From Candidatus Kuenenbacteria bacterium (GTDB lineage: Bacteria > Patescibacteriota > Patescibacteriia > UBA11705 > JABHMO01): a DNA stretch of 64,000 bases. Location of the stretch: positions 2,327 to 66,326 of the forward strand of contig JABMRF010000023.1 in the NCBI GenBank assembly GCA_013202715.1, given 5' to 3'. Shown here one piece after another: positions 1 to 64,000 of the stretch. The position numbers and the translations under genes were made by a program. Numbering within the stretch: position 1 is the stretch's first letter; each line of letters starts with the position of its first letter. Below the pieces are notes generated by a model, which saw only the letters and a list, made by a program, of their open reading frames with translations, was not told where the DNA came from and did no database searches.

Positions 1-1140
1 GTAAATCCTGTTAGATCTGTAAAAACAACTGTGCCTTCAATTTCTTCTGCAACTAATTTACCTCGAATCATTTTCTCAGCAACGTGCTGAGGCACCATTG
101 TATAAAGAAGTTTTTCAGTTTCACCGCGCCAATGTTCAGCCTCACCCTTTGCTTCGTTCAACTGACGGGTTCTCTCAACCACTTTATCTTCCAAAGTTTC
201 TACGTAATTTCGAATTGTTGAAAGTTGCGACTCAATCCCCTCTCGATAAGCCTTTTTCGAAATAAAAGAATGAATGGTCAGCTGATAAATCTTGCGCATG
301 AAGCTGAGAGGCTGCCATTCTATTTTGTAAACAAAATAAGGCGCATTAAAAATCTGTTCTTTTTTTAATTCAAGTTTTTCATTAATTTTTAAATCTTTGG
401 TAATTAAAATTCCAATTTTAAATGTATCCAGTTTGTCGTTTGTATCTATTTCACGATATTTTCCGATAAAAAGTGGCTCTCCGTTTGCAAGCTCTGACAA
501 CAAAACAACGCGATGACCTATTTCGAGATCATCAATAAAAATTTTATTATTCTCCCATCGAATCGATTCCCCAGAAAAACGACCAACTTTTTCCAATAAA
601 CGCTCCAAATTATATTCAAAAAGAGGCTCTTCCACTTTTGCATACGGTAAATGCCAAATCTTCGGAACGCCGGCCAAAATTCCTTTTATAAATGAATCGC
701 TAGCAAAATCATCAACAGGATTAACATTATTTTTAAATTTAATTTTTATATAACAGTGATCCTTACCCGGTTTGCAGACAATCAAATCCTTGGTGCGATT
801 AAAAAACTCGTTATATTTTCCAACTTGTTTGTAAACTTCGATCGGACCGAAAATCACACTACCAAATACTTTTTGCAAATATTTAAATGCACCCCAGGAC
901 TCCAGTTCCTGAGCTGACAGGCCCATTTTGTACGGCGCTTCCGGATCTTTTAGAAGTTCTATCGCACGTTGAATAATTTGAGCATAAACTTCCAAGGGAA
1001 TCCAGTTATGCTCATCTTTCAAATACTCAACCGAATAAGGTAAATCTTCCAACAACAAAGCATCGCTACCGACAATTTGTTGCACATAGCGAGCGATAAT
1101 TGTTACATTTCGACAACAGACGTTGTTTTCTTGGGGCATA
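1..1140 (-). CDS. Class III adenylate/guanylate cyclase with a ~290-aa N-terminal domain of unknown type (partial; C-terminus lies outside the window)
   Basis: Minus-strand translation from ATG at 1138-1140 is open to the window edge (the stop lies off-window, so the ORF is absent from the track). It ends ...LYTMVPQHVAEKMIRGKLVAEEIEGTVVFTDLTGFT, the start of a class III nucleotidyl-cyclase catalytic domain, preceded by a coiled-coil (VETLEDKVVERTRQLNEAKGEAEHWRGE). Confidence 0.8.
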
Positions 1141-1145
1141 TAATA

Positions 1146-1210
1146 ATGCGAATATGAGGACTTATGCGAATAAAATAACCTGTAATTCGCATATTCGTGG
1201 CATTCGCATC
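1146..1210. promoter_or_regulatory. Nested operator-like palindromes (4 copies of TGCGAATA/TATTCGCA half-sites) in the divergent cyclase / 1338 promoter region
   Basis: atgcgaatatg ... tatgcgaata ... attcgcatattcg ... cattcgcatc. Two direct plus two inverted copies form nested inverted repeats with a ~12-bp spacer. Confidence 0.4.
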
Positions 1211-1337
1211 AATCTAGTTCACTTCAATCTTACCCAATTTTCGTGATTTAGTCAAAAGCTTACTTGACTATCTCAAAATAATAAACTAAACTCAAACTGT
1301 TCATGAATCGGTCGTTTCACAGCAAAAGGAGGTTGAG

Positions 1338-2402
1338 ATGAACAAAGTCTTTGATGCAAAAAAACTTCTTGTGGATGTTTTCAATCCACTAAAAACCGAC
1401 GTTGTCGCGTTTTTGATTGATCTACCGCATCAAACGTGCGCGGACAATGAAGATTGGCAAGACAGAAGAAAAATGGCTCTTGAGTGGCATCGAGCTATGA
1501 GAGAGCTGGCGCTGGATCGCGGGTTTACAGTTATTCCACCGGTCTATTTTCCAGCAACCGGCATAAACAGTGGACCGTTGCCAGACGAAATCGTTCAAAT
1601 CCTAAGGGGTTGTACACTGGGAATTGCCATGACTGAATTTTCCGCATCCGGTCCGCTTGCAAACCTTTGCAAAGAAGATGAGATTCTCCGTGTGGCTTCC
1701 ATGCCCGGTGTATTGCGCCGAATGGAACGCTCTGCGCTTGGTGCGGATTACAGCATAGTCCAGGATCGGTGCCGACTGCTCGGCAAAATCATGCAGGACG
1801 CGGTCAGTTGCCGAGTAAAATTTTCCAGTTCCAGCAATCACGAGTGTACTTTTGATCTACGTTTCCGCGATGCGCACGAAGACAACGGCCTTTTGCACTT
1901 CGGAAAAAGTGGCATCATCAACCTTCCTTCCGGCGAAGTTTACAAGACTCCGTATGAAGGAGAAAATTCTGATGAAGTTTCTGAAACCAACGGTTATCTA
2001 CCGGTGACATTCAACGGTGAAACGGTTATCTTCGAAGTTCGTGAAAACAAAATTGTTGACGTCACCGGCCACATGGACGGCGTCAGACATTTCCTGGCCT
2101 TCTTCGAGGCTGACCCTGCTCGCAGAAACATTGCTGAATGTGCCTTTGGTGTCAACGACGACGCCATCGTCACCGGCAATGTGCTCGAAGATGAAAAAGC
2201 CGGCTTCCATTGGGCGTACGGCCTCAGCACCCATCTGGGCGGAACTGTAGGACCAGATGCTTTCAATTCACCTGAAACTCAGGTTCACGAAGATTACGTT
2301 TACGCCAAAGAAAGTCCGATCCAGGTTACGAGTGCCGTACTTATCGGCAAGTCCGGCGCAGAAGTAGTTATCATAGAGGATGGCGAGTACGTCATTTTCT
2401 AG
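1338..2402 (+). CDS. Putative M29-family aminopeptidase (aminopeptidase T/S-like)
   Basis: 354-aa ORF with a strong SD (aaaggaggttgagATG). The C-terminal block AECAFGVNDDAIVTGNVLEDEKAGFHWAYGLSTHLGG resembles the M29 'aiGtNp...DEK.G..H.A.G' region. Recalled from memory, not searched. Confidence 0.4.
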   Translation: MNKVFDAKKLLVDVFNPLKTDVVAFLIDLPHQTCADNEDWQDRRKMALEWHRAMRELALDRGFTVIPPVYFPATGINSGPLPDEIVQILRGCTLGIAMTEFSASGPLANLCKEDEILRVASMPGVLRRMERSALGADYSIVQDRCRLLGKIMQDAVSCRVKFSSSSNHECTFDLRFRDAHEDNGLLHFGKSGIINLPSGEVYKTPYEGENSDEVSETNGYLPVTFNGETVIFEVRENKIVDVTGHMDGVRHFLAFFEADPARRNIAECAFGVNDDAIVTGNVLEDEKAGFHWAYGLSTHLGGTVGPDAFNSPETQVHEDYVYAKESPIQVTSAVLIGKSGAEVVIIEDGEYVIF

Positions 2403-2410
2403 AAAAAATA

Positions 2411-2436
2411 ACCACCGAAACAGTTCGGTGGTTTTT
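2411..2436 (+). terminator. Rho-independent terminator after 1338..2402
   Basis: accaccgaaacagttcggtgg hairpin followed by ttttt. Confidence 0.6.
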
Positions 2437-2479
2437 AAATTAAAAATGCCCAAACAACGTTATGTCTGGGCTTTTTTCA

Positions 2480-2872
2480 TTAATATTGAGCAGGTGGGAA
2501 CGACCGACGAGCTTCAGAGGTTTCCTCACCCTTGGGCTTTGGCTTGGGCAAGAGCGCCTCCTGCTTTTCGCCGGCTCTGTCAGAGTACACATCGCACTCC
2601 TCGAAGAGACTGCAGTCGAGGTAGTATACCGCCTCATCTCCAGCATCATTTTTGACTTTCACTTCAGAATAGGCAAAGAAGTTCTTGTCTACCGAAACGA
2701 TCTTTTCAGCTGAATCGTCAGTCTCCTGAATGGCGCTCAGAGCATCAGCTCGAGAAAACCAACGATTTGCCATTACTGTTGGACCAACGAATATAACACA
2801 ACTTCCGATGCATAGAATTGCCATCACGATCATCATCTCAGCCAAAGTAAAACCGGCTTCTCCCCTTCGCAT
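2480..2872 (-). CDS. Prepilin-type (type IV pilin/pseudopilin-like) protein
   Basis: N-terminus MRRGEAGFTLAEMMIVMAILCIG is a class III signal peptide with G|FTLxE and a hydrophobic helix. C-terminus ...RRSFPPAQY. Confidence 0.7.
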   Translation of the reverse strand: MRRGEAGFTLAEMMIVMAILCIGSCVIFVGPTVMANRWFSRADALSAIQETDDSAEKIVSVDKNFFAYSEVKVKNDAGDEAVYYLDCSLFEECDVYSDRAGEKQEALLPKPKPKGEETSEARRSFPPAQY

Positions 2873-2915
2873 CTCTTCCTCCTTGTGCGCGTTAAAACGA
2901 AAACACTAAACCACG

Positions 2916-3230
2916 TTACCAATTGTCGCTACTGCCCATCGGATCACTGAATGGATCCAGTGGATTATCAAGCTTTAGCGGATCCTTGATCGGATTCAGA
3001 GGATCTTGGAACATTCCCCAGCCACCATTGTCGTTATTTGGAGTCTGAGGTTGACTATATTCGGACGTGACTGCATTGTTTTTTGGAACCAACTGAACTT
3101 CTCCAGCTGCTATTTTGAAAACAAAAATAATGAACGCCCAGAGCAAAAACAAAACAAAAAGGGCCAAAAAAACATTCCAACTTGTCAGCCATCGCTTCCA
3201 GTCTTTTTTCATTTTTTCCTCCCAATTCAA
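2916..3230 (-). CDS. Small membrane protein (hypothetical)
   Basis: 104 aa with a single TM (LALFVLFLLWAFIIFVFKI) and a Pro/Asp-rich C-terminus. Confidence 0.4.
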   Translation of the reverse strand: MNWEEKMKKDWKRWLTSWNVFLALFVLFLLWAFIIFVFKIAAGEVQLVPKNNAVTSEYSQPQTPNNDNGGWGMFQDPLNPIKDPLKLDNPLDPFSDPMGSSDNW

Positions 3231-3301
3231 AGAACTATCGATTAGACTAATTTAGCAAATAAAAAACAGGCTGTCAAGTGAAGCCTGATTTAAATTAAAT
3301 T

Positions 3302-4075
3302 TCACCCCACTTCAGTGGGCTACGCACGTTATTAAATACCACGAACAGCGATTAACCACGCGCCGGGTATCGTATCCGGTTAAAACCGGGCAAAATTTAT
3401 TTTATTTTTTCTACCTTTTCCATATCTGCCACAAACGCCTCCTCTGTTTCTAAATCAATATCCAGTGCAATCGTATTAAGAATCAAATTATCAATATATT
3501 CCAATCCATACCTCTTAACCAATTCTTGATAACTTGAAAATCCGTATTGATACAACTTTAACAAATTTTTTACTAAACCATGTTTGTACGGGTTTCCCAA
3601 TATATAACCCAAGACATTAAAAAATGATTTTTCTGTTAAAATTTGTTTTGCCCATCTTTCATTCCACATTCCTCTTCTTTCAAATCCTTGCTTTCGATTT
3701 AACAAAAACGTACTTCCTCCATTTACAATTTGTAAAAATTTTGGAACATCACGCCAATGAGAACTTTTAATTAATATATGATAATGATTAGATAAAATCA
3801 CATACCCATAAATTTTTATACCGAATTTCTTTTGAGCTTTTCTAATTTGCAACTTAATTATCTGTTTTGCGTAATCCTCAACAAAAAACTTGTAGGCTCC
3901 AATAGTCCTACAAGTTATAAAATAAATATTTCCCGTATAATACACGTACCCCATATAGACTAATTTTTATTTACCCCACTTCAGTGGGATACGCACGCCA
4001 CGCACGTTCTTAAATACCACGAACAGCGATTAACCACGCGCCGGGTATCGTATCCGGTTAAAACTGGGCAAAATT
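3302..4075 (-). mobile_element. IS200/IS605-like (RAYT-type) element: HUH transposase flanked by two ~95-bp structured direct repeats
   Basis: Near-identical copies of accccacttcagtggg(c/a)tacgcacg...ttaaataccacgaacagcgattaaccacgcgccgggtatcgtatccggttaaaac(c/t)gggcaaaattta lie at 3302-3395 and 3968-4075, bracketing the tnpA-like ORF. Confidence 0.7.
3397..3954 (-). CDS. tnpA: IS200-like / REP-associated tyrosine transposase (HUH Y1 transposase)
   Basis: HUH motif in YVILSNHYHILIKS, C-terminal Tyr-containing region, ~185 aa, consistent with IS200 TnpA/RAYT. Confidence 0.75.
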   Translation of the reverse strand: MGYVYYTGNIYFITCRTIGAYKFFVEDYAKQIIKLQIRKAQKKFGIKIYGYVILSNHYHILIKSSHWRDVPKFLQIVNGGSTFLLNRKQGFERRGMWNERWAKQILTEKSFFNVLGYILGNPYKHGLVKNLLKLYQYGFSSYQELVKRYGLEYIDNLILNTIALDIDLETEEAFVADMEKVEKIK

Positions 4076-4824
4076 TACTCTAAAAACACCAGCCCAGCCA
4101 TAATCGCAATACCCAAAATCAACATTAATAATTGATATAGAGAATTACACCACTTACATTCCTTGTGAAGCTCGGGAATCAAATCAGATCCGGCAATATA
4201 GACAAATCCACCACCGGCGATTGCTAATAAAACCAATTCAAGTCCAGGAACTGAATTTGAAATTAATAAAGTAATCACCGCGCCCAGGATTGCCAAGGCT
4301 GCTGAGAGAAAATTAAAAAGTAATGCTTTCGCTTTTGAAAATCCGGCGTAAAGCAAAACGCCGAAGTCGCCAATCTCCTGCGGGACTTCGTGAAGGATTA
4401 CAGCCACAGTTGTCGCAATTCCAACAGGAAGACTAACCATAAAAGCGGCCGCAATAATTACGCCGTCCAGAAAATTATGAAATCCATCACCAACCAAATT
4501 TGTAATGGCGAGCGGTTTAAGCTTGTGCTCATGGCTATGATCAACGTGATGGCAGTGATGCCAGTGCACAAACTTTTCTATTATAAAAAAGATAACTATG
4601 CCAAGCAGAAAATATAATCCAATTTGATATGAAAAACCGTGTTCCTCAGTTATTTTCGGAATAATGTGCAAAAACACATCGCCAAGTAGCGCACCGACAG
4701 AAAAACTTACAAAGTATAATAAAAAATGTTCAAGTTTATTCTTTTTCACAACCAAAACCAAGGCTCCGACAAAGGAGATCAGACTAACAATGCAAACACT
4801 TGTAATTGTATATAACCAAATCAT
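4075..4824 (-). CDS. ZIP-family metal (zinc) transporter
   Basis: Multi-TM protein with a His-rich loop (HWHHCHHVDHSHEH) and ZIP signature HEVPQEIGDF. Confidence 0.85.
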   Translation of the reverse strand: MIWLYTITSVCIVSLISFVGALVLVVKKNKLEHFLLYFVSFSVGALLGDVFLHIIPKITEEHGFSYQIGLYFLLGIVIFFIIEKFVHWHHCHHVDHSHEHKLKPLAITNLVGDGFHNFLDGVIIAAAFMVSLPVGIATTVAVILHEVPQEIGDFGVLLYAGFSKAKALLFNFLSAALAILGAVITLLISNSVPGLELVLLAIAGGGFVYIAGSDLIPELHKECKWCNSLYQLLMLILGIAIMAGLVFLE

Positions 4825-4826
4825 AT

Positions 4827-5942
4827 TTAACTTTTTTTCTTTTTAACTTTAACTAAAAAGTGAGCAGCAATAACCGTCGCAATTGGCACTGCTAATATAA
4901 GCCCAATACTACCGGTCAAAGTTCGCACGATCTCTGTGGCAATAACCTCATTATTTAAAACCTGAGATAAACTTACGGAAGAATCAGACCTTGTACTAAA
5001 TAATAGCAACAATGGAAGTGATGCGCCAGCGTAGGCAAGAAACAGAGTATTGGTCATCGAACTGATATGATCCACGCCAACCTTGATCCCCCGCTTAAAA
5101 AGCTCGTAATGAGTGAGGTGATGACTGGCCAACTTAATTTGCTCAATCGTAGAAATCTGACTGATAACAACGTCATCCAAAACACCCAAAGTACCAATTA
5201 TTATTCCAGCTAGCAATAAGCCTTGAAAATTAATCGCAATTCCGCCAGCTCCAACCAAAAACATAGCATCATCCTGCGCTAAACCGGACAAGGCGGTTAG
5301 CTTTGTAAATATTATTGATAATATTCCGGTTATTACTAAACTTATCGCAATGCTCACAACCGCGATATGGGCTTTACGTTTGATTCCCCAAGTAATATAC
5401 ACAATTGCGCCCAAAATCGCAACTGACCCAATAATTGAAACCAAAAGCGGACTGTGCCCGGCCATAATCAAAGGAATTATAAACCACATTATTATTAAAA
5501 ATGTCACAACTAAGCTGATCAACGCTTTGACGCCCTTTCCTTTTCCAACAACGATAATCAAAACCGCAAAAAGCAAAGCCAAAAAATAAAGCCATCCGCG
5601 CCGAACATGATCTGTAACATAATACACCTCTTCTCCGTCTACATTAGTGGAGGCAGTTAGAACGACTTTGTCTCCTTTTTTAGCTGTAACGCTTTTGATG
5701 AGATCAAGGTCATTGATTCCCTCGTAAATAACCTCTTGATCTTCCCATCTCCCCTCTAATCCTATTAGCTTTAAGTTTTGTTGAACAAATTCTGAGCCAT
5801 CCTCACGAGTAACAATATTCTCGTCCATAATTTCAATAACTTTAGCTTCAAAAAGCTGATCTTGGACACTTACTCCCTGCGCAAACACAAAACTTGGCAG
5901 GATTAAACTTACCAAAAATATTAGAATGAATAGTTTTTTCAT
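4827..5942 (-). CDS. Polytopic membrane protein with signal peptide, YibE/F-like
   Basis: Signal peptide, a soluble N-terminal region, then ~8 TM helices. Resemblance to the YibE/F family is recalled, not verified. Confidence 0.45.
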   Translation of the reverse strand: MKKLFILIFLVSLILPSFVFAQGVSVQDQLFEAKVIEIMDENIVTREDGSEFVQQNLKLIGLEGRWEDQEVIYEGINDLDLIKSVTAKKGDKVVLTASTNVDGEEVYYVTDHVRRGWLYFLALLFAVLIIVVGKGKGVKALISLVVTFLIIMWFIIPLIMAGHSPLLVSIIGSVAILGAIVYITWGIKRKAHIAVVSIAISLVITGILSIIFTKLTALSGLAQDDAMFLVGAGGIAINFQGLLLAGIIIGTLGVLDDVVISQISTIEQIKLASHHLTHYELFKRGIKVGVDHISSMTNTLFLAYAGASLPLLLLFSTRSDSSVSLSQVLNNEVIATEIVRTLTGSIGLILAVPIATVIAAHFLVKVKKKKS

Positions 5943-6100
5943 ATGAATAAATTATAGCAAGTTGAGATAAAAAAAGCGAATTAAGCGAACTTAGTGAATT
6001 AAGTTAATTTCCTTTAGGGGAAATTTTTTAATTCCAAGCAATATTCTCTCGATTAACCTGCCTACCGCAGGCAGGCTCGAGATCTGCGAGGAGGAACAAA

Positions 6101-6874
6101 ATGAGAGAAAAGACACTGAGCAAAGAGCAGTTCCTGGCCCAGTACGTGTTCAACCCCAAACTGGCCCGGCACCTCGGGCTGGAGTTGGAGCTCTGGACCG
6201 TTGATCCACAAACTGGGGTACTTATCCCAGCCGCGATTGATGTATTCCAGGAAATCCCTTGTGGGAGTAGATTCAAACCAGAATTACCAGCACACCAGAT
6301 TGAGTACAATTCAGAGCCATGTGAAACAATGCTTGACCTGAAGAAAGATCTGGAACTTGCCTTTGCTGAAATTCGCGGGTTTGAAAAACGGTTCAAATTC
6401 AAAACTGTGTGTCAATCCTTGCCACCAAGTGAGTTTGAACTAACCGTATATCCGAAACCAAGGTATTTGCAAATCATCGAGCAGATTCCCGCTGAGCGCT
6501 TGCGCAATGCGTGGATTGCGGCAACACACATTCACTACGGACTGGAATCTTTTGAACACGGGATCAAACTGCTCAATCACTTCCGAGACAAGATTGATTT
6601 GATCGGTGAGTTGTCCGGCGTAGAGCCAGAGAGAATGGCCATTTACAAAAAAATGGCCGGCACAATTGAACCACCTATCATTGAAGACACTGACCACTTC
6701 TACAAGATCGCGCTTGAACAAGGATTCCTCACAGATCCGCGCCAGTGCTGGTGGTTAGTGAGAATTAACCCAATCGGAACCTTGGAGATAAGAATCTTCA
6801 AGGCAACTAGCGACATCAGCGAGTTGATTGGCTTTGCTGCTCTGGTAAAAGCGTTCATTTCAGAAGCAGGTTAA
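6101..6874 (+). CDS. GCS2/YbdK-like carboxylate-amine ligase (short form)
   Basis: N-terminal LGLELELWTVD (cf. GvEeEf.lvD) and ATHIHYGLE (cf. HvHvGv) motifs. SD gaggagg. At 257 aa it is shorter than typical family members. Confidence 0.4.
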   Translation: MREKTLSKEQFLAQYVFNPKLARHLGLELELWTVDPQTGVLIPAAIDVFQEIPCGSRFKPELPAHQIEYNSEPCETMLDLKKDLELAFAEIRGFEKRFKFKTVCQSLPPSEFELTVYPKPRYLQIIEQIPAERLRNAWIAATHIHYGLESFEHGIKLLNHFRDKIDLIGELSGVEPERMAIYKKMAGTIEPPIIEDTDHFYKIALEQGFLTDPRQCWWLVRINPIGTLEIRIFKATSDISELIGFAALVKAFISEAG

Positions 6875-6881
6875 ATCACAA

Positions 6882-6911
6882 TCCCCCAATCACATCGTTG
6901 GGGGATTTTTT
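6882..6911 (+). terminator. Rho-independent terminator
   Basis: tcccccaatcacatcgttggggga + tttttt. Confidence 0.65.
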
Positions 6912-7039
6912 ATTTATCCCGCAAATGGCGGGATTGACAAACAAAAGAAATGAAGCTAAAGTATCCATGAAAGCAAATTTAATAAAAGCCCTTCTTCGCT
7001 CTATACTTTGTCAGAGCTACGAAGGACGCAGGAGGCAAC

Positions 7040-7234
7040 ATGAACCCAGTAATATCGATTTTGCTTATCATTGCTTTTTATTACTTTGCTTCACTATCCT
7101 CAAGACTTCTTGGCGAAAGTCAGGCAGATCCAGCTTCCATAGTGCTTAAACAAAAGGCCCACTCAGCACTTACAGTCGCAATTATTATATTATTGATATT
7201 GGTCTGGCAGGTGATCGTAATTGTGACCTCGTGA
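7040..7234 (+). CDS. Small 2-TM membrane protein (hypothetical)
   Basis: 64 aa, SD aggagg 8 nt upstream, followed by terminator ttccccaactacattgttggggaa+T8 at 7268-7299. Confidence 0.4.
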   Translation: MNPVISILLIIAFYYFASLSSRLLGESQADPASIVLKQKAHSALTVAIIILLILVWQVIVIVTS

Positions 7235-7367
7235 CTTGCCTTATTCGTGACAATTTGAACAACACAATTCCCCAACTACATTGTTGGGGAATTTTTTTTG
7301 ACATTTCGCAAAGAATAAACTAACCTCTAATTAGTAGCCCTTTTCAATAAACACCGGAGGTAAACAC

Positions 7368-8144
7368 ATGTTTTCCAGTCAGACAGCAAAAGAATTGCTT
7401 GGACAAGAAGCTTGGGAAGAGGGAAAGGTAATCCCACTCATGGAGGGTCCGTACCGCTACCGCATCATAGTGCATTGCTCCGTTCATGGAAGACAAAAGA
7501 CACAGTTTTCAAACGGAATGCAAAATTACTTTAGCTACATCGAGCTGCTGAACAATGCAGGCCAGTGGATTGAGTCGGGCGCAAACATGGTTCCTGTTTT
7601 GCCTGACGGGCGATTTATCATGGTTGTAGAACAGCGGCCCGCACAAAGTCGGTACAAAACTAACAAAAAGGCCTTGATTCAAGGTAAAACCATTGACCTA
7701 GACGTCTTCGGACCGCACAGCTCTCTGGAATTTCCCGGCGGAGCGGTTGATCCCGGTGAAGGCTTGAAAGCAGGATTTCTGCGTGAACTTCAAGAAGAAA
7801 CTGGAGTAAAAGAACAGACCGCTCTATGCTACCAGAGGATTGCCCCCTGCAATGGCTTTGGCTCAGAGCTTGCGCTCCATACACATTGGGGCGTCATCTA
7901 TCTGTCCGGGCTTAGGTTTGAGAGAGAAGTCGACACAGACGGAGGCCTGAGTGTCATGGCACTGACCAGAGGAGAAGTACAGGCCAACATCTGGAGTGGT
8001 GTTATCACTTCAGGGCAAGGTGGCCTCACTTGCTGGTCATTTTTACAGGAAGTTGAGCAAATCAAAGAAGATCCTGAATTGCAAAAGTATCTGATCGACA
8101 TTGGATATCTCTCGGTGGAAGAGCTTCAGCTAACCAACCTATAA
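7368..8144 (+). CDS. NUDIX hydrolase
   Basis: Nudix box PGGAVDPGEGLKAGFLRELQEETGV. SD ggagg. Terminator ccccctcatcacaggggg+T7 at 8152-8177. Confidence 0.8.
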   Translation: MFSSQTAKELLGQEAWEEGKVIPLMEGPYRYRIIVHCSVHGRQKTQFSNGMQNYFSYIELLNNAGQWIESGANMVPVLPDGRFIMVVEQRPAQSRYKTNKKALIQGKTIDLDVFGPHSSLEFPGGAVDPGEGLKAGFLRELQEETGVKEQTALCYQRIAPCNGFGSELALHTHWGVIYLSGLRFEREVDTDGGLSVMALTRGEVQANIWSGVITSGQGGLTCWSFLQEVEQIKEDPELQKYLIDIGYLSVEELQLTNL

Positions 8145-8225
8145 AACATTTCCCCCTCATCACAGGGGGATTTTTTTGTCCACCCTTGCTAATCTTATTA
8201 TTTCCAGTAAAATGGAAGCAAGCCT

Positions 8226-9410
8226 ATGAAGAAAATTATCAAAATCATAATCGTCATAATACTGATCGGACTGATCGGCTGGTTTTCTGTCGAAAAATTC
8301 AAGGATTTTCAAAAAAATAAAGAAGTACGCGCAGCCAAGCAGGCCATAGATGATAAAATAGATCAATTGATTACCGCGCGCCAAAATGCTGATGTAAACG
8401 CAGAAGACGATCCATTTGGCGATAAAGATAGTCTAAAAATACTTTTACTTGGACTCGATTCTCGAATTGGTGACAAAAACGGTCATTGTGATGCAATTCA
8501 ATTTATTGAAATAAACAAAAAAACAAACCAAATCAATATTACCGCCGTTCCACGCGGAACGTATTCCCCTCTTCCGGAATACAGCCCTATTCCAAGTGAG
8601 TACTATATTTCAAAGGCATGTGAAGTTGGCGGACTGGAATATGGGATTGAACAGATTGAAAAAATTCTTGGTCAAAAAGCTGACTATCTGGTTATGGTTG
8701 GCTTTTCAGAAGCAATCGGAATCTTTCGCAATCTAAATCTACCAACAACTGAGACTCTGCAATGGCTTCGAAATCGTCAGAGCTTTGCGATTGGCGAACC
8801 GCAACGGGCGCATAATCATTCGACTTTTATTAAACAAATGATTGTCAAATTCGCACCAAAAAATAATTCTAAGCTGGACACCACTTGGCAATATTTAATT
8901 TACAAGTTACTAAAAACTGACTTATCATTCACACAAGTCAGATTCATTGCCGACACCGTTCAAAGCATAAAACCTAACGAGTATCCGCAGCGGATTCAGA
9001 CGCACATGAGACCAAGCTATGAAATACAAGAAATTAAGTACGACGAAGTCGCTCCTGGCGAACAAGTCAAAAAGCTGCTTGGCTCAATTGTAGATATTTT
9101 GCCGGAAAATGATTATAGCAACGAGAGCTTGGCCGACATCCAGGGTAGATTATTAAAAAAAATAAACCAAAACATTGATGACAAGGAATTCGTACGCTGG
9201 GCATATGACAATCATCTATGGTTACAAATCGAAGATGATCAAGTTCGGCAAGAAACTCACTTTTCTTTATTAAACAAACATCTAGAAAGCTATGATTCAA
9301 ATGAGGACAAAGAACTTCTGATTAGTGAATATATCATTGCTATGCAAGCGCTGAATTTAGTCGAATGGAAAGACAAAGGCAAGGAACTGTTATTTGAACT
9401 TCAGAAATAA
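8226..9410 (+). CDS. LytR-CpsA-Psr (LCP) family cell-envelope protein
   Basis: N-terminal TM anchor, then ILLLGLDSR...DAIQFIEINKKTNQINITAVPRGTY, which is typical of the LCP domain. Confidence 0.6.
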   Translation: MKKIIKIIIVIILIGLIGWFSVEKFKDFQKNKEVRAAKQAIDDKIDQLITARQNADVNAEDDPFGDKDSLKILLLGLDSRIGDKNGHCDAIQFIEINKKTNQINITAVPRGTYSPLPEYSPIPSEYYISKACEVGGLEYGIEQIEKILGQKADYLVMVGFSEAIGIFRNLNLPTTETLQWLRNRQSFAIGEPQRAHNHSTFIKQMIVKFAPKNNSKLDTTWQYLIYKLLKTDLSFTQVRFIADTVQSIKPNEYPQRIQTHMRPSYEIQEIKYDEVAPGEQVKKLLGSIVDILPENDYSNESLADIQGRLLKKINQNIDDKEFVRWAYDNHLWLQIEDDQVRQETHFSLLNKHLESYDSNEDKELLISEYIIAMQALNLVEWKDKGKELLFELQK

Positions 9411-9418
9411 GCTCCGCC

Positions 9419-9447
9419 TTGACTTTCTCAATTATTTGCGATAGTAT
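9419..9447 (+). promoter_or_regulatory. Sigma70-type promoter (TTGACT-17-TAGTAT) upstream of tRNA-Gln
   Basis: ttgact at 9419-9424, 17-nt spacer, tagtat at 9442-9447. Confidence 0.5.
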
Positions 9448-9519
9448 ATTATTAGTTGTTTTGAGTTTTTATTTCAAAATTTAATTATTTATTGTTCATT
9501 CTTCATTGTTAATTATTAT

Positions 9520-9593
9520 TCGGGGATCGTCTAATGGTAGGACACCTGGTTTTGGTCCAGGCAATCTAGGTTCGATTCCTAGTCCCCGAGCCA
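9520..9593 (+). tRNA. tRNA-Gln (anticodon TTG)
   Basis: Manual fold gives acceptor TCGGGGA/TCCCCGA, D-arm GTCT/GGAC, anticodon stem CCTGG/CCAGG with loop TTTTGGT (anticodon TTG), T-arm CTAGG-TTCGATT-CCTAG and an encoded CCA. Terminator hairpin at 9667-9699. Confidence 0.85.
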
Positions 9594-9839
9594 TGAACCA
9601 CTCGCTTCTTTTAAGGAAGGGGGTGGTTTTTGTTTCTAAAGAAGCTCGGGTTCATGGCAAGCAAAAAAAAACGATGAACTTATGTTCGTCGTTTTTTTTT
9701 ATTCTACAATCCTTGTCGACCATGCTCGTCATAATTTTTTGTTTTTTGCTATGAGACAATGTTTGCTTTTAAAAATCTTGACGAGTGGGGATAACATTTT
9801 TCTGGAAGAGAACGAAATAAATTGGCACAATGGTAATAT

Positions 9840-10382
9840 ATGTATAATGGCAGAGAACGAAAATTAAACCGTGCTAAATCTATTGATTATTCATTGCCGG
9901 GATTTTATTATTTAACGTTTTTAACAAAAAATCGGCTTGAATGGTTTGGAGAAATTAAAAACAACAAAATGGTTTTGAATGAATGGGGAAAAATTGTTTG
10001 CCGTCAATTATTATGGCTGGAACAACAATATGATCATGTGCGTTTGGATGAATGGATCATAATGCCAAATCATGTACATGTGATCGTCGAAATCCTTCAC
10101 GCATCGAACCCCACGCCTGTAAGGAACGGTCGCGACCGTTCCTTACAGGCGTGGGGAGACCGTGACCGTCGAGTACAGGAAAAAAAGAGAAAACCCATCC
10201 CCGAATTAATCGGTGCATTAAAAACCACATCATCCAAATGGATACATCGGAATGGTTTGTTTGAATTCAAATGGCATAAATCATATCATGACCGTGTCCT
10301 GCGCAGTCAATCCGAATTGGAACACGCTCGCTGGTATATTCGCACCAATCCTGGTCGCTGGCATCGCGACCGCAACAATTAA
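9840..10382 (+). CDS. tnpA: IS200-like / REP-associated tyrosine transposase (HUH), adjacent to tRNA-Gln
   Basis: HUH motif IIMPNHVHVIVEI and C-terminal WHKSYHDRVLR...WYIRTNPGRW, as in RAYT/IS200 TnpA. Contains an in-frame palindromic insert (see repeat 10112..10160). Confidence 0.8.
   Translation: MYNGRERKLNRAKSIDYSLPGFYYLTFLTKNRLEWFGEIKNNKMVLNEWGKIVCRQLLWLEQQYDHVRLDEWIIMPNHVHVIVEILHASNPTPVRNGRDRSLQAWGDRDRRVQEKKRKPIPELIGALKTTSSKWIHRNGLFEFKWHKSYHDRVLRSQSELEHARWYIRTNPGRWHRDRNN
10112..10160. repeat. REP-like 44-bp perfect palindrome embedded in-frame in the transposase gene
   Basis: ccacgcctgtaaggaacggtcgcgaccgttccttacaggcgtgg. A related copy, aggaacggtcacgaccgtcccct, lies at 30776-30808. Confidence 0.7.
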
Positions 10383-10453
10383 TCCCGCCGTTAGCGGGAT
10401 TAAAAAAGAAAGCTCTTTCCAAAAAGCTTTCTTCACTTCATTATTTTCAACTA

Positions 10454-11836
10454 TTACTTTATAATCACAAAATCTTTCTTAATTCCCATTTCTACCATTA
10501 TGAGATCATCCCAGGCATATCTGTCTTTACCTTCCAAAACAAGATCCAGATTACGTTCAAACCAGGGCTGAAGATTTTCGTAGCCGTGATTTGAAATAAT
10601 ATAACGCACAGAGCTTTGTAATTTGTAATAGTCGTCTTTCGGAACTAGCTTTTCACCGGTAGAAATTTTGTCGTCAACTAAAATCTGATGTTTTTCCAAT
10701 AATGCCTGCAGTTGATTTAATTGAGAGTTTTTCGAAATTTCAAACATTCCCCACGGGCCGAATAAACTTAGAATCAAAATCACGCAAATTGAAATTGGAA
10801 TAATTTTAATGGAAGCTTTTTTCCAAATCGCAAACAATAGGCCGATTCCCAAAAGCCAAATACCCATTAAGACAACCAAGTATCTGCGCTCAGTCACACC
10901 ATAATCATTGATCCTGATCTTAATCGCCCAGAACAAAATTCCGGTCAGAGGAACAATGGCAATAAACAGCGCGCGATAAAATATCCGTAGCCATTTACTT
11001 TTATTTTTGTACGCCCAAATAATTAAACAAGTAATAATTCCGAAAATCGAAAAACCAATAATTAACGAAGCGACAATCCCCTTTGGCCATTCACCTGTAA
11101 ATAAAATTTTTATTGAATACACATAAACGATCAAAAAGTACAAACAAACGATTGGGACTAACAAATACTTGCCAATTGCCTTGATCCAAACCGGAGGCTC
11201 TGACTTCTCTGCCAAAGATCTTATTTTCTTCGGAACAAATAACAAGAAAAAATGCACAGCAGCAAATACTACTAAAATAATCCAGATTGTGAAAAATATA
11301 TTTTCGGAGAGATTGAAAACAAACAACTTTGAGACGGCCAGCAAAGCAATTGACAGAGCGCCAAACACAAAGCCGGAAATGGCGCCCGTGATCACAAACA
11401 TAATAGCCAGATTTTTTACAAAATGCCAAAAATACTCGTCATTATTTTTGGTTAAATAGCCGATAAATAAAACACTTAAGCAAAAACAGCCGAATAGTAT
11501 CATGTAACGCGCAACATCGCGAGTCAATTCATCATTGTTCACACCGGGTAAAATAAAATAATACAATCCCAAGAAAACAATTCCTGTAGCGCGAACCAAC
11601 CACTTTTGCCACAACTTCCAATTTTGCTGTTCCAAAAATAAAGCTATTGCTAAAAATAACAGTATTCCCAAAAGGCAAAGCAAAAACAGCTTCATCATAA
11701 CCGGATATTCATATTCAAATAAGACCCAGCAGACACCGAGAATTGTTCCGAAAAGTGAACTTAGGCTGACCAGTGGAAACCGGAAAACTGTGCTGATTAA
11801 ATTTTGTAGATTGAAGTTTTGTTTCAGGGTAGTCAT
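10454..11836 (-). CDS. Large polytopic membrane protein (hypothetical)
   Basis: 460 aa with more than 10 predicted TM helices and a soluble C-terminal ~90 aa. Confidence 0.55.
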   Translation of the reverse strand: MTTLKQNFNLQNLISTVFRFPLVSLSSLFGTILGVCWVLFEYEYPVMMKLFLLCLLGILLFLAIALFLEQQNWKLWQKWLVRATGIVFLGLYYFILPGVNNDELTRDVARYMILFGCFCLSVLFIGYLTKNNDEYFWHFVKNLAIMFVITGAISGFVFGALSIALLAVSKLFVFNLSENIFFTIWIILVVFAAVHFFLLFVPKKIRSLAEKSEPPVWIKAIGKYLLVPIVCLYFLIVYVYSIKILFTGEWPKGIVASLIIGFSIFGIITCLIIWAYKNKSKWLRIFYRALFIAIVPLTGILFWAIKIRINDYGVTERRYLVVLMGIWLLGIGLLFAIWKKASIKIIPISICVILILSLFGPWGMFEISKNSQLNQLQALLEKHQILVDDKISTGEKLVPKDDYYKLQSSVRYIISNHGYENLQPWFERNLDLVLEGKDRYAWDDLIMVEMGIKKDFVIIK

Positions 11837-11946
11837 ATGCTTTTGTAAATAATAAAACTATATCAATACCATATCAATTTTGCCAAGGATAAGCAAGTTA
11901 CCACTAATTCGTATTACTTGCTAAGATACTAAATTTAGAGCAGCTC

Positions 11947-11975
11947 TTGACAAATAATAAAATTTATACTATAAT
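11947..11975 (+). promoter_or_regulatory. Consensus sigma70 promoter TTGACA-17-TATAAT for 12094..12621
   Basis: ttgaca 11947-11952, exact 17-nt spacer, tataat 11970-11975. A hairpin (ggtcagttattcacggtgaatggctgac) sits at the predicted TSS. Confidence 0.6.
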
Positions 11976-12093
11976 ACCTGGTCAGTTATTCACGGTGAAT
12001 GGCTGACAAACCGAGCTTACTTTTCTACTGCAAATCCTTTGTGGAAAACAAAGAGAGCTTGCTGATTGAAAAGTAAAAAATGGAGGTTGTGTT

Positions 12094-12621
12094 ATGGAAG
12101 GTGTCATTGCTATCATTGTAATTGGAGTTATTGTTGTTGCCGTATCTATTTTTGCAATCCGTTTCAAAAGAAGTCTTAACAGCATGATGTATGATTCACG
12201 CGTGGTAATTGAAAACGCATTTGCCGCGGCAAAGGACAAACTGAACGAAAAGACATTTGTTATCGCCATTCACACGACAAAGTCGGCCAGAACCGACATT
12301 GAAAACATTGTCATTCAAGAACTCAAGAAACTGGGTGCCAAGATTCTACTGCTGACAAACGCGGAATGGAAAACCCTGCGAAGTGGTGACCTCGCAATTC
12401 TCAAAAACGATAAGGCCGAATTGGCAATTATCGGTTGCGTGAGGCAAAACTTCTACGACAAAGACTTTTTCAGTTTTCACAAGAATGAAGCAGAAAAACC
12501 CGTCCTTGATTTCAAAGTCGTAAATAAGGATGGTGAAATCATCCACCTGGATGTCGTTGAATCCTTTTTCGAACAGCTGACCGCCAGAGCTGCGGCCGCT
12601 TCCATCGCCAACGCATTGTAA
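12094..12621 (+). CDS. Membrane-anchored hypothetical protein
   Basis: SD ggagg, an N-terminal TM helix (VIAIIVIGVIVVAVSIFAI), 175 aa. A terminator hairpin follows at ~12635-12665. Confidence 0.5.
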   Translation: MEGVIAIIVIGVIVVAVSIFAIRFKRSLNSMMYDSRVVIENAFAAAKDKLNEKTFVIAIHTTKSARTDIENIVIQELKKLGAKILLLTNAEWKTLRSGDLAILKNDKAELAIIGCVRQNFYDKDFFSFHKNEAEKPVLDFKVVNKDGEIIHLDVVESFFEQLTARAAAASIANAL

Positions 12622-12713
12622 ATAAAACCTTCCGCCCCGGGACAATACTCGCGGCGGATTTTTTTATTTAAAAACAAAAAGCCCCTGAACTATTCAGGGA
12701 CTTTTCATTATTC

Positions 12714-12902
12714 TTACTTAGCAGCAAAAAGATTGCAATGGCCTTCCGGCGGACAAGCGCCAAACGCTTCAAGAGCTGCTTCAAATGTTTTGTCTTCCGG
12801 AACGCAGGCAGTCTTGCCACCTTGCTCCTGAAACAATTTACAGTTCTTACATTGAGTTGCTTCATCCTTCCAACTGTCAACAAAATTTACATCATCAGAC
12901 AT
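12714..12902 (-). CDS. Small Cys-rich protein, possibly HiPIP-like iron-sulfur protein
   Basis: 62 aa. C17-x2-C20-x11-C32-...-C57 with CKNCKLFQ...GKTACVP...EGHCNLFAAK resembles the HiPIP pattern CxxCxF...C...GWCxxW. Recalled similarity only. Confidence 0.35.
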   Translation of the reverse strand: MSDDVNFVDSWKDEATQCKNCKLFQEQGGKTACVPEDKTFEAALEAFGACPPEGHCNLFAAK

Positions 12903-12974
12903 ATTGATTTAGCGAGAGAGACAATGCAAGCAAGAAAATTCTATTATCATGCCAACTTGCCAACTCGCAGTTAC

Positions 12975-13190
12975 TTAATCTTTGGAAATTTTAGTTAAAA
13001 AATGATCAATGGCTTCGGCCTTGATAAGATTCAAACCCGTACCATCTTTTCTTTTAACAACGATCAGCTTGTCTCCTTTATCAATCCCCAACTCTCTTCG
13101 AAGATCAATCGGGATTGCAAGCTGACCCTTGTCAGTCAAAGTTACCATACCGTAAAATAATTTTTTTTTTGTACAAACACCTTTTTTCAT
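12975..13190 (-). CDS. AbrB/MazE/SpoVT-family DNA-binding protein
   Basis: VTLTDKGQLAIPIDLRRELGIDKGDKLIV is a swapped-hairpin AbrB-type motif. 71 aa. Confidence 0.65.
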   Translation of the reverse strand: MKKGVCTKKKLFYGMVTLTDKGQLAIPIDLRRELGIDKGDKLIVVKRKDGTGLNLIKAEAIDHFLTKISKD

Positions 13191-13271
13191 ATTTTTGCTT
13201 GCCCTGAACCGTCTAAGAAAGACGAAGACTGGTTTAGGGTTTATTTAAGATTTGTAAGATATTACATACTT

Positions 13272-13300
13272 ATCTTACTACACTTTTCAAAATCTGTCAA
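13272..13300 (-). promoter_or_regulatory. Near-consensus promoter (TTGACA-17-TAAGAT) for the AbrB-like / Cys-rich protein pair
   Basis: Minus strand reads ggtcTTGACAgattttgaaaagtgtagTAAGAT. It shares the extended -35 context ggtcttgaca with the promoter at 17105-17133. Confidence 0.5.
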
Positions 13301-13426
13301 GACCCTGAGCGACGATAAGGAGTCGAAGAGCAAGTGTTTTCGAGCTTTTTGTCTAAATTAACAAGAATCAATCAAAAAACCCCGCCTCGAGCACTGTCGA
13401 GAGGCGAGGTTCTTTATATTTACTAA

Positions 13427-14416
13427 TTATTCTAAAGTTTTCAACACCGCCACCCTCTGCTCGTCAGTTAAACCAAGTGACTTTAACTTGTCATCCGCCT
13501 CTGCCTTTTCAATTTCTTGTAACTCTGCATAAACTCCTGCCACAGCCATAGTTTTATCCTGCAAAACTCTACCAAGTTTTCTCAATTCAACAGGAACTTC
13601 GACTTTCTTTTTAGCTTCCGGTTTTTCATAAACATACTCGTCGCCCTTCAAAACAATGCCCGCAGCTTGATCACCGCCTCTTCTTCCCTGGATCGCGCCA
13701 AGTAGTGCCGGCAATGCTTTTTCCAATTCATTCAAAGTAGCAATTTGTTTATCAGCTTTTTTCTTAATTTCTTGGACCTTTGGATCTTCCATGTCGCTGT
13801 CTTCATCGTAACCTGCGCCTTTATCCGCTCGATTCAACGCAAAAATCATGCGCATTTTTTCGATCAATTCATCATCACCAGGAATTCCCTCCGCCAGCGC
13901 GACAAATTTATCATAAGATTTTAATCCCTTACCTTTTGGTTCTTTTTCTTTCTCAAAATTGTTTACCAAATTCAGGGCTGCAACGTGCAGACCCGCCATC
14001 TTCGCTACAAAATCTATTTCTTCTAAACTTAATTCAAAATGTTTTGGCAAAAGCTCTCTCAGCATTCTCTCACTTTCTCCTTCATGCCCAACATACTGCC
14101 GTTTTTCCGCATCTTTTGGATGAACTTGCTGCCCTTCCGGCGAAGCCTTTCCAAGATCATGCGTTTTTCCGGCTAATATTAAAAGATTACGTTTTTTTTC
14201 CGGCAACCCAGCCACAAATTCATCTGACTCCAAGTTGCTGACCAGTTTTTTGGTATGATCATCCAAAGTTAATGAATGATAATCACTACGCTGGTCAAGT
14301 CCTTTCATGGCAGCTACTTCCGGAATTGCCGCTTCTAATTGTTCATAACTGGCATCTGCGCCAAATTTTTTGTCTTCAGGAGTTGGTGTGCCTCCCCCCA
14401 TCATTTTTTCTGACAT
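13427..14416 (-). CDS. HD-domain metal-dependent phosphohydrolase with N-terminal MSEKMMGGG-TPTPE motif
   Basis: Ordered H...HD...H...H...D motifs (YHSLTLDDH, KTHDLGK, VGHEGES, AGLH, LNRAD) resemble the CCA-enzyme-type HD domain. N-terminus MSEKMMGGGTPTPE. Confidence 0.5.
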   Translation of the reverse strand: MSEKMMGGGTPTPEDKKFGADASYEQLEAAIPEVAAMKGLDQRSDYHSLTLDDHTKKLVSNLESDEFVAGLPEKKRNLLILAGKTHDLGKASPEGQQVHPKDAEKRQYVGHEGESERMLRELLPKHFELSLEEIDFVAKMAGLHVAALNLVNNFEKEKEPKGKGLKSYDKFVALAEGIPGDDELIEKMRMIFALNRADKGAGYDEDSDMEDPKVQEIKKKADKQIATLNELEKALPALLGAIQGRRGGDQAAGIVLKGDEYVYEKPEAKKKVEVPVELRKLGRVLQDKTMAVAGVYAELQEIEKAEADDKLKSLGLTDEQRVAVLKTLE

Positions 14417-14430
14417 AAAATTATAATTAT

Positions 14431-15840
14431 TTATTTTTTAAAGTCTTCAAATACTTTTTTGAAGTCTTCTTCATTTAATAAAGAAGTTCTGGAAGCTGCA
14501 ATCAAAGAGCCGCCAGCCACTAACACTGTTGGATCTTTGGTAATAATATCATCTGCATCAACTTCACCTGAAGCAACTTTGTCATTTAGGCCAAAAAACG
14601 CTTCTCTATCCGCTTGCCCTTCCCAACCGTCAACCATTTTTTGTTCATCTTCAGTTTTTTCCGGCTTGGCAATAATCGCATCTCTTTTTTGTTTTTCCGC
14701 TTTTATTAAAGCTAGACAAATTGCGCTCAAATCCATAACATTGGCCATGTCAGGTGTAATCCCAATATCATAATTATCGCCAAATGCTCTGTCTTCACCC
14801 GCGTAAACCGCAACAACTGTGTCTGGGCTAACTCGGTTGTAAGCCATATTTGTAAAGACAAGCGGTTTTTTGCTGGAGCCAATCACAACATTCACCTCAA
14901 TATCATTTCCTTCTTTGTCTTTAATTATCATTTTCCCTTTTTCCGCCTTTTCAAACTCCTCTAAAAATTCTTCAAATGCTGCTTTTAAATTTTCCCGACC
15001 CTGACCAACCACTTCTTGCAATTCCGGAGACAACTCAAGTTTTGTAACATCAGTCGCTATATCAAAATTTGAATCTTTAATTTTTTCAGCATTGGCCGCA
15101 TTAATCAATTCAAAAATCATTTCATTACGCATGTTTTCATATTTTGCCTGAATTTCTTGAAGTTTTTTTACTCCCTCTGCGTTCAATCTCCCGTCTTCAC
15201 CTTTCATTTCCGGATTACCAAAAACTTCCTTACCAAGCTCTGCCCGGCCTCTGTCGCTAAGCAAACTTTTGATCGCGGAAGCCGTTCCCGGTAAACTGGA
15301 GGCATATTGTTCAGGATCAAGTCTGCTCAATCCATAATCTTCAATATTGGTAACTTTTGCCAGATCCTCAGCAATCACCGGCATTTCACCATTTTCAATT
15401 AAACTGCGGGTCAAATATGATGAAGCAATAGCGTCTAAATCACTCTCAAAATGAGTTTCAACTTTGGTAATGCTTTTTTCTTTAATTAACTGCAAAACCG
15501 CATCAGGATAATCAAAAACCATTTGAGTTGAACACTTTCTTGAATCAACTCCTTTGGCGCTAAAAAAAGCATCTATAGAATGGTGATCAATTGCACCGGC
15601 CAAGATACTTTCTTTATAAATATTATCAATGTCTTCCTGACTAAATTCTGTTTTATCTTTGTGTTTTTTCAAAAATTCTGTAAACACACCTGTGTCAGTA
15701 ATCAAAGACCCTTGCGCTAATTTTTCTTCAAGGTTAATTATAGCGCCCTTTGGCAAAGACGGTAGACACCCTTCATATTTTATAGGTGTAAATTCTTGTT
15801 TTTCCGGAGTTGGTCCGGCTCCCATCATTTTTTCTGACAT
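14431..15840 (-). CDS. Hypothetical protein, possible DHH/DHHA1-like phosphoesterase, with N-terminal MSEKMMGAGPTPE motif
   Basis: 469 aa. Its first 20 nt (ATGTCAGAAAAAATGATGGG) are identical to the 13427..14416 gene. Contains AIDHHSID, ESDLDAIASS and C-terminal VLVAGGSLIAAS (cf. DHHA1 GGGHxxAAG), but motif order is atypical. Confidence 0.45.
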   Translation of the reverse strand: MSEKMMGAGPTPEKQEFTPIKYEGCLPSLPKGAIINLEEKLAQGSLITDTGVFTEFLKKHKDKTEFSQEDIDNIYKESILAGAIDHHSIDAFFSAKGVDSRKCSTQMVFDYPDAVLQLIKEKSITKVETHFESDLDAIASSYLTRSLIENGEMPVIAEDLAKVTNIEDYGLSRLDPEQYASSLPGTASAIKSLLSDRGRAELGKEVFGNPEMKGEDGRLNAEGVKKLQEIQAKYENMRNEMIFELINAANAEKIKDSNFDIATDVTKLELSPELQEVVGQGRENLKAAFEEFLEEFEKAEKGKMIIKDKEGNDIEVNVVIGSSKKPLVFTNMAYNRVSPDTVVAVYAGEDRAFGDNYDIGITPDMANVMDLSAICLALIKAEKQKRDAIIAKPEKTEDEQKMVDGWEGQADREAFFGLNDKVASGEVDADDIITKDPTVLVAGGSLIAASRTSLLNEEDFKKVFEDFKK

Positions 15841-15878
15841 AAAATTTGTGTTATTTTTTGTAATTTATTACTTATATT

Positions 15879-16367
15879 TTATTCTTTCATCGCTAACATT
15901 TTAGTAAAAGCTCTTTTCATAGCTTTTTTAATTTCACCAGTACTAGTTAATCTAAACCCCCATCCATCATGACCGGTTGAATAACCTATTGTTTCACCAA
16001 AAAAACTGACTTCTCCTTCTTCATGATCATCATAATCTTCTGAAGACTTTGTTACGCTTCTGTTCAACAAAGAACTTGCATCAACTTTTACATTCATCTT
16101 CCGAGCTACCAAACTAAAAATACTTTCCAACTCATCCTCCAAGTGAAAACCCATACCAAAAGAACTACGCATTTCTTCAAATGCCTCCAATTCTTTATCT
16201 GCCCAATCAGCTATTTGGTCAATGTTTTTCACTGAAAACTCGACTTTATTGAATTCATCTTCATCTAAACATAAACCTAAATCATCATAGCTTTCTTCAG
16301 CTACTTCTTTTTCATGTTCATTCTCTACCTCCGGGCTTGGATCATTACCCATTGTAGGATCTTTCAT
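15879..16367 (-). CDS. Acidic hypothetical protein with N-terminal MKDPTMGNDPSPE motif
   Basis: 162 aa, pI-acidic, and shares the MG..[ST]PE N-terminal motif. 15-bp gap to the upstream gene, consistent with an operon. Confidence 0.45.
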   Translation of the reverse strand: MKDPTMGNDPSPEVENEHEKEVAEESYDDLGLCLDEDEFNKVEFSVKNIDQIADWADKELEAFEEMRSSFGMGFHLEDELESIFSLVARKMNVKVDASSLLNRSVTKSSEDYDDHEEGEVSFFGETIGYSTGHDGWGFRLTSTGEIKKAMKRAFTKMLAMKE

Positions 16368-16382
16368 AAATTTTAATTATTT

Positions 16383-16844
16383 TTATTCGTTTAATACTTT
16401 TTCCGCTTCTTGATTTTCATCTTCTAATCCTTTGATTCGTTTTTTTCTTTCTTCAATTCTACTTCGAATTAGCTCCATTGCTTTTTCCTTGCTTATAAAA
16501 GATACTTCTTTCTCGTCAACATCATAATTGGCTTCAACCTCTCTATATAGCCACAATTCATCAGATAACTTTTTTAATTCATCTACGTGATTATTCCCGC
16601 CGTCCCCAACGTCCAAAGAGGGAATATTGTCACAATCAAATTCAAAAAAATTGTCTAACTCATGAATTGCATCACTATCCTCTGCTGGAAATCGCCCCAT
16701 GTCGTCACTTGAAGGATATTTTCCATTGTTTCTTTTTAACATCTCATGAAAATCACGCTCCAATCCTCTGGCGCGACCAATTAGCTCTTTATTTTGTTCT
16801 TCCTCATTTGAAGAAGGTGTTTGGTTCCAATTTTCTACTGACAT
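16383..16844 (-). CDS. Acidic coiled-coil hypothetical protein, first gene of the four-gene operon
   Basis: 153 aa, D/E-rich. Lies immediately downstream of a long leader driven by the consensus promoter at 17105-17133. Confidence 0.45.
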   Translation of the reverse strand: MSVENWNQTPSSNEEEQNKELIGRARGLERDFHEMLKRNNGKYPSSDDMGRFPAEDSDAIHELDNFFEFDCDNIPSLDVGDGGNNHVDELKKLSDELWLYREVEANYDVDEKEVSFISKEKAMELIRSRIEERKKRIKGLEDENQEAEKVLNE

Positions 16845-16937
16845 AGATTTGTTTGTTAATTGTTAAGTATACCCCTATTCTACCATCTATTTAAAATAAA
16901 TGAAAAGCCCCTCTTTTTGTTGGACTCTTCACTCTTT

Positions 16938-17099
16938 GGAAGCTATGAATAACATAGTTTCTACTGCAATTCCCAAATTTTTACTGCAAATTGGTAAAAG
17001 CTTGTCAGCGTAATTTTATCATTATGCTTCCTCGCTTTTAACAATTTTCGTTTTAAAATTTGAAAATTTCGTTACGAAGCTATGTTATTCATATCTTCC
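16938..17099 (-). promoter_or_regulatory. 5' leader inverted repeat (20 bp, 1 mismatch, arms ~120 bp apart)
   Basis: ggaagctatgaataacatag (16938-16957) and its reverse complement within cgaagctatgttattcatatcttcc (17075-17099). The downstream arm sits at the predicted TSS. Confidence 0.45.
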
Positions 17100-17104
17100 T
17101 ATAC

Positions 17105-17133
17105 ATTATAGCAAACTTTTTAGATTTTGTCAA
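17105..17133 (-). promoter_or_regulatory. Perfect consensus sigma70 promoter (TTGACA-17-TATAAT) driving the 16844->13427 operon
   Basis: Minus strand reads ggtcTTGACAaaatctaaaaagtttgcTATAAT. The TSS is ~250 nt upstream of the first start codon, so the leader is long. Confidence 0.6.
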
Positions 17134-17288
17134 GACCTTGAGCCTGCCTGACAGCAGTCAGGCTTGTCGAAAGGTCAAGCTAATTTGATAAATTTTGACC
17201 TCTGGATAACCTCCTTTTATTTGAGATAGAATTATGATAAGATGTAGTTGTGTGATTTACTTGCAACTTTACAAAAAGGGAGGTCAAT

Positions 17289-17873
17289 ATGGATACTGAT
17301 TTCATTGATGGAATATCTGAGGAATTTGCAACAGCAATATACACAGAAATGAAGTTATCGTTGTTTGACGATATCGAACCAAAAACTGCTATTTGGCTTT
17401 TACAGCAATTCACGCGAAAAACCTATTCGCTGGACGAAACAATGATGATGGAAGGAGAGGTCGGCAATGAGCTCTTCATCCTTCTTTCCGGTGAGGCTGC
17501 TATCAAGGTGGGCGGAGACACCGTGCACAAGTTCAAAAAAGGAGCTATCATCGGTGAAAGTGGCTTAGCCAAAAAAACCGTTCGGCGTACCGCGACCGTC
17601 TTGGCTGGAAGCAGTAAAATTCAAGTCCTGGTACTTACACGAGAAAAACTTGATGACATCAAAATCGCAATGCCACTTATCTACGCAGAAATCTGCAGGA
17701 ACATTGCGGACATGACCATTGAAAAGCTGGGCTTTGCAAATGACACAATCCAGCGAAAAATTGAAGAAACAACCGTAGCGAAAAGAAAAACCGTAGAAGC
17801 AACAAGGGAACTTGAACACAGAAATTGGTTGAGTCGACTGGCTGCCACACTTGGCTTCAGTCAAGGACAATAG
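17289..17873 (+). CDS. Cyclic nucleotide-binding (CRP/FNR-like) protein
   Basis: cNMP-binding fold GEVGNELFILLSGEAAIKVGG...KKGAIIGESGL...RRTATVLA, plus a short C-terminal region that could be a degenerate HTH. SD agggagg. Terminator at 17888-17919. Confidence 0.65.
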   Translation: MDTDFIDGISEEFATAIYTEMKLSLFDDIEPKTAIWLLQQFTRKTYSLDETMMMEGEVGNELFILLSGEAAIKVGGDTVHKFKKGAIIGESGLAKKTVRRTATVLAGSSKIQVLVLTREKLDDIKIAMPLIYAEICRNIADMTIEKLGFANDTIQRKIEETTVAKRKTVEATRELEHRNWLSRLAATLGFSQGQ

Positions 17874-17944
17874 TTTCTTTTGAAAATTAGAAGGCGCTCC
17901 TCACCGAGTCGCCTTTTTTCTTTGGTAAAAATATGGTAAAATGT

Positions 17945-18008
17945 AACTAGTCAATAGTCTAGAGTCCGTTAGGTAACTTTTGACTTTTGACCCTAGACTC
18001 AAGACTAA
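17945..18008. repeat. Palindromic intergenic element (MITE-like family; modules agtctagagtc / gacttttgac)
   Basis: actagtcaatagtctagagtccgttaggtaacttttgacttttgaccctagactcaagact. Same family as 22603-22676, 36988-37060, 48925-48999 and 53565-53600. Confidence 0.7.
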
Positions 18009-18014
18009 AAAAAT

Positions 18015-19352
18015 ATGAACAACCAAAAAGCACACGTAATCGCCGTAGACATGGGTTACGGTCATCAACGCGCTGCATTTCCTTTGCGTAAATTGTCTCA
18101 CAACAAAAAAATCATTAATGCCAATGACTATAAAGGAATTCCAGCTTCTGATCGAAAGGTCTGGAGACAAAGTCGCAAAGGCTATGAATTTATTTCTCGA
18201 TTCAAAAAAACTCCAGTAATCGGAGAGATTGTTTGGGATTTATTTGACAAACTTCAGGCCATTCCCCCATTTTATCCCAAAAGAGATCTGTCCGAGCCAA
18301 CAATACAGGTTAAATCTACCATCTCTCTAATTAAGAGAAAAAAGTGGGGCAAACATCTAATCGACAAACTTGCGAAAAATCCTCTTCCCTTGGTTTGCAC
18401 ATTTTTCATACCTGCTTTCATGGCAGAAATTTTTGATTATCCCGGTGAAATTTATTGTCTTGGAACTGACACCGACCTCAGCCGTGCCTGGGTGCCACTG
18501 AATCCAGCGAAAAGTAGAATTAAATACTTGGCGCCAAACCATCGCGTTGAAAAGAGACTGCAGCTCTATGGTGTCAAACCGGAAAATATTTTCATAACTG
18601 GCTTTCCCCTACCGGACGAGCTCGTTGGTGGAGAAAAAGAAACAACGTTGCGGAAAGAACTTGGCTACCGATTGTTTACTCTTGACCCACAAAAAGTTTA
18701 TCTGGACAGATACAAAGAAACCGTTTCGCATCATCTGGGCGAGCACAATTTCCCAAAGAAAAAACATCACCCACTCACACTCATGTTTGCAGTTGGTGGC
18801 GCAGGCGCACAAAGAGAGCTTGGTATTGAAATTGTCAAAAGTTTACGAAAAAAAATCCGCCAAAAACAAATCCGCGTCATATTAGTCGCCGGCATTCACA
18901 ATAATGTTAGCAAATATTTCAAACAGGAAGTAAGAAAGCTTGGACTTGGCGATGAACTAAATAAAAGCATTAAAATTATTTACAGTCAAACAAAAGATGG
19001 CTATTTTAAAAAATTTAACAAAGCAATCAGTCACACCGACATTCTCTGGACAAAACCGAGTGAACTGAGTTTCTATACCGCTCTCGGATTGCCGATCATC
19101 ATGGCTCCGCCAATCGGTTCACAAGAACTTTTCAACCGAAGATGGCTCCGAGCAATTGGCTCTGGAATCAACCAGGAAGATCCTCGCTATACTGACCAAT
19201 GGCTTTTTGACTGGCTGAACAATGGCTGGTTTGCGGAGGCGGCTATGCAAGGATTTTTGGAAGCCTCAACCAGCGGAGCGGAAAACATTCGAAAGATTTT
19301 GGCACACAAGGAAAAGGAAATCAGTGAAATCAAGAAAATTTTGCAGTATTAG
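18015..19352 (+). CDS. GT28-family glycosyltransferase (MGDG synthase / MurG-like)
   Basis: N-terminal HVIAVDMGYGHQRAA (cf. G-GH-RA of the MGDG synthase N-domain). 445 aa. Confidence 0.45.
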   Translation: MNNQKAHVIAVDMGYGHQRAAFPLRKLSHNKKIINANDYKGIPASDRKVWRQSRKGYEFISRFKKTPVIGEIVWDLFDKLQAIPPFYPKRDLSEPTIQVKSTISLIKRKKWGKHLIDKLAKNPLPLVCTFFIPAFMAEIFDYPGEIYCLGTDTDLSRAWVPLNPAKSRIKYLAPNHRVEKRLQLYGVKPENIFITGFPLPDELVGGEKETTLRKELGYRLFTLDPQKVYLDRYKETVSHHLGEHNFPKKKHHPLTLMFAVGGAGAQRELGIEIVKSLRKKIRQKQIRVILVAGIHNNVSKYFKQEVRKLGLGDELNKSIKIIYSQTKDGYFKKFNKAISHTDILWTKPSELSFYTALGLPIIMAPPIGSQELFNRRWLRAIGSGINQEDPRYTDQWLFDWLNNGWFAEAAMQGFLEASTSGAENIRKILAHKEKEISEIKKILQY

Positions 19353-19402
19353 ATAATAAAAAGAAGGCCTCGCGATGCAGGGTCTTCTTTTTATTTTAAA
19401 TT

Positions 19403-20341
19403 TTATAATTCAACAGCTTCAACTTTCACACCCTTACCTTTATCGTATACAAACTTAACATTATATTTTTTTTCAGGGTCTGTGGTTGAAATTAATTTTC
19501 GGAGTTCATCCGCAACATTTAAACCATCCCTACTAATTCTAACTTCTTCAAACGCATAAGAAATACCTTTTAGCGCAGCCATAATGCCACCACCTCCTGA
19601 ATGATGTCTACTTATGTACTCAAAGTGATCTGGAATCGGTGGTAATTCAAATTTATTTGGATCAATTCTTTCCGGATTAATTCCACCAACCGCATCTTGC
19701 AAAGCAAAAAACGCTCGTCTTTCTTCAATAGTTTTTAATTCTCCAAACCCACCAACTTCTACTACCCCTTTATCAGAATATCTTTCAATTTTTACTTTCA
19801 TTCCATCAACTTCACCAATAGAGCCAATTTCTGGCACTTTTATTTTATCATCAGCTTTTAATCTTTTTAATTCTTTTCTAATCTTTTTTTCAACAAAACT
19901 CAAACAATGTTGCTGTAATTCATCATACGAATCATCTTCTCGACTAAGATATTGCTCACCATATTCTGGGCGCATCATTCGATAATAAGGATCATGAACT
20001 CCCTGGGCCACAAAGCCAGTTCCAGCCAAAGTCCAACGCTTTTCAATAGCATGTTTTATTCCTTCTAAGGCAAACAACATTCTAACATATAATTCTGGAT
20101 CATTTCTAGTTCCTTCCCAAACCTCCTTGCGTAAAGCTTGACGCGCTTGTTTTTCTGCTGGAGACAATGGCGCAATCCTGCCCAAAACTGCATCTTGCCA
20201 GGCAATTTCTAAAATATCATCAACATTAGAATCCGGATTTGTTAAGGCTGATTCGATCTCTTTATCATATCTTTGTTGCCAAGCTCCAGCGTTTTGTTTT
20301 AATTGTTCTGGAGAAAGGTCTCCCCCCATTTTTTCTTGCAT
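19403..20341 (-). CDS. Hypothetical protein with N-terminal MQEKMGGDLSPE motif
   Basis: The track ORF extends to 20428 and overlaps pyrG by 79 bp. Internal ATG at 20339-20341 gives MQEKMGGDLSPEQ..., matching the motif family at 13.4-16.4 kb, and leaves an 8-bp gap to pyrG. Confidence 0.5.
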   Translation of the reverse strand: MQEKMGGDLSPEQLKQNAGAWQQRYDKEIESALTNPDSNVDDILEIAWQDAVLGRIAPLSPAEKQARQALRKEVWEGTRNDPELYVRMLFALEGIKHAIEKRWTLAGTGFVAQGVHDPYYRMMRPEYGEQYLSREDDSYDELQQHCLSFVEKKIRKELKRLKADDKIKVPEIGSIGEVDGMKVKIERYSDKGVVEVGGFGELKTIEERRAFFALQDAVGGINPERIDPNKFELPPIPDHFEYISRHHSGGGGIMAALKGISYAFEEVRISRDGLNVADELRKLISTTDPEKKYNVKFVYDKGKGVKVEAVEL

Positions 20342-20349
20342 ATTTTTAT

Positions 20350-22038
20350 TTAATAATTCACAATCTGCAATTCCCCATCTTCCGTTTCTACGCCTCTGCT
20401 CCCATCTACTCCATTCTTCCCCATACATGCTTTCACAAACTCGTTAAAAAGCGGATGCCCTACGAGTGGCCTTGATTTGAACTCCGGATGAAACTGAGTT
20501 GCTACGAAAAACGGATGATCTGGAAGTTCGATTATTTCCACCAATCGGTCATCAGGTGATTTTCCGGCAAATACTAAACCGGCTTGTTCCAGTTGCTCCC
20601 GGTATTCATTATTTACTTCGTAGCGATGTCGGTGTCTCTCAGAAATTTCTTTTTTATTGTAAGCTTTGAAACTTATTGAATTTTCACTCAATACGCAGGG
20701 AAATGCGCCCAGTCGCATTGTTGAACCATAACGGTTGTGCTTAATATTTTCAACCTGATCAGGCATGATGTGAATGACCTGCTCCTTCGAATCAGAATCA
20801 ATTTCTTCCGAGGTTGCATTTGTAATTCCGCAAACATTCCTGGCAAATTCAATTGTAGCAAGCTGAAGTCCGTAACACAAACCAAAAAATGGAATCTTAT
20901 TTTCTCGTAAATATTTGATTGTTAAAATTTTTCCTTCAATACCGCGTGAACCAAATCCGCCCGGCACAATCACGCCATCATATTTTTTCAATTCCTCAAG
21001 TTTTTCTGGCTCTTTTTCATAAACCTCGGAATTAATCCATTCAATTTCAGGCTTTCTGTTGTGAAACCAACAAGCATGCTTGACCGCTTCGATTACGGAA
21101 ATATATGAATCTTTGAGAACAAAATCTCCAGTTTTGAAATACTTACCAACAATACCGATTTTAACCGGCTGATCCACAGTTTCAATTGTATTTACTAAAC
21201 TCTGCCAGTCAGCTAATCCGGGTGCGCCCATCTTCGGTCCCCAGCCAAACAGTTTAAGTATTTTATTACCAACCTCTTCCGCTTCAAAATTAATCGGAAT
21301 CTCATAAATTGATTCCACATCGGGTGCAGAAATAATATGGTCAGGAAAGATACTACCGGAAATTGCAATTTTTTGCTTACGAATTTTGTCCAATGGCTTT
21401 TCCGCGCGACACAAAACAAAATCAGCCCGAATACCGGCTGAATTTAAAGTTCTGATAGCGTACTGAGTTGGTTTGGTTTTCATTTCCCCCACTTTTGATG
21501 GAACTGGCAAAAATGAAACCAGTACAAAAATCACATCATGAAAATTCTGCATTTTCATCATTCTCGCGGCTTCGAGAAACAACATATTTTGATATTCACC
21601 AATTGTACCACCGACCTCAATTAACATTATCTCAGTTTCACTTTTTTTTGTAGCATCGGTAATGCGTCTAATAATTTCTTCTGGAATATGCGGAACCACC
21701 TCAACACATTTTCCTCCATATTCCAAATTGCGTTCACGCTCAATTACCGTCTGATACACCCGACCGGTCGTCATGTAGTTGTCTGACAAAATATTTTTAT
21801 CAAGAAATCTTTCGTAATTACCAAGGTCTTGATCAGTTTCGTCACCATCCTCAGTGACAAAAACTTCCCCATGTTCAGTGGGGTTCATTGTTCCGGCGTC
21901 AACATTAATATACGGGTCTATTTTGATCGCTGAAACTGAATATCCTTTCCCCTGCAAAACCCGACCAATGGACGCGGCGGCAATACCTTTTCCAACGCCA
22001 CTCATAACCCCCCCGACGACAAAAATATACTTAGACAT
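20350..22038 (-). CDS. pyrG: CTP synthase
   Basis: MSKYIFVVGGVMSGVGKGIAAASIGRVLQ...NPTEHGEVFVTEDG and a C-terminal glutamine amidotransferase domain. Confidence 0.97.
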   Translation of the reverse strand: MSKYIFVVGGVMSGVGKGIAAASIGRVLQGKGYSVSAIKIDPYINVDAGTMNPTEHGEVFVTEDGDETDQDLGNYERFLDKNILSDNYMTTGRVYQTVIERERNLEYGGKCVEVVPHIPEEIIRRITDATKKSETEIMLIEVGGTIGEYQNMLFLEAARMMKMQNFHDVIFVLVSFLPVPSKVGEMKTKPTQYAIRTLNSAGIRADFVLCRAEKPLDKIRKQKIAISGSIFPDHIISAPDVESIYEIPINFEAEEVGNKILKLFGWGPKMGAPGLADWQSLVNTIETVDQPVKIGIVGKYFKTGDFVLKDSYISVIEAVKHACWFHNRKPEIEWINSEVYEKEPEKLEELKKYDGVIVPGGFGSRGIEGKILTIKYLRENKIPFFGLCYGLQLATIEFARNVCGITNATSEEIDSDSKEQVIHIMPDQVENIKHNRYGSTMRLGAFPCVLSENSISFKAYNKKEISERHRHRYEVNNEYREQLEQAGLVFAGKSPDDRLVEIIELPDHPFFVATQFHPEFKSRPLVGHPLFNEFVKACMGKNGVDGSRGVETEDGELQIVNY

Positions 22039-22145
22039 GCGAAAACTAAGTTAATAAAAGTTAATGTAAGATAATTGAAGTTGCCTAAAAAGTACATCAG
22101 CTCAATTAACTTTCTTTTATTAACTCTAATTAGCTCTAATTAACA

Positions 22146-22598
22146 TCAATTAACTTTCTTAACAACTACCTTAAACTCACTCTTAATTCCCGCATCAACC
22201 ATTACCGGCACTTTATATTCACCCAATTTTTTAATCGCATCACTAAGCTCGATTTGCTTTGGCTTGAGATCAATTCCTTTTTCAGCTAAAGCAGTAATCA
22301 GTTTATCTTTTGAAATCCCGGCAAACAAAGTATTATTTTCATCAGCTTTTTCTTCAAAAACCACTTCAGTTGACCGCAATTGATTTGCCAGATCTTTTGA
22401 CCCCTTTGTTTTGGTTTTCTTCTCTTTTCCCTTTTTCTCATCTGTCATTTCAACAGAATATTTTTTTACATTGTGTTCTGTTGCTGGGACTGCTAATTTT
22501 TGCGGAAATAAAAAGTTTTGAGCGTAACCGTTGGCAACATTTTTAATTTCACCCTTGCGACCCATTTTTTCAATGTGTTTTAGTAATACTACTTGCAT
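22146..22598 (-). CDS. rplI: 50S ribosomal protein L9
   Basis: [37 protein letters not shown] matches the L9 N-domain. Confidence 0.9.
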
Positions 22599-22602
22599 AC
22601 AT

Positions 22603-22676
22603 TAGTCTAGAGTCTTGAGTCAAAAGTCTAGAGTCAATTCACTACTTTTGACTTTTGACCATTGACTTTTGACTTT
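22603..22676. repeat. Palindromic intergenic element (MITE-like family)
   Basis: tagtctagagtcttgagtcaaaagtctagagtcaattcactacttttgacttttgaccattgacttttgac. Confidence 0.7.
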
Positions 22677-22729
22677 AAAAAACGAAGGATTTCCCCCGTT
22701 CTTAAATTTATTAATAATACTTGTTAATC

Positions 22730-23959
22730 CTACTTTGCTAGTAAAATCTCTACCGCTTTATCCAATTGCGGATCTTTTTCTGCTAAAAAATCTTCCTTAG
22801 TCAAATCAATTTCAACATCAGGGATAATCCCCTCTTCATTAATATTCTTTCCCTTTGGTGTCAACCATTTTGCAATTGTTATTTTAATGGAAGAGCCATC
22901 AGGTAATTTTTTCAAAGCCTGGACAGAACCCTTGCCAAAACTGGTCATACCAACAATTTTTGCAATGTTATAGTCCTGAAACGCACCGGCTACAATTTCC
23001 GAGCCAGAGGCGCTTCCCTGATTGATCAGAATAACAGTTTTGTAATCTTTCAATGCAGCTGATTTTCCAGCTGAATATTCGATCTCCCGACCATCACCAA
23101 ATTTTTCAATGGCTATTAATTCATTCTCAATCCACATTGAACTAATATCGAGCGCTGTTTCGAGCAGTCCGCCAGGATTATTTCTCATATCAAAAATAAT
23201 TCCCTTTGGCTTTCTGTTTTTAACTTCTAGAACAAACTCATTGAATAATTTATTTGTATCGCCGTTGAAGGCGTTAACCTCTAGATAAACCAGGCCGTCA
23301 TTTCTGAATTCCCATTTTACACTTTTCAATTCAATCACACCTCGGACAATTGTAATTTCCTGCGCTACTTCTTCACCCCGAACTATTAATAATTTGACCG
23401 GAGTTCCCTTTTCACCACGAATCAGATGAACAACTTCATCCAGCCCCATACCGAAAATTTCTTGATCATCAACGGCAAAAACCTTGTCCCCGGCCATTAC
23501 CCCAGCCTTGTCAGCCGGTGTATCTGGCAGAGGCGCAATAATAGTAACTATCCCGTCCTTGATTCCAATCTCCGCTCCAATTCCTTGAAATTCACCTGCA
23601 ATCTGATCATCAAAATCCTTTGCAGTTTGTGGCTCAAAAAGTACGGTATATGGATCATCAAGTCCAGCCACAAATCCTTTCAATGCTCCGTAATATAAAT
23701 CTTCTTCACTAATTTTATCTTTATCTACAAAATCATTTTGAATTATTGTCCAGACCTGTTTTATTAAACCACTATCAAAAACCTCAGGCAGTTTAGTTTG
23801 TTTATATAAATCTGGATTTACTTTATAATTAATTTTCCCGTCAGTTAATTTTCCGATAATAAACCCACCGGCAAAAAATACTCCCAATATTACCAAAATA
23901 AACAGAACGATAATTGTCTTTTTTACATTTTTGTTTTTGTTTTTATATCCATTTTCCAT
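22730..23959 (-). CDS. ctpA: C-terminal processing protease (S41 family)
   Basis: PDZ domain (GIGAEIG...PADKAGVMAGDKV) and S41 catalytic region (RNNPGGLL, GSASGSEI). Confidence 0.85.
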   Translation of the reverse strand: MENGYKNKNKNVKKTIIVLFILVILGVFFAGGFIIGKLTDGKINYKVNPDLYKQTKLPEVFDSGLIKQVWTIIQNDFVDKDKISEEDLYYGALKGFVAGLDDPYTVLFEPQTAKDFDDQIAGEFQGIGAEIGIKDGIVTIIAPLPDTPADKAGVMAGDKVFAVDDQEIFGMGLDEVVHLIRGEKGTPVKLLIVRGEEVAQEITIVRGVIELKSVKWEFRNDGLVYLEVNAFNGDTNKLFNEFVLEVKNRKPKGIIFDMRNNPGGLLETALDISSMWIENELIAIEKFGDGREIEYSAGKSAALKDYKTVILINQGSASGSEIVAGAFQDYNIAKIVGMTSFGKGSVQALKKLPDGSSIKITIAKWLTPKGKNINEEGIIPDVEIDLTKEDFLAEKDPQLDKAVEILLAK

Positions 23960-23982
23960 AACTTCATTTTTATTGTTAAAAT

Positions 23983-25233
23983 CTACACTCTTTTGATGTC
24001 CGCGCCCAAATTCTGCAAACGCTCTTCAATCTTTTCGTAACCGCGATCAATCTGGTAAATATTATCAATCTGTGTTTCGCCCTCAGCGATCAGACCCGCC
24101 AAAATGAGAGCAAATCCAGCTCTGAGATCAGGACTTTCCAGATGGCGACCAAATAATTTACTTGGGCCGTTAACAATCACCCGATGAGGATCGCACATAA
24201 TAATATTCGCGCCCATCTGTTTCAATTTATCTGTGTAAAAAAGGCGACCTTCAAAAATTGTTTCATGCACTAAACTTATTCCTTCGGCTTGAGTAAGTAA
24301 AACTGTAAATGGCTGTTGGAGGTCGGTAATAAATCCTGGATATTCGTGAGTTACAACATCTACTGATTTAACTTTTTGGGTCTGGCAAACTTCTACCCAG
24401 TCTTTTCCTAATTCATAGTCAACCCCCATCTTATCAAACGTACTCCACAAAGCCTCCAAATGATCGGGGCGACAATTAGTCACTCGAATTGGATCTCCGC
24501 ACAGAGCACCAAGGATTGCAAAACTTCCTGCTTCAACTCGGTCAGGAATGACTTCATATATATTAGCTGATAGTTTCTTAACTCCCTCAATTACAATTGT
24601 ATGTGTACCCGCACCTTCGATTTTCGCGCCACATCGGTTTAAATATTCTGCCAAGGCCGGTATTTCCGGCTCACATGCTGCATTTTTCAAAATTGTTTTA
24701 CCCTCCGCTAGTGTCGCGGTCATCATCAAAACTTCAGTAGCAGTAACTGAAATTTTTGGAAAAATAAAAGTCATACCTTTCAGCTTTTCAGCCCGAAAAT
24801 GATAATGATCCTGATTCTCTATTACTTCAGCTCCAAATTTTCTAAACCCGTCAATAAAAATATCAATCGGTCGCTGGCCAATCGCGCATCCACCTGGATG
24901 AGGTAAACGAACTTCACCATTGCGAATCAACATCGGACCAATTAGCAAAACGGCTGCCCGAATTTTCTTTACCAAATCAGCATCTAAGTCCGTTTGCTTA
25001 ATGTCTTTTGTTTGCATTTCAATCTCTCCATTTTCGCGAGCAAATGAGCTACCAACACTTTGACATAACTCAAGAAGCCGGTTTATCTCCTCGATATCCG
25101 GAACGTTTTTGATGATAATTTTGTCCTCAGACAAAAGTGAAGCTGCAATTATCTTCAAAGCCGCATTTTTGGCTCCATTTACAGATATTTCGCCTTTTAA
25201 TTTTTTATTTCCCTGAATGATGAATTTAGCCAT
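23983..25233 (-). CDS. murA: UDP-N-acetylglucosamine 1-carboxyvinyltransferase
   Basis: MAKFIIQGNKKLKGEISVNGAKNAALKIIAASLLS. Start moved to the MAKF Met; the track ORF begins 4 codons earlier. Confidence 0.93.
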   Translation of the reverse strand: MAKFIIQGNKKLKGEISVNGAKNAALKIIAASLLSEDKIIIKNVPDIEEINRLLELCQSVGSSFARENGEIEMQTKDIKQTDLDADLVKKIRAAVLLIGPMLIRNGEVRLPHPGGCAIGQRPIDIFIDGFRKFGAEVIENQDHYHFRAEKLKGMTFIFPKISVTATEVLMMTATLAEGKTILKNAACEPEIPALAEYLNRCGAKIEGAGTHTIVIEGVKKLSANIYEVIPDRVEAGSFAILGALCGDPIRVTNCRPDHLEALWSTFDKMGVDYELGKDWVEVCQTQKVKSVDVVTHEYPGFITDLQQPFTVLLTQAEGISLVHETIFEGRLFYTDKLKQMGANIIMCDPHRVIVNGPSKLFGRHLESPDLRAGFALILAGLIAEGETQIDNIYQIDRGYEKIEERLQNLGADIKRV

Positions 25234-25293
25234 ATTTAGATACAATTAACCTATTTTCAATGGTATCATACTTTAATAAAAAAGAAAATACTC

Positions 25294-25322
25294 TTGATTT
25301 TTCTATATAAATCTGGTAGAAT
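25294..25322 (+). promoter_or_regulatory. Promoter TTGATT-17-TAGAAT for 25376..26725
   Basis: ttgatt 25294-25299, 17-nt spacer, tagaat 25317-25322. Confidence 0.5.
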
Positions 25323-25375
25323 GCATTCAGTGTGATATGAGCACCAAATGCCCCAATTTTACTATTTAATTACGT

Positions 25376-26725
25376 ATGAATTTAGTAACTCGTCGAGTAA
25401 TAGCCACAATATTTATCCTAACCTTTGCGGTCTGCGCACCGATCTTAATTTTTTATACCGCAGGCTATCGTTATAATATAAAAAAAACAAAAATTCAAAA
25501 GTCCGGCGCTTTAGTTGTTGATACTGCTCCAAACGGAGCACAACTGTATTTGAATAATAAAAAGTTAAATAAAAAAACCCCGGTCCGTCTTAATAATCTA
25601 CTGCCAGATGAATATTTCATTGAACTTAAAAAAGAAAACTACTACGACTGGTCAAAAAAGTTATCCGTCAGAAGCCAGGAAACAACTTTTGCCGAAGACA
25701 TTATTTTGTTCCAAAAATCCGAACCTGAACTGATTAGTGAAAAAAACATAGCCTGGCTGAACTTTAGCCCGGACAACAAATTTGCGATTTATACAGTTAC
25801 TGACTTTTCACAGGATTATTTATATTTACTAAATCTAAGCAATAAAAAAAGTTATTTATTATTCAATAATAACTCAAACCTTACCGATCCGTCAGTAATC
25901 TGGGCAAAAAACAATTCATTCATATTATTTAACACAAAAGAACATTCAACCATTCTACCGACCTCAACAGCAACAGAAGTGAAGCCATTTGATTTGAATG
26001 ATCAAAATATAAAAGGGGAAAATTTTAAATGGAGCAAAAAAGACTCAAATATTTTATATTTCGAAACCGGTAACCAAGTCTTTGAGCTCAATGTACTATC
26101 GAAAAAAACCGAGCCAATTTTTTCTCTAGAAACTTCAGAAAAACTCTTTGATTATTACATGAATGATAAAGAAATTTTCATCATAAAACAAACAAACAAC
26201 AAAACTCTTCTTTCAAAATACCATCTAACAAATGACAACAAAAATTTACTTTTCAAAACAATTGAGTTAAAAAATTCAGCTTATAAATTCGATAACTTAT
26301 ATAATTCAAAACTGGGTTTCAATGACATTAACAATAATATTTTTTATCTTGTTAACAATGACCTTGATAAGATCCTTACCAATAAACAAAACGTTGAGCA
26401 CGCTGAATTACACGAAGATGCGAATTTATTACTCTTGCAAACAAATCAGGAGCTATCCTTTTTGGAATTATCAGCACCAACAATTGTTGAAAGAAACATT
26501 ACTCGCTACAGTCAGGGTCTTGAAAACGCCAAATGGCACAAATTTTCAAACTATACAATCGCCTTGCAAAACAATAAACTTCATATTATTGAACTTGACG
26601 ATCGTGATGGACACTTTTTCATTACTCTTCCATTTAAAAATGTAACCAGTTTTGGAATTGACTCAAATTCTGAAAACATCTTCTTTGTTCAAGACGGTTT
26701 TTTATGGAGCCTTTCCTTGGAATAA
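25376..26725 (+). CDS. Membrane-anchored PEGA-domain protein with beta-rich C-terminal region
   Basis: N-terminal TM, then PNGAQLYLNNKKLNKKTPVRLNNLLPDEYFIELKKENYYDW (PEGA-like). 449 aa. Terminator hairpin at 26753-26780. Confidence 0.5.
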   Translation: MNLVTRRVIATIFILTFAVCAPILIFYTAGYRYNIKKTKIQKSGALVVDTAPNGAQLYLNNKKLNKKTPVRLNNLLPDEYFIELKKENYYDWSKKLSVRSQETTFAEDIILFQKSEPELISEKNIAWLNFSPDNKFAIYTVTDFSQDYLYLLNLSNKKSYLLFNNNSNLTDPSVIWAKNNSFILFNTKEHSTILPTSTATEVKPFDLNDQNIKGENFKWSKKDSNILYFETGNQVFELNVLSKKTEPIFSLETSEKLFDYYMNDKEIFIIKQTNNKTLLSKYHLTNDNKNLLFKTIELKNSAYKFDNLYNSKLGFNDINNNIFYLVNNDLDKILTNKQNVEHAELHEDANLLLLQTNQELSFLELSAPTIVERNITRYSQGLENAKWHKFSNYTIALQNNKLHIIELDDRDGHFFITLPFKNVTSFGIDSNSENIFFVQDGFLWSLSLE

Positions 26726-26824
26726 TTATTACAACTTAGAATAAATAAAAACGCTTTCAAATCAATGAAAGCATTTTTTATTTGTCTTCTTTTTTATTAT
26801 TCACTAATCCCTAATCTCTATTCT

Positions 26825-27703
26825 CTAGTTACCCTTTGCCTGCCAGTAGACATGCGTTAGATAACTGCGCATAAAAGTGTTTACCGCGCCTCGTAATATT
26901 AGAAGAGCCAAAAGTATCAAAATTATTCCAAGAGTTACAGCTATCGTCAAACCAACTGGCCCAGCAGTAAAACTAAGGATAAGACCCAACAGAATAAATG
27001 GAATCACGAGAATTAACAATGCAACAATTACGCCAATACTGATACCTATCCATAATGCGATTTCCATCAATTTAACAACCAGTAACGCGCCAATATTAGC
27101 CCTAAACAATTGCCATCCTTTTTTAATAGAAGACCAGGCTTTTTCATTTTCTAAAACTGCAAAACAGTAGGAATAATGACGGAAGACAAAAATAAGCAAG
27201 TTATAAATAATCATCAGAACAGTTACAATAACGATTCCAATCCAGATTGTTCCGCCTTCACGTGCAAAAACAAAGATTAAGCCTAAAACTAAAAAAACTA
27301 AATTCAAAATTCCAAATAAAATTTCCATCAACAAAATTCTCCCAATTTTATTGAACCCACTCTTAAACAATTCAACAAATTTAACTGGGCTTCCAGCTTT
27401 AACTTTACTCAACCCAATCAAGATACTGGCATTTGCCCAAAAACCAATTAATACCAACGCTATTCCTAAAAGAGCAAGGCCAATGACCATGGCAATAACA
27501 CCTGGCTCAGAAAGACTAACACCAAGATTACCCATTGCTTCATTAAACGAAAAACCTTGTAAAGCTTCCGTGTCTTCTCTTGTTGGAATATTATAAATAG
27601 CACCTCCGCCACCGATAAATATTCCAAAAATCCAAAGAATTTTATTTTTTATTGTCCACTTCCATGATTTTCCTAAAATCTCACTATAAGCAATTTTAAG
27701 CAT
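26825..27703 (-). CDS. Polytopic membrane protein (hypothetical)
   Basis: 292 aa, ~6 TM helices, Gly-rich segment GIFIGGGGAIYNIP. Confidence 0.5.
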   Translation of the reverse strand: MLKIAYSEILGKSWKWTIKNKILWIFGIFIGGGGAIYNIPTREDTEALQGFSFNEAMGNLGVSLSEPGVIAMVIGLALLGIALVLIGFWANASILIGLSKVKAGSPVKFVELFKSGFNKIGRILLMEILFGILNLVFLVLGLIFVFAREGGTIWIGIVIVTVLMIIYNLLIFVFRHYSYCFAVLENEKAWSSIKKGWQLFRANIGALLVVKLMEIALWIGISIGVIVALLILVIPFILLGLILSFTAGPVGLTIAVTLGIILILLALLILRGAVNTFMRSYLTHVYWQAKGN

Positions 27704-27760
27704 ACATTTTTCTTTTTATTTTTAAATCTTTTATCGTATCTATTATAGCAGATTATTATT

Positions 27761-29653
27761 TCAATTGATACCACCAGAGATCTTTGTATTAAATCCCATT
27801 TTCTTTTGATACTCGAGAGTTGCTACAATATTTCCAGCTTGCAACAGAGATTCAAAGGTGCCGGTATCGAGCCAACGACCACGAATCAGACGAACATCCA
27901 GCTCATTAATTGTCAAATATGCTTTGTGTACTTCAGTAATATCAGTTTCTGGGCGCCAGGTCGGCTTTATTCCCTTTGCAATATTAGCAACTCGACTGTC
28001 AAAAATATATATTCCTGGAATCGCATAATTACTTTTTGGCTCTTTTGGTTTTTCTTCAATCGACAGCACCTGCTTATTGATATCAAACTCAACCACTCCG
28101 AAACGCTCTGGATCCGGAACTTCAACGGCAAAAATGCGTCCACCTTTATCAAAGGATTTAATATCTTCAGTAAAATCATGATCAAAAAACAGATTATCAC
28201 CCAAAATTAAGGTTACATTATCATCACCAATAAAATTCTCACCGATAATAAATGCTTCCGGCAATCCTTTTGGCGCATCCTGAATTTCATAGGTAATTTT
28301 CACACCCCATTCTTTTCCTGAACCAAGCAATTGCAAATACTGGCCAGCATACTCCGGAGCAACAATTATCAAAATATCTTTAATCCCGGACTTAATTAGT
28401 GTTTCCAGCGGATACATGACCATTGGTTTGTTATAAATCGTCAATAGCTGCTTGCTGGTAATTTTTGTTAACGGATGCAGGCGAGTACCCTTTCCTCCTG
28501 CCAAAATAATACCTTTCATATTTTTTTGTGTGTCACTCTGCCTGCCCGCCGTAGTTTTAACGGAGGTGGGAGCGAACGAACGCGGTGAGTGAGTCGAAGA
28601 GTTAGAAACTACATTAATTTTTTGCTCGACTTGCTGAACATGTTCCACAAAAACTTTTTCAACCGGCGACTCCGGCGCAACAAGTTCTTCGTTTACAAGA
28701 GGAGCTGGGTCAACCTTTTCTTCTTCCATTCTAAACCCGTCTGACAAATGGATCTCTGGTGCTTTCTCGATTCGATCAACTTTATTTCCGCCAGGGGCGG
28801 AAACTTTTTCAACCGCCCCAATTTCATCCAAAAATGATTGGAGCGCATCTTGCCAACTTCTCATTTTTGGCAGTTTTGAATTAATTAAACTGGAAAACAT
28901 CGGTCTTTTCGCTGAGCGAGGAAATACACTACAAGCAACTGGGTTTATTTTCACAGTTTTGTTAGCTCGTTCAAAAATTTCACAAGCAAATTCACACCAG
29001 GTACAGGCGCCTTCATTTGTGACGTGATAAATCCCAGGAGCATAATCTCCTTCGACCAATAATTTGGTTTGTTCAGCCAGATCAACGACGTAGGTTGGAC
29101 TGCTCACTTCTTCGTCAACAATATCCAGCTCCTCTTTTTCATCAGCCAACTTTAACATTATTTCCACAAAACTTTTTTTTGCTCCTTCAATCAAGGCTGA
29201 TTTCCCAAACAAACGAGAAGTTCTGATTAAAAAAGTCAAATCATTATGCTCTAAAATCTCTTCGCCTAAATATTTTGATTCACCGTATTTTGAAATCGGT
29301 GCCGGCAAATCATATTCTAGATAACCTTCTTGCTTTTGACCGTCAAAAACATAGTCCGTACTGTAGTGAATTAAAAAAGCGCCAACCTTATTGGCAGCCT
29401 TGGCTAGATTAATCGGCCCTTGATGGTTAATTTTTTTTGCTAATTCAAACTTTTCTTCGCAATCATCAACTGCGTTGTAAGCTGCAGAATTAATAATTAA
29501 TTCCGGCTGTAGTTCCCTGATCTTCTGGTTAACCGCTTTTTCATCAGTTATATCTAATTCTTCCCTGTCCCAAAGCGTTAATTCATAATTACTAAATACT
29601 TTGGCTAATTCTTGACCGAGCATCCCCTTTGATCCGATGATTAACAGTTTCAT
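27761..29653 (-). CDS. Fused dTDP-4-dehydrorhamnose reductase (RmlD) / glucose-1-phosphate thymidylyltransferase (RmlA)
   Basis: N-terminal ~290 aa MKLLIIGSKGMLGQEL...NSAAYNAVDDCE (RmlD). A ~90-aa low-complexity linker. C-terminal 252 aa MKGIILAGGKGTRLHPLTKITSKQLL...GRWLDTGT (RmlA). One continuous 630-aa ORF. Confidence 0.8.
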   Translation of the reverse strand: MKLLIIGSKGMLGQELAKVFSNYELTLWDREELDITDEKAVNQKIRELQPELIINSAAYNAVDDCEEKFELAKKINHQGPINLAKAANKVGAFLIHYSTDYVFDGQKQEGYLEYDLPAPISKYGESKYLGEEILEHNDLTFLIRTSRLFGKSALIEGAKKSFVEIMLKLADEKEELDIVDEEVSSPTYVVDLAEQTKLLVEGDYAPGIYHVTNEGACTWCEFACEIFERANKTVKINPVACSVFPRSAKRPMFSSLINSKLPKMRSWQDALQSFLDEIGAVEKVSAPGGNKVDRIEKAPEIHLSDGFRMEEEKVDPAPLVNEELVAPESPVEKVFVEHVQQVEQKINVVSNSSTHSPRSFAPTSVKTTAGRQSDTQKNMKGIILAGGKGTRLHPLTKITSKQLLTIYNKPMVMYPLETLIKSGIKDILIIVAPEYAGQYLQLLGSGKEWGVKITYEIQDAPKGLPEAFIIGENFIGDDNVTLILGDNLFFDHDFTEDIKSFDKGGRIFAVEVPDPERFGVVEFDINKQVLSIEEKPKEPKSNYAIPGIYIFDSRVANIAKGIKPTWRPETDITEVHKAYLTINELDVRLIRGRWLDTGTFESLLQAGNIVATLEYQKKMGFNTKISGGIN

Positions 29654-29791
29654 ATAGCAAATAAATTAAGAATAATCTAAATCCAGTTTAATCAAATTTA
29701 AGGCAAAAGTCAAATTCACCCTGCCAACGGCGAGAAAAAAAATGCCCCGCCTTTTGAGAAAGACGGGGACAAAGGTTCAAGGAATTAAGGA

Positions 29792-30520
29792 TCAACTGCG
29801 CACAGGCTCCCATGCATTGTCTGTTTCGCCTGAAGGACGAGGCATACGAAAGAACACGCGCCGGATGAATTTCCATCCGCGATTGAACGTAAAGGCATTT
29901 ACCATCCACCCATCACCATGCCACTCAACGTAAACCGTGCGAAGCACACCGGTATTGTCACGAACATAAAAAATATTCGGTTGCACATTCGTAAGAAGAG
30001 CCCCTTCGTCATCTTTCCCTTTCTGCAAAAGCATGAGATACCAAATCTCGGAAAGAGTAGTTTCTGCCATTTCCGCGCCACCGAGCTCTGACAGAATCTC
30101 TTCATCGTCCGCATCCCGCGTCAACGTTGAGTAGGCCAGAATCGACCCATCGAAAGAACCGACATCCATCGAGCCGAACCACGACTTGAAACTTTCACGA
30201 ACGTCGCAAATCCTCACGCGTCTACTGTACCATGGAATATCCTTCTTGAAACAATCGAGCGAGTTGAACGTCTCTTCGGTGGCAGGCACGGAGACCAACC
30301 CCACCTCCATCGGAACATGAGCAAATAATACCTTCTTCTTTTTCTCCGCTTCATCGAGCAATTCGATAAAGTTAGCCTCCGCAATCATGACCTGTAGCCA
30401 CCTGACCACATCCGCAAGCTTACGCGTTTTGGACATGATCATTTCCAGAATTGACGCTTGTTGTCCGACAAAAGTCTTGTACAGATTCTTTTCTTTGCCA
30501 CTACCCATGGCGTCCTCCAT
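29792..30520 (-). CDS. Hypothetical protein on a GC-rich (~52%) island
   Basis: Local GC is ~52% versus ~38-40% for the flanks. The product has no recognisable motif. Start set at MEDAMGSG; the track ORF extends further 5'. Confidence 0.45.
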   Translation of the reverse strand: MEDAMGSGKEKNLYKTFVGQQASILEMIMSKTRKLADVVRWLQVMIAEANFIELLDEAEKKKKVLFAHVPMEVGLVSVPATEETFNSLDCFKKDIPWYSRRVRICDVRESFKSWFGSMDVGSFDGSILAYSTLTRDADDEEILSELGGAEMAETTLSEIWYLMLLQKGKDDEGALLTNVQPNIFYVRDNTGVLRTVYVEWHGDGWMVNAFTFNRGWKFIRRVFFRMPRPSGETDNAWEPVRS

Positions 30521-30775
30521 TGAAAGAGCTACAAACCCGGCGACTATGAATCGCCGTTTTCCCCACCTGCCGATATGGCAGATTATCAAGGGAAAAGATC
30601 GCTGATTATTTATAATAACAATCAAGGATCTTTCCCTTTGATTTGACTGAGAACTATATCACACTCATTACCCTTTGTCAACCCCTACATCGGCGGGATC
30701 AATAGTATCGAAACACTCCCCTCTTTCTCCGTCAACGACCTCGAGCATAGCCGAGAGGTCAAACAAAAAAGCACT

Positions 30776-30808
30776 CAGTAGGAACGGTCACGACCGTCCC
30801 CTACTGAA
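30776..30808. repeat. REP-like palindrome, second copy of the motif inside the 9840 transposase
   Basis: cagtaggaacggtcacgaccgtcccctactg. Confidence 0.6.
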
Positions 30809-30893
30809 TGCTTTTTCTATATCTAAATTGTCTTTATGCTTTAATCTTTATTCTTTTGTCTTTCTTTGCTCTTTGCCCCTTGGTCCTTGCTCC

Positions 30894-31904
30894 TTATTTC
30901 CTATTGTACCACTGCTCATAATAATCTTTGTAATCCCCAGACTTAATCCTCTGCCACCAACCACCATTATTCGCATACCAATCAATTGTCTGCTTGATCC
31001 CCTGCTCAAAATTCATTTTTGGTTGCCACCCTAGCTCGGCTTGAACCTTGTGTGAACGAACTGCGTAACGCCGATCATGACCCGGGCGATCCTTTACATA
31101 TTCAATCATTTCTTCACCAAATCCCATACCCTGTAAAATTGCCATTGTTAATTCGTAATTTGATTTTTCAGAATCTCCGCCAATACAATAAGTATGACCA
31201 ATCCTTCCACCACGAATAACTAAATCAACCGCTTCGCAATGGTCATCAACGTGAATCCAATCACGAACGTTCTTGCCGTCTCCGTAAAGTGGGACTTTTT
31301 TTCCTTCCATTAGATTCGTAATGAAAAGTGGAATAACTTTTTCTGGAAATTGAAACGGGCCATAATTATTTGAGCAATTTGAAATTGTAATCGGCAAGCC
31401 ATAAGTGTGATAATATGCTCGCACCAAATGATCTGATGCGGCCTTGGAAGAAGAGTACGGACTTTTCGGGTCATATGGAGTTTCTTCATGAAATGCTTTG
31501 TTTTCATCTTCCAGTGATAGTGAACCAAAAACCTCATCTGTAGAAACATGGTGAAATCTTTTGTTCCCAAGCTGACGAGCAACTTCGAGAAGTGAATGAG
31601 TTCCAAGCACATTTGTCCGAACAAAAGAAAATGGATCCAAAACTGATCGGTCGACATGAGACTCTGCCGCGAAATGCACAATAATGTCACAATCAACAGC
31701 AATATGCGCTACCAATTCGGAATTTAAAATATCCCCCTTCACAAACTTATAGTTTGGGTGATTTTCAAAGTCTTTTAGATTTTCCAAATTACCCGCATAA
31801 GTCAAACTATCCAGATTGATAACCTGGTCCTGCGGATATTTATTCAAAACATAGCGGATAAAATTCGATCCGATAAATCCTGCTCCTCCGGTCACTAATA
31901 GTTT
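30894..31904 (-). CDS. rmlB: dTDP-glucose 4,6-dehydratase
   Basis: MKLLVTGGAGFIGSNFIRYV...Y..SK and C-terminal ...DRRYAVRSHKVQAELGWQP. Confidence 0.92.
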   Translation of the reverse strand, partial: KLLVTGGAGFIGSNFIRYVLNKYPQDQVINLDSLTYAGNLENLKDFENHPNYKFVKGDILNSELVAHIAVDCDIIVHFAAESHVDRSVLDPFSFVRTNVLGTHSLLEVARQLGNKRFHHVSTDEVFGSLSLEDENKAFHEETPYDPKSPYSSSKAASDHLVRAYYHTYGLPITISNCSNNYGPFQFPEKVIPLFITNLMEGKKVPLYGDGKNVRDWIHVDDHCEAVDLVIRGGRIGHTYCIGGDSEKSNYELTMAILQGMGFGEEMIEYVKDRPGHDRRYAVRSHKVQAELGWQPKMNFEQGIKQTIDWYANNGGWWQRIKSGDYKDYYEQWYNRK

Positions 31905-31987
31905 CATATTTTTTCTAATCATTATTCACAACTTACTAATTACAACTTACTACTTTATTTCAAATAATGCAAATCAATTTTTGACAA

Positions 31988-32015
31988 CCAAAAAGCTCCC
32001 CTTAGGGAGCTTTTT
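31988..32015 (-). terminator. Terminator hairpin for 32019..33998
   Basis: aaaaagctccccttagggagctttttg. Confidence 0.6.
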
Positions 32016-32018
32016 GTA

Positions 32019-33998
32019 TTATTCTAAATCTTCTCCTTTTTGACCTCTCACAAACTTTCGTTCAGTTGCCCTATTCTTTGTTCTATTTTTAACTTTTTTA
32101 CTTCGCCCTTTCTCTATCTTTGGCCTGAACTTTGGTGATTCATCCGGCCGTTGATCAACCTCTTGGTCAGCTGGCGCTCGATGATAGGATTTGGTTCTTG
32201 ATTTTCCTACTTTTTCAAATTTTCCTTTTGTCTTTCTGCCCTTTTTCAAAGTTTCTCTACCCATTGATTGTCGTTGCTCAGTTAATGTTCCTGATTTGGT
32301 TGATTTAATAAATTCTGGCGGTGGTGGTGGTGGTGGATCAGGTGGGTCATGAATCGAATCATCATCATCATCATCTTCTTCTTCTTCCTTGTCTTTATCG
32401 GGTGGCGGTGGAAAATCTTCTTTTTTCCCTTTCGGCGGGAATTCTCCATAATTCTGAGGATCTACAACTCCATGCTCATCAATTATGATTGCTTTGTCTT
32501 TTCGATGAGTCACAAAGGTTTCTTCTTCCGGTGTTTCATCTTTTGGAACTGATGGCAATTTAATTCCAATTTCCCCTGTTTCAAGTTCAAACTTATATCT
32601 ATCGTGGACAGGCTTTGGAGTTGGCCTTGGTACTGGGACAGGTTCTGGCTCCGGCTCCTGTTCAAGATCAAATTCAATTTCTGGCACTACAATATCTACC
32701 TCTTTTTCTTCCAATGGTGGCTCCGGCGGAATTTCCCTAACAATGTCATCAGCTTCAAAAGCAACCACAAGTGCAACATCAACCCCTCGACGACTTTCAA
32801 ATACTTGGTTAAGTAAATTTCTTTCCTCCTCTGTTAATTTTTCCAAATTCAAATGTCCACGATTATAATTTCTAATAAATGTATGTAACTGTTCATCGTT
32901 TAAGCCAAATTCTTTTTTTAATAATTCATCAACTCCGTCTTTTTCCAACCATTCTCCATCAACATCAGCACCAACCTTGTCTTCATCCCCTCTCATAATT
33001 TCAAAATCTTTTATGCCCAGTTCATCTAAAACTTCTCTCACAGTTGCTTCTCCAAGATCTCCGCGACCATGCTGCAGCTCACGGTTTTTATCAAGATTTC
33101 CCTCCGAACTACCCTTACCTGTCAACTTAACATAAACTGCTTTAATCTCTTCAACAGATTTGCCCTGTTCCTCTGCTTGCGTTCTTAGTTCTGTTCTAAA
33201 ATACTCCTTTAATGCCTCCTTTTGTTCCGGAGATATTTTTTTTGCTTCATATCTTTTTGACCAATCCACTTTTAGATCAAACTGATCCCCTTTGGAAAAT
33301 AATGTCTCAGGATTTGGCAGGGTTTCAGTTGAAGGATCATTTCCCGTCCGCATTGACTCTTGATCAATCTTCACCGTTGTTTTATTAAGTTTAACTCTTG
33401 GTTTTATTTTCAAATCTTTTCCGGCCAATGGATCAACTTCCACTGCTTCTTCTGGCTCAGCCTCTCCAATCCCCTCTTCCTTTGATACTTTTATCCCCTT
33501 TGGGTATTTGACCGTAAACTCATGACCTTCTGCCTCTTCCAGATTTTGAGCCGGTGCCTGTTCACTTGAAGATTGTTCATCTCTTTGAGTAGCCTCTACA
33601 TCTGGTATCGGAGTGACCATCAGCATTATGGCCGCCAAGGCGCCTCTTAACCACTTATTACCCGGTAAATTGGATAATGTTTTTAAAAATTTTTTAAATC
33701 CCTTAACGTCTTCTGCTGTTTTTAATTCTTTAAGACGCAATTCTTGCATTTGCTCGACAAACTTATTCGCGTCTGCTTCAGATATATTTTTTTCCCTAAA
33801 CGCTTGCCTCCACTGTTCAGGGGATAATCTCAAAGCCAGCTCCTTGTAGTCCTCAGAAGTCAATTGTTTTCCTTTTGGTAAAGTTTCAATTGGTTGCGCA
33901 CCTTCTTTGTAATACTGAGGATATTCTAAATCCAATTCCTCCTCTCCGCCTGCCGGCGCGCGATTTTCGTCAATTGATTGTTGGTCAAGATTTGCCAT
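32019..33998 (-). CDS. Large low-complexity protein: acidic/Pro-rich core with a Lys/Arg-rich basic C-terminal tail
   Basis: 659 aa with EPEPEPVPVPRPTPKPV, EEEEDDDDDDSIHDPPDPPPPPPPE and a basic tail KGRKTKGKFEKVGKSRTKS...KKVKNRTKNR. No signal peptide. Confidence 0.5.
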   Translation of the reverse strand: MANLDQQSIDENRAPAGGEEELDLEYPQYYKEGAQPIETLPKGKQLTSEDYKELALRLSPEQWRQAFREKNISEADANKFVEQMQELRLKELKTAEDVKGFKKFLKTLSNLPGNKWLRGALAAIMLMVTPIPDVEATQRDEQSSSEQAPAQNLEEAEGHEFTVKYPKGIKVSKEEGIGEAEPEEAVEVDPLAGKDLKIKPRVKLNKTTVKIDQESMRTGNDPSTETLPNPETLFSKGDQFDLKVDWSKRYEAKKISPEQKEALKEYFRTELRTQAEEQGKSVEEIKAVYVKLTGKGSSEGNLDKNRELQHGRGDLGEATVREVLDELGIKDFEIMRGDEDKVGADVDGEWLEKDGVDELLKKEFGLNDEQLHTFIRNYNRGHLNLEKLTEEERNLLNQVFESRRGVDVALVVAFEADDIVREIPPEPPLEEKEVDIVVPEIEFDLEQEPEPEPVPVPRPTPKPVHDRYKFELETGEIGIKLPSVPKDETPEEETFVTHRKDKAIIIDEHGVVDPQNYGEFPPKGKKEDFPPPPDKDKEEEEDDDDDDSIHDPPDPPPPPPPEFIKSTKSGTLTEQRQSMGRETLKKGRKTKGKFEKVGKSRTKSYHRAPADQEVDQRPDESPKFRPKIEKGRSKKVKNRTKNRATERKFVRGQKGEDLE

Positions 33999-34021
33999 AT
34001 AAACGAATTATTACATTTTTT

Positions 34022-34228
34022 TTATTTGTTTCCTGATATCTTCCTCACTTTTTTCAATTTTTTTTCATCTTCTTTTTTTATTTTTTCTTTTTTTTTCCAA
34101 AATGAAAACTTCGTTAAAATTTCTTTCAGCCAAACAGAAGTATAAGCCTTTCCGACTGGATCTTTGATTAATTTTTCATATTCAGCCTTTTCTTCAGGTG
34201 TTGCACTAAAATCATTATTGTTTGTCAT
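34022..34228 (-). CDS. Small basic protein (hypothetical)
   Basis: 68 aa with a K-rich C-terminus. Weak support. Confidence 0.3.
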   Translation of the reverse strand: MTNNNDFSATPEEKAEYEKLIKDPVGKAYTSVWLKEILTKFSFWKKKEKIKKEDEKKLKKVRKISGNK

Positions 34229-34230
34229 AT

Positions 34231-34779
34231 TTAACTATCTAAAAATAATTGTAATTTACAAAAACAAGCCATAGTCGGACCGTCAGTAATTTCACCGGCC
34301 TTGATCATGTTTCCCAATTGCTCAAGAGTAACTTTTTTCGTTTCCAAAAACTCATTATAATCAGGCTTAATTTCCTTGGTAGTGGGTTCAACCTCACGAG
34401 CAACATAGACATGACCACGTTGGTTGGAATAACTATTCGCCGTATAAAACTCACCAATCTTTTCCCAATTGTCCGATTGCAAACTAACCTCTTCCGCCAT
34501 TTCCCGTTTCGCAGCCGCCAGAGGGGTTTCATTTTTTTCAATATCAATTCCACCCGATGGCAGTTCCCAGGTATATTCTTTGGTAGGATATCGATATTGG
34601 CCGACTAGATAAACTTCATTATCTTTTGTAAGTGGAATAACAATGACAAAATCTGCATAATCCATTACAAAATATTTGCATTCATTTCCATCAGGCAATG
34701 CAACATCATCCTCCAATATTTTATACCAGGGATTTTCGTGAACAAGTTTACTTTTAATTGTTTTCCAGAACTTTTCCAT
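34231..34779 (-). CDS. NUDIX hydrolase (ADP-ribose pyrophosphatase-like)
   Basis: Nudix box LPSGGIDIEKNETPLAAAKREMAEEVSL. Confidence 0.8.
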   Translation of the reverse strand: MEKFWKTIKSKLVHENPWYKILEDDVALPDGNECKYFVMDYADFVIVIPLTKDNEVYLVGQYRYPTKEYTWELPSGGIDIEKNETPLAAAKREMAEEVSLQSDNWEKIGEFYTANSYSNQRGHVYVAREVEPTTKEIKPDYNEFLETKKVTLEQLGNMIKAGEITDGPTMACFCKLQLFLDS

Positions 34780-34782
34780 ACT

Positions 34783-36555
34783 TTATTCAAACAGTAATTT
34801 CAAATTTGGATACTGCTGTCTTAACTTGTCCTGTTCAGTCACAGAAATATCTTTGCTAAAATAAATAACACCGCCGATAGATTTCGGAAGTTTTAATCCT
34901 TCTACCGAGGTAAGGCTACCAAGATCAAGATTACCGCCAATAGATTCCGGAAGTTTTAGTCCTTCTGCCGAGGTAAGGCTACCAAGAGTAAGCCAACCGC
35001 CAATAGATTCCGAAAATTTTAGTCCTTCTGCCGAGGTAAGGCTACCAAGTTCAAGATCGCCGCCAATAGACCCTGGAAGTTTTAATCCTTCTGCCGAGGT
35101 AAGGCTACTAAGCTCAAGATAGCCGCCAACAGATTCCGGAAGTTTTAGTCCGTCTACTGAGGCAAGTCGACTAAGATCAAGATCGCCACTAATAGCTTCA
35201 GGAAGTTTTAACACTTTTGCCGAGGAAAGAAGATCAAGCACAAGATCGCCGTGATGATACTTTATGTTTCCACTCAAAGCTATTGCTTTTGTTGTACTGA
35301 TTTGAAACTTTGGTATGCCAAGAATATGGGACAGATCCGCTCTCATATCCCTACCAGAAAAAATTTCACATATTCGCGGATCTTTTTCATAACCAAATCC
35401 TTCAATCTTGCCGTCAAACTCATAGAGAAAGCGGAGATCGTCCATGGATAGTTCTTCGCTAGCATTATTTTTTGCTTCCAACTCTGTCAACCGCTTCATA
35501 GCTGCTGATTTACTTTTGTATCTCTCCCCCTCCTTTCCGAATTTATTGAGCTTGTCATCTAATATATCTGTATTTGCAATATGTGGATCAAGATTTTGTT
35601 GAGCTGCCACTCCTCTTACTTCGGCAATATTTTCGCCTTCCATACGAATAGCAAGCCTAGGTATTATTGGATTACCTTGTTTATCATGAGAATAATAGAC
35701 ATAAAAGTCTCCGTTCTCGAGCTGTGCTTCTGCGGTACTTTCTCCAGCTGTACACCAACCTGTTCCATGTCCTTGGAGCGATTCTACCAATGGCATATGA
35801 TCCGCTCCCTCATTGTATTTAATCCAGTCACCCGTGGTTATCATCAGTTCGCTTTCTTCTGCTGGCGTAACTTTTTCAATTGCCCAGGCATAAAGCTTAC
35901 CAAAATTCGCGCCCTGCAACAGTTTCTTGAATTCTGGATCATCTTCTGCTAACGAGACATTTTCTTTATTAATTTTTTTTGCCATTGCATCCACAACGTA
36001 AGCCAAAGCTTCTCTATTTAGATCAGGAAATGGAGCTACTGTATCTTTTCTTCTTTTACCAAAAACTTGCTTTTCTTTGTCAAAAGTTGATAATTTTACC
36101 ATACCGGTAAAAGCCCAGTATTTTGCCCAGGTTGGAAAACTAATTGAGTCTTCTGAGGTAAAATAGTCAAGCCAATTGTCCAAGGTTGATTTCTGGTCAG
36201 CAACAATGACCTCTTCTGCCTGCCGCCGTACTTCATCAGTAATTTCAACATCACCATGTCCCAGCTCTCTCGCTAATCTTCTTTGGGTTTCATAGTAGCT
36301 GTCAGGAATATTTTCAGGTTTAATGACAAGTGATTTGTAGTAACTTTGCTTGATTCTATCCAAAACGCGTGGGTCATCTCTGTGGCCCATGTGAGTTTTT
36401 TCAATAACGCCTAGCCAGTCAGAAATTTTTTCTGCCGGTTTTTGAGATGATTTTTCACCCTTTTTCCTTTTTCTTGATTTCTCGTGTTCTACTGGAGGAG
36501 TGGTATGAAGATTGGGATTTCTTTCGTGCAAAAATTGTGGACCTTGCATACTCAT
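34783..36555 (-). CDS. Hypothetical protein with C-terminal tandem 22-aa LRR-like repeats
   Basis: C-terminal x6 repeats of GLKLPESIGGxLxLGSLTSAE. The N-terminal ~400 aa match no known domain. No signal peptide. Confidence 0.55.
   Translation of the reverse strand: MSMQGPQFLHERNPNLHTTPPVEHEKSRKRKKGEKSSQKPAEKISDWLGVIEKTHMGHRDDPRVLDRIKQSYYKSLVIKPENIPDSYYETQRRLARELGHGDVEITDEVRRQAEEVIVADQKSTLDNWLDYFTSEDSISFPTWAKYWAFTGMVKLSTFDKEKQVFGKRRKDTVAPFPDLNREALAYVVDAMAKKINKENVSLAEDDPEFKKLLQGANFGKLYAWAIEKVTPAEESELMITTGDWIKYNEGADHMPLVESLQGHGTGWCTAGESTAEAQLENGDFYVYYSHDKQGNPIIPRLAIRMEGENIAEVRGVAAQQNLDPHIANTDILDDKLNKFGKEGERYKSKSAAMKRLTELEAKNNASEELSMDDLRFLYEFDGKIEGFGYEKDPRICEIFSGRDMRADLSHILGIPKFQISTTKAIALSGNIKYHHGDLVLDLLSSAKVLKLPEAISGDLDLSRLASVDGLKLPESVGGYLELSSLTSAEGLKLPGSIGGDLELGSLTSAEGLKFSESIGGWLTLGSLTSAEGLKLPESIGGNLDLGSLTSVEGLKLPKSIGGVIYFSKDISVTEQDKLRQQYPNLKLLFE
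34861..35235. repeat. Six near-identical tandem 66-bp repeats inside the CDS (encode the LRR-like units)
   Basis: Repeats of ...gccaatagattccggaagttttagtccttctgccgaggtaaggctaccaag... with only a few substitutions per unit. Confidence 0.8.
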
Positions 36556-36571
36556 ATATGTGTTATCTTAT

Positions 36572-36979
36572 TTATTTCAAAATTTTTCTTATTTTCTCTG
36601 CCACTTGCTCAATCTCCCCGTCTTGATACGGCTCCCCTACAAAATGCTCATGCCCATCATCCTCTTTCCTTGGAATAATATGAAAATGTAAATGAGGAAC
36701 TAACTGACCTGCAACTGAGCCATTATTTACAAGTAAATTAAAGCCTTTATAATCCAAAGACTCACAAACTCCTTTTGCTATTTTTGGAATAATGCTGATC
36801 AGAGTCCGCAAATCTTCACCGGACGTATCCAATAAGTTTTCAGAATGATTTTTGGAAATGACCAAGGTGTGGCCAGAATTATCAGGATTGATCTCTAAAA
36901 AAGCAAGAACATCTTTATCCTCGTAAACTTTATGCGCTGGAATTTCTCCATTTACAATTTTACAAAACAAGCAATCGGT
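36572..36979 (-). CDS. HIT-family (histidine triad) nucleotide hydrolase
   Basis: MTDCLFCKIVNGEIPA...HLHFHIIPR (HxHxHxx). Start set at the MTDC Met. Confidence 0.9.
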   Translation of the reverse strand, partial: TDCLFCKIVNGEIPAHKVYEDKDVLAFLEINPDNSGHTLVISKNHSENLLDTSGEDLRTLISIIPKIAKGVCESLDYKGFNLLVNNGSVAGQLVPHLHFHIIPRKEDDGHEHFVGEPYQDGEIEQVAEKIRKILK

Positions 36980-36987
36980 CATATATA

Positions 36988-37060
36988 TAGTCAAAAGTTT
37001 TAAGTCAATAGTCTAGAGTTGCTTACAACTTTTGACTTTTGACTTTTGACTCTAGACTTG
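36988..37060. repeat. Palindromic intergenic element (MITE-like family)
   Basis: tagtcaaaagttttaagtcaatagtctagagttgcttacaacttttgacttttgacttttgactctagact. Confidence 0.7.
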
Positions 37061-37678
37061 TTAAATCCCCTTTTTAAACAAACTAATGGCCGCAAATAAT
37101 AAGCTAACGTAAAGTAATACCTGCGCCATAAAAATCATCATTGGCATATGCAAGAAAAAACCGAGCATCAAAAATCCGGCACCAAAACAATGAAAATTCA
37201 TTTTAATTTTCCCCCAAACATTGGCCTGGATAAGAGCATCCTTGTCCTTCAATCTATAAAAAGTTCCGCCCAAAATAAAAGCCAGCTCAAAGGCCAGCAA
37301 CAATATAGTGAGTGGTAGATTAATTTTTAAAAGTAAAACTGCAACCACGATTCCAATCAGCAATTTGTCAGCAATCGGATCCCAAACCTTTCCCCAAGCT
37401 GTAATTTGGTTTCGCACCCGAGCCATTGAGCCATCCAGCATGTCAGTCGTCGCGAGGACAATAAACAGAACGAGAGCAATCATATATTCTTCGCCCAACA
37501 ATAAAACGATCAGTATTGGGGAAAAGATCAACCTTATAAAGGTTAAATGATTTGGCCGGATTGATTTCGGAAAAAACGGCAGAACGTACTTGAGCACGTG
37601 ATCATAAGGTGCAAAAATAATTTCCTCATCAAGAAGAAATTCTTCTTCTTTGTGGTCATTAAAAAATTTCATAGACAA
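37061..37678 (-). CDS. CDP-alcohol phosphatidyltransferase family protein
   Basis: TDMLDGSMARVRNQITAWGKVWDPIADK matches D-x2-DG-x2-AR...G-x3-D-x3-D. Multi-TM. Confidence 0.8.
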   Translation of the reverse strand: MSMKFFNDHKEEEFLLDEEIIFAPYDHVLKYVLPFFPKSIRPNHLTFIRLIFSPILIVLLLGEEYMIALVLFIVLATTDMLDGSMARVRNQITAWGKVWDPIADKLLIGIVVAVLLLKINLPLTILLLAFELAFILGGTFYRLKDKDALIQANVWGKIKMNFHCFGAGFLMLGFFLHMPMMIFMAQVLLYVSLLFAAISLFKKGI

Positions 37679-37755
37679 GCTTATTAAAACAATATAGCAA
37701 TTTAACAGTTAGACAATAAAATGCCGCGTAGCGGCATCCCGCTACGCGGGACAAT

Positions 37756-38211
37756 TTATCTGTTTTCAGTTTCCCAGTCAAAACCAATTCTCGAATCATC
37801 AAAATCAATTCTTTCCTCATCAGGATTGTTCGGATCATAGGCTTCACTGGTATGATAAAATAATCCAACTTTTTTATTTCCCAAAACTCGGTAACCGTGC
37901 GCAACGCCCGGTGGGATTGAAATCACGACCGGATTGTCTTCACCAGCACAAATAACCTGTGTTTTTCCTTTTGTGGCAGAACTCTCTCTTAGGTCGTGAA
38001 GAACAACTTGAGCCATCCCTTTCACAACGAACCAAACATCCCATTGTCTTTTGTGCCAATGAAAAGCTTTGATCACACCTGGGTGTGTTTCTGTATAGCT
38101 GGTTTGTTTTACTGTCTGAAATGTTTCCTCCCCCTCCTTGATAACTTCTGCAAAAAATCCTCGGTCATCGCAGAATTTTTTCAGTTGTTTGATTTTTACA
38201 TCTTGAATCAT
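37756..38211 (-). CDS. rmlC: dTDP-4-dehydrorhamnose 3,5-epimerase
   Basis: RGFFAE...HWH...WFVVKG...DLR..S.T.G...PPGVAHGYRVL, a cupin of the RmlC family. A small hairpin (ccgcgtagcgg/ccgctacgcgg) lies downstream. Confidence 0.88.
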   Translation of the reverse strand: MIQDVKIKQLKKFCDDRGFFAEVIKEGEETFQTVKQTSYTETHPGVIKAFHWHKRQWDVWFVVKGMAQVVLHDLRESSATKGKTQVICAGEDNPVVISIPPGVAHGYRVLGNKKVGLFYHTSEAYDPNNPDEERIDFDDSRIGFDWETENR

Positions 38212-38220
38212 AATTTTTTA

Positions 38221-40329
38221 TTAATTTCCGCCTACGTTAATTCCGCTGATAAAATTCGCTGTAAAGGCAAATTTTTCACCTAGCAGATTTGCGTACTTAT
38301 CAAAAATTCGGACGTGTGGCGCGCCACTTGGTCCGGCACCGGTTATAATATCAGTCTTGCCGTCCCGATTGTAGTCAAATCCGGCAACTGATACTCCACC
38401 ACGAAAATTTGTACCGTAAGCCATGAAACTTGCTAAACGAACACCGGCAGAATTAAACGCTTGGACATGCGGACCACCGCCATTGCCAGCACCTGTTATT
38501 ATATCTAAAATACCGTCATTGTCAATGTCTCCAAGACCAATATTCACTCCGCCTAAAAATTGTGGGGAATAAACTACGTGACTGGTTTTCAAGTTTCCCT
38601 GGCCATCAAAGATTTTAACTTTTGGCAAAATTCCGTGGCGCGGAGCGACGATTATCTCAATTTCATTATCGCCATCAACATCACCGACGGCAACATTCAA
38701 TCCTTCTTTGTAACTCTTATTAAAAGCATAAAATTCTTTTTTTAATTTTCCATCCTGATCAAATATTTTTATGACCGGATCATAATTCGATTGAGGAGCA
38801 ACTACAAGTTCCACTTTCCCGTCATTATCCACGTCACCGGCAGAAACATTTACACCACCACGAAACTCAGTTGGAAACGCGAGAAAACTGCTGAACATTT
38901 TTTCATTCATATCCACAGCCCGCACATAAGGTTTGTCACCCTTGACCGTTCCGGTTACAATATCTTGTAATCCATCGAGGTTTAAATCAGCCAATTGAAA
39001 ATTCATCCCATGATATTTTGAGCTGGAAAAAAGACTGATCGTTTTCTGCACATTGAACTCGGAATCAAAAACCGTAATGCTGGCACTTTTGTCAGACTGC
39101 CCGGAAACAAAAATCTGGGCGTTTGTATTTATATTTACTATTGGAGTTGATACTACCGGTGGAGTAGTTGTAGCGGGAGCCGGAGTGCTTACGGCCGGAG
39201 GAGTACTTACTACTGACGTTGAGCTTCCTCCGATGGCTCTTTCGATCGCTTTTCTAATATTTAATAATCCTTTACCCGCTTTATTTTTGTACTTTAAATC
39301 TTGTAAAAACAGAACACTGCTCTCTTCTGTTATAATCTCAATAATCTGTTTCGGAGTTAATGACGGATCAACTGATTTCAACAAGGCCGCAGCGCCAGAT
39401 ACCAATGCGACAGAAAAAGAAGTTCCGTTCCAGCCCTCAGAATAATACTCCTTGAAATCATTATAACTATTATCCTGATAAAGCAAGCTCACGACATCTT
39501 CGCCAGGAGCGGCAATATCAATACAACCCTCTCCATAATTTGAAAATGCAGCCACATTGTGTTTTTTTGTACTTGAGAGTACACCCAAAATCCTGTTTAC
39601 AGAAAACTCTTGGTCATAACAAATTGGATAAATAGGATTATTGGTCATATCTGACCCAGAGACTACTCCAGTGTCAGTTACATTTCCGGCCGCAGCAACA
39701 ATTAAAACTCCATTATTATAAGCATTAACAATACTCCCCCTTAATTTCTCACTATATTCATAACCTCCAAAACTAAAATTAATAATATCAGCTCCGTTTG
39801 CAACTGCATAATCAACCGCCTCGGAAACATTAGTAGAATTACCATAACCCGTTGCATCCAAAACAAGCAGTGGCATTATTTTTACATTGTTTGTAATTCC
39901 TTTTATTCCCTGACCATTGTCATGAATTGCAGAAATTATCCCGGCGACAAAAGTTCCATGATTCACTGCATCGGCATTATAACCACCGGTTAATGTTGGA
40001 TTTGGACTATAATATGAATCAACAAAATTCCAGCCATTTACATCATCAATATATCCATTGTTATCATTATCAACTCTATCACCGACAACCTCATTTGTAT
40101 TTTTCCAAATATTTCCTTTGATATCCGGATGGTTCAAGTCGATTCCAGTATCCAAAACGGCAACCACAACTGAACTGTCTCCCTTTGTAGTTTCCCACGC
40201 TTGCGGTGCTTTGATAGTATCCAAATACCACTGTTTATAATAATAGGGATCGCCAGCTGCTAAACCGGTTTGAGCCATTATAAAACTTAATAAAAACAGA
40301 ACAAAACTACCTTTTAGTAACTTTTTCAT
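38221..40329 (-). CDS. Secreted subtilisin-like serine protease (S8) with C-terminal FG-GAP/VCBS-like repeats
   Basis: Signal peptide. Catalytic triad contexts VLDTGID, HGTFVAG, GTSFSVA. Five or more FG-GAP-like repeats (DLNLDGLQDIVTG, DVDNDGKVELVVAP, DIDNDGILDIITGAG, DYNRDGKTDIITGAG). Confidence 0.9.
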   Translation of the reverse strand: MKKLLKGSFVLFLLSFIMAQTGLAAGDPYYYKQWYLDTIKAPQAWETTKGDSSVVVAVLDTGIDLNHPDIKGNIWKNTNEVVGDRVDNDNNGYIDDVNGWNFVDSYYSPNPTLTGGYNADAVNHGTFVAGIISAIHDNGQGIKGITNNVKIMPLLVLDATGYGNSTNVSEAVDYAVANGADIINFSFGGYEYSEKLRGSIVNAYNNGVLIVAAAGNVTDTGVVSGSDMTNNPIYPICYDQEFSVNRILGVLSSTKKHNVAAFSNYGEGCIDIAAPGEDVVSLLYQDNSYNDFKEYYSEGWNGTSFSVALVSGAAALLKSVDPSLTPKQIIEIITEESSVLFLQDLKYKNKAGKGLLNIRKAIERAIGGSSTSVVSTPPAVSTPAPATTTPPVVSTPIVNINTNAQIFVSGQSDKSASITVFDSEFNVQKTISLFSSSKYHGMNFQLADLNLDGLQDIVTGTVKGDKPYVRAVDMNEKMFSSFLAFPTEFRGGVNVSAGDVDNDGKVELVVAPQSNYDPVIKIFDQDGKLKKEFYAFNKSYKEGLNVAVGDVDGDNEIEIIVAPRHGILPKVKIFDGQGNLKTSHVVYSPQFLGGVNIGLGDIDNDGILDIITGAGNGGGPHVQAFNSAGVRLASFMAYGTNFRGGVSVAGFDYNRDGKTDIITGAGPSGAPHVRIFDKYANLLGEKFAFTANFISGINVGGN

Positions 40330-40485
40330 AATTTATCTTAAATTTAATTTAATATTTACCCTAAATTAAGTATAACAAGGGCTGATTACATTATAGCAGA
40401 ATAAAATGAATTTTATAAGTACTTGACAAATCCTTATAAATTTGCAATAATATGGGGTGATGCTAATAATTCTGGGAGGTGAATC

Positions 40486-41310
40486 ATGTCATCAACTGAC
40501 AAAAGCACAGGAAATCTTTGCTTTCTGTCAGAATATGACAGATCGCACATTGAAGAAAAAGACCAGGTCACGTCTCCAGAGGAAGGAGTTGTTCTCAACT
40601 TTGGAATTGGAATAAGAATCCAGGGATACAAACCTAGAGTAGAGGAAACTTCATCGCAGGCTGAGCAGGTTCTGGATGAATATATTGAAAGCTTGCGCTA
40701 CAAAACGGACGTAAAAACCTGGGCAGGGAAAAAACTTGTAATGCCCGTTATTTCTTCCAAGGGAATTAAGGTTTTGCGTCAGGCTATCAAACAGCTGCTT
40801 TTGCTGTTTCCAATCATGGACACCATTGAAATGGTGCGATGTGAATTCGACGCAAAGCTTCTTCCAGGCGGTGCACCAAAACCTCTCAAGCGAAATATTG
40901 CTGAAGAGGAAAGAACCCTTTGGGAGACGACAAGGATAACCGGTAATCGCTTGATTCCGGGCTTTGATCTGGATAAAGCATTGAGCCATTTTACCGTTCC
41001 TGTTGATGAAAGGAAAAAACGCGTTTTCTTTTTGAAGCCGGAACATAAAATCGACATGAACACTCCCGCAGTGCCATATGAACAGGCACAGGCAGAAGTT
41101 TTCTTCTGGCTCATCGTACGTATGTTCAGGTATCAGCATGAGATCAATTCAGCAGAAAGAAAAAAGCAACGCATGCTGGAAAGGCGGCATCAAGAGTTAG
41201 TAACTTTATTGACTGCTAAGGTCAATGTTCCCAAAGAAAAAAATCTCCTCAAGAGACTTCTCCAGGAGATCATAACTCCATTCCGAAGGAATTGGAAAAT
41301 CAGCGACTAA
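40486..41310 (+). CDS. Hypothetical protein
   Basis: 274 aa, SD gggagg, -35 ttgaca at 40423. A GC hairpin terminator follows at 41312-41345. No recognisable domain. Confidence 0.55.
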   Translation: MSSTDKSTGNLCFLSEYDRSHIEEKDQVTSPEEGVVLNFGIGIRIQGYKPRVEETSSQAEQVLDEYIESLRYKTDVKTWAGKKLVMPVISSKGIKVLRQAIKQLLLLFPIMDTIEMVRCEFDAKLLPGGAPKPLKRNIAEEERTLWETTRITGNRLIPGFDLDKALSHFTVPVDERKKRVFFLKPEHKIDMNTPAVPYEQAQAEVFFWLIVRMFRYQHEINSAERKKQRMLERRHQELVTLLTAKVNVPKEKNLLKRLLQEIITPFRRNWKISD

Positions 41311-41509
41311 AAAGCCCCTCGCAACGCAGGGGCTCTTTTTTTTCCATGGAACGCGCAAAACCTCCCCCAACCCCCTCCTTTTAAAGGAGGGGGCTAAGAC
41401 CAATTTGCAAATAAACCTAGAGATGCAAAAGTCCTCCTCTTGGCAAGGGGAGGATTTAGATGGGGTTATGTGTTAGATTTAGCCCGGCGTTACCCCGAAG
41501 ACTTCGATC

Positions 41510-43252
41510 CTAAACCTTCTCTGCATTCTCCTTTACCACCAACTCTACAAACTCTTCAGTCGGACGAGGACCAAGATCACCTTCCCCTCTTTTCCGAACC
41601 GCAACAGTTTTATCGGCAACTTCTTTTTCACCGACAACTAATATATATGGGATTTTGGTTTTTTCTCCGTTTCTAATTCGCTTTGGTAAAGATTCACTAT
41701 CATTATCAACATAAACACGCAACCCTTTAGCAACTAAATTCTCTTTTACTTCTTTTGCGTACTCATCAAATTTTTCTGATACCGGTAATATTCTAATTTG
41801 CTCTGGTGACAACCATACTGGAAATGCGCCACCATAATGCTCAATTAAAATTCCAGTAAATCTCTCAAAAGAACCAAAGATAGCAGCATGAATCATAGCT
41901 GGAGTTTGCGACTTACCGGTTTTATCAATATACTCAATACCAAACCGTCCTGCTAATTGAAAATCAAGCTGGATAGTAGCAACCTGCCAGGTACGACCGA
42001 AAACATCTTTCATATTAACATCTATTTTCGGGCCATAAAAAGCACCGTCCCCTTCCTTGATCCCATAAGTTTCAATACCTTCCTTTTCTAATGCTTTACG
42101 CAAATCAGATTCGGCTACATCCCAGGTTTTAGCTTCACCCATAAAATCATCTGGCCTGGTCGAAAGAAAAAATTCTGGTTCAAGATTAAAAACAGCATAA
42201 TACTCTTTTACCATACGAATAAGACTGGCAATTTCTTCTTCAACCTGGTCGTAAGTCATAAAAATATGCGCATCATCTTGTGTAATTCCTCTAACTCTAA
42301 ACAAACCATTTAATTCTCCTGATTTTTCATTACGGAATACTCGCCCGATTTCAGTATATCGCAAAGGCAACTCTCGATAAGAACGAGGCTTTGTCTTATA
42401 AATCAAAATATTAAACGGGCAATCCATTGGCTTCAAACAATAAGTCTGATCCTCTACATCAAATACAAACATATCATTTTTATAATGATCCCAGTGTCCT
42501 GAAGTAATCCACATATCATTCTTAGCCATCATTGGAGTTTGAATTTCGACGCTACCATATTTTTTACGTAATTCTTTTCCAAGCTTCTCTAATTCATTCC
42601 AAATGACCATACCTTTTGGATGCCAAAACACCATACCTGGAGATTCAGGGTGAAAAGAAAACAAATCCAACTCTTTACCTAATTTCCGATGATCTCTTTT
42701 TTCCGCTTCTTCAAGCATTTTAAAATAATCTTCAATTTCTTCTCTGGTTTCAAATGCCAGGCCGTAAATTCTCTGCAACATTTTATTTTTCTCATCGCCT
42801 CTCCAATACGCGCCGGCCACTTTTTGCAATTTAAAAGCGCCAACTTCTTTTGTTGAAGCAGTATGAGGGCCTCGACACATGTCCACAAAAACTTCCTTGC
42901 CTTCCTTATCAATGTTTTTGTAAAAACTGATTTCTTTTTCACCTTCTTTTTCAAGATCATCGATCATTTCTACCTTGTAAGGGTTATCAGCCACCAGCTT
43001 TTTTGCTTCTGCAATTGATAAACTGAACTGTTCAAACTTTTGATCTCTACCAACCAATTTCCGCATTTCTTTTTCAATCTTTTTTAGATCTGCTTTGGAA
43101 AATGATTCTTCTCCGAGATCAAAATCATAGTAAAAGCCATTTTCAATTGCCGGCCCGATTGCCAGCTTCACATTTGGGTAAAGCTTCAATACTGCCTGCG
43201 CCATTACGTGACTAAGTGAATGTCGCATTACTTCTAATTGTTCTTTGTCCAT
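41510..43252 (-). CDS. thrS: Threonyl-tRNA synthetase (lacks N-terminal TGS domain, keeps editing-domain HxxxH)
   Basis: MDKEQLEVMRHSLSHVMAQAV... class II aaRS core and anticodon-binding domain. 580 aa. Confidence 0.95.
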   Translation of the reverse strand: MDKEQLEVMRHSLSHVMAQAVLKLYPNVKLAIGPAIENGFYYDFDLGEESFSKADLKKIEKEMRKLVGRDQKFEQFSLSIAEAKKLVADNPYKVEMIDDLEKEGEKEISFYKNIDKEGKEVFVDMCRGPHTASTKEVGAFKLQKVAGAYWRGDEKNKMLQRIYGLAFETREEIEDYFKMLEEAEKRDHRKLGKELDLFSFHPESPGMVFWHPKGMVIWNELEKLGKELRKKYGSVEIQTPMMAKNDMWITSGHWDHYKNDMFVFDVEDQTYCLKPMDCPFNILIYKTKPRSYRELPLRYTEIGRVFRNEKSGELNGLFRVRGITQDDAHIFMTYDQVEEEIASLIRMVKEYYAVFNLEPEFFLSTRPDDFMGEAKTWDVAESDLRKALEKEGIETYGIKEGDGAFYGPKIDVNMKDVFGRTWQVATIQLDFQLAGRFGIEYIDKTGKSQTPAMIHAAIFGSFERFTGILIEHYGGAFPVWLSPEQIRILPVSEKFDEYAKEVKENLVAKGLRVYVDNDSESLPKRIRNGEKTKIPYILVVGEKEVADKTVAVRKRGEGDLGPRPTEEFVELVVKENAEKV

Positions 43253-43315
43253 ATAATTATTTGTATTATGGTAAACGTATTATGTATTACGTATTATGTA
43301 TTACGTATCATGGGT
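43253..43315 (-). promoter_or_regulatory. thrS 5' leader with tandem CATAATAC/CGTAATAC octamer repeats abutting the start codon
   Basis: Gene-sense: acgtaatacataatacgtaatacataatacgtttaccataatacaaataattatATG. No SD. A ~40-nt copy is repeated upstream of 43373..43729 (43730-43785). Confidence 0.5.
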
Positions 43316-43372
43316 TAATTAAAATTTTACTGCACTTTTTATCAGACCATTAGTTATCTTATGAATTAAGAT

Positions 43373-43729
43373 TTAAATTGGCTCGGTGTGTTCAAGAAAA
43401 ATTCTTTTTTCAAAACCACCTCTAGTTTTTTTTCGCTTTTGCTTTATTTCATCAACTTCTTCTTGTGTGATGTCATTAGCTTTCATTATGGCCTCCAAAA
43501 CTTCTAATACATCTCCTATTTCCTTCATTCTCTCTTCTTTATCCTTGGCTCCTTGTACTTCATTTACTTCTTCAAGAAGTTTTATCAATAAAGCTTGTTT
43601 GTATTCTTCCTGTTCTAATATCCTCGTCTCTGCCATATGATCATCAGCTTCAATTATTTCAGGAATTTTATCCCGAACTAATTTTTTATAAACCTTTCTG
43701 TTTGGATTTTCTCCTTTGAATTCATGCAT
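43373..43729 (-). CDS. MazG-like / HisE-like nucleoside triphosphate pyrophosphohydrolase (small all-alpha NTP-PPase)
   Basis: KLVRDKIPEII...LEEVNEV...EIGDVLEVLEAIMKANDITQEEV...KRKKTRGGFEKRIFL. Confidence 0.6.
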   Translation of the reverse strand: MHEFKGENPNRKVYKKLVRDKIPEIIEADDHMAETRILEQEEYKQALLIKLLEEVNEVQGAKDKEERMKEIGDVLEVLEAIMKANDITQEEVDEIKQKRKKTRGGFEKRIFLEHTEPI

Positions 43730-43785
43730 ATAGGTATTTGTATTATGGTAAATGTATTATGTATTATGGATTACGCTTATAGCAT
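43730..43785 (-). promoter_or_regulatory. Duplicate of the thrS-type leader upstream of 43373..43729
   Basis: Gene-sense: ...ccataatacataatacatttaccataatacaaatacctatATG. ~40 nt are shared with the thrS leader. Confidence 0.5.
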
Positions 43786-43788
43786 TCT

Positions 43789-44226
43789 TCATTTCTCTAG
43801 AAGAAAAGTCGACGGCCCGTCATTTACAAGCTTCACCTGCATGTAAGCGCCAAATTCCCCACTTTCAACTTTAATATTTTTGGTTTTTAATTTTTCAATA
43901 AATTTATTGTACAGTTCCTCCGCTTTTTCAGGTCCGGCAGATGCAAAAAAGTCAGGTCGCCTTCCCTTTTCGCAATTGCCGTACAGCGTGAATTGCGAAA
44001 TCACCAGAACTTCACCGTCAACTTCTAACAAGGACTTGTCAAAATGTTTATCTTCAACAGGAAATACTCGCATATTAATTAGTTTTTCAACCAAGAAATC
44101 AACTTCCGCTTCAAAATCTTCTTTTCCAACTCCCAGGAAAACTAAAAGTCCGCTGCCGATTTGTCCGACAACTTTACTCTCAACTTCAACTGAAGCTGAA
44201 GTTACTCTTTGTAATAAAATTTTCAT
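43789..44226 (-). CDS. dtd: D-aminoacyl-tRNA deacylase
   Basis: MKILLQRVTSASVEV...GLLVFLGV...VISQFTLYG...RPDF...GEFGAYMQVKLVNDGPSTF. Confidence 0.9.
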   Translation of the reverse strand: MKILLQRVTSASVEVESKVVGQIGSGLLVFLGVGKEDFEAEVDFLVEKLINMRVFPVEDKHFDKSLLEVDGEVLVISQFTLYGNCEKGRRPDFFASAGPEKAEELYNKFIEKLKTKNIKVESGEFGAYMQVKLVNDGPSTFLLEK

Positions 44227-44620
44227 ATTAAATAATTTCCGCCCCACTTTCTGCGACCGACGTAATTTTATATGAAGGCGGTAGTGGGCTTTTCTGAACT
44301 ATGCGTTGAACTGACTAGAAGTCAGGCAGAAATTTTTTTATTCAAACAAAAACCCAAGGCATATACCTTGGGACCTGAACAAATTCAGGCGGTTCCACCC
44401 AAGTTCTTCGGACAAACAAACGCCAAAGCTCTTAATTTATTAAATTGTCCTCACAAACTTAGTTAACCACGACAGTTAAATCCACAAAGGTATCTGGTTG
44501 GTAGCCAGACCAATCATCTGTGATTATATTAAGTATAACATTACTAAAATGAATGTCAACAAAAAAACCAGGCTTATTAAACCTGGTTGTGTTCGATTTC
44601 ACAAGACTTCTCTAGGAAGT

Positions 44621-46054
44621 CTAAAGAATGAAACAATCAAGACAAAGGCGCCTCGCTGAAAACATAAACTCCTTTGCTACGTCCGAAGGCAGATTAAACC
44701 TACAGCTATCAACGCCTAGCAATTCAGCAATCTCTTCATCAGTTCTAATTTTACCGTCAGGGCCAAGCGCAACGAGGTCATTCTTCACTCTATTGGCTTT
44801 TCCCCACGGACAAACATTGACCAATTTCGGACTAGAAATTCTAGCGTGGACTTCTCTAAGGCCAATCGCTTTCAACTTTGGTAGCAAATCACCAGAGGTT
44901 TGTGTGCCTCGAACAATAGAATCATCATAAAAAGCCACAACCGCATTTTCGTAATTTCCTTCCAAAATCGGCAGTAACTTTTTCAATGCTTCCAGTTTTC
45001 TTCTTTCTCTGTCAACTTCTGTGAAACTTCTGCCAGCATAAGGATACTTGCACAAAATTTCGTCATAAAACGGGATTCTTGCTCCAGGATTTTCTCTTGC
45101 ATTACGAACGTATTCTTGGTGAGCACCAATTGCGTGAAACCGACCTGAGTCTGGTACAGGAATTATCACGTCCGGAAAAAACCCTTGTTCAATATCAAGT
45201 CTAGCCAGTCTTGCTCCCAATCGTCTCCTGGCTTCAGCTGCAGACAATCCCTCCATAACTGCACCGGGATTACTGGTATAAATCCATTTAAAAGAACACG
45301 GCTGGGATTCCTCAGCTCTGTCTAATGCAATTTTGCCAAGCAATCTGCAACTACCGCTCTCAAGTACAACCACTTCTCCTGGATCAAGGTCTCGTTGATA
45401 AACAAAGCCTTGATTATAAATTCCACAGGAATCTGAAACAGCTACAATTGAACCATCTTTTTCACCGATTACAACTGATTCGTGAGCATCATGACCTCTT
45501 GCTACATAAATTCCATTCGCTGTAAGAATTGCAATAGCGTAAGATCCTCTCATTTTTTCAGCCATATGACCGATACCATTCATAAAGTTCCAATCGTGAT
45601 CTTTTTCATGATCCCAAGTTGCGTCAACAATCAGCTGAGCCAAGAGAAAAGCGTCATCGTCTCTCTCAAAAACTCGGTTTTGCCCAATAAAATAACTAAG
45701 CAGTTCTTCTCTATTACCTATTCTACCAGCAAAGCAAATAGCAAAAGGAGGAAAGCAGGATGACTTTGCAAAATACGGTTCACGAACACTTGAGCTGATG
45801 TGTCCGAGGCCCAGAGGACCTGAAAACCCCGCTAAATCATTAGCAAAGGTTTCCCTCAGAAGACCGCGATGAGTTCTAAGTAGAAACTCACCACCATTAT
45901 CAACAGTAACTAAACCTGCATACTGCTGACCAAAGTGTTGTTGGTAAAAAGTTGTCCAAAATAGATCCTGAACAAAAGATTGATCCCGTTCTTCATCAGG
46001 ACTATCCTGACAATAACGCTTCGGATCAATACTCATTGCCACAATTCCGCTCAT
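44621..46054 (-). CDS. Amidophosphoribosyltransferase (PurF) homologue with Ser replacing the N-terminal nucleophile Cys
   Basis: SD gtggaggctttgATG gives MSGIVAMS... Conserved PurF blocks CSFKWIYTSNPG, IPVPDSG, YAGRSF, VVAFYDDSIVRGTQTSG, REVHARISSP. Position 2 is Ser, not Cys. Confidence 0.75.
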   Translation of the reverse strand: MSGIVAMSIDPKRYCQDSPDEERDQSFVQDLFWTTFYQQHFGQQYAGLVTVDNGGEFLLRTHRGLLRETFANDLAGFSGPLGLGHISSSVREPYFAKSSCFPPFAICFAGRIGNREELLSYFIGQNRVFERDDDAFLLAQLIVDATWDHEKDHDWNFMNGIGHMAEKMRGSYAIAILTANGIYVARGHDAHESVVIGEKDGSIVAVSDSCGIYNQGFVYQRDLDPGEVVVLESGSCRLLGKIALDRAEESQPCSFKWIYTSNPGAVMEGLSAAEARRRLGARLARLDIEQGFFPDVIIPVPDSGRFHAIGAHQEYVRNARENPGARIPFYDEILCKYPYAGRSFTEVDRERRKLEALKKLLPILEGNYENAVVAFYDDSIVRGTQTSGDLLPKLKAIGLREVHARISSPKLVNVCPWGKANRVKNDLVALGPDGKIRTDEEIAELLGVDSCRFNLPSDVAKEFMFSARRLCLDCFIL

Positions 46055-46154
46055 CAAAGCCTCCACTTTGGCAAAAAGAAGAAAACACGGAACAAATTAA
46101 TTTTAACTCTATGAAGCGATAATGTCAAATCTCGATTATGATTTAATAAATAAA

Positions 46155-46190
46155 AAAGGAGCCTCGCATTGCGGGGCTCATACTTTGCTA
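46155..46190 (-). terminator. Terminator for 46192..46605
   Basis: Minus strand: gagccccgcaatgcgaggctcc + tttttt. Confidence 0.55.
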
Positions 46191-46191
46191 T

Positions 46192-46605
46192 TTAGTACTG
46201 TCCTGGAGGAAACCCCCTCTTTGGTTCTTCATCACTCTTAACGTCTGGCACTGAGTGCTCACCCGATGTGGCATTGTCTCTGACAGCCTTGATGAATCCG
46301 GCGCCACCTCTACTACCATGAAAGAGCACTGATGCTTCATCATAGCCAGACAGCTTCATCAAACCCTTAATCTGAGTACGTAATCTAATGATGTCTTGCT
46401 CGGCCAACACAATATAAGTATCATTATCAAAACTCTTCTTTTCAACTGCTCTAAATCTCAGACCAGTAAAAACCACAGCAACCACAAAGAGAATAGCAAG
46501 GCAAATAAAATAGGTCTTGTATACACTCAACAAACCGCGCATTCGATTCCATTCAACCACATTGACTTTGACAAATTCCTGACCTTTTATTTCCGTTGGC
46601 CCCAT
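46192..46605 (-). CDS. Single-TM hypothetical protein ending in ...RGFPPGQY
   Basis: 137 aa with TM helix YFICLAILFVVAVVFTGL. The C-terminal octapeptide matches that of 2480..2872 (RRSFPPAQY). Confidence 0.5.
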   Translation of the reverse strand: MGPTEIKGQEFVKVNVVEWNRMRGLLSVYKTYFICLAILFVVAVVFTGLRFRAVEKKSFDNDTYIVLAEQDIIRLRTQIKGLMKLSGYDEASVLFHGSRGGAGFIKAVRDNATSGEHSVPDVKSDEEPKRGFPPGQY

Positions 46606-46630
46606 GCTTCTCCTCCTGTTATTTATTGGC

Positions 46631-46930
46631 CTAATTAATCAAAACATCAGTTGATGGAACCTTTGCTACTTCAGCTAATTCTTCTGCATCTGCAGTCTCG
46701 CTATCAAAGCAAGTCTCACAGAGAAGAACCAGTTTTCTGATTTTCTCGTCAAAGGTCACGAGAAAATCACTATCCGGAACACAAAGAGCGACTTTATTAC
46801 ATCTACTACAGCGACAATATTTAAATCCGCGCTTTGCTCTGGCTTCACTTGAAATATCAGGTTGCCAAAAAGGATTTTTACGGGTGCCAACACCATCAGA
46901 AGATCGTTCTTGTTTTTCTTTTTTTGGCAT
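46631..46930 (-). CDS. Small Cys-rich (zinc-ribbon-like) hypothetical protein
   Basis: CRCSRCNKVALCVPD...LLCETCFD. Promoter TTGACA-17-TAAATT at 46969-46997 on the minus strand. Confidence 0.45.
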   Translation of the reverse strand: MPKKEKQERSSDGVGTRKNPFWQPDISSEARAKRGFKYCRCSRCNKVALCVPDSDFLVTFDEKIRKLVLLCETCFDSETADAEELAEVAKVPSTDVLIN

Positions 46931-47048
46931 TACAACCTCACTGCCTATGCACTGTTACCACAGATATAAATTTAGCTCAAATTAATGGCTTTGTCAAGTC
47001 TATTTTCTGATAAAAAAGAGCCAGTCGTTGACTAGCTCATTATTCATT

Positions 47049-47480
47049 TTACCTTTTAACCTCTTTTGTTTTATCAATTACAAGTACATGTGGCTGAATA
47101 TAATGGTATTCCACTACTTCATAAACCTTGTACCTGACCTTCCCCTTTTTTTTATCCAACTCCGTTGACTCATACTCCAAGATGTATTTCGGAAGATAAG
47201 CTAACTCTTCATACTCGAACAGCTTAACCATTACCGAAATTGGGCTCAGCTTACCAAACGGAGCTGAACATTCAACTTCGACTTTTGCTTCCTTGCCAAA
47301 TTCTTTTTTAGCAAATTTCCAGGCTTTCTCTCTGGCTTTCTCCATAAGACCACTGAGTCGCTGAATCATCTTTGTATCAGAATCACACGGAAACCCCGTC
47401 GGGCAAATCATCAACGCCTTTGCCTCTGCCGCAAAACCCATCACCAAAACCATCGCCAAAATTCCAATCAGCTTTTTCAT
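47049..47480 (-). CDS. Secreted hypothetical protein
   Basis: Signal peptide MKKLIGILAMVLVMGFAAEA, strong SD gaggagg, promoter TTGACA-17-TAAAGT at 47529-47557. Confidence 0.55.
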   Translation of the reverse strand: MKKLIGILAMVLVMGFAAEAKALMICPTGFPCDSDTKMIQRLSGLMEKAREKAWKFAKKEFGKEAKVEVECSAPFGKLSPISVMVKLFEYEELAYLPKYILEYESTELDKKKGKVRYKVYEVVEYHYIQPHVLVIDKTKEVKR

Positions 47481-47610
47481 TTTTCATCCTCCTCTAAAAT
47501 TAGAACCTTAAAAAACTGACCCTTTCACACTTTAACTTATATTCTTTAAGATGTCAATCTATTTTCACAACCAAAAGAACGCCACTTCCGCAACGTCCTT
47601 CATATCTTTT

Positions 47611-47655
47611 TCCGCGTCAATCCGCGTTAGATCCGCGTTAATCCGCGGTATTAAC
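47611..47655. promoter_or_regulatory. Array of four ATCCGCG units at 10-11-bp spacing
   Basis: ttccgcgtca|atccgcgttag|atccgcgttaa|tccgcggtatt. Lies ~60-100 nt upstream of the 47049..47480 promoter and overlaps the 3' end of 47638..48780. Confidence 0.5.
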
Positions 47656-48780
47656 GATTACAATATTAATATGATCTTTCAGCTTTGGAACTTTTTTCAC
47701 CCAGAATGGTGATAGTTCAACTGAAACTGATTCAATTTCACTATAATTTGCCAAATACAGTTCAACTCCCTTTGGACTAAGGCCAACCATTTTATCTTTT
47801 TGGAAAATCTGACTATCTGCTTTAATAACCGCTTCACCTGCTACATGAACTTTAACATTGGCCGTTTTTTTCTCATTATCAAAATTCTGAACTTTGTATG
47901 AAAACTTATCCATACTTAAGTTGAGCAATTCCTGTCCCTGTGGAACGACCTGCTGTAGTCTGTCTCCAGCCATCTCAACTACTTTATTCGGATCAAGACC
48001 GATCATGACCAGTTGGAGCTTTGAGCTGACTTCAAATGTATCCTGCTGTGCGCCAACTTCAGCGTCAACCGTTTCTTCAACTACAGTTTTTGAGACAACC
48101 AGGGTTACATAATCCATACTTGGAAGCTGTTTCTTGAACTCTTCAATTCCTTTGTTATATAAAACCTCTGTTAAATCAGTTTTTGCTTTTTTAATATCAG
48201 CATCCTGAATAATTTTCACAGAATCGCCAGTGCTTTTCAATACTCCCTTGCTTTCAGCAAAGACTTGTGACTGTAATCCTTCCCAAAGACCCGGAATTGT
48301 AAACTTGGTTGGCTGCAATTCGTCAAAAGAATTGGGGTCATCAGCATAAACGTCCGCCTCAAGTTGTCCATTTGCCGGAATGTTCACACTTTCCATTAAT
48401 CTTATCAAAATACCATCAGCAGTCAGCAGTCGCGTGGTTTTTACCAAACTCTGCGCATCTGCTCTTTGGTTAATTAAAGTCACTTTACCAATCGCGTTTC
48501 CTTCTAAAATCATCGTGCCGGTAGCTACGCCGTTTCCTGCTCCTTCGACTTCAGTTTCAAACAACACTCCCTGAAGAGCACTCCCCTCAACTGCGCCGTC
48601 ACTGACCACATCAGAAACAAAATCAGTTTCTACAGATGATCCAATTGGCTGAACCTTGATAACTGCCCGACTGGCTGAAAAATATAAAATTATACCGACC
48701 AGCAAAACCGTTACAATAACAAAACCTAAAACTATCTTTTTGTACCCCTCCGCTACTCTTGAGTGCTTCTTAATATACAT
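47638..48780 (-). CDS. Membrane-anchored hypothetical protein
   Basis: 380 aa with an N-terminal TM (IVLGFVIVTVLLVGIILYF). No recognisable domain. Confidence 0.55.
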   Translation of the reverse strand: MYIKKHSRVAEGYKKIVLGFVIVTVLLVGIILYFSASRAVIKVQPIGSSVETDFVSDVVSDGAVEGSALQGVLFETEVEGAGNGVATGTMILEGNAIGKVTLINQRADAQSLVKTTRLLTADGILIRLMESVNIPANGQLEADVYADDPNSFDELQPTKFTIPGLWEGLQSQVFAESKGVLKSTGDSVKIIQDADIKKAKTDLTEVLYNKGIEEFKKQLPSMDYVTLVVSKTVVEETVDAEVGAQQDTFEVSSKLQLVMIGLDPNKVVEMAGDRLQQVVPQGQELLNLSMDKFSYKVQNFDNEKKTANVKVHVAGEAVIKADSQIFQKDKMVGLSPKGVELYLANYSEIESVSVELSPFWVKKVPKLKDHINIVIVNTAD

Positions 48781-48924
48781 AGAGAAAATAAGGCGAAACG
48801 AGGCGGAACAGGATAACAGGACTCAAAAGACTTTTGCCTTGTAAACCCGTTCCCTTGTATAGCCATGTATAGCCTTGTTTTATTATATTTCCATTTTAAC
48901 AGAATTCCGGGGAAATGCAACAAC

Positions 48925-48999
48925 TCAAGTCAAAAGTCTTGAGTCAATAGTCTAGAGTCGTCTCACAACTCTTGACTTTTGACTTTTGACTCTAGACTG
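48925..48999. repeat. Palindromic intergenic element (MITE-like family), overlaps the dnaE stop
   Basis: caagtcaaaagtcttgagtcaatagtctagagtcgtctcacaactcttgacttttgacttttgactctagactg, with a perfect inverted agtctagagtc/gactctagact. Confidence 0.75.
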
Positions 49000-51900
49000 C
49001 CTTCACCGCTCCGAGTCCCAACAGTTCCTCAATCTTTGCTTTGCTTTCACCGTTAATATCGATCTGAAAATTTGTTTTTACAAGTTTATCTTCAATTTTC
49101 AAAATGACCTGGTACCGACCTGGGATACCCATGAAAAGCATTTTGACTCTATTGGCAAATTCATGAGTTGCGCCGGAAGGATAATTTATTATTGCTCGCG
49201 GAAGATTTGCTCGCCTTCCACCTGAACCGAAACGCGGTCGAGGTGCTGCCGGAGCCGAACCTGTAAGTTCGTGAATAACTGCATCTAAATTTTCATCTTC
49301 GATCGTCCAAACATTATTTGCTAATATTTTTATTTCTTCATCCTTGTCAGAAATAGTTCCTTCAATAATCATTATTTTCCCTTCTTTCCAAACACCTTCA
49401 TATTGTTTGTACAATCTAGGAAAAATCAAAACTTCCACAGCCTTCAGAGAGTCTGCCAAAGTAAGGAACACCATCGGATCACCTTTTTTCGTTGTAATTT
49501 TCTTGAGAGTTGAAACCACGCCACCAATTCGGACAACTTCCCCACCCTTGTCAGTACTCAAATCAGACAAAGGAACTATTATACCGGACAACTGATTTTG
49601 ATAATTTTTAAATGGATGCTCTGAGACATAGAGGCCCAAAAATTCTTTTTCCCAGGCCAAAATCTGTTTTTGGCCAATATCTTTTGCATCGCGCAAGAGA
49701 AGTCGAGGCATACTGCCTTCGGAATCTCCATTTAGACTAAAAATATTTATTTGTTTCGTGGCTTTGCTTGCCTCGATTTCTTTGACAAACAAAATCATTT
49801 TATCAACATTTTCCAAAAGTTTGCTCCGCCTGCCAAAAATATCCATCGCCCCACTTTTGATCAAGCCCTCCAAAGACTTTTTATTCAAAGCTCTATTTCC
49901 AATCCTACTCAAAAAACCTTCTATCTTTTCGTACGGACCGTTTTCTTTTCGTTCATGAATAATTTCTTTGGCCACATTTTCTCCTACATTTCGAATTGCG
50001 TTCAGACCAAACCTGATCCTTGGCTTTTCTTCTGCCAGAGACTCCGCCACTACAGTGAAGGTTGAAAAACTTTCATTAACACTTGGCGGCATGATCTCAA
50101 TTCCCATTTGCTGACATTCGTCAATTTCAATTGCGACTCGGTCAAAATTTCCCTGATCTGAAGTTAGAAGAGAAGCCATGAATTCAGTCGGATAATTTGC
50201 CTTCAAATATGCGGTTTGATAAGCAATCAGCGCATAACACGCGGCATGTGATTTATTAAAACCATATTCAGCAAATTTTTCCATGGCCAAAAAGGTTTGC
50301 TGGGCAATTTCTTTGCTAATACTATTTTTCTGACATCCATCAATAAAAACCACCTTCATTTTTTCCATCAACTCTGCGATTTTTTTACCCATCGCTTTGC
50401 GCAGAGTGTCAGCCTGCCCGCCTGTAAATCCGGCCATATCTTTGGAAAGTTGCATCACCTGTTCCTGATATACAATTACGCCATGAGTATTTTTGAGTGC
50501 GCTCTCCATGAGTGGATGAAAATATGAAATGCTTTTTAAACCATGTTTTCTGGAAATAAACTCGTCAACCATACCTGAATTTAGAGGTCCCGGTCGATAC
50601 AGAGAAACCATAGCAATCAGATCTTCAAATTCAGTTGGCTTCAATTGACGAAGATATTTTTTCATTCCACTGGATTCAAACTGAAAAACGCCAGTAGTGT
50701 AACCGTCCCGAAATAATTTGTACGCTTTCGGATCATCTATCAGCAAATCATCAATATTTATTTTTTTACCATGTATTTTTTCAATAATGTCACACGCCCT
50801 CTCAATAATTGTTAGATTTTTCAAACCCAAAAAATCCATTTTTAACAACCCCAAGTCTTCCACGGGATGAAGTGAGTATTGAGTAATGATCGCTTCTTCC
50901 TGATCACGCGCATACTGAACTGGGCAATAATTTGTAATTTCTTCACGTGTAATAACCACGCCACAGGCGTGGGTAGACGAATGACGAGCAACGCCCTCCA
51001 ATTTTCTAGCAAAATCCAAAAGTCGTTTGGCATCATCACTACTTTCGTAAAGTTGTTTGACTTCCACGACCTTGGTTATAGCTTCGCTCAGCTTTGTGCC
51101 CATTGGAATTAATTTTGAGATCTTGTCACAAAAAGTATAAGGCATATCCAGAACACGCCCTACATCGCGGACTGCAGCACGCGCAGCCATTGTTCCGAAA
51201 GTTATAATCTGCGCCACATGATTTTTGCCATATTTTTCTTCTACATATTGCAAAACTTCCTCTCTCCTCTCGTCAGCAAAATCAATATCAATATCAGGCA
51301 TAGAAATTCGATCCGGATTCAAAAACCGCTCAAACAATAATTCATATTTCAGCGGTTCTAAGTTTGTCACGCCCAAAAGATAAGAAATAATACTACCGGC
51401 AGCTGATCCACGGCCCGGTCCTACGACGATGCCCTTGCTTTTTGCCCATCTAATAAAGTCGTAAACAATTAAAAAGTATGATGAATAGCCGGTGCGCTGA
51501 ATAACACTAAGTTCAAACTCAGCCCGGTCAATTACTTTTTTTTCAAATTCACCTAACTGCTCTTTTTTGTAATCAAAATCATACCTTCGGGAAATGTTGC
51601 TATAACAAAGATCCCGCAAGTATTCAAAATCCGTTTTTCCTTTCGGAACTTCAAAATGAGGTAGTTGAATTTCACCAAGCGGAATTTCCAAACTGCATTT
51701 TGCCGCAACTTTATTTGTGTTTTCTAAAACCTCTAGATTGCCACGAAAGTTATCTGCCATCTGCTGGTAAGTATACAGGGAAAAATCCTCACCAAGGTAA
51801 CTCATTCGATCTTTATCGGTGATAACTTTTTTTGTTTGCAGACAGATAAGAATATCGTGCGCTTCTGCATCTTCTGAATTTAGATAATGAGTGTCGTTTG

Positions 51901-52507
51901 TGGCCACTATCGGGATATCAAGCTTTTTTCCAAGTTCAAATATCTTATTATTAACAATTTTTTGCTCCGGAATGTTTGGGTGATGCTGAACTTCCAGAAA
52001 AAAATTATCTTTTCCAAAAACATTCAGATATTTCTTTATTACCAGTTCAATTTTTTCATCTTCAAGTCCGTTTTTTATTGCTGATGGAATCTCCCCTGCC
52101 AGACAAGCTGATAAAGCAATGATACCGGTACTATATTTTCGTAAAAGCTCCCAGTCAATTCTTGGCTTGTAATAAAATCCTTCCAAATGAGCAAAAGAAG
52201 TCAATTTAATCAGATTTTTATACCCTTCATAATCTTTTGCCAATAAAATCAAATGATGACGCTTTTCATCACCGGCATCTTTTTTCTTGCGGTCATTAAC
52301 AATATACGATTCAACACCGACAATTGGTTTAATTCCTGCGGCTTTGCATTTTTGATAAAACTCAATCGCGCCGTACATCACACCATGATCAGTTAGTGCC
52401 AGAGCTGTCATGCCTTCTTCTTTTGCTTTATTAACAAGGTCGTCGATCTTGATCAGACCGTCGAGCAAAGAATAGTGGCTATGGACATGGAGAGGAGTAT
52501 ATTTCAT
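48992..52507 (-). CDS. dnaE: DNA polymerase III alpha subunit
   Basis: PHP domain MKYTPLHVHSHYSLLDG..., polymerase core, 1171 aa. Confidence 0.97.
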   Translation of the reverse strand: MKYTPLHVHSHYSLLDGLIKIDDLVNKAKEEGMTALALTDHGVMYGAIEFYQKCKAAGIKPIVGVESYIVNDRKKKDAGDEKRHHLILLAKDYEGYKNLIKLTSFAHLEGFYYKPRIDWELLRKYSTGIIALSACLAGEIPSAIKNGLEDEKIELVIKKYLNVFGKDNFFLEVQHHPNIPEQKIVNNKIFELGKKLDIPIVATNDTHYLNSEDAEAHDILICLQTKKVITDKDRMSYLGEDFSLYTYQQMADNFRGNLEVLENTNKVAAKCSLEIPLGEIQLPHFEVPKGKTDFEYLRDLCYSNISRRYDFDYKKEQLGEFEKKVIDRAEFELSVIQRTGYSSYFLIVYDFIRWAKSKGIVVGPGRGSAAGSIISYLLGVTNLEPLKYELLFERFLNPDRISMPDIDIDFADERREEVLQYVEEKYGKNHVAQIITFGTMAARAAVRDVGRVLDMPYTFCDKISKLIPMGTKLSEAITKVVEVKQLYESSDDAKRLLDFARKLEGVARHSSTHACGVVITREEITNYCPVQYARDQEEAIITQYSLHPVEDLGLLKMDFLGLKNLTIIERACDIIEKIHGKKINIDDLLIDDPKAYKLFRDGYTTGVFQFESSGMKKYLRQLKPTEFEDLIAMVSLYRPGPLNSGMVDEFISRKHGLKSISYFHPLMESALKNTHGVIVYQEQVMQLSKDMAGFTGGQADTLRKAMGKKIAELMEKMKVVFIDGCQKNSISKEIAQQTFLAMEKFAEYGFNKSHAACYALIAYQTAYLKANYPTEFMASLLTSDQGNFDRVAIEIDECQQMGIEIMPPSVNESFSTFTVVAESLAEEKPRIRFGLNAIRNVGENVAKEIIHERKENGPYEKIEGFLSRIGNRALNKKSLEGLIKSGAMDIFGRRSKLLENVDKMILFVKEIEASKATKQINIFSLNGDSEGSMPRLLLRDAKDIGQKQILAWEKEFLGLYVSEHPFKNYQNQLSGIIVPLSDLSTDKGGEVVRIGGVVSTLKKITTKKGDPMVFLTLADSLKAVEVLIFPRLYKQYEGVWKEGKIMIIEGTISDKDEEIKILANNVWTIEDENLDAVIHELTGSAPAAPRPRFGSGGRRANLPRAIINYPSGATHEFANRVKMLFMGIPGRYQVILKIEDKLVKTNFQIDINGESKAKIEELLGLGAVKAV

Positions 52508-52591
52508 AATATAATTCAGATAGTTATCAAGGTCATTTTAGCACAGAATTTGCGTTCTCCAAAATCGGGAGTTATCCACCTTCATTAATCC

Positions 52592-52701
52592 AAAAGGGGG
52601 CTCCATAGTCCTGTTCGGAGCGAAGCGGAGAATTACTTTAAAGGGGGCTCCATAGTCCTGTTCGGAGTGAAACGGAGAACAGGCTGTGGAGCCCCCTTTT
52701 T
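52592..52701. repeat. Duplicated half-site plus ~20-bp-stem hairpin upstream of dnaE
   Basis: gggggctccatagtcctgttcggag occurs twice (52596-52620, 52644-52668). The second copy pairs with gaacaggctgtggagccccc (52676-52696), followed by ttttt. Confidence 0.6.
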
Positions 52702-52775
52702 GAAAACTTTGTGTGGCTTTTTGAGTTTCATGCAAACAAAAAATCGCCCGAATTTTCGAGCGACCAATTTCAAAT

Positions 52776-53189
52776 TTACTGTTTTTCAACCGTTAAAATC
52801 AATCCGGCTGTGAAGGTACGTTCATTAACGTTCACATCAATTTTGGCGAATGAGATCACTTTATAATGTTTCCCAACTTCGATCAATGCTTTGGCCAAGA
52901 TTTCACGACAGTCCTTTCCCCAATAAAGAGAATCATAACCCGGCCATACATAAAAATCATTGTATCCGCATTTGATTATGTTCGCATTGACAAAGGCCAA
53001 GCCGTCATGATATTCAACTGTATACTGCGGCATGCTCTTCTGCCGATCAAGTCGCTCTTGCTTTTCCTGCTCTACCATTTCCTTCTGCTGTTGCTTCTCT
53101 TCTCGCTGAGCGATTTCATCTTCTGTTAAGTCTCGACAACCGCTGAGAGTAAAACAAATCATCAACGCAAGATATAGCCATTTTTTCAT
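52776..53189 (-). CDS. Lipoprotein (hypothetical)
   Basis: MKKWLYLALMICFTLSGC lipobox. Start set at that Met. Confidence 0.55.
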   Translation of the reverse strand: MKKWLYLALMICFTLSGCRDLTEDEIAQREEKQQQKEMVEQEKQERLDRQKSMPQYTVEYHDGLAFVNANIIKCGYNDFYVWPGYDSLYWGKDCREILAKALIEVGKHYKVISFAKIDVNVNERTFTAGLILTVEKQ

Positions 53190-53199
53190 TTTAACACCT

Positions 53200-53421
53200 C
53201 TATTCGTCCGCTGCGATAACATCTTGTGTTGTCACAGAGTCTGTTGTTGATTGAACTTGCTCAATTGATTGAGCATCTGTGTCTTTCAACGTAACTTCAA
53301 TATGATAGGCAACGGCAAACACTGTCATTATGATTGCTACAAAAATGAGAACTAACATTGTAAGAACAAAACCAAAGTTCTCAAAAATTTTCTTTAAATC
53401 AAATTTTTTCCTTTCCGGCAT
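53200..53421 (-). CDS. Small single-TM protein (hypothetical)
   Basis: 73 aa with TM helix GFVLTMLVLIFVAIIMTVFAVAY. Confidence 0.4.
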   Translation of the reverse strand: MPERKKFDLKKIFENFGFVLTMLVLIFVAIIMTVFAVAYHIEVTLKDTDAQSIEQVQSTTDSVTTQDVIAADE

Positions 53422-53539
53422 CTTTTTCTCCTCTCATTAGCTAAAATTCAAAGATCAACCTCAATAGATCAATTTAGCAGACAATACATATTTTGTCAAC
53501 CTGTATACGAATTTTTGTCTTAAATTTACAAAAAAAAAA

Positions 53540-53568
53540 CAGACATATATGTCTATTTTTTTAACTTT
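53540..53568. terminator. Bidirectional terminator hairpin
   Basis: aaaaaaaaacagacatatatgtctattttttt. Confidence 0.6.
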
Positions 53569-53600
53569 CGACTTTTGACTCTAGACTCTAGACTATTCCA
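53565..53600. repeat. Half-copy of the MITE-like palindromic element
   Basis: ctttcgacttttgactctagactctagact. Confidence 0.5.
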
Positions 53601-55566
53601 GCCAAACCGTAAATACCTGATCTTTGGTTAAAACCTCAACGTGCTTCAAGTTATTCTTGTTGATATGCAAACCCTTATCTTTGGAAAGTATTCTCTGCTG
53701 AAAATTAAGGTCCAGCTGGAGATTCATTTTCATAATCCCGGGCTGTTTTTGGACAAGCAGAGAATATTCTTTTTCACTCAAAACTGAATTCGGCAGTTTA
53801 TATTTCCAGCTTATAACTTTTGAGCTTTGCGGTTCCACTTCGAAAAATAGTCCGTAAGCAGCTTTGTTAAACTGGTGCTCTTCTGTAATATCTTCTACCA
53901 GATTTAATTCCTTACTGCCGGCCTTGACTGAAATCAGCTCACTTCCTTCCGGTACATACAAACGAGTGAAACTTCGGTAACGAGTTGTTTTCCAGCTGAA
54001 CGTTCCCAGATTTTGATAATTAACATTTGTGGTGGCGATCAATTCACCCATTTCATTTTGCTCGATCTGATGGAGCATGGTTCGATCCATCACTGAGTCA
54101 GTTTTCAGAGCTGCCAAGTTCGCATCCACAAGCATTACATAGTCACCTACAAAAGATTGATTCACTTCACCGGCCCAGCCATTTTCAAGAGCCATAGCTT
54201 GCAGTTTGGGTTCATTAAAGTAGAGCATCATCTGCTTTTCTGTAACTTGCTCAGAAATTATATCAATCAATTCTGGCCACTGATCCATTGGTAATGTAAA
54301 TAAACGAGTAATGATCTGCTGGCCAAGGTCGCCGATAATATCTTTTCTCTCATCGGTCGGAATTCCTTGTTTATAATATCCATATTCCACTTGATATTGA
54401 AGTTGCTCCCAGAAATTTTCTTTGTTAAATGTTAATTCCGCAACTTTGAAATCACCAAGAACGCCGAGCATCTCCTCAATCACCGTTGGTGTAATAGCAA
54501 TCACACCATCAAGCTCTTCCGGCCCGCCCTGTTTCTTATAAAACCACTCAACTTTTTCCGCTGAATATGGAAAATCCGGCCACCAGTTTGAATCACGAAA
54601 ATACCAGTGCGGTTGGTTCATAAATTCTTTCATTGGTTCCGGTGATGGGATTCGAATCTTGTCATGAATTGGTTTGTCAAAATTGTAACTGTTGTCGGTA
54701 AAAAAATTCTTTATCTCTGCATTTTCAATATTTAAAATCCCGTATGTGCCAATAAATCCACCGGCCGGTCTCATCTCACGATTGTTTTCCAAAATGAATA
54801 GGTAAGTTTTTTCTTCTGGATAGCCTGAGAAGGCAGGTAAAAGTTTTGCCACGGTAACTAAGTTGCCAAAAGCTTTTTCAGTTTTTGGAATCTTCTGCTG
54901 AAGTGGATTGATCACCTGATCAAAAATAAACAAAGGCTGATGTCTGTTAATTTCCTTTAATTTATTTGAGGCAACTTCAAAGTCTTTTTGCACGCTTTGC
55001 AGTTCATCCACTGAATTTGTTAGAATTTTTAATATTTGAGCCTTTTTTTCAGGAGTAATGTCCAGCCAGACCAGAGTTTTACTTTGCAGGGTATCATTAA
55101 TTTCCTCACCTATATCAGTTAAGTTTTTTAATGAGCCAGCTAAAAGTTCTCCAATGGAAAATATTTCCTGCGCTACTATCAACTGATCTTTTGCCAATTC
55201 GTTTTTGAACACTGCAGCTTTGCTCGCCATATCAAGCCCAAGATTTGCATCCGCAAAATTATCCTTGGCCAGCTGAAGCTCCTCTGCCGCCAAATCAAAT
55301 TTTTGCTCGCCAATGAACTTTTCCGCAGCCATCAGATGATTCTGACCTTCCATTCCATGTGCGTAAACCGTTTTCAGAGACGCATAATACGGCGCCAAAG
55401 AGATTCCAGCTGCAGCACCCACCACTATTGCCAAAACTAAACAAAGCACAATCAAGTATGGCAAAAGTTTCAGCGGGATCAACAAAATCTGGCCCACAGT
55501 TACTGCGTGCTTTTTGTAATCCTTTTTTTCCTGCTGAATGAAGTTTTGTTTTTCACCATCGATCAT
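53593..55566 (-). CDS. DUF4012-like membrane-anchored protein (cell-envelope associated)
   Basis: N-terminal TM, large coiled region, motif ENNREMRPAGGFIGTYG. DUF4012 assignment is recalled, not searched. Confidence 0.55.
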   Translation of the reverse strand: MIDGEKQNFIQQEKKDYKKHAVTVGQILLIPLKLLPYLIVLCLVLAIVVGAAAGISLAPYYASLKTVYAHGMEGQNHLMAAEKFIGEQKFDLAAEELQLAKDNFADANLGLDMASKAAVFKNELAKDQLIVAQEIFSIGELLAGSLKNLTDIGEEINDTLQSKTLVWLDITPEKKAQILKILTNSVDELQSVQKDFEVASNKLKEINRHQPLFIFDQVINPLQQKIPKTEKAFGNLVTVAKLLPAFSGYPEEKTYLFILENNREMRPAGGFIGTYGILNIENAEIKNFFTDNSYNFDKPIHDKIRIPSPEPMKEFMNQPHWYFRDSNWWPDFPYSAEKVEWFYKKQGGPEELDGVIAITPTVIEEMLGVLGDFKVAELTFNKENFWEQLQYQVEYGYYKQGIPTDERKDIIGDLGQQIITRLFTLPMDQWPELIDIISEQVTEKQMMLYFNEPKLQAMALENGWAGEVNQSFVGDYVMLVDANLAALKTDSVMDRTMLHQIEQNEMGELIATTNVNYQNLGTFSWKTTRYRSFTRLYVPEGSELISVKAGSKELNLVEDITEEHQFNKAAYGLFFEVEPQSSKVISWKYKLPNSVLSEKEYSLLVQKQPGIMKMNLQLDLNFQQRILSKDKGLHINKNNLKHVEVLTKDQVFTVWLE

Positions 55567-55688
55567 ACTTTTAACTTTTACCTTTCAACTTTTAACTTCT
55601 TCCATTATAGCAACATTTCTAACAAAAAAACAGGATTCTCCCCTGTTTTTATATTTTTGTATTTAATTGTGGTTTTTCACTTTGCATT

Positions 55689-56483
55689 TTACATTTTAAT
55701 ACCTTTCCACTTGAGCATATACTTCATCCAGCTGGAAATATGAATCCTGGTCAACTTATTAAACAAAGCGTTAACACCACCGCTATCCGCTGACTGTCTG
55801 CGATGCAAATGAATCACTTCCGCATCAGACAAATAAACATTTTTGTATCCGGCCTTTCTAATTCGACGACACAAATCTGTATCTTCGAAATACATAAAAA
55901 AACGGTCATCAAAAACACCGACTTCATCAATAACTTTTTTCGGAACTAACAAACATGAACCCTGGATCCAGTCAACCTGCCGAGTCGTGGCATGATCCCA
56001 GTCTTGCATTAAAAATCGACTTAATTCTTTTTTAGCCCAGAATAATTTGCCAAGAAAAGTTCTTCTGTAAATCGGGGTCAAAAAATTGTGCCAGCGGTAA
56101 CAAGTGTACTGCAGGCTTTTGTCAGGATTTAGTAATCGCGGAGCAACAAGCCCGACATCAGGCTTTTCATTGATATAGTTATAAAGTTTTTGCAGTGAAT
56201 CCTTTACCACAAAAATATCAGGATTCAAAATCAGAACGTGTTTTCCTTGAGCCTCTTTAATTCCGGCGTTATTTCCTGCGCCCATTCCAAGATTTGCACC
56301 GGTCTGAATAAATCTAACTTGCGGATATTTTTCAGACAACATTTTTTCAATTTCATCATTTGAATTGTTATCAACCACAATTACTTCATAAGGAACATCA
56401 AATTCAGATTCCAAAATGGACTTGATGCAATTCTTCACCAAGCCTCTCATTTTATAATTTAGAATGATAATCGATAGTTCCAT
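55689..56483 (-). CDS. Family 2 glycosyltransferase
   Basis: MELSIIILNYKMRGLVKNCIKSIL...VIVVDNNSND...LNPD (GT-A fold with DxD). Confidence 0.85.
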   Translation of the reverse strand: MELSIIILNYKMRGLVKNCIKSILESEFDVPYEVIVVDNNSNDEIEKMLSEKYPQVRFIQTGANLGMGAGNNAGIKEAQGKHVLILNPDIFVVKDSLQKLYNYINEKPDVGLVAPRLLNPDKSLQYTCYRWHNFLTPIYRRTFLGKLFWAKKELSRFLMQDWDHATTRQVDWIQGSCLLVPKKVIDEVGVFDDRFFMYFEDTDLCRRIRKAGYKNVYLSDAEVIHLHRRQSADSGGVNALFNKLTRIHISSWMKYMLKWKGIKM

Positions 56484-56522
56484 GATTTAGTGATTAGAGA
56501 ATAGTGAATAGAGATTAGGAAA

Positions 56523-57500
56523 TCACCCAAGCCATTTTTCTAATACATCCCCTTTTGCTTTCGCATTACGCCAAATCACCTGACGCTTCAGCTTTAACTG
56601 TTTTCTATTTCTTAGCACATCTCCCAAAGCTCGCAGAGTACCGAATTCGAAAACCAAAATATAGAAAAACTTTGTAAGTTCGTAAAAAAATACCCGCCAA
56701 CTGAATTTCGGAAGACATTTAATTAAAAAATATAAATGATTTCGATATGAATAAAAATTAGCAAACTTAGATTTTTTTCGCCGGTTTTTGGCAACCTGAA
56801 TTTTTGTTAATTTATCAACTGTAGTAGTAACGGTCCGGTCATGATAAGCAATAGCTGCTGGGACTTTCCAGGCTCTCCAACCACCAATTTGCAATCGAAA
56901 AGCCAAATCAACATCTTCCTTGTAACTAAAAAATGATTCGTCAAAAAACTCTTTTTGGTAGATAATTTCTTCCAACGCCTTGCGTCTATAAAATGGAATA
57001 GCGCCCGACACACCAAAAATTTCCTCAGCAAGATTATGCTGGCCTTCGTCAACTTCCCCACTGCCGAGATCAACCACTCTGAAATTTTTAAAACTCTTCA
57101 AGCCCAATGAATCAATATAATTAGTTTGCTGACCGTCCTGCAACCGTAAAATCTTTCCGGTCGCAGAGCCAGCCATTGGATTTTTGTCCATAAACTCAAC
57201 CATTTTTTCCAAAAAATCTTTTGCCAAAACAACATCCTGATTCAGGCAAACAACATAGTCTGATCTTGTCCAGTGAATCGCCTGGTTATGCACCTTGGCA
57301 AAACCAAGGTTTTCTTTGTGCTTGATTACCTTCAAATGCGGGAATCTCTCATTGATCAGCTCCAAAGTCTTGTCATGAGACCCATTATCAAGAATAATAA
57401 TTGAATAGTCTGTAAATGTCTGAGCCAAAACGCTGCGCAGACAATTTTCAATGTAGCGTTCACCGTTCCAGGTAACTAGATTTATAGAGACTTTAGGCAT
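56523..57500 (-). CDS. Family 2 glycosyltransferase
   Basis: VSINLVTWNGERYIENCLRSVLAQTF...IILDNGSHD...LNQD. Confidence 0.85.
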   Translation of the reverse strand: MPKVSINLVTWNGERYIENCLRSVLAQTFTDYSIIILDNGSHDKTLELINERFPHLKVIKHKENLGFAKVHNQAIHWTRSDYVVCLNQDVVLAKDFLEKMVEFMDKNPMAGSATGKILRLQDGQQTNYIDSLGLKSFKNFRVVDLGSGEVDEGQHNLAEEIFGVSGAIPFYRRKALEEIIYQKEFFDESFFSYKEDVDLAFRLQIGGWRAWKVPAAIAYHDRTVTTTVDKLTKIQVAKNRRKKSKFANFYSYRNHLYFLIKCLPKFSWRVFFYELTKFFYILVFEFGTLRALGDVLRNRKQLKLKRQVIWRNAKAKGDVLEKWLG

Positions 57501-57523
57501 AGATTTTGTAGATTGCCAAGTTA

Positions 57524-57569
57524 GCGTATCTTGTAAGGGTTCAAAATTTTGAACCCTTACAAGATACGC
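57524..57569. terminator. Perfect 19-bp-stem hairpin between GT2 genes
   Basis: gcgtatcttgtaagggttc aaaatttt gaacccttacaagatacgc. Confidence 0.6.
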
Positions 57570-57591
57570 TCGCTTGGCTCGCTAACTCGCA

Positions 57592-59079
57592 TTACCTACT
57601 TTTTGGAGTTACAAAAAACCCTAAATGATATTTCTTCGGTAGCATCAGACGCGTTTGCGCTTCAGTTGCCGGAATTGAACCGAAGATAATTAATGTTATC
57701 GGTAATAATATCCATTGCAAAAACATGACCAGATACTTCCAACGAGGATGACCCTCTGGCCTCGGAGGTAAAATAAACAAACTGATGATTGCGGAAAATA
57801 GTATTCCAACCATCGCTGCAGCCATCAGCCATTCCAAAACAAAAGGTGCGTTTTGAACAATTACTGATGAGGACTCTTCTCCTCGACCGGCAACCCAGAG
57901 CGGTAATCTACCCAAAACGAAAATCAAAATCGGCGCAGTGGCCCAGGAGTACATTCCTTCTGTTAAGTTCCAAGTGTATTTTAACTTTTTGTACCACGGA
58001 ATTTCCTTGTTCTTGTGAAACTTATTCATCATGTACGGAAAATGCTCCACGCCCCAAGCCCATCGTCTTTGCTGTTTGTAAAGATTTTTAAATCCTTTCC
58101 AGTAATCTTTATCCATCACCGTGTCCATTGAAACTGGGATATACATTGGTTCCACTGCATATTTGCCGCCATATTTAAAAAAGCATTGTAAAAAGATACG
58201 AGAATCATCAGTCACAATATCCTTTTGCCAAAAACCTACATCAGCCAGCGCTTTAAAACTCATTGAATGAGAACTGAAAGTATATAATCTTTCCGGCCGC
58301 ATCAAATCCATTAACAACCAAAAAATTGTTCCAAAGGCAGTGACACGCATCGCTGCTGGCGCGTCCCAAATATTGTTATTATAATTAACTGCCGGCTGAT
58401 ATGAAACTTTCGTTGGATTTGGATGAGTTAAATATCGATAAGTTAGATGCGCAAAATATTGTTTGTGTACGCAGGTATCACTATCAAAATAAGAAACAAT
58501 CAAATCTTCATAATCATATCCGAGCTCGTTAATAAATTTTTGCGACTTGTGCCCCATCCAGTTGGCGTTCGCACCCTTGCCTTTCAATTCGCCCGGCAGG
58601 CCGTCCGGATGAATAGTGAATTTCAATTTGTGAAACTTATCGCCAAATTCTTTTTTTATCTGCGCCGCTTTGGGCCGAAAATCTTTTTCAATTCTTCCCT
58701 CTCCACCGAGAATCACAATCATCTTATCGAGCGGGTAGGAACTATTACAAAGACTGTTAAAAGTTGTGCGCAAGACTTCAATCGGCTCCCCGTAAGTCGG
58801 CAAATAAATAATATGAAATTTTTTGTCCCAACCGGGAATTTTTTTCACTCTTTCCAGCCAATCAATGGCCTCTGTTTTTTTGTATTTGAAATATGAGTAA
58901 CTGCCATAAAAAATAAAGTGCAATACTCGGAGTAGCCAGTACAAATCAAAAGCGATTATAAAGTAAATAACCCAGAGAGGCTTTATAAATGACAAAACAA
59001 TGGACAATACAAAAGTCGTCCAGATCAAAAGACCTGGAATTGTCTCTAAAATTCTTAACCTTGTGGTTCGTTTTTCCAT
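57592..59079 (-). CDS. Membrane-embedded processive family 2 glycosyltransferase (cellulose/chitin synthase-like, QxxRW)
   Basis: N- and C-terminal TM helices, DSD/DxD, and the QQRRWAWG motif typical of processive beta-glycan synthases. Confidence 0.75.
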   Translation of the reverse strand: MEKRTTRLRILETIPGLLIWTTFVLSIVLSFIKPLWVIYFIIAFDLYWLLRVLHFIFYGSYSYFKYKKTEAIDWLERVKKIPGWDKKFHIIYLPTYGEPIEVLRTTFNSLCNSSYPLDKMIVILGGEGRIEKDFRPKAAQIKKEFGDKFHKLKFTIHPDGLPGELKGKGANANWMGHKSQKFINELGYDYEDLIVSYFDSDTCVHKQYFAHLTYRYLTHPNPTKVSYQPAVNYNNNIWDAPAAMRVTAFGTIFWLLMDLMRPERLYTFSSHSMSFKALADVGFWQKDIVTDDSRIFLQCFFKYGGKYAVEPMYIPVSMDTVMDKDYWKGFKNLYKQQRRWAWGVEHFPYMMNKFHKNKEIPWYKKLKYTWNLTEGMYSWATAPILIFVLGRLPLWVAGRGEESSSVIVQNAPFVLEWLMAAAMVGILFSAIISLFILPPRPEGHPRWKYLVMFLQWILLPITLIIFGSIPATEAQTRLMLPKKYHLGFFVTPKSR

Positions 59080-59265
59080 AGTAAATCCTTCTCAGGATAT
59101 CATAATTCTTAAAGGAAATCAAGGGGTAAAAACATAGGGCTTCAGCTCCACCTGGCCATCAAACGGCCAGGCTAGCTGGTTCCAAACCCCCGTAAACGGG
59201 GCTTGCTGTGAATCCAAGCGAACATAGAGAGCAAGTGGTTCATGGCTACTATTCTTCCATTTTTT

Positions 59266-59297
59266 TTATCCGCTTTAGATCCGCGTTTATCCGCACT
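59266..59297. promoter_or_regulatory. Array of three ATCCGC(G) units (10-11-bp phased) ~190 nt upstream of the GT2 synthase gene
   Basis: tatccgcttta|gatccgcgttt|atccgcac. Confidence 0.45.
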
Positions 59298-59344
59298 TTT
59301 AAGCTAATTTAGCCAAAAAAACAGGTTCTCAATAGCCTCCATTT

Positions 59345-59475
59345 GCGCGGAGTTCTAATTACCCCCCACTTAAGTGGGGGCTACCAGCAGTTAACGGTTT
59401 CCGGCTTTAGCCGGGATGAGTGCGCGCAAGCGCGCCGGATTTCCTCGTCCCCCACTGAAGTGAGGGGTAATAAAA
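59345..59475. repeat. GC-rich structured element with two cccccacttNagtggggg hairpins (resembles the IS200-like end repeats)
   Basis: ccccccacttaagtgggggctaccagcagttaacggtttccggctttagccgggatgagtgcgcgcaagcgcgccggatttcctcgtcccccactgaagtgagggg. Compare ccccacttcagtggg at 3305 and 3975. Confidence 0.5.
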
Positions 59476-59517
59476 AACGGCTTTCGCCGTTTGAACACAC
59501 CAATTCAAAAAAAACGT

Positions 59518-60681
59518 CTATCTCACCAATTCAAAAATAGTATAAACAATCCCGAGCACAAACATCACTATGAGCAAACTGCCCAGCACCTTATATTTAG
59601 GCATTGAAAATTCCGGTTTTTGATCGCCATACTTTTTCGCTTTCCAATACATTAGAACCAAAATTATTCCAGTTAAACCAAAAGTTAAGCTACCGGCAAT
59701 TCCCATTACTGTGATAAAATCTCTGGCACCGCTCAAGAATACCAACAACGGAACAACAATCACGGCCAGCCAGGCCCAAATCTTTTTTAATTTGAAATCA
59801 AACTGAAAAAACTCCCGCATTGTTTCACCGATTGTAAGAAAACTCGTTCCCATTGCAAAAAAAGCAAACAAATTTCCAAAGACCAGCATGTAGCGACCCA
59901 CCTTTTCACCAAGTCCGATTGTAGCCACTTCTGTTGTGGCCAATCCTGTTACACCGACGACAATGATGGCAAACAAAGTATAAATTGCAATCGGAATTAC
60001 GCTGGCAACAACAACGGCCTTTTTGACTTTGTCTTGCCGCTTGCGAAGTATTTCACGCAATGGAACGATTGAGGCTGCCCCGCCAAAAGAAAATAAAATA
60101 ACACCGTACGGAATAAAAATATTATTCAAATTGGTATATGTTAAATTCGGTAATTCAATTGAAGAACTGCTAAATCCAAATATTATGAAAATAATAACAA
60201 TAAAAATAGCCACCATCCACAATTCAAAAACTTTAACCACACCCAAACCAATTAACAAAATCAAAGCGCAAACTGCAAAAAATACTAGACTGTAAATAAA
60301 TTCACTTCCGCCAAACAATGCAGATAAAACTTTTCCCTGCCCGATCAAATAAGCGGTCAGCGCGCCATATCCTCCGATCAAAATTGAAATAGTTGCCAGC
60401 CGATACATAAAATTGCCCAAATATTTTTTTGCGTAACCGGCAATCTGATGACGAAATCTGGTTCGAAGTACAACCTCTGCAAACATTAAATTTAATAATA
60501 GAGCTGCTACCCCCAAAACAATTAAAAGAAAAAAACCAGGTCCAACTCCGACCTGGGCGATTACAAATGGGACACCTAAAATTCCAGCGCCAATAATTGT
60601 GCCAACCATTGTCGCCACAGCCTCCCAAAAACTGATCTTTTCTTTTTCCTCCCTATTCATATTATTTAATGGAAATGACAA
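59518..60681 (-). CDS. Amino acid permease (aromatic/hydroxy amino acid transporter-like)
   Basis: 11 TM helices. The N-terminal WEAVATMVGTIIGAGILGVPFVIAQ resembles the Trp/Tyr permease family. Terminator aacggcgaaagccgtttttt on the minus strand at ~59470-59500. Confidence 0.7.
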   Translation of the reverse strand: MSFPLNNMNREEKEKISFWEAVATMVGTIIGAGILGVPFVIAQVGVGPGFFLLIVLGVAALLLNLMFAEVVLRTRFRHQIAGYAKKYLGNFMYRLATISILIGGYGALTAYLIGQGKVLSALFGGSEFIYSLVFFAVCALILLIGLGVVKVFELWMVAIFIVIIFIIFGFSSSSIELPNLTYTNLNNIFIPYGVILFSFGGAASIVPLREILRKRQDKVKKAVVVASVIPIAIYTLFAIIVVGVTGLATTEVATIGLGEKVGRYMLVFGNLFAFFAMGTSFLTIGETMREFFQFDFKLKKIWAWLAVIVVPLLVFLSGARDFITVMGIAGSLTFGLTGIILVLMYWKAKKYGDQKPEFSMPKYKVLGSLLIVMFVLGIVYTIFELVR

Positions 60682-60896
60682 ATAAAGTTAACTTTTTCAT
60701 TCAACTCAGATATATTTTCCATTTTTCCACCTTTGACAATACATTCTAATTTATCAAACAAAGACGGCTCTCCCTTTAAATAAACAATTCGCTCCGGCGA
60801 GTTGACATTAGAATAAATAAAAAACATGCCGGTGACTACCATAAGTATAAATACGATAAGAATTAAATATTTTGCCTGCCAGCGCATATTAATCAA
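60666..60896 (-). CDS. Small membrane protein (hypothetical)
   Basis: 76 aa, one TM. Overlaps both neighbours by a few nucleotides. Confidence 0.3.
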   Translation of the reverse strand: MINMRWQAKYLILIVFILMVVTGMFFIYSNVNSPERIVYLKGEPSLFDKLECIVKGGKMENISELNEKVNFICHFH

Positions 60897-62322
60897 TCTT
60901 AATTATTTCAACCAGATTTAATTGACCGCTCCGGCCAACCGGCGATCCGCCGACAATAATTATCTGATCTCCTTTTTTCGCAAATTTATTTTCTTTTAAA
61001 TAATTAATCCCCATACCAATTAATTTTTCAATTGTTTTGCACGGTGGTAATACAAACGGAATCGCGCCCCAGGTCAGGCTGAGCTGACGCTTGACCCTAT
61101 CATCCTCACACGCAACCAGTATCGGCAATTCCGGCCGATAACGACTGACCAGTCGAGCAGAATTTCCAGTAATGGATCCGATCAAAATCAACTTGGCATC
61201 GACATGCATTGAAAGCATTTTTGCCACACTACCGATCGCCTCACTTGTCGGGACGATCTTTTTTGTTTTCTCCTGAAGAGACAAATCATCATAAGCTGAT
61301 TTTTCAGTTTTAACAACCGTTTTCTTCATATAATCAACCGCTTCTGCTGGAAATTTTCCAACTGCCGTTTCACCGGAAAGCATAATAGCATCTGTATGGT
61401 CAATTACAGCATTGGCAACATCACTTATTTCCGCCCGCGTTGGCCGAGGATTAGTAATCATTGATTCGAGCATTTGCGTAGCCACAATGACGGGTTTAGC
61501 AGCTTCCAAACATTTATCAATCAACATTTTTTGCATCAGCGGAACATCTTCTGCCGGCAATTCGATCCCAAGATCACCGCGCGCAACCATCACTGCGTCC
61601 GTTGCTTTTACTATTTCATCAATATTATCAATTGCTTCTTTTCGTTCAATTTTCACAATGACTTTTACCGGAGAAACGTTCTTTATTTTTAATTTTTTTT
61701 CATACTTTTCAATCAGATCCTTCAATTCATAAACTTCCTTTGCTGTTCGAACAAACGACAGTGCCACATAGTCAACATCATTTTTAATACCGAACAATAA
61801 ATCTTCTTTATCTTTTACTGACAATGAAGGCACAGTTACATTTGTATCCGGCAAGTTCATTCCTTTATGAGAAGTAACCGTTCCGCCATTTACAACTTCG
61901 CAAACCATCTCTTTTCCTCTCACTTTTTTAATTAATAAGTTTATTATTCCATCTGCAATCAAAACTCTTTGGCCGGCGGCAACATCTTCATGCATTTTTT
62001 CATAAGTAACCGGAATTTTGCCGTTCTGAAAAGCTGTATCTGTGGTCAAAATAACTTCCTGACCTTTTTTTAGTTCAATACCCTTTTCAGGCAAATCACC
62101 AAGTCTAATTCTCGGCCCTTGCAGATCCAATAAAATTGCAATCGATTGATTCAATTCATTTGCTACAGATCTGATATTTTTTATTACTTTTAAATGAGCC
62201 GAATGAGTTCCGTGAGAAAAATTTAAGCGAGCCACATTTAACCCATTCCGAATTAACTTTTTTAAAATCGGTTTTTTATCAGAGGCTGGGCCAATTGTAC
62301 AAACAATCTTTGTCCGTTTCAT
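60889..62322 (-). CDS. pyk: Pyruvate kinase
   Basis: MKRTKIVCTIGPASDKK...NFSHG... Start set at the ATG (62320-62322) rather than the track's upstream GTG. Confidence 0.95.
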   Translation of the reverse strand: MKRTKIVCTIGPASDKKPILKKLIRNGLNVARLNFSHGTHSAHLKVIKNIRSVANELNQSIAILLDLQGPRIRLGDLPEKGIELKKGQEVILTTDTAFQNGKIPVTYEKMHEDVAAGQRVLIADGIINLLIKKVRGKEMVCEVVNGGTVTSHKGMNLPDTNVTVPSLSVKDKEDLLFGIKNDVDYVALSFVRTAKEVYELKDLIEKYEKKLKIKNVSPVKVIVKIERKEAIDNIDEIVKATDAVMVARGDLGIELPAEDVPLMQKMLIDKCLEAAKPVIVATQMLESMITNPRPTRAEISDVANAVIDHTDAIMLSGETAVGKFPAEAVDYMKKTVVKTEKSAYDDLSLQEKTKKIVPTSEAIGSVAKMLSMHVDAKLILIGSITGNSARLVSRYRPELPILVACEDDRVKRQLSLTWGAIPFVLPPCKTIEKLIGMGINYLKENKFAKKGDQIIIVGGSPVGRSGQLNLVEIIKID

Positions 62323-62328
62323 ATTAAT

Positions 62329-62367
62329 CACGGATTTAACGGATCAAACGCGGATTTAACGGAAATT
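62329..62367. promoter_or_regulatory. ATCCG(C)G repeat array immediately upstream of the pyk start codon
   Basis: Gene-sense: tttccgttaaatccgcgtttgatccgttaaatccgtgattaatATG. Nearly identical to the 35 nt preceding the yraN-like start (63163-63195). Confidence 0.5.
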
Positions 62368-62403
62368 ACTTCCAAATGATCCACATTAACCGTTTAATCT
62401 AAT

Positions 62404-62742
62404 TTAGATATTTATTTTTTTTGTATATTTGTGTAAAAATGGAATTTTCCAATATTCTCCTTGCCAAACCCTGACAATTCCCACAATGGAAACTGCAAGA
62501 AAAACAAATGAAGCCAGGATCCAGACCATCTGTCCCAAAATTGGAATAATATTTACAAACCAGACAATAATTTCTGCGAAAAATAAAACTAGCCCCTGCT
62601 TGGCATGAAAGGTTACAAACTTGTCATCTCTTTTTAGCAAAATCGGAATTAAACATAGGATTCCGAGATAACTGAGGGCCGCTAATATTTTGTTTTCTGA
62701 AATTTCTTGCTTTGAACCTAATTGGTCTTCCATATTTTTCAA
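62404..62742 (-). CDS. DUF4870-like small membrane protein
   Basis: ALSYLGILCLIPILLKRDDKFVTFHAKQGLVLF, a typical TM2/DUF4870-like motif (recalled). Confidence 0.55.
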   Translation of the reverse strand: MKNMEDQLGSKQEISENKILAALSYLGILCLIPILLKRDDKFVTFHAKQGLVLFFAEIIVWFVNIIPILGQMVWILASFVFLAVSIVGIVRVWQGEYWKIPFLHKYTKKINI

Positions 62743-62783
62743 TTTAGTTTATAAGTGTGGCTTTTATTTTTTCATTTTTCATT

Positions 62784-63158
62784 TTAAAGTTCTACATTTT
62801 CATAATGAATATATTTTGGGGTTAAATCAAAGATTTCAATAACTAAAATATCAAATCGAGGAAAAAAATCATCATATTTTTCATTTGATGTTCGAAAATG
62901 ATTGATAGTCTTGCTAATCTTTTGCTTTTTGGAATAGTTAACGGCTTGCTCTCCGTAACCAAAGGCATTTGTGGTTCTGGTCTTTACTTCTACAAACACT
63001 AAGTCTTTATTTTTTGTAAAGATTAAATCTATTTCGCCGACATTTTTTTGCAAATTCGCCCGCCAGTTCTTTTCAATCAGAATATGATCTTTTTCTTCAA
63101 AAAATTTCAAAGCAAGTTCCTCTCCCCACTGTCCTAATTTCTTCTTGTAACCCTTCAT
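62784..63158 (-). CDS. YraN-like (UPF0102) endonuclease-fold protein
   Basis: MKGYKKKLGQWGEELALKFFEEKDHILIEKNWRANLQKNVGEIDLIF...LVFVEVKTR. Start moved to the internal Met; the track ORF's N-terminal extension covers the upstream repeat array. Confidence 0.7.
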   Translation of the reverse strand: MKGYKKKLGQWGEELALKFFEEKDHILIEKNWRANLQKNVGEIDLIFTKNKDLVFVEVKTRTTNAFGYGEQAVNYSKKQKISKTINHFRTSNEKYDDFFPRFDILVIEIFDLTPKYIHYENVEL

Positions 63159-63162
63159 ATTG

Positions 63163-63195
63163 ACCGCGGATAAAACGGATCGAACGCGGATTAAA
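63163..63195. promoter_or_regulatory. ATCCGCG repeat array immediately upstream of the yraN-like start codon
   Basis: Gene-sense: aatccgcgttcgatccgttttatccgcggtcaatATG. Confidence 0.5.
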
Positions 63196-63253
63196 ACGAA
63201 ATTTACTAAAACATTTTTCTTAAGGCCGCAATATTCGCAAAATCCGCGCTTAG

Positions 63254-63490
63254 TTAAAGTAAAAAGCCTACCATCCATTCGATCACTTTGCCGTGTAAAT
63301 TTGTAATTATCAAAAAACCAATAGCAATAAGCATGATCCCGACAAACTTTAAAAAAGAATAAGTTCCGCCTGGAAAATATTTATCGGCAAAACTAATTGA
63401 TCCAACCAAATCATTAACTGTTCGCGGTTTCTTTACTACCAAAAAGCCAATTACGCACATAATGGCGCCAAGTATAAATCGTCCAATCAT
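63254..63490 (-). CDS. Small 2-TM membrane protein (hypothetical)
   Basis: 78 aa with two hydrophobic helices. Confidence 0.4.
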   Translation of the reverse strand: MIGRFILGAIMCVIGFLVVKKPRTVNDLVGSISFADKYFPGGTYSFLKFVGIMLIAIGFLIITNLHGKVIEWMVGFLL

Positions 63491-63677
63491 AAATTTTGTA
63501 ATTAATTATATTCTTTTAACATTATACCATATTTTAGGAAAACAAAAAAACCGTGAAGTATATATTCACTACGTTTTTATAACTTCACGATAAACCGCAA
63601 TTTTAAAATGGCCTACAAAGAATGGTTTACCATGAAGTCATGCGCCGACTGCCACAAGCAGACAAGCATGTACTTCA

Positions 63678-63763
63678 TGGTGCCCAGGGCGGGACTTGAA
63701 CCCGCACGCCCCGAAGAGCCATGGCCCTCAACCATGTGTGTATACCAATTCCACCACCTGGGC
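63678..63763 (-). tRNA. tRNA-Leu (anticodon GAG), type II with long variable arm
   Basis: Minus strand: GCCCAGG acceptor, 3-bp D-stem, anticodon stem CATGG/CCATG with loop TTGAGGG, long variable arm, T-arm GCGGG-TTCAAGT-CCCGC, discriminator A plus CCA. Confidence 0.8.
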
Positions 63764-63900
63764 GAATTAAAATTCAAAACCGGAAACACAAAACCCAAAG
63801 GAAATCTTAAATTCCAAATTAAAAACCTAAAGACGTTCTTTTCAATTTTGGATTTTTTAATTTTTAATTTCCTTTGGACTTTGAATTTTGTATTTTGGAT

Positions 63901-64000
63901 TTTATTCAACAGTTATTGCCTGTACCGGACAAGCATCCTTCGCCTGGTTAATTGCTTCTTCTTTTCCAGTAAAATCTCCGGCAATTACTTCTGCCTTATT
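63901..64000 (-). CDS. Ferredoxin-like protein (C-terminal fragment; 5' end outside the window)
   Basis: Minus-strand translation ...IRAEVIAGDFTGKEEAINQAKDACPVQAITVE* contains a CPV.AI 4Fe-4S ferredoxin motif. Confidence 0.35.

Follow-up and report, generated by a model that had tools for sequence, protein, structure and literature searches.

Introduction

Tandem heptamers are the most abundant intergenic repeats of prokaryotes; their origin and function have been an open question since the 1990s, and their function is not known (PMC6344855; PMC4692102; PMC4679880). Slippage of heptamers was put forward as a mechanism of general validity (Mrazek 2007, cited in PMC4679880 and PMC4692102). The TAACTGA repeats of marine Beggiatoaceae, Cyanobacteria and Bacteroidetes are intergenic arrays of 2-6 7-nt units, most of which end a few nucleotides before a start codon without a Shine-Dalgarno sequence (MacGregor 2015, PMC4679880). 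Some of these arrays overlap the end of the upstream open reading frame; the repeats are patchily distributed across phyla, and their function is not known (PMC4679880). G-rich heptamers include GGGAATC in Xanthomonas and GGGGA(C/T)T in Nostoc (Rehm et al. 2015, PMC4692102). Among dispersed palindromes, REP and REPIN sequences are non-autonomous elements that are linked to RAYT transposases and have been proposed to stabilize mRNA (Bertels and Rainey 2011, PMC3116915; Di Nocera et al. 2013, PMC3733652).

The DNA analysed here is a 64 kb stretch (the window), which together with about 2 kb of additional sequence makes up the covered part of the genome. The host is a CPR bacterium with the NCBI name Candidatus Kuenenbacteria. 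The window contains a family of ~70-base intergenic hairpin repeats with four full copies and one single-arm copy; the chance expectation is none. The element is a new example of the widespread 7-base bacterial repeats and not a classical mobile element.

Identification and structure of the element

The preliminary description of the window had reported copies at five loci, all of which are present, and its view of them as a real, structured, intergenic repeat family is supported by motif counts, a profile search and predicted folds. The motif GACTTTTGAC occurs 10 times in the window vs 0.26 expected, and AGTCTAGAGTC, with up to 1 mismatch, occurs 13 times vs 0.40 expected; all 23 matches are inside the five loci. 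A degenerate 24-mer has 7 matches covering 5/5 loci and 0 in shuffled sequences, and the gapped core AGTCTAGAGTY-N6-12-ACTYTTGACTTTTGAC matches the 4 full copies and nothing else. When the window is searched with a profile of the four copies, no locus beyond these five is recovered; the full copies score 64-82 bits, and the half copy scores 25 bits. All five copies are oriented along the + strand, and the reverse orientation scores 23-50 bits. The GC skew of the + strand is uniformly negative across the region, which therefore represents one replichore.

Three independent metagenome assemblies contain the elements with identical sequences, and therefore the copies are not assembly artefacts. 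The sole difference near an element among assemblies of the same population is an A9/A10 homopolymer. The gapped core has no match in metagenome_contigs, a collection that appears to be without samples carrying the element, which is present in JGI contigs. A 20-mer scan of metagenome_contigs identified 21 loci from other organisms and none of this species. Among the matches listed from a GTDB scan, most are pure (GACTTTT)n arrays and not the Kuenenbacteria hairpin family. Searches of the elements with Rfam covariance models were negative, both at the gathering threshold and with E values up to 1, and HIP1 is absent.

Table 1 Positions of the repeat copies and neighbouring signals in the window
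Feature	Position	Strand	Description
Full copy 1	17949-18006	+	Fills nearly all of the DUF6938 gene 5' UTR (ATG 18015)
Copy 1, 5' arm	17949-17966		AGTCAAT AGTCTAG AGTC
Copy 1, loop	17967-17974		
Copy 1, 3' arm	17975-18006		AACTTTT GACTTTT GACCCTA GACTCAA GACT
Full copy 2	22604-22674	+	5' arm 22604-22635, loop ~22636-22643, 3' arm 22644-22674
Full copy 3	36989-37058	+	5' arm 36989-37020, loop 37021-37026, 3' arm 37027-37058
Full copy 4	48928-48998	+	5' arm 48928-48959, loop 48960-48966, 3' arm 48967-48998
Single-arm copy	53563-53594	+	3' (GACT) arm only: AACTTTC GACTTTT GACTCTA GACTCTA GACT
Extended -10 promoter element TATGGTAAAAT	17932-17942	+	Upstream of copy 1
Intrinsic-terminator-like hairpin and T6, AACGGGGGAAAUCCUUCGUUUUUU	22677-22700	-	After the S41 protease gene; read from sequence
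Terminator hairpin and T10	53530-53555	-	After the single-arm copy

The element has the architecture 5'-(AGTC N3)3-5, a loop of 6-8 nt, (N3 GACT)4-5-3', with AGTC followed by AAA, TAG, TTG or AAT. The two sequence modules proposed initially are present, but they are really one 7-nt unit, AGTC+NNN or its complement, which is repeated 3-5 times per arm depending on the locus. TRF detects a period of 7 in every arm with 76-100% matches, and the units remain in register across the alignment of the four full copies, which are colinear over ~72 nt. Each arm is 94-95% identical between copies 3 and 4, whose near-identical loops differ at one position (CTTACAAC vs CTCACAAC). As judged from this alignment, the copies share descent from a common sequence. 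A hairpin had been ascribed to each copy; this holds for the four full copies, whose predicted structures are interrupted hairpins with energies between -19 and -34 kcal/mol and z values from -3 to -5, but no fold is predicted for the half copy. In the AU-rich stems many of the 3-nt spacers are unpaired, and the four near-identical copies display 0 compensatory pairs.

Genomic context and predicted effect on mRNA

The five copies occupy intergenic sequence, apart from overlaps with stop codons. The distances of copies 1, 2 and 3 from the ATG are 8, 5 and 6 nt, with no GGAGG between, and copies 4 and 5 abut stop codons. Shine-Dalgarno sequences of the GGAGG type precede only ~11 of 50 genes, none of which is adjacent to an element. 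Copy 2 separates the terminator of the S41 protease gene from the start of rplI (ATG 22598-22596, minus strand), and copy 3 fills the spacer from the CDP-alcohol phosphatidyltransferase stop codon (37061-37063) to the start of the HIT-protein gene (36982-36980). The outermost unit of copy 4 contains the dnaE stop codon (48992-48994, minus strand) together with the preceding codon. The DUF4012 gene has its stop codon (53593-53595) in the first unit of the single-arm copy, which on the gene strand begins there. The placement at gene ends and between genes, including the overlap with the dnaE stop, had been recognized correctly, and the overlap of the DUF4012-gene stop is a further case. For annotation, the elements mark 5' UTRs and intercistronic spacers; because they overlap two stop codons, they can disturb gene-end calls in metagenome-assembled CPR genomes.

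The TATGGTAAAAT promoter element is conserved in three species, according to a by-eye alignment of the window with the relatives L150 and L151. It places the probable start of transcription at about the first base of copy 1, so that the hairpin would be located at the 5' end of the transcript. The terminator-like hairpin AACGGGGGAAAUCCUUCGUUUUUU, which is not among the terminator calls of the pattern scan, is directly upstream of copy 2 in the gene direction, and relatives have a terminator at the same place.

The consequence of the element is likely a stem-loop at the 5' end of an mRNA or between its cistrons. Co-transcription with the neighbouring genes would generate a self-contained, interrupted stem-loop, which in the case of the DUF6938 gene would be 5'-terminal and otherwise intercistronic. 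By analogy with other hairpins in such positions, the stem-loop would hinder RNases and modulate Shine-Dalgarno-independent initiation while the AUG stays unpaired, as is predicted for 3 of 3 start-proximal copies.

Orthologous spacers of related genomes

The spacer between the CDP-OH transferase and HIT genes measures 78 nt here, whereas L145 has 14 nt and L147 has 17 nt. The S41-rplI leader includes a terminator and the hairpin; at this site L151 has a leader of 13 nt and L150 one of 53 nt. Before the DUF6938 gene, L151 has a plain leader of 30 nt, and the leader of L150 contains an unrelated 9-mer array. The three start-abutting spacers are thus represented in the nearest relatives by short, AU-rich leader sequence (13-53 nt) or by an unrelated 9-mer array, and a profile search of ~95 kb of their syntenic DNA found no copy. 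Since the orthologous spacers of relatives are devoid of it, the element behaves as a small inserted element, in agreement with its original likening to MITE/REP-type repeats; the comparison suggests an inserted repeat that is propagated by copying. The nearest relative compared is distant, with DnaE 78% identical, and therefore insertion here and loss in the relatives are not formally separable for each site. Judging from the spacers of relatives without the element, insertion of a heptamer-built hairpin as one unit into spacers of 13-30 nt seems possible.

Heptamer repeats in the window and in relatives

The window contains 15 segments of period 7; the other periods from 4 to 15 have 0-2 segments each, and shuffled sequences contain about 0 (at most 0.2). 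At least six unrelated heptamer families are present in this genome; the earlier estimate of at least two independent repeat families is an understatement, as several exist. The genomes L145, L148 and L150 also bear period-7 arrays, some of which belong to families shared with the window, and the orthologous thrS leaders of two species carry different heptamers. The heptamer arms, together with the many other period-7 arrays in the window, tie the element to the intergenic heptamer repeats, and by its sequence anatomy it is assignable to the class of intergenic heptamer tandem repeats that includes STRR, TAACTGA and similar repeats. A dispersed element of Stigonema has the same kind of arms, and two of its copies differ by exactly one heptamer, which indicates slippage within a mobile unit.

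The element adds an example from a CPR genome to the heptamer repeats. The gene repertoire of CPR bacteria is usually small; if this also applies here, few enzymes or binding proteins come into question as candidates.

Polarity of inverted heptamer arrays in other organisms

Inverted heptamer arrays of this kind occur in CPR bacteria, Cyanobacteriota, Bacteroidota, Acidobacteriota and viral contigs. The AGTC/GACT heptamer hairpins of other phyla and viral contigs have arrangement A, 5'-(AGTC N3)n-loop-(N3 GACT)n-3', in 24 loci vs 1 with the mirror arrangement, and arrays with a CTGA core have the same polarity. In 141 loci of other organisms, the GACT reading is found before start codons in 20 vs 10 cases and the AGTC reading after stop codons in 40 vs 14. 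Every model must account for this strong polarity rule. The stability of the duplex does not explain the near-absence of the mirror arrangement (24 loci vs 1 and 29 arrays vs 0). It is tentatively proposed, as a conjecture that we regard as unlikely, that the inverted arrays form a coherent cross-phylum class of stop-to-start spacer elements. In that case the near-absence would reflect a strand-polar mechanism shared by the organisms. Candidates would be a hairpin-making or hairpin-moving enzyme and an OB-fold protein that recognizes units of 7 nt beside start and stop codons; either would provide the first mechanistic handle on why 7 dominates the periods of prokaryotic intergenic repeats.

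Origin of the element

The element is probably a lineage-specific, non-coding palindrome of heptamer arms that is propagated by copying, inserted in trans, remodelled by slippage and co-transcribed as a stem-loop. New copies would originate from the insertion of a pre-formed copy by a putative trans-acting activity, resembling REPINs and MITEs in behaviour, and replication slippage would afterwards change the number and order of the 7-nt units. The persistence of the element would require no cellular function.

A true non-autonomous transposon of the REPIN/MITE type would share much of this behaviour. A transposase encoded elsewhere, for example a RAYT/IS200-like Y1 HUH enzyme, would copy a single-stranded hairpin into the lagging-strand template without target duplications. 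Consistent with such a transposon are the dispersal of a hairpin whose near-identical copies occupy unrelated spacers and are missing from those of relatives, the common orientation of the five copies relative to replication, the presence of Y1_Tnp genes in the window, and the fixed polarity of inverted arrays, as transposon ends would show. None of the five copies has a target-site duplication, and their flanks share no direct repeat (a TA dinucleotide is possible at copy 1 only), which is the expectation for a Y1 enzyme. However, the GTAG/CGTC tag is absent, the ends of the element being AGTC...GACT, and the five copies have neither a constant flanking tetranucleotide nor a constant nucleotide 5' of the insertions. 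The Y1_Tnp open reading frame at 3397-3954 is flanked by 86-nt repeats that have no sequence match to the element, as had been stated for the IS200-end repeats; the Y1 transposase frame at 9840-10382 contains a different palindrome, and a look-up of the identical Y1 protein returned a single locus only. No transposase gene or autonomous IS in the window is bracketed by termini of the element, so that the search for a cognate transposase advised in the preliminary description was negative there. Likewise, no open reading frame or autonomous element bracketed by the arms was seen in ~6 Mb of loci from other organisms at spacings of 0.3-5 kb, and at 300-5000 nt arrangements A and B are equally common (86 vs 101). 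Because several unrelated heptamer families coexist in one genome, a general replication-based origin fits better than many specific transposases, which also tells against the trans-acting insertion favoured above. The resemblance to MITE and REP sequences that had been noted thus holds for the dispersed, inserted hairpin, but not for a target-site duplication, a GTAG/CGTC tag or an element-flanked transposase in the window, and a transposon of this type is an unlikely explanation.

Selection of the element as a cis-acting array of protein-binding sites in RNA or single-stranded DNA is more doubtful still. One OB-fold domain of a cold-shock protein or of ribosomal protein S1 would bind each 7-nt unit and tune the translation or stability of genes without Shine-Dalgarno sequences. 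A protein-binding role of this kind has been proposed for the TAACTGA repeats, which hold the same position, and cold-shock proteins were noted to bind one per heptamer (MacGregor 2015, PMC4679880). In favour of binding sites, 3 of 5 copies end 5-8 nt before Shine-Dalgarno-less starts, the AGTC/GACT tetramer is conserved at a strict 7-nt phase while the 3-nt spacers are variable and often unpaired, and the 141 loci of other organisms have the bias towards start and stop codons given above. By contrast, the orthologous leaders of relatives are without the element and carry unrelated arrays or none, and therefore no conserved regulon is visible. The flanking genes (rplI, HIT, DUF6938, dnaE and DUF4012) have no common function, and pairing between the arms would compete with single-strand binding. 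Furthermore, viral contigs contain (GACTTTT)3 at 13 loci, no more often than permuted heptamers (10, 23 and 88 loci). The idea of GACTTTT as a privileged heptamer is without support in these counts, and four tetramer-phased patterns of 5 units did not set it apart, as each had at least as many matches as the listing covers.

It is very improbable that local slippage and fold-back synthesis produced the element independently at each site, with no movement and with similarity arising by convergence. The scattering of period-7 arrays of many sequences in this genome and in relatives, the different heptamers of the orthologous thrS leaders and the general slippage proposal would agree with such an origin; however, convergence cannot yield the same order of four different units, the inner core common to all four copies and the near-identical loops of copies 3 and 4. 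A function as Rho-independent terminators or attenuators can practically be set aside: the hairpins are at gene ends, and the pattern scan calls one sub-hairpin of copy 4 terminator-like, but on the gene strand the full hairpins lack a following U-tract, their AU-rich stems have interruptions, a separate ordinary terminator is present beside copies 1, 2 and the half copy, and copy 3 is located between tightly linked genes immediately before a start codon. CTAG is depleted (observed/expected 0.21), with 11 of 56 sites inside elements; a reading in terms of restriction or methylation (GANTC, CTAG) was rejected, as no mechanism follows from the depletion.

Comparison with known repeat systems

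Like MITEs, the element is small, non-coding and dispersed, with inverted ends and insertion polymorphism between species; unlike MITEs, it lacks a target-site duplication, contains hardly any internal sequence apart from the loop of 6-8 nt and, in the window, has no cognate IS with matching ends. With REP and REPIN sequences it shares the form of a short palindrome dispersed in extragenic space in many copies, the doublet of two inverted units that forms a long hairpin, and the lack of target duplications. However, REP/REPIN stems are GC-rich with arms that are palindromic REPs, whereas the stems of the element are AU-rich with arms of tandem heptamers, and REP/REPIN sequences carry the GTAG/CGTC tag and have a RAYT, whereas the element is without the tag and without an associated RAYT in the window.

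The TAACTGA repeats resemble the element as short intergenic 7-nt arrays near Shine-Dalgarno-less starts or overlapping upstream open reading frame ends. However, the unit of the element is AGTC+NNN, its arrays are inverted pairs that form a hairpin, whereas only one indirect repeat is reported for TAACTGA in the BOGUAY genome (PMC4679880), and the whole 70-nt unit recurs between loci, whereas only the heptamer does so in the TAACTGA repeats. The host, a CPR bacterium, also differs from those of TAACTGA. The G-rich heptamers and STRR sequences are likewise intergenic tandem heptamers of variable copy number, and some of them are inverted pairs able to form stem-loops. By contrast with the element, they are mostly long, direct and G-rich arrays (proposed quadruplexes), and their descriptions mention no dispersed hairpin unit whose loop is conserved.

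The STRR sequences of heterocystous cyanobacteria are reportedly tandem heptamers. By our own reading of the published consensus sequences, the complementary strands of STRR1 and STRR3 are GACTGGG and GACTGTT, which have the form GACT+NNN, the core of the element. The SDR sequences of Nostoc are said to be very small, mobile, hairpin-containing repeats associated with the cyanobacterial tandem heptamers, into which they are reportedly inserted as units of 21-27 nt. By this description, SDR sequences sit inside heptamer arrays, whereas in the element described here the heptamer arrays themselves form the hairpin.

Repeat family in intergenic spacers

The window contains a family of intergenic inverted repeats with four full copies and one half copy. 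Reading of the loci showed that the positions assigned in the preliminary description are exact at all five. The sequence GACTTTTGAC occurs 10 times in the window against an expectation of 0.26, and AGTCTAGAGTC with at most one mismatch occurs 13 times against 0.40; all occurrences of both (10/10 and 13/13) are inside the five loci. A single degenerate 24-mer matches all five loci in the window, and the gapped core AGTCTAGAGTY-N6-12-ACTYTTGACTTTTGAC matches the four full copies and nowhere else in the window. A profile HMM built on the four full copies matches only the five loci in the window and found no element in ~95 kb of syntenic DNA of relatives. The element sequence is unchanged in three independent metagenome assemblies. 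The tetranucleotide CTAG is depleted in the window, with an observed/expected ratio of 0.21 outside the elements, and the five elements hold one-fifth of all CTAG sites.

Coordinates of the element copies, of other repeats and signals, and of loci from other organisms (window coordinates unless a locus is named)
Feature	Position	Strand	Remarks
Copy 1	17949-18006	+	cNMP-binding protein gene, then DUF6938 protein gene
Copy 2	22604-22674	+	S41 protease gene, then ribosomal protein L9 (rplI) gene
Copy 3	36989-37058	+	CDP-alcohol phosphatidyltransferase gene, then HIT protein gene
Copy 4	48928-48998	+	dnaE, then gene for 380-aa protein
Half copy	53563-53594	+	3′ arm only; DUF4012 protein gene, then gene for 148-aa protein
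IS200-like Y1 transposase ORF	3397-3954	minus	within 3319-4082
Direct repeats, 86 nt	3319-3404, 3997-4082		bracket the Y1 ORF; 94% identical; small hairpins in each
Second Y1_Tnp ORF	9840-10382		weak match; contains perfect 48-bp palindrome 10109-10156
Period-7 arrays	9480-9520, 30832-30898, 31928-31955		
Period-7 arrays	26798-26832, 56487-56521		one heptamer family, complementary copies
Period-7 arrays	43258-43313, 43734-43773		GTATTAY common to both
Period-7 array	55567-55598		entire 5′ UTR of DUF4012 gene
Period-7 hairpin	63768-63904		58-nt arms; adjoins tRNA
Tandem repeat, 63 nt	34870-35229		5.7 copies, 82% matches; inside ORF 34783-36555 (minus strand), counterpart of relatives' carbamoyltransferase gene; would therefore encode 21-residue repeats
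T-box leader model	44366-44593	minus	full-length sub-threshold match, 35.8 bits versus gathering 93, E = 2.6e-4
Direct repeats, 40 nt	52593-52679		two, adjoining, 95% identical; directly upstream of dnaE start
Palindrome	57515-57578		35-nt arms, 94% complementary; between ORF end 57500 and ORF start 57592
Periodic repeats, 10-11 nt	47611-47647, 59265-59294, 62330-62363, 63154-63203		ATCCGCGTTA / complement CGGATTTAACG; four intergenic sites, both orientations
Inverted heptamer pair, relative	L148 13558-13672		AATAAAT/ATCTTTT; 3′ of dnaE
Heptamers, relative	L145 15839-15916		TTCATNN; upstream of thrS
Heptamer array, relative	L145 6841-6958		AAAAGGK, 118 nt
Full hairpin of same build	L028		Nostoc
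Full hairpin of same build	L072		uncultured cyanobacterium
Full hairpin of same build	L041		Acidobacteriota
Full hairpin of same build	L015		uncultured bacterium
Full hairpins of same build	L140		metagenome contig; three in 8 kb, occupying stop-to-start spacers as in the window
Full hairpins of same build	L160 and others		viral contigs
Stigonema element	L029 47-363; L030 1487-1803		flanks unrelated
Loci of polarity observation, other organisms	L015, L028, L041, L072, L140, L160, others; L286-L739		L286-L739 viral

Organization and predicted fold of the element

Tandem Repeats Finder and alignment resolve each arm of the element into head-to-tail repeats of a single 7-nt unit. The 5′ arm is composed of AGTC+NNN units, in which NNN is AAA, TAG, TTG, or AAT, and the 3′ arm of NNN+GACT or NNN+GACC units, in which NNN is TTT, CTA, CAA, or ATT. 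The arms are separated by a loop of 6–8 nt. The copies align colinearly across ~72 nt. Between copies 3 and 4, identity is 94–95% in each arm, and a single position distinguishes the loop regions (CTTACAAC versus CTCACAAC). The palindrome is imperfect: the inner units are invariably AAT/TAG in the 5′ arm and TTT/TTT in the 3′ arm. Because the inner units of the two arms differ, the profile scores 64–82 bits in one orientation and 23–50 bits in the other. The orientation is identical in 5/5 copies. The GC skew of the window's + strand is negative throughout, and the region therefore belongs to one replichore.

The claim that each copy can form a long hairpin applies to the four full copies but not to the half copy, which has no fold. 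As RNA, the full copies are predicted to form interrupted hairpins (energies between −19 and −34 kcal/mol; z between −3 and −5) made of 4-bp AGUC:GACU blocks, with intervening 3 × 3 internal loops that are only partly paired. No covariation was seen in the four full copies, because they are too similar to each other. A search of Rfam gave no hit to the elements, even with E values up to 1 allowed.

Gene neighborhood and leaders

The host of the window belongs to CPR/Patescibacteria: the NCBI protein identical to its DnaE is assigned to Candidatus Kuenenbacteria bacterium. Copies 3 and 4 and the half copy start on a stop codon or 0–2 nt past it on the gene strand, and copies 1, 2, and 3 end 8, 5, and 6 nt before an ATG. 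Strong GGAGG-type Shine-Dalgarno sequences precede only ~11 of 50 window genes; the remainder, including all genes adjacent to elements, have AU-rich leaders without one. The hairpin of copy 1 begins approximately at the predicted transcription start of the DUF6938 gene. Judging from the modeled folds, the element RNA would most likely fold on itself into an independent stem-loop, placed either 5′-terminally or between cistrons in mRNAs lacking Shine-Dalgarno sequences, and the AUG would stay free. A function of the element as a terminator was rejected, since its hairpins lack a following U-tract and three copies have ordinary terminators adjoining.

Corresponding spacers in relatives

Syntenic loci of relatives were compared, with DnaE 78%, 72%, and 71% identical and the S41 protease 65–68% identical. 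The spacer between the CDP-alcohol phosphatidyltransferase and HIT genes is 78 nt long in the window, because copy 3 sits there, versus 14 nt in relative L145 and 17 nt in relative L147. A terminator is located 3′ of the S41 protease gene in all three species (window, L150, and L151). It is separated from the rplI ATG by 13 nt in L151 and 53 nt in L150, and in the window this ATG is preceded by a 72-nt hairpin and 5 nt. Similarly, the terminator and extended −10 element (TATGsTAAAAT) upstream of the DUF6938 gene are kept in 3/3 species. The leader is a plain 30 nt in L151, contains six repeats of the 9-mer TAACTTGAT in L150 (15370-15443), and in the window holds copy 1 after the conserved −10 element. 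The relatives' sequences 3′ of dnaE and DUF4012 are unrelated and in part contain other period-7 arrays. Therefore, the element fills spacers that in relatives are short or hold something else.

Origin of the copies

Convergent local slippage at each site is ruled out, since the 70-nt copies are nearly identical and share their loop. The relatives compared are distant, and at any one site they may have lost the element, instead of its having been inserted in the window lineage. The near-identical copies occupy unrelated spacers that correspond to short leaders of relatives or, once, to an unrelated 9-mer array, and, as read from the sequences, some copy-and-insert process must therefore have acted on the element. 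Slippage plausibly remodels the arms of such copies, by analogy to Stigonema sp., which has a dispersed ~225-bp element in which (AAAAGTC)4 and (GACTTTT)3-4 arrays lie close to the ends; two copies of it differ by exactly one heptamer.

The preliminary description likened the family to MITE/REP-type repeats. The behavior of the element is REPIN- or MITE-like; however, it lacks the defining features of these mobile elements that could be tested. The flanks of the five copies contain neither a target-site duplication nor a constant nucleotide, the GTAG/CGTC tag is absent from the element, and no mobilizing gene was found in the window. As proposed, the element is unrelated to IS200-end repeats: it has no similarity to the 86-nt repeats flanking the Y1 ORF, nor to the palindrome that the second Y1-like ORF contains. 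A protein identical to the Y1 protein of ORF 3397-3954 was found at this single locus only.

Other heptamer arrays and their polarity

Period 7 is strongly over-represented in the window, with 15 segments (593 nt); any other period between 4 and 15 has 0–2 segments, and shuffles give about 0 (at most 0.2). The arrays fall into several families that are unrelated to one another (GTATTAY, TTCTCTA/TAGAGAA, AACTTTT, AAAATCC/TTTGGAT, and others), are mostly located directly upstream of start codons, and in some cases form inverted pairs. Period-7 arrays are present in relatives L145, L148, and L150, and none were found in L147 and L151. The periodic arrays mapped in L145, L148, and L150 occupy orthologous or similar positions. 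The AAAAGTT/AAAAGGT family, one base from AAAAGTC, is common to the window and L145. The thrS leaders of two species contain different heptamers at the same position.

When GTDB was scanned with the degenerate 24-mer, most of the matches listed were (GACTTTT)n direct arrays, from Cyanobacteriota, Bacteroidota, several CPR lineages, and others. Metagenome contigs scanned with a 20-mer yielded 21 loci, some with arrays directly upstream of ATG in contigs of 71–73% GC. The family profile, run on loci fetched from other organisms, identified full hairpins of the same build. GACT heptamers did not stand out: (GACTTTT)3 is no commoner in viral contigs than permuted heptamers, and counts of the 5-unit control patterns are at-least values.

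In arrangement A, the inverted partner is on the 5′ side of a GACT-type array, at most 120 nt away, an order that does not change when the other strand is read; arrangement B is its mirror. GACT-type inverted pairs (AGTC arm 5′ in A) are in arrangement A at 24 independent loci versus one in B (p = 1.5e-6), and all four full copies of the window have arrangement A. For CTGA-core arrays (TCAG arm 5′ of the CTGA arm in A), the counts are 29 versus 0. There is no bias at spacings of 0.3–5 kb, where A and B are equally frequent (86 versus 101). Duplex stability cannot explain the polarity, because the nearest-neighbor energies of A and B duplexes are equal. In single arrays of other organisms, the 3′ end of the GACT reading adjoins a gene boundary much more frequently than the 5′ end does, independently of gene orientation.

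Relation to known heptamer repeats

It is possible, by analogy to the proposal for the intergenic TAACTGA repeats (MacGregor 2015, PMC4679880), that the element is under selection as a series of 7-nt sites to which an OB-fold protein binds; its lack of conservation in relatives speaks against this. By its anatomy, the element belongs to the class of heptamer tandem repeats, which are the commonest intergenic repeats in prokaryotes and have no accepted function (PMC6344855, PMC4692102, PMC4679880). To this class it adds a CPR host, relatives' spacers without the element, and a rule of polarity.

Follow-up and report, generated by a model that had tools for sequence, protein, structure and literature searches.

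A Candidatus Kuenenbacteria protein with a putative IRREKO-like LRR tail belongs to a family in which other members carry a DGR-diversified domain

Several described systems resemble parts of the gene reported here. IRREKO LRRs (Matsushima et al. 2010, PMC2946307) are bacterial repeats of 21 residues, in which L-x-L-x-x-(N/S/L) recurs with a nested 10/11 periodicity, and in the two-module proteins SlrP and IpaH a short-unit bacterial LRR serves as the recognition module and is joined to a NEL ligase. The DGR targets of CPR bacteria (category g of Wu et al. 2018, PMC5758913; Roux et al. 2021, PMC8144416) have a variable C-terminal recognition module and were described as being without membrane or other recognisable domains (Roux et al. 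2021), and PcfJ-like motifs have been reported in them (Wu et al. 2018). PcfJ (PF14284) is known from plasmid pCF10 and from phage proteins; our literature search found no functional study of it, the results being dominated by C. elegans pCFJ plasmids. For the polyvalent proteins that phages and conjugative elements encode (Iyer et al. 2017, PMC5512222), and of which the RadC domain is typical, delivery into the host cell is presumed; that paper makes no mention of PcfJ and LRRs. The ORF described below shares features with each of these systems and differs from each.

The window, i.e. the whole 64-kb stretch of DNA that was analysed, contains an intact ORF of 590 aa on the minus strand (34783..36555, stop included). 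NCBI annotates it as HQ571_03055, a hypothetical protein of 588 aa from a Candidatus Kuenenbacteria MAG (100% match to P0001). The AlphaFold2 (AF2) model of the whole protein has a pLDDT of 88.3 and a pTM of 0.75. The sequence shows neither a signal peptide nor a membrane segment or anchor, and its maximum 19-residue hydropathy is 1.08. The protein is made of two modules, a head (aa 1–435) and an LRR tail with its cap (aa 436–590), and we think it likely that it is soluble.

Upstream, a HIT-family hydrolase gene (36572..36994, minus strand; Pfam HIT, 3e-28) is separated from the ORF by 16 bp with no terminator in between, and the two genes probably share one transcript. Downstream, a NUDIX hydrolase gene (34231..34779, minus strand; Pfam NUDIX, 1.7e-14) starts 3 bp past the ORF stop. 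The flanking genes are of housekeeping type. The HIT pairing is not kept in relatives, which have other neighbours at L001 and L002, and neighbour clustering of 83 loci revealed no recurrent NUDIX partner. LRR-type members have no conserved gene neighbourhood, and both flanks are purely local. The gene itself is accessory, not universal; the window holds no paralogue of it, no defence island surrounds it, and no secretion genes adjoin it.

The tail contains six 21-aa (63-bp) IRREKO-like LRR units (aa 436–561; 34873..35250, minus strand), delimited by TRF, by their register and by the AF2 model. Specifically, the units occupy 35188–35250, 35125–35187, 35062–35124, 34999–35061, 34936–34998 and 34873–34935, all on the minus strand. 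TRF reports a repeat at 34870–35229 with a period of 63, 5.7 copies, 82% matches and a score of 440, and the self-match reaches 0.74 at lag 63, with 0.28 at lag 66 and at most 0.30 at all other lags from 57 to 71, a signal well beyond chance level. The first-pass annotation had described six near-identical 66-bp repeats encoding 22-aa units. Six tandem repeats on an intact ORF are indeed present, but the unit measures 63 bp and 21 aa, and the copies share only 68–86% of their nucleotides and 48–81% of their residues in pairwise comparison. These values, together with a modest excess of unit identity within proteins over that between proteins (0.66 versus 0.54), do not support the recent expansion of near-identical units that had been suggested. 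The 21-aa spacing holds across the family. A seventh unit would be just 27–37% identical to units 1–6, and this segment is hence counted as a non-repeat C-terminal cap (aa 562–590; 34786..34872, minus strand). The cap folds in the model as a strand, a helix (res. 572–581) and a strand (DSSP), and terminates in the family motif R..YP.L.

The LRR-like character of the array, also proposed in the first-pass annotation, is supported by sequence comparison. The units fit the IRREKO consensus LxxLxLxxNxLxxLDLxx(N/L/Q)xx at 8 of its 9 positions (1, 4, 6, 9, 14, 15, 16 and 19; fit 0.55–1.00), the mean fit being 0.79 in the best register versus a median of 0.32 over registers; taken separately, the query units fit at 6–8 of the 9. 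The exception is position 11 (0.01), where the ORF has Gly rather than a hydrophobic residue. Unlike in IRREKO repeats, pattern position 10 holds the hydrophobic residue, with a conserved Gly-Gly after it, and a Pro is conserved at position 7. Searched against the PDB, the family profile matches LRR proteins only, within a range of 0.012–0.028 that includes SlrP (0.012) and internalin A (0.023). The Pfam LRR models have no match to the ORF protein at E ≤ 1, and among relatives LRR_14 is detected in 3/40 and LRR_5 in 1/42. Structure prediction, which had been put forward as a check, gives a confident repeat solenoid: the array is modelled with a pLDDT of about 85–95, each 21 aa forming one short pair of strands and no helix, and the best Foldseek match of the model in the PDB is the LRR protein 4u06 (E = 0.049). 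On the strength of this model, the tail is rather likely to be a short β-solenoid of six 21-residue IRREKO-like units closed by a cap. Its best PDB sequence match, SlrP, differs from the ORF protein in several respects. Compared with SlrP and IpaH, the order of modules in the ORF is reversed, with the LRR at the C-terminus, and the LRR is joined to a domain that has no relation to NEL; neither a type III secretion signal nor such a system was found for the ORF protein, in which the role of the LRR as a recognition module would be analogous.

The remainder of the protein is a conserved N-terminal domain (aa 1–435; 35251..36555, minus strand), mostly helical with an α/β core, which defines the family and is modelled with a pLDDT of 85.9. 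The domain, roughly 435 aa in length, is uncharacterised, as had been supposed: searches of Pfam, NCBIfam, PHROG, PADLOC and the PDB returned nothing significant by sequence or by profile, and a Foldseek search of the PDB with each of the two models returned nothing at E ≤ 0.001. The family comprises 1,841 representatives of 50%-identity clusters (E ≤ 1e-3), hosted by Patescibacteria, by Bdellovibrionota and by a small number of MAGs labelled as DPANN. Essentially all CPR copies begin directly at the conserved N-terminus and have neither a signal peptide nor any membrane segment or anchor. A signal-peptide-like N-terminal segment is present in 6/6 Bdellovibrionota-labelled copies with a complete N-terminus (L049, L071, L078, L088, L093 and L094), and the unlabelled L091 has a lipobox-like signal segment. 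The family domain occurs with signal peptides in two cultivable Bdellovibrio isolates, HCB185ZH and KM01. Beyond cellular genomes, giant ORFs in viral contigs (850 to more than 4,200 aa) contain the family core, often plus an LRR part, and one of them includes a RadC domain (2e-11); no relative of the ORF's N-domain was found in GenBank phages. The viral ORFs recall polyvalent proteins (PMC5512222), unlike the ORF itself, which is a stand-alone 590-aa chromosomal gene amid housekeeping genes.

Within the N-terminal domain, hhalign, Foldseek and the conserved columns outline a PcfJ-like α/β core (aa 237–333; 35557..35847, minus strand), in which W267-C268, G282, P299-R300, E312, R314-G315 and Q320-N321 are invariant or near-invariant. 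The core is collinear with that of PcfJ, running through a strand, a helix, an (H/W)-C motif, a helix and three strands with (Q/R)-G..N at their end. The hhalign comparison of the family core with the PcfJ C-terminal domain gave P = 0.0048, which became 3e-4 with the viral-contig cores as query and 4.5e-4 with family and viral cores merged. Decoys yielded P values of 0.18–0.82 and scores of 8.7–15.1 versus 22–30 for the real PcfJ comparisons, the best of which had a probability of 40%. The top Foldseek matches in BFVD are PcfJ-like proteins (E = 0.025–0.08). On the other side, the ORF family has Trp in place of the His in the HC motif, and its flanking helical regions and LRR tail are absent from PcfJ. 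The Pfam model PF14284 misses the family even at E ≤ 10 (no match in 40, 42 and 10 members tested), and the PcfJ PHROGs (7484, 8470, 3169 and others) are absent among the best 25 of the 52 families that the family matched. On balance, these alignments favour the core of the N-domain as a remote relative of the PcfJ domain from conjugative plasmids and phages, the relation being weak.

In many relatives, whose N-domains are up to 58% identical to that of the ORF, a domain of ~200 aa takes the place of the LRR array. An RT gene (RVT_1 match) and/or an Avd gene (bAvd match) adjoins 11 loci, all of which encode a non-repeat C-terminus. TR/VR pairs of 132–154 bp with adenine-specific mismatches were found in 5/11 loci (L034, L044, L058, L082 and L090), the mismatches falling at template adenines in 15/16, 7/7, 19/21, 27/33 and 18/24 cases, respectively. 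Because RT and Avd genes adjoin these loci and the TR/VR mismatches are adenine-specific, we conclude that the ~200-aa C-terminal domain, which has no match in Pfam or the PDB that would point to a C-type-lectin fold or any other, is diversified by a DGR. Over aa 4–~402, the ORF protein matches the verified DGR target in L034 with 58% identity, which argues against unrelated N-domains in the DGR type and the LRR type. The two tail types are also interleaved among close N-domains, as in L030 and L034 (76% identical). The ORF thus shares its N-domain with the CPR DGR targets, as well as the lack of a signal peptide or membrane segment and a putative C-terminal recognition module. It differs from them in having an LRR tail in place of the variable region, so that diversity would come from the array, without retrohoming; no template repeat and no similarity to RT or Avd was detected in the window.

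Variation between units is sharply position-specific. In units 2–6, positions 2, 4, 6 and 18 show 30 non-synonymous versus 1 synonymous codon differences, while ten framework positions show 0 non-synonymous versus 16 synonymous ones. The invariant framework consists of L3, L5, L8, S10, A11, G13, L14, L16 and P17, and the variable residues are those at the outward-facing strand positions 2, 4 and 6. Family-wide, the commonest residue accounts for 27–37% at positions 2, 4 and 6 versus 95–97% at L5, L8 and L14. The number of units per family member ranges from 3 to 22. Among 105 pairs of relatives in which the N-domains reach at least 95% identity and the termini match, length differs in 88, in 35 of them by an exact multiple of 21 aa, although assembly errors in repeats could explain part of these differences among metagenome assemblies. 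Example pairs differ by a single internal gap of 21 or 63 aa; P0058 and P0082 are 100% identical apart from one 63-aa gap. The variable repeat number that the first-pass annotation had proposed therefore holds for family relatives. Collections contain no same-strain variant of the ORF, whose nearest relative is 67% identical, and a degenerate search of metagenome contigs for the same C-cap retrieved nothing.

The reading that best explains these observations as a whole, and that we hold with reasonable confidence, is that the LRR tail forms a binding surface whose specificity can be adjusted. Because close relatives replace it by a retroelement-hypermutated domain, the tail is probably a recognition surface open to adjustment. 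The conserved head would carry an interchangeable, fast-diversifying binding module, in which a fixed framework holds the solenoid units, the outward strand positions 2, 4 and 6 vary, and whole units may be gained and lost between near-identical strains, as seen in relatives. Since sister proteins combine the same head with a DGR-hypermutated domain, the LRR array would be the repeat-based counterpart of the DGR variable region. We infer that the tail binds a ligand, and likewise the ligand's nature and the site of action: the tail would direct the head to a partner that is diverse or evolves fast and that is most likely part of another cell, such as the episymbiont's host, or of an invader. 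With neither a signal peptide nor a membrane anchor, contact with another cell would need a further export route. More tentatively, and at somewhat less than even chances, one remotely PcfJ-like head may serve organisms and elements that depend on other cells, namely CPR episymbionts, Bdellovibrio-type predators, in which it would be exported, and phages, in which it sits in giant ORFs, with a DGR domain or a copy-variable LRR array as alternative engines of diversity. If true, the LRR proteins, the ORF included, would be natural counterparts, free of any DGR, of the enigmatic DGR targets in CPR bacteria, and a role in cross-cell recognition or as an effector would be indicated for both types.

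Where the protein acts separates two other accounts of the tail. It may be a secreted or surface adhesin or effector that works outside its producer, the LRR tail touching the episymbiont's host cell. The taxa that harbour the family (Patescibacteria, Bdellovibrionota and the small DPANN-labelled set of MAGs) are episymbionts or predators, and the 6/6 Bdellovibrionota copies with signal-peptide-like segments, the lipobox-like L091 and the core in giant viral ORFs, one with the RadC domain typical of polyvalent proteins (PMC5512222), are all in keeping with such a role. Interaction with a host through the LRR surface is plausible, but the ORF protein and essentially all CPR copies lack any signal peptide, membrane segment or anchor, secretion genes are absent beside the ORF, and this account as formulated seems unlikely. 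The predicted cytoplasmic location of the ORF protein would instead suit an intracellular sensor, whose variable tail recognises phage or plasmid proteins and whose N-domain acts as an effector. DGR-diversified conflict systems in multicellular bacteria have prompted an analogous proposal, and putative antigen sensors diversified by DGRs are described in PMC10907252; moreover, the LRR module and a DGR variable domain can stand in for each other, and CPR DGR targets have no membrane or other recognisable domains (PMC8144416). We regard a sensor as a decidedly unlikely solution, given that there is no PADLOC defence-model match, NTPase, known effector domain or defence island, that Bdellovibrionota copies have export signal-like segments, and that the related domain sits in the invaders (plasmids, phages and giant viral ORFs), not in the hosts.

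The remaining accounts concern the variation itself. Housekeeping neighbours and a transcript probably shared with the HIT and NUDIX genes would be expected of a housekeeping scaffold whose repeat number drifts neutrally, its variation having no adaptive meaning. This is improbable for an accessory gene with such position-specific variation, and close relatives in which a DGR-hypermutated domain has replaced the tail point to selection for diversity. The earlier reading implied a phase-variable contingency locus of the classical type, with expression toggled by slippage in the repeats; tandem repeats do lie within the coding region, and unit number is labile in relatives. However, the 63-bp unit is divisible by three and its copies are imperfect (68–86% identical), so changes affect length and surface and keep the reading frame, and close relatives differ by in-frame whole units. 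In its on/off sense the idea has next to no likelihood.

These findings bear on the role of DGR-diversified proteins in CPR bacteria. They also provide new handles, namely a tractable organism in the Bdellovibrio isolates with signal-peptide copies, a domain boundary at about aa 403–440 that suits tail swapping, and a candidate link to PcfJ proteins of plasmids and phages. In terms of annotation, 1,841 cluster representatives of "hypothetical proteins" gain a describable architecture.

A few other matches surfaced in the searches. A GCN5/GNAT fold recurred at E of about 1, and one relative matched Pfam GNAT_acetyltran at 0.08, values too weak for an assignment. Pfam matches to Glutaredoxin2_C, HNH_5 and MoeA_C, as well as the name 'phage protein U' (a JGI source name, not a Pfam label), are confined to long-array members and are taken as probable repeat-driven noise.

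The ORF at 34783..36555 (minus strand) encodes a 590-residue product identical to the NCBI hypothetical protein HQ571_03055 from a Candidatus Kuenenbacteria MAG. Its tandem array is real and well beyond chance: Tandem Repeats Finder reports a period of 63 at 34870-35229 (5.7 copies, 82% matches, score 440), and self-match is 0.74 at lag 63 versus at most 0.30 at every other lag from 57 to 71. In the protein register, six 21-aa units (aa 436-561; 34873-35250, minus strand) are closed by a non-repeat cap. The first-pass annotation, whose observation is confirmed in part and whose interpretation is supported in part, rightly placed six tandem repeats on this ORF; the unit it gave as 66 bp (22 aa) measures 63 bp (21 aa), and the copies it called near-identical show identities of 68-86% (DNA) and 48-81% (protein).

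Sequence and modelling indicate that these repeats are a leucine-rich repeat (LRR) variant predicted to form a solenoid, in line with the LRR-like units first proposed. The family-wide unit consensus is G-x-L-x-L-x-x-L-T-S-A-E-G-L-x-L-P-x-S-I-G (1,383-1,552 units). The 21-residue IRREKO class of LRRs has the consensus LxxLxLxxNxLxxLDLxx(N/L/Q)xx (PMC2946307), and our unit, re-phased from Ala11, shares its length and 8/9 defining positions, differing only at position 11, with a mean fit of 0.79 versus a median of 0.32 across all registers. In the PDB, a diverse family profile matches LRR proteins only (SlrP, 0.012; internalin A, 0.023-0.028), and a Leptospira LRR protein is the top PDB Foldseek match of the full model (E 0.049); the window protein has no match among the curated Pfam LRR models. 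The solenoid prediction that had been suggested, run in AlphaFold2 with 40 homologues (pLDDT 88.3, pTM 0.75), gave a single short strand pair and no helix per 21-aa unit, with a helix-containing cap ending the array.

Variation is concentrated at particular positions of the unit. Across units 2-6 of the window protein, positions 2, 4, 6, and 18 hold 30 non-synonymous codon differences versus one synonymous, and ten framework positions hold none versus 16. Strand geometry suggests that the x residues of the β-strand x-L-x-L-x point outward; family-wide, D, N, S, Y, and R are abundant at the variable strand positions. Unit number also varies among relatives, as first surmised, with arrays of 3 to 22 units in the 120 closest homologues. 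Among pairs with N-domains ≥95% identical and matching termini, 17 are of equal length, 35 differ by exact multiples of 21 aa, and 53 differ otherwise, many by lengths 1-2 aa off a multiple of 21, some units being 20 aa long. A single internal 63-aa gap is the sole difference between homologues P0058 and P0082 (100% identical elsewhere), P0013 and P0057 are 99.4% identical with a single 63-aa gap, and a single 21-aa gap sets P0026 and P0064 apart, repeat misassembly being a caveat to such copy-number differences. For the window locus itself we found no close strain, the nearest relative being 67% identical, and metagenome contigs yielded nothing in a degenerate search for the C-cap. The contingency locus initially envisaged is ruled out in its strict on/off sense because the units are in-frame and imperfect.

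The N-domain (aa 1-435) was without match in Pfam, NCBIfam, PHROG, PADLOC, and PDB searches, and its description as uncharacterised holds. A search with this domain only retrieved 1,841 representatives of 50%-identity clusters (1,058 at E≤1e-30). When one genome per species was scanned, 566 loci were confirmed; they span many classes of Patescibacteria as well as Bdellovibrionota, where the complete genome of the isolate Bdellovibrio sp. HCB185ZH is among them, and a second Bdellovibrio isolate, KM01, emerged from another search. A handful of family-bearing MAGs are labelled, as deposited, DPANN archaea or other phyla. Some members of the family set match function-unknown PHROGs (phrog_2028, 2.6e-8; phrog_38263, 5 members), and tail-fibre PHROG matches include phrog_28263 at 1.7e-5.

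About half of the genome loci lack 21-aa repeats and carry instead a ~200-aa non-repeat C-terminal domain. Neighbour clustering of 83 loci placed a reverse transcriptase (RVT_1, 1e-22 to 1e-24) beside nine and an Avd-like protein (bAvd, 1e-15 to 1e-16) beside seven, and all 11 loci linked to either or both have the non-repeat tail. In five of these relatives the final ~150 nt of the family gene pair with a nearby template repeat, and mismatches sit mostly at template adenines (15/16 in L058, 7/7 in L044, 19/21 in L082, 27/33 in L090, and 18/24 in L034), a bias that is the signature of diversity-generating retroelements (DGRs). In these relatives the non-repeat tail is thus diversified by DGRs. 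From aa 4 to ~402 the window protein and the L034 DGR target share 58% identity; similarity stops at ~aa 403-440, where the tails start. The N-domains of L030 (LRR) and L034 (DGR) are 76% identical and mutual nearest neighbours, and the two tail types interleave among close N-domains. The 64-kb window holds no reverse transcriptase, Avd, or DGR-type tail. L074 (4001-5788; labelled 'Candidatus Caenarcanales') represents a third kind of tail on this N-domain: its 21-aa repeats have the consensus GDLxLxxSxLTSLPEGLTYVG, nearer canonical bacterial LRRs.

The alpha/beta core of the N-domain (aa 237-333) is probably a remote relative of PcfJ, as judged from profile and structure comparisons. By eye, the family motif GTGWCTAGE...GDFYVYY...PRLAIRMEG..IAEVRG...QN resembles EGxxLxHCVG...IVFIR...PYFTLEY....VIQIQGK.N of PcfJ. 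PcfJ-like proteins rank first when the N-domain is compared with viral models by Foldseek (E 0.025-0.08, six of the top 19). In hhalign, the core aligns with the PcfJ C-terminal region (pCF10, Enterococcus homologues, and ten phage proteins) over 78 collinear columns (P 0.0048; score 22.4 versus 12.7-15.1 for decoys), and viral cores used as intermediates reach P 3e-4 (score 30.5, 83 columns), with reversed decoys at P 0.37-0.82. Membership is rejected, and the core is graded a probable remote relative, because the Pfam PcfJ model detects none of the members tested and PcfJ PHROGs are absent among the best 25 of 52 PHROG families matched. We found no functional study of PcfJ in the literature. 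PcfJ and PcfK-like/AcrIIA9-family genes are a conserved pair in mobile elements, adjoining in plasmid pCF10 and Polaribacter phage Freya_5 (L003:15874-17984, L012:386-2031). Weak but recurrent GNAT-like signals also occur: GCN5 tops the PDB Foldseek list for the N-domain model (E 0.93), its BFVD matches include several acetyltransferases, and one relative (L066:157-2001) matches Pfam GNAT_acetyltran at 0.08 (aa 256-377).

The window protein belongs to known kinds, as a variant LRR protein of the CPR DGR-target family. Wu et al. 2018 (PMC5758913) name "PcfJ-like protein" as one of few motifs that precede the variable regions of CPR DGR targets, and Roux et al. 2021 (PMC8144416) stress that these targets have neither membrane domains nor others that can be recognised. 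The evidence best supports a conserved head joined, at ~aa 403-440, to a swappable recognition module selected for diversity. This diversity would come from DGR hypermutation of the tail in some lineages and, in others including that of the window gene, from an LRR array whose exposed residues vary and whose unit number is labile. The window protein is of interest chiefly for the light it sheds on the CPR DGR-target family, and less for the repeats themselves.

Where such a protein would act is read in two ways, each favoured by part of the evidence. That it deals with another cell is favoured by the lifestyle distribution of the family, by the Bdellovibrionota copies, which appear to be exported (a signal-peptide-like N-terminal segment in 6/6 with a complete N-terminus), and by the core's presence in giant viral ORFs: in 23 of 24 IMG/VR relatives it lies inside a far longer ORF (850 to >4,200 aa), together with an LRR region in at least six (L097, L098, L102, L106, L108, L109). 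One giant ORF carries a RadC domain (2e-11), which is known from polyvalent proteins (PMC5512222), and another matches a solved LRR protein (9e-6). However, CPR copies, the window protein included, have no signal-peptide-like segment, which favours an intracellular role, for example as a sensor. The unlabelled L091 has a lipobox-like N-terminal segment. Nine MAGs labelled 'uncultured Gammaproteobacteria' (L020, L031, L038, L057, L058, L060, L061, L065, L077) hold CPR-like copies, with a signal peptide in 0/9 and GC of 0.29-0.38 in 8/9 (0.53 in L020), and in L058 a DGR adjoins the family gene; these labels look doubtful.

LRR-type relatives share no conserved gene neighbourhood. The window gene is flanked by HIT (16-bp gap) and NUDIX (3-bp gap) genes. 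A strong GC-rich hairpin at 37724-37749 (both strands; 11 pairs, nine GC, then a T-run), 3' of an RmlC-like gene, reads as a putative bidirectional terminator; the transcription unit with the family gene probably begins there, and downstream of it no terminator interrupts this gene string. Directly downstream in this string is a highly charged, proline-rich 659-aa ORF (32019-33998, minus strand) with PPPPPP, DDDDDD, and EPEPEP runs and no Pfam match. Between it and the NUDIX gene, a 68-aa ORF (34022-34228) contains a T-rich low-complexity tract (34045-34097; period 1-15). A 702-aa subtilase (38221-40329, minus strand), whose N-terminus resembles a signal peptide and whose C-terminal part has FG-GAP repeats, is probably a protease that is secreted or sits on the cell surface. 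Of the 32 2-kb bins of the window (1-64000), 30 have negative GC skew, and cumulative skew drops almost monotonically to -5.4; the entire window therefore belongs to a single replichore and has a strong strand bias.

Follow-up and report, generated by a model that had tools for sequence, protein, structure and literature searches.

Closest described proteins

The closest well-described counterparts of the protein analyzed here are the PurF amidophosphoribosyltransferases of the [4Fe-4S] Bacillus/plant type (1ao0, 1gph, 6lbp). In the literature as searched on PurF-like or Cys-less paralogues, only one relevant report was found (Brown et al. 2011, Biol Direct 6:63, PMC3261824). It describes PurF-prime of Crenarchaeota, a protein in which the catalytic cysteine is absent and Ala, Val or sometimes Ser is present instead, and whose gene adjoins a true purF in pur clusters (purF-purF'-purD). 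Ammonia dependence of crenarchaeal PurF-prime was proposed in 2011 as a hypothesis (PMC3261824). Citing Mei and Zalkin (1989), the same paper states that exchange of Cys1 for Ser or Ala deprives E. coli PurF of its glutamine-dependent activity, while ammonia-dependent synthesis of phosphoribosylamine persists.

The gene described below lies in a 64-kb stretch of DNA (hereafter the window). Its product has the same two-domain fold as Bacillus/plant PurF, i.e. an Ntn domain and a type I phosphoribosyltransferase (PRTase) domain, and has the PRPP, PPi and flexible loops and four aligned cysteines in common with it. It differs in the absence of Cys1, Arg26, Asn101 and the Arg73-Tyr74-x-Thr76 loop, in having GTQ for GTT, in an identity of only 25-27%, and in the lack of pur context in the window. 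A Cys-less N-terminus is common to PurF-prime and to the proteins studied here (Ser in the window protein; Ala, Pro, Ser or Gly in its family), the crenarchaeal proteins being compared by description only, and the tandem with a true purF is also found in Dehalococcoidia relatives. PurF-prime genes are located in pur clusters, whereas the window gene, in a CPR genome, appears to be transcribed on its own. The E. coli Cys1 mutants, as summarized in the source above, are engineered point mutants with the rest of the glutamine site intact; in the window protein, by contrast, evolution has remodelled the entire site and selection has maintained it. In the literature as searched, no prior description of the distribution in bacteria, DPANN and Omnitrophota, of the RGTQ signature or of the loop deletion was found.

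Gene, start codon and expression signals

The gene and its signals were located from the open reading frame list, by direct reading and by consensus scans:

44621..46054, minus strand: coding sequence of a Cys-less PurF-like protein, 477 aa plus stop (open reading frame list and sequence)
46049..46054, minus strand: ATG start and AGC (Ser) at the PurF Cys1 position, N-terminus MSGIVAMS (direct reading)
46060..46064, minus strand: Shine-Dalgarno sequence GGAGG, with the ATG 5 nt downstream (direct reading)
46100..46128, minus strand: sigma-70-like promoter TTGACA-17-TAAAAT, 11/12 matches (consensus scan; pattern match only)
44566..44588, minus strand: intrinsic-terminator-like hairpin and T run, 33 nt past the stop codon (consensus scan)

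An earlier reading made from the sequence alone (the sequence-only reading) had given the same open reading frame, start, Shine-Dalgarno sequence and Ser after Met, and these were confirmed as a minus-strand frame of 477 codons plus stop that begins ATG-AGC 5 nt behind GGAGG. The promoter and terminator patterns around the gene suggest a monocistronic unit. An Rfam search of the window and 16 related loci revealed only tRNAs and one tmRNA; upstream riboswitches for purine, PRPP or ZTP were not among the hits.

The Ser codon could in principle be an artefact of a wrong start, of a sequencing error at the Cys codon (TGC is one base away from AGC) or of pseudogene decay, but we consider the probability of this negligible. 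The window protein is 100% identical to NCBI HQ571_03105 of a Candidatus Kuenenbacteria bacterium, and the same protein, again identical, is present in an independent JGI assembly. The arrangement of GGAGG and a Ser codon (AGC or AGT) recurs in four relatives, at loci L006, L007, L012 and L013. Because of the independent assembly and the relatives' own Ser codons, each behind its own GGAGG, a sequencing error, which the sequence-only reading had named as a possible refutation, and a mis-called start can both be excluded. The in-frame codons 5′ of the ATG (GTG-GAG-GCT-TTG; V-E-A-L) were as first stated and contain no Cys. An upstream start yielding a propeptide whose cleavage exposes a Cys was ruled out by this frame, by the overlap of its GTG with the Shine-Dalgarno sequence, and by the homologues, which share the same start Met. 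Decay is refuted by selection: dN/dS between the window protein and its 85%-identical relative in L006 is 0.14 overall (0.09 for the PRTase domain), and the family has hundreds of members.

The glutaminase site is dismantled

The N-terminal half of the protein was compared residue by residue with canonical PurFs, using a table of 120 homologues and 6 canonical PurFs:

45305..46054, minus strand: Ntn-fold domain, residues 1-250, with a dismantled glutaminase site

The Cys1 column holds Cys in 6/6 canonical PurFs and in none of the 120 homologues, which have Ala (51), Pro (41), Ser (24), Gly (2) or a gap (2). Further changes affect the rest of the site. Arg26 is replaced by Phe in the window protein (HRGQ to HFGQ) and by Leu in the family, Asn101 by Ala (HNGN to FAGR) and by Ser, respectively, and an 8-residue deletion in the window protein removes the Arg73-Tyr74-x-Thr76 loop (NRYSTAGS). 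The only glutamine-site residues retained are Gly102 and Asp127, and the Pfam GATase_7 match is sub-threshold (21.5 bits, cutoff 25). The statement that all PRTase and glutaminase blocks are present is therefore correct for the former, whose loops are kept, and incorrect for the latter. Since the whole glutamine site is gone, loss of glutaminase activity, proposed earlier from Cys1 alone, is better supported than that residue would allow, and the window protein is very probably glutaminase-dead and PRTase-competent. The domain is still constrained, with a dN/dS of 0.20 and a family pairwise identity of 56%.

Ser-type Ntn hydrolases exist, and Ser2 might be an N-terminal nucleophile exposed by Met removal, as in penicillin acylase, so that the protein would still be an amidohydrolase-coupled transferase. 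Methionine aminopeptidase permits Ser at this position and the N-terminal strand is conserved, starting at residue 2 in the AlphaFold model. We nevertheless regard this explanation, which corresponds to the suggestion of an altered mechanism with a Ser nucleophile, as very improbable. Ala or Pro occupies the position in 92/120 homologues, and the oxyanion-hole Asn, Arg26 and the Arg73 loop are all missing; position 1 variable among Ala, Pro, Ser and Gly, together with a replaced oxyanion-hole Asn, is not the pattern of a Ser/Thr-type Ntn hydrolase. Moreover, the E. coli Cys1-to-Ser and Cys1-to-Ala enzymes lack glutamine-dependent activity as summarized in PMC3261824. Judged by the alignment, Ser2 is not a nucleophile and is one of several tolerated small residues (Ala, Pro, Ser, Gly).

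The PRTase domain is conserved

The C-terminal half carries conserved PRTase motifs and the cysteines that correspond to the Fe-S ligands of Bacillus-type PurF:

44624..45304, minus strand: type I phosphoribosyltransferase domain, residues 251-477 (conserved PRTase motifs)
44897..44926, minus strand: PRPP-binding loop DDSIVRGTQT, residues 377-386 (GTQ in the lineage, GTT in PurF)
45296..45298, minus strand: Cys253, aligned with the first [4Fe-4S] ligand of Bacillus-type PurF (Cys in 119/120 of the family and in 6/6 canonical PurFs)
44810..44812, minus strand: Cys415, aligned with the second Fe-S ligand (Cys in 120/120)
44633..44644, minus strand: Cys471-x-x-Cys474, aligned with the third and fourth Fe-S ligands (both Cys in 120/120)

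Each of the three loops, namely the PPi loop (PVPDSG), the flexible loop (K..GRSF..R..K) and the PRPP loop, is intact in no fewer than 117 of the 120 sequences. Within the PRPP loop the Asp, Asp, Ser and Gly residues are found in 119-120/120, and Gln in 119/120 where canonical PurF has Thr. From their alignment with the known ligands we infer that the four cysteines bind an Fe-S cluster. Of 98 positions that are near-invariant in the family, 93 are conserved in the window protein. Family-specific invariant aromatic and basic residues (W256, Y337, W417, K419 and R305) are situated near the PRTase motifs. The AlphaFold model (pLDDT 91.2, pTM 0.90) was compared with the PDB using Foldseek, and its best matches were the PurF structures 1ao0 and 6lbp (TM 0.81-0.85 over the full length).

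The FARPDS and KNRY motifs of PurF, which we take to be its allosteric nucleotide site, are changed to TGFPN and KYPY in the PurF-like family. This remodelling and the dead glutaminase would fit a non-catalytic pseudoenzyme, i.e. a PRPP- or nucleotide-binding regulator or sensor that forms, for instance, a hetero-oligomer with PurF or a GuaA-like protein, comparable to the AdoMetDC prozyme of trypanosomatids. The tandem with canonical purF in Dehalococcoidia and Crenarchaeota points in the same direction. However, the catalytic PRTase residues are nearly invariant, beyond the needs of binding alone, the gene stands by itself, without a nearby partner, in CPR and DPANN contexts, and the Omnitrophota sister clade holds the slot of a catalytic gene. 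A pseudoenzyme is thus improbable.

A large lineage of PurF-like proteins

The window protein scores 141.8 bits against the PurF equivalog TIGR01134 (cutoff 350), as opposed to 527.8 bits for a neighbouring canonical PurF and 198-220 for other Cys-less clades. It was assigned to a large unnamed PurF-like lineage, here called RGTQ, and on its sequence features it is a member of it. Four features were used to define the family: the N-terminal motif M-[A/P/S]-G-[L/I]-x-[A/G]-[L/M]-S, the Arg73-loop deletion, replacement of Asn101 by Ser or Ala, and RGTQ in the PRPP loop. The window protein shows each of them. The Ser is thus not the one-off substitution that it had been taken for. Members of the lineage occur in CPR, Acidobacteriota and Dehalococcoidia, and its sister clades are found in DPANN and Omnitrophota. 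The window protein is 41-53% identical to family members from three phyla, and identity between phyla within the family reaches 65%. One relative, P0134, has Val at position 2; the contigs of P0134 and of P0121 are too short for gene context or show the same CPR synteny.

A sister clade with the motif GTDYHSHLGT (Omnitrophota and some archaea) likewise lacks Cys1 (Ser, Thr, Gly or Ala instead) and has Arg26 replaced by Leu, the same loop deletion and RGTQ. It is 30-36% identical to the family of the window protein and is a nearer relative of that family than canonical PurF is. It differs from this family in its N-terminal motif and in occupying the purF slot of the pur operon in two Omnitrophota genomes. 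No published name for the clade was found. A profile search with the non-core Cys-less proteins retrieved members from DPANN and Omnitrophota and no named Crenarchaeota, in a list dominated by canonical PurFs.

A role in defence was considered and rejected, since no PADLOC family matched at E values up to 0.1 and the neighbouring genes are housekeeping genes. PHROGs gave only a generic PurF-level match for the window protein. Family members are labelled "amidophosphoribosyltransferase" in JGI and in some NCBI records, so metabolic reconstructions of CPR, DPANN and Omnitrophota can score a purF that is incapable of using glutamine.

Genomic context

No pur genes were detected in the window, either by Pfam on its 40 open reading frames or by tblastn with purB, purL, purM, purD, purE, canonical purF, IMPDH-like and guaA-like probes, in agreement with the sequence-only reading. 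The further suggestion that the gene is orphaned from a purine pathway holds for the window, where such neighbours are missing, but not for the family, members of which have purF, IMPDH-like or guaA-like neighbours and a sister clade of which resides in a pur operon.

Several arrangements could be distinguished. At six Dehalococcoidia loci a canonical purF lies immediately upstream of the Cys-less paralogue (gap 73-257 bp), an adjacency not seen in the window or at CPR and Acidobacteria loci. A gene resembling the C-terminal part of GuaA is adjacent to the Cys-less family member at 16 Acidobacteria genome loci; its product scores 284 bits (cutoff 338.75) and has no GATase domain. A GuaA-like gene also follows a Cys1-bearing member of the lineage at locus L095, co-directionally and with a 32-bp gap, and the GuaA-like partners of L095 and of Acidobacteria are 45-47% identical and have variant motifs in common. 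At four CPR loci an IMPDH-like gene is located directly upstream of the family member, and in other CPR and DPANN contexts the gene is alone, with no partner nearby. The two Omnitrophota genomes carry the order purL-(Cys-less gene)-purM-purD-purE, in which the Cys-less gene overlaps purM by 4 bp. Nearly all core-family loci are free of pur genes to a distance of 10 kb.

Predicted function

With about even confidence, we propose that the window gene, functional and under strong constraint, belongs to a distinct PurF-like lineage and encodes a glutamine-independent, probably ammonia-dependent phosphoribosyltransferase. Because the glutaminase site is dismantled while the PRTase site and cluster cysteines are intact, PRPP binding and glutamine-free phosphoribosyl transfer are the most likely activities. 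The protein would bind PRPP and transfer the phosphoribosyl group without glutamine, the most probable reaction being PRPP + NH3 -> 5-phosphoribosylamine + PPi (in PurF, the half-reaction that depends on ammonia), and the N-domain would be kept as a structural lid or ligand-binding module. We infer PRPP turnover with ammonia as acceptor; the choice of ammonia in this particular organism is tentative and somewhat less secure than the proposal as a whole. The ammonia activity of the E. coli Cys1 mutants, as summarized in PMC3261824, and the same hypothesis for crenarchaeal PurF-prime argue for the proposal. The Dehalococcoidia tandems and the Omnitrophota clade in the purF slot, to which the core family is closer than to canonical PurF, also seem to favour it.

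Other observations argue against this assignment. Patescibacteria have been described as lacking synthesis of nucleic-acid building blocks (PMC11665869), so there is no known consumer of phosphoribosylamine here. Pur genes are absent from the window and from within 10 kb of nearly all core-family loci, and the pur-operon context belongs to the sister clade, not to the family of the window protein. A constrained N-domain with family-specific invariant residues appears to exceed the needs of a passive lid. Finally, the recurring GuaA-like and IMPDH-like neighbours point to the XMP/GMP branch instead of step 1 of the pathway.

This last observation would fit a different acceptor, such as xanthine or another purine-like base held in the old ammonia channel, with the protein acting as a phosphoribosyltransferase in the XMP/GMP branch or in salvage, together with the GATase-less GuaA-like PP-loop enzyme and IMPDH. 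The GuaA-like neighbours (16 Acidobacteria loci and L095), the IMPDH-like gene at four CPR loci and the invariant W256, Y337, W417, K419 and R305 would all fit, and retention of the gene by organisms living on salvage would be explained. We consider this acceptor possible, although on balance unlikely. The sequence gives no acceptor identity, the guaA-like and IMPDH genes are both absent from the window, their adjacency elsewhere may merely reflect clustering of nucleotide genes, and the sister clade in the purF slot favours phosphoribosylamine formation. A bolder form, a little less likely still, is that the CPR/DPANN protein is not a phosphoribosylamine maker for purine synthesis at all, and is a new phosphoribosyltransferase, or else handles ammonia or a ligand as a partner of the GATase-less GuaA-like enzyme and IMPDH in the XMP/GMP branch, its glutamine pocket rebuilt for a new substrate. 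If so, the nucleotide-salvage reaction would be new, and typical of ultra-small symbionts.

If, in accordance with the preferred ammonia-dependent reading, the Omnitrophota type and the window type both make phosphoribosylamine from ammonia, nature has a version of the committed step of purine synthesis that does without glutamine. Constraint on the gene is high (identities of up to 65% across phyla, dN/dS 0.14), and the organisms that retain it are presumed to depend on salvage, which argues for a function still missing from the metabolic map. Its repeated association with a GATase-less GuaA-like gene provides a concrete lead to that function.

Gene, start codon and predicted transcription unit

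The PurF-like gene begins ATG-AGC-GGA-ATT, read directly as MSGIVAMS with Ser in place of Cys1, and a GGAGG Shine-Dalgarno sequence lies 5 nt before the ATG. The in-frame codons ahead of it are GTG-GAG-GCT-TTG (V-E-A-L); since this GTG overlaps the Shine-Dalgarno sequence, the ATG is the start, and no upstream in-frame Cys or propeptide exists, as the sequence-only reading had it. A sequencing error at the Ser codon was excluded. An independent JGI metagenome assembly carries the same DNA, and four related loci (L006, L007, L012 and L013) each have a GGAGG of their own ahead of a Ser codon (AGC or AGT), so the Ser is real and the start correctly called. The product is 100% identical to the NCBI entry "hypothetical protein HQ571_03105" of Candidatus Kuenenbacteria bacterium.

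46128-46100, minus strand: predicted strong sigma-70-like promoter, TTGACA-17-TAAAAT (pattern match)
44621-46054, minus strand: PurF-like ORF, 477 codons plus stop
44588-44566, minus strand: predicted terminator-like hairpin with T run (pattern match)

With the predicted promoter and the hairpin/T run on its two sides, the gene looks like a single-gene transcription unit. Its neighbours are small unannotated ORFs on one side and dtd/thrS on the other. No riboswitch was found with Rfam in the window or in 16 related loci. A 99-aa ORF upstream (46631-46930, minus strand) has two CxxC pairs and is zinc-ribbon-like, with no family match.

The glutaminase site

For residue comparison, 120 homologues were aligned with six canonical PurFs encoded right beside Dehalococcoidia members of the family.

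Glutaminase-site residues in canonical PurF (n = 6), the family (n = 120) and the window protein
Cys1: canonical Cys 6/6; family Ala 51, Pro 41, Ser 24, Gly 2, gap 2; window Ser
Arg26 (HRGQ): canonical Arg 6/6; family Leu 105/120; window Phe
NRYSTAGS loop (Arg73, Tyr74, Thr76): canonical present 6/6; family, loop removed by an 8-residue deletion; window removed
Asn101 (HNGN): canonical Asn 6/6; family Ser 98, Ala 14 of 120; window Ala
Gly102, Asp127: canonical present 6/6; family kept; window kept

The glutaminase site of the window protein is dismantled. The initial impression that all glutaminase blocks are present is contradicted by Phe at Arg26, Ala at Asn101, the deleted Arg73 loop and a sub-threshold Pfam GATase_7 match; this loss beyond Cys1 bears out the suggestion of a glutaminase-dead paralogue. 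Against the curated PurF model TIGR01134 (cutoff 350) the protein scores 141.8 bits, compared with 527.8 bits for a canonical PurF encoded beside a family member.

Nor is the Ser a singular Cys-to-Ser event: a non-Cys position 2 is a family trait, with Ala or Pro in 92/120 homologues, Cys in none and small residues only. Ala, Pro, Ser and Gly after the initiator Met all permit its removal. The restriction to small residues may mean that the N-terminus still has to be free or tightly packed. Ser2 is not a replacement nucleophile; this proposal was rejected in view of the predominance of Ala and Pro and of E. coli PurF, in which Cys1-to-Ala or -Ser replacement is described, in a passage of PMC3261824 citing Mei and Zalkin (1989), as abolishing glutamine-dependent activity while leaving ammonia-dependent activity.

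The phosphoribosyltransferase half

The PRTase half is intact, as first noticed: at least 117/120 homologues retain each of its three loops, namely the PPi loop (PVPDSG), flexible loop (K..GRSF..R..K) and PRPP loop (DDSIVRG). At the aligned positions of the four [4Fe-4S] ligands of Bacillus-type PurF, 119-120/120 homologues have Cys, and the window protein retains 93 of 98 near-invariant family positions. Comparison with a relative of 85% identity gave dN/dS values of 0.14 (whole gene), 0.20 (N-domain) and 0.09 (PRTase domain), so that purifying selection acts on both halves. The product is less likely to be a purely regulatory pseudoenzyme, as catalytic PRTase residues are near-invariant and the gene lies at some loci with no partner nearby.

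The AlphaFold model, for which the family alignment served as input (pLDDT 91.2, pTM 0.90), has a strand beginning at residue 2 and lower confidence over residues 341-360, the site of the PurF flexible loop. Foldseek matched it to B. subtilis PurF (1ao0) and an Arabidopsis structure (6lbp) with TM 0.81-0.85 and 25% identity. The protein thus has the fold and PRTase site of PurF, but fails on nucleophile, glutamine site and curated score. Taken together, it is very probably glutaminase-dead and PRTase-competent.

Extent of the family and loss of the cysteine

A word-indexed search returned 670 relatives, and an exhaustive profile search, run against 1.84 billion cluster representatives, yielded 11,987 PurF-type proteins. 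The core family, numbering some 44 representatives when counted at 50% identity (642-366 bits in the profile-search ranking), occurs, by reference-genome loci, in Patescibacteria, Acidobacteriota (Bryobacterales, Solibacteraceae) and Dehalococcoidia. It is very well conserved across these three phyla; an Acidobacteria member shares 65% identity with a Minisyncoccales member and 58% with a Dehalococcoidia member. The Kuenenbacteria-type subclade, to which the window protein belongs, is the most divergent (41-53% identity). Other Cys-less clades rank below the core: one from Omnitrophota and some archaea (N-terminus M[S/T/G]G.FGVVS, then GTDYHSHLGT) and one from Aenigmatarchaeota and Nanoarchaeota (MGIAVVH start, INHTGQE motif). 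The Cys-less family has no named model in Pfam or NCBIfam; NCBI gives most members the label "hypothetical protein", and JGI labels them "amidophosphoribosyltransferase".

Cys1 and HRGQ are still present in a few proteins (P0153, P0176, P0177, P0179 and P0183), yet these too lack the Arg73 loop and have Ser at position 101 and an RGTQ PRPP loop. A rough neighbour-joining tree places these Cys1-bearing proteins between canonical PurFs and Cys-less proteins, and P0179 (L097, 47-1727) has the ogt-like/PurF-like/rplT-rpmI synteny of Cys-less CPR members. The cysteine was therefore lost within the lineage.

Genomic context

No pur gene was found in the window by Pfam on 40 ORFs, nor by tblastn with purB, purL, purM, purD, purE, canonical purF, IMPDH-like and guaA-like probes. 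The gene had been called apparently orphaned from a purine pathway; this describes the window, but relatives repeatedly lie beside purine genes, as follows. At six Dehalococcoidia loci the gene is preceded on the same strand, at a distance of 73-257 bp, by a canonical purF (propeptide MHES|CGIFG, HRGQE, GHNRYST, HNGN). In two Omnitrophota genomes the Cys-less gene of a sister clade occupies the purF slot, purB-purL-(LOG-like)-[Cys-less gene]-purM-purD-purE, with a 4-bp overlap between its stop and the start of purM. Four CPR loci have an IMPDH-like gene (441 bits, cutoff 481.5) immediately upstream. At 16 Acidobacteria genome loci a 321-aa PP-loop protein adjoins the gene, mostly divergently; it scores 284 bits with the GMP-synthase C-terminal (ATP-pyrophosphatase) model (cutoff 338.75) and lacks a glutaminase domain. 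The Cys1-bearing P0153 is followed, across a gap of 32 bp, by a partner of 45-47% identity to this protein.

L001, 8921-9886, minus strand: GuaA-like PP-loop gene adjoining the PurF-like lineage
L003, 8924-9889, minus strand: GuaA-like PP-loop gene adjoining the PurF-like lineage
L095, 1696-2634, plus strand: GuaA-like PP-loop gene adjoining a Cys1-bearing member

Within 10 kb of core-family loci, pur probes gave no match apart from a single purM in L045, some 8.5 kb distant. A Nudix gene belongs to a conserved upstream block at 16 CPR loci, and DPANN and other archaeal members are surrounded by housekeeping genes.

Several further neighbours were recorded. The stand-alone GuaA-like proteins (312-321 aa; guaA_Cterm 284 bits) carry the variant motifs K-x-QHNVLQQ-G and C-terminal KPPST-E, and a carA-like gene follows in L095. 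The Omnitrophota LOG-like gene (Lysine_decarbox, LDcluster4) lies between purL and the Cys-less gene (L093, 7321-7974; L094, 7278-7934). In CPR relatives an ogt-like gene accompanies the Nudix gene just upstream; at two CPR loci (L027, 9188-9853; L037, 8344-9420) a carbamoyltransferase-like gene is directly upstream, its product having an HPTQAL motif and clustering with PyrB-type proteins. In L007, L008 and L013, whose PurF-like genes belong to the subclade nearest the window protein, the order by eye is hrcA-grpE-dnaK-(95 aa)-PurF-like-dnaJ, a heat-shock cluster.

Proposed activity and comparison with PurF-prime

The protein would bind PRPP and transfer its phosphoribosyl group without glutamine, most economically as PRPP + NH3 -> phosphoribosylamine + PPi. 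Favouring the ammonia reaction are the behaviour of the E. coli Cys1 mutants, the sister clade's location in the purF slot and the tandem placement with purF. That ammonia is the acceptor in this organism is held tentatively. Its weak point here is that phosphoribosylamine has no known use where PurD is missing; according to PMC11665869, Patescibacteria do not synthesise the building blocks of nucleic acids. The constrained N-domain and the GuaA-like and IMPDH-like neighbours of relatives leave room for another acceptor or a role in the XMP/GMP branch. "Glutaminase-dead, possibly ammonia-dependent" is the best-supported reading.

The nearest described concept, likened by published description, is PurF-prime of Crenarchaeota, Cys-less (Ala, Val, sometimes Ser) and in tandem with purF, for which ammonia dependence was proposed as a hypothesis only (Brown et al. 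2011, PMC3261824). The six Dehalococcoidia relatives have the tandem arrangement, which the window gene and the CPR and Acidobacteria loci lack, and the Cys1 position is non-Cys in PurF-prime and in the present family. The precedent for a Cys-less PurF is old and the function of the present family putative. The bacterial/DPANN/Omnitrophota breadth, the loop deletion and RGTQ signature shared across it, the existence of Cys1-bearing intermediates, the association with a GuaA-like gene and the place of the Omnitrophota gene in the purF slot appear undescribed in the literature searched. Members of the family are numerous and tightly conserved, are often annotated wrongly and lend themselves to direct test.

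Other genes in the window

Nucleotide house-cleaning functions occur at notable density, counting two Nudix genes, a HIT-family gene and a 118-aa ORF. This ORF lies downstream of the PurF-like gene, two genes away; it is a MazG-like candidate by eye and has no NCBIfam match.

7368-8144, plus strand: Nudix gene
34231-34779, minus strand: Nudix gene
36572-36994, minus strand: HIT-family gene
43373-43729, minus strand: 118-aa ORF
3397-3954, minus strand: IS200-like Y1 transposase ORF (Pfam Y1_Tnp)
9840-10382, plus strand: IS200-like Y1 transposase ORF (Pfam Y1_Tnp), near a tRNA gene (9520-9590)
13427-16844, 32019-33998 and 34783-36555, minus strand: long ORFs (329, 469, 162, 153, 659 and 590 aa) with no Pfam match at E up to 1e-5
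27761-29653, minus strand: 630-aa single ORF

The 630-aa ORF encodes a fusion of RmlD-type reductase and RmlA-type nucleotidyltransferase domains, and further dTDP-rhamnose genes lie close by (30894-31922 and 37756-38211).
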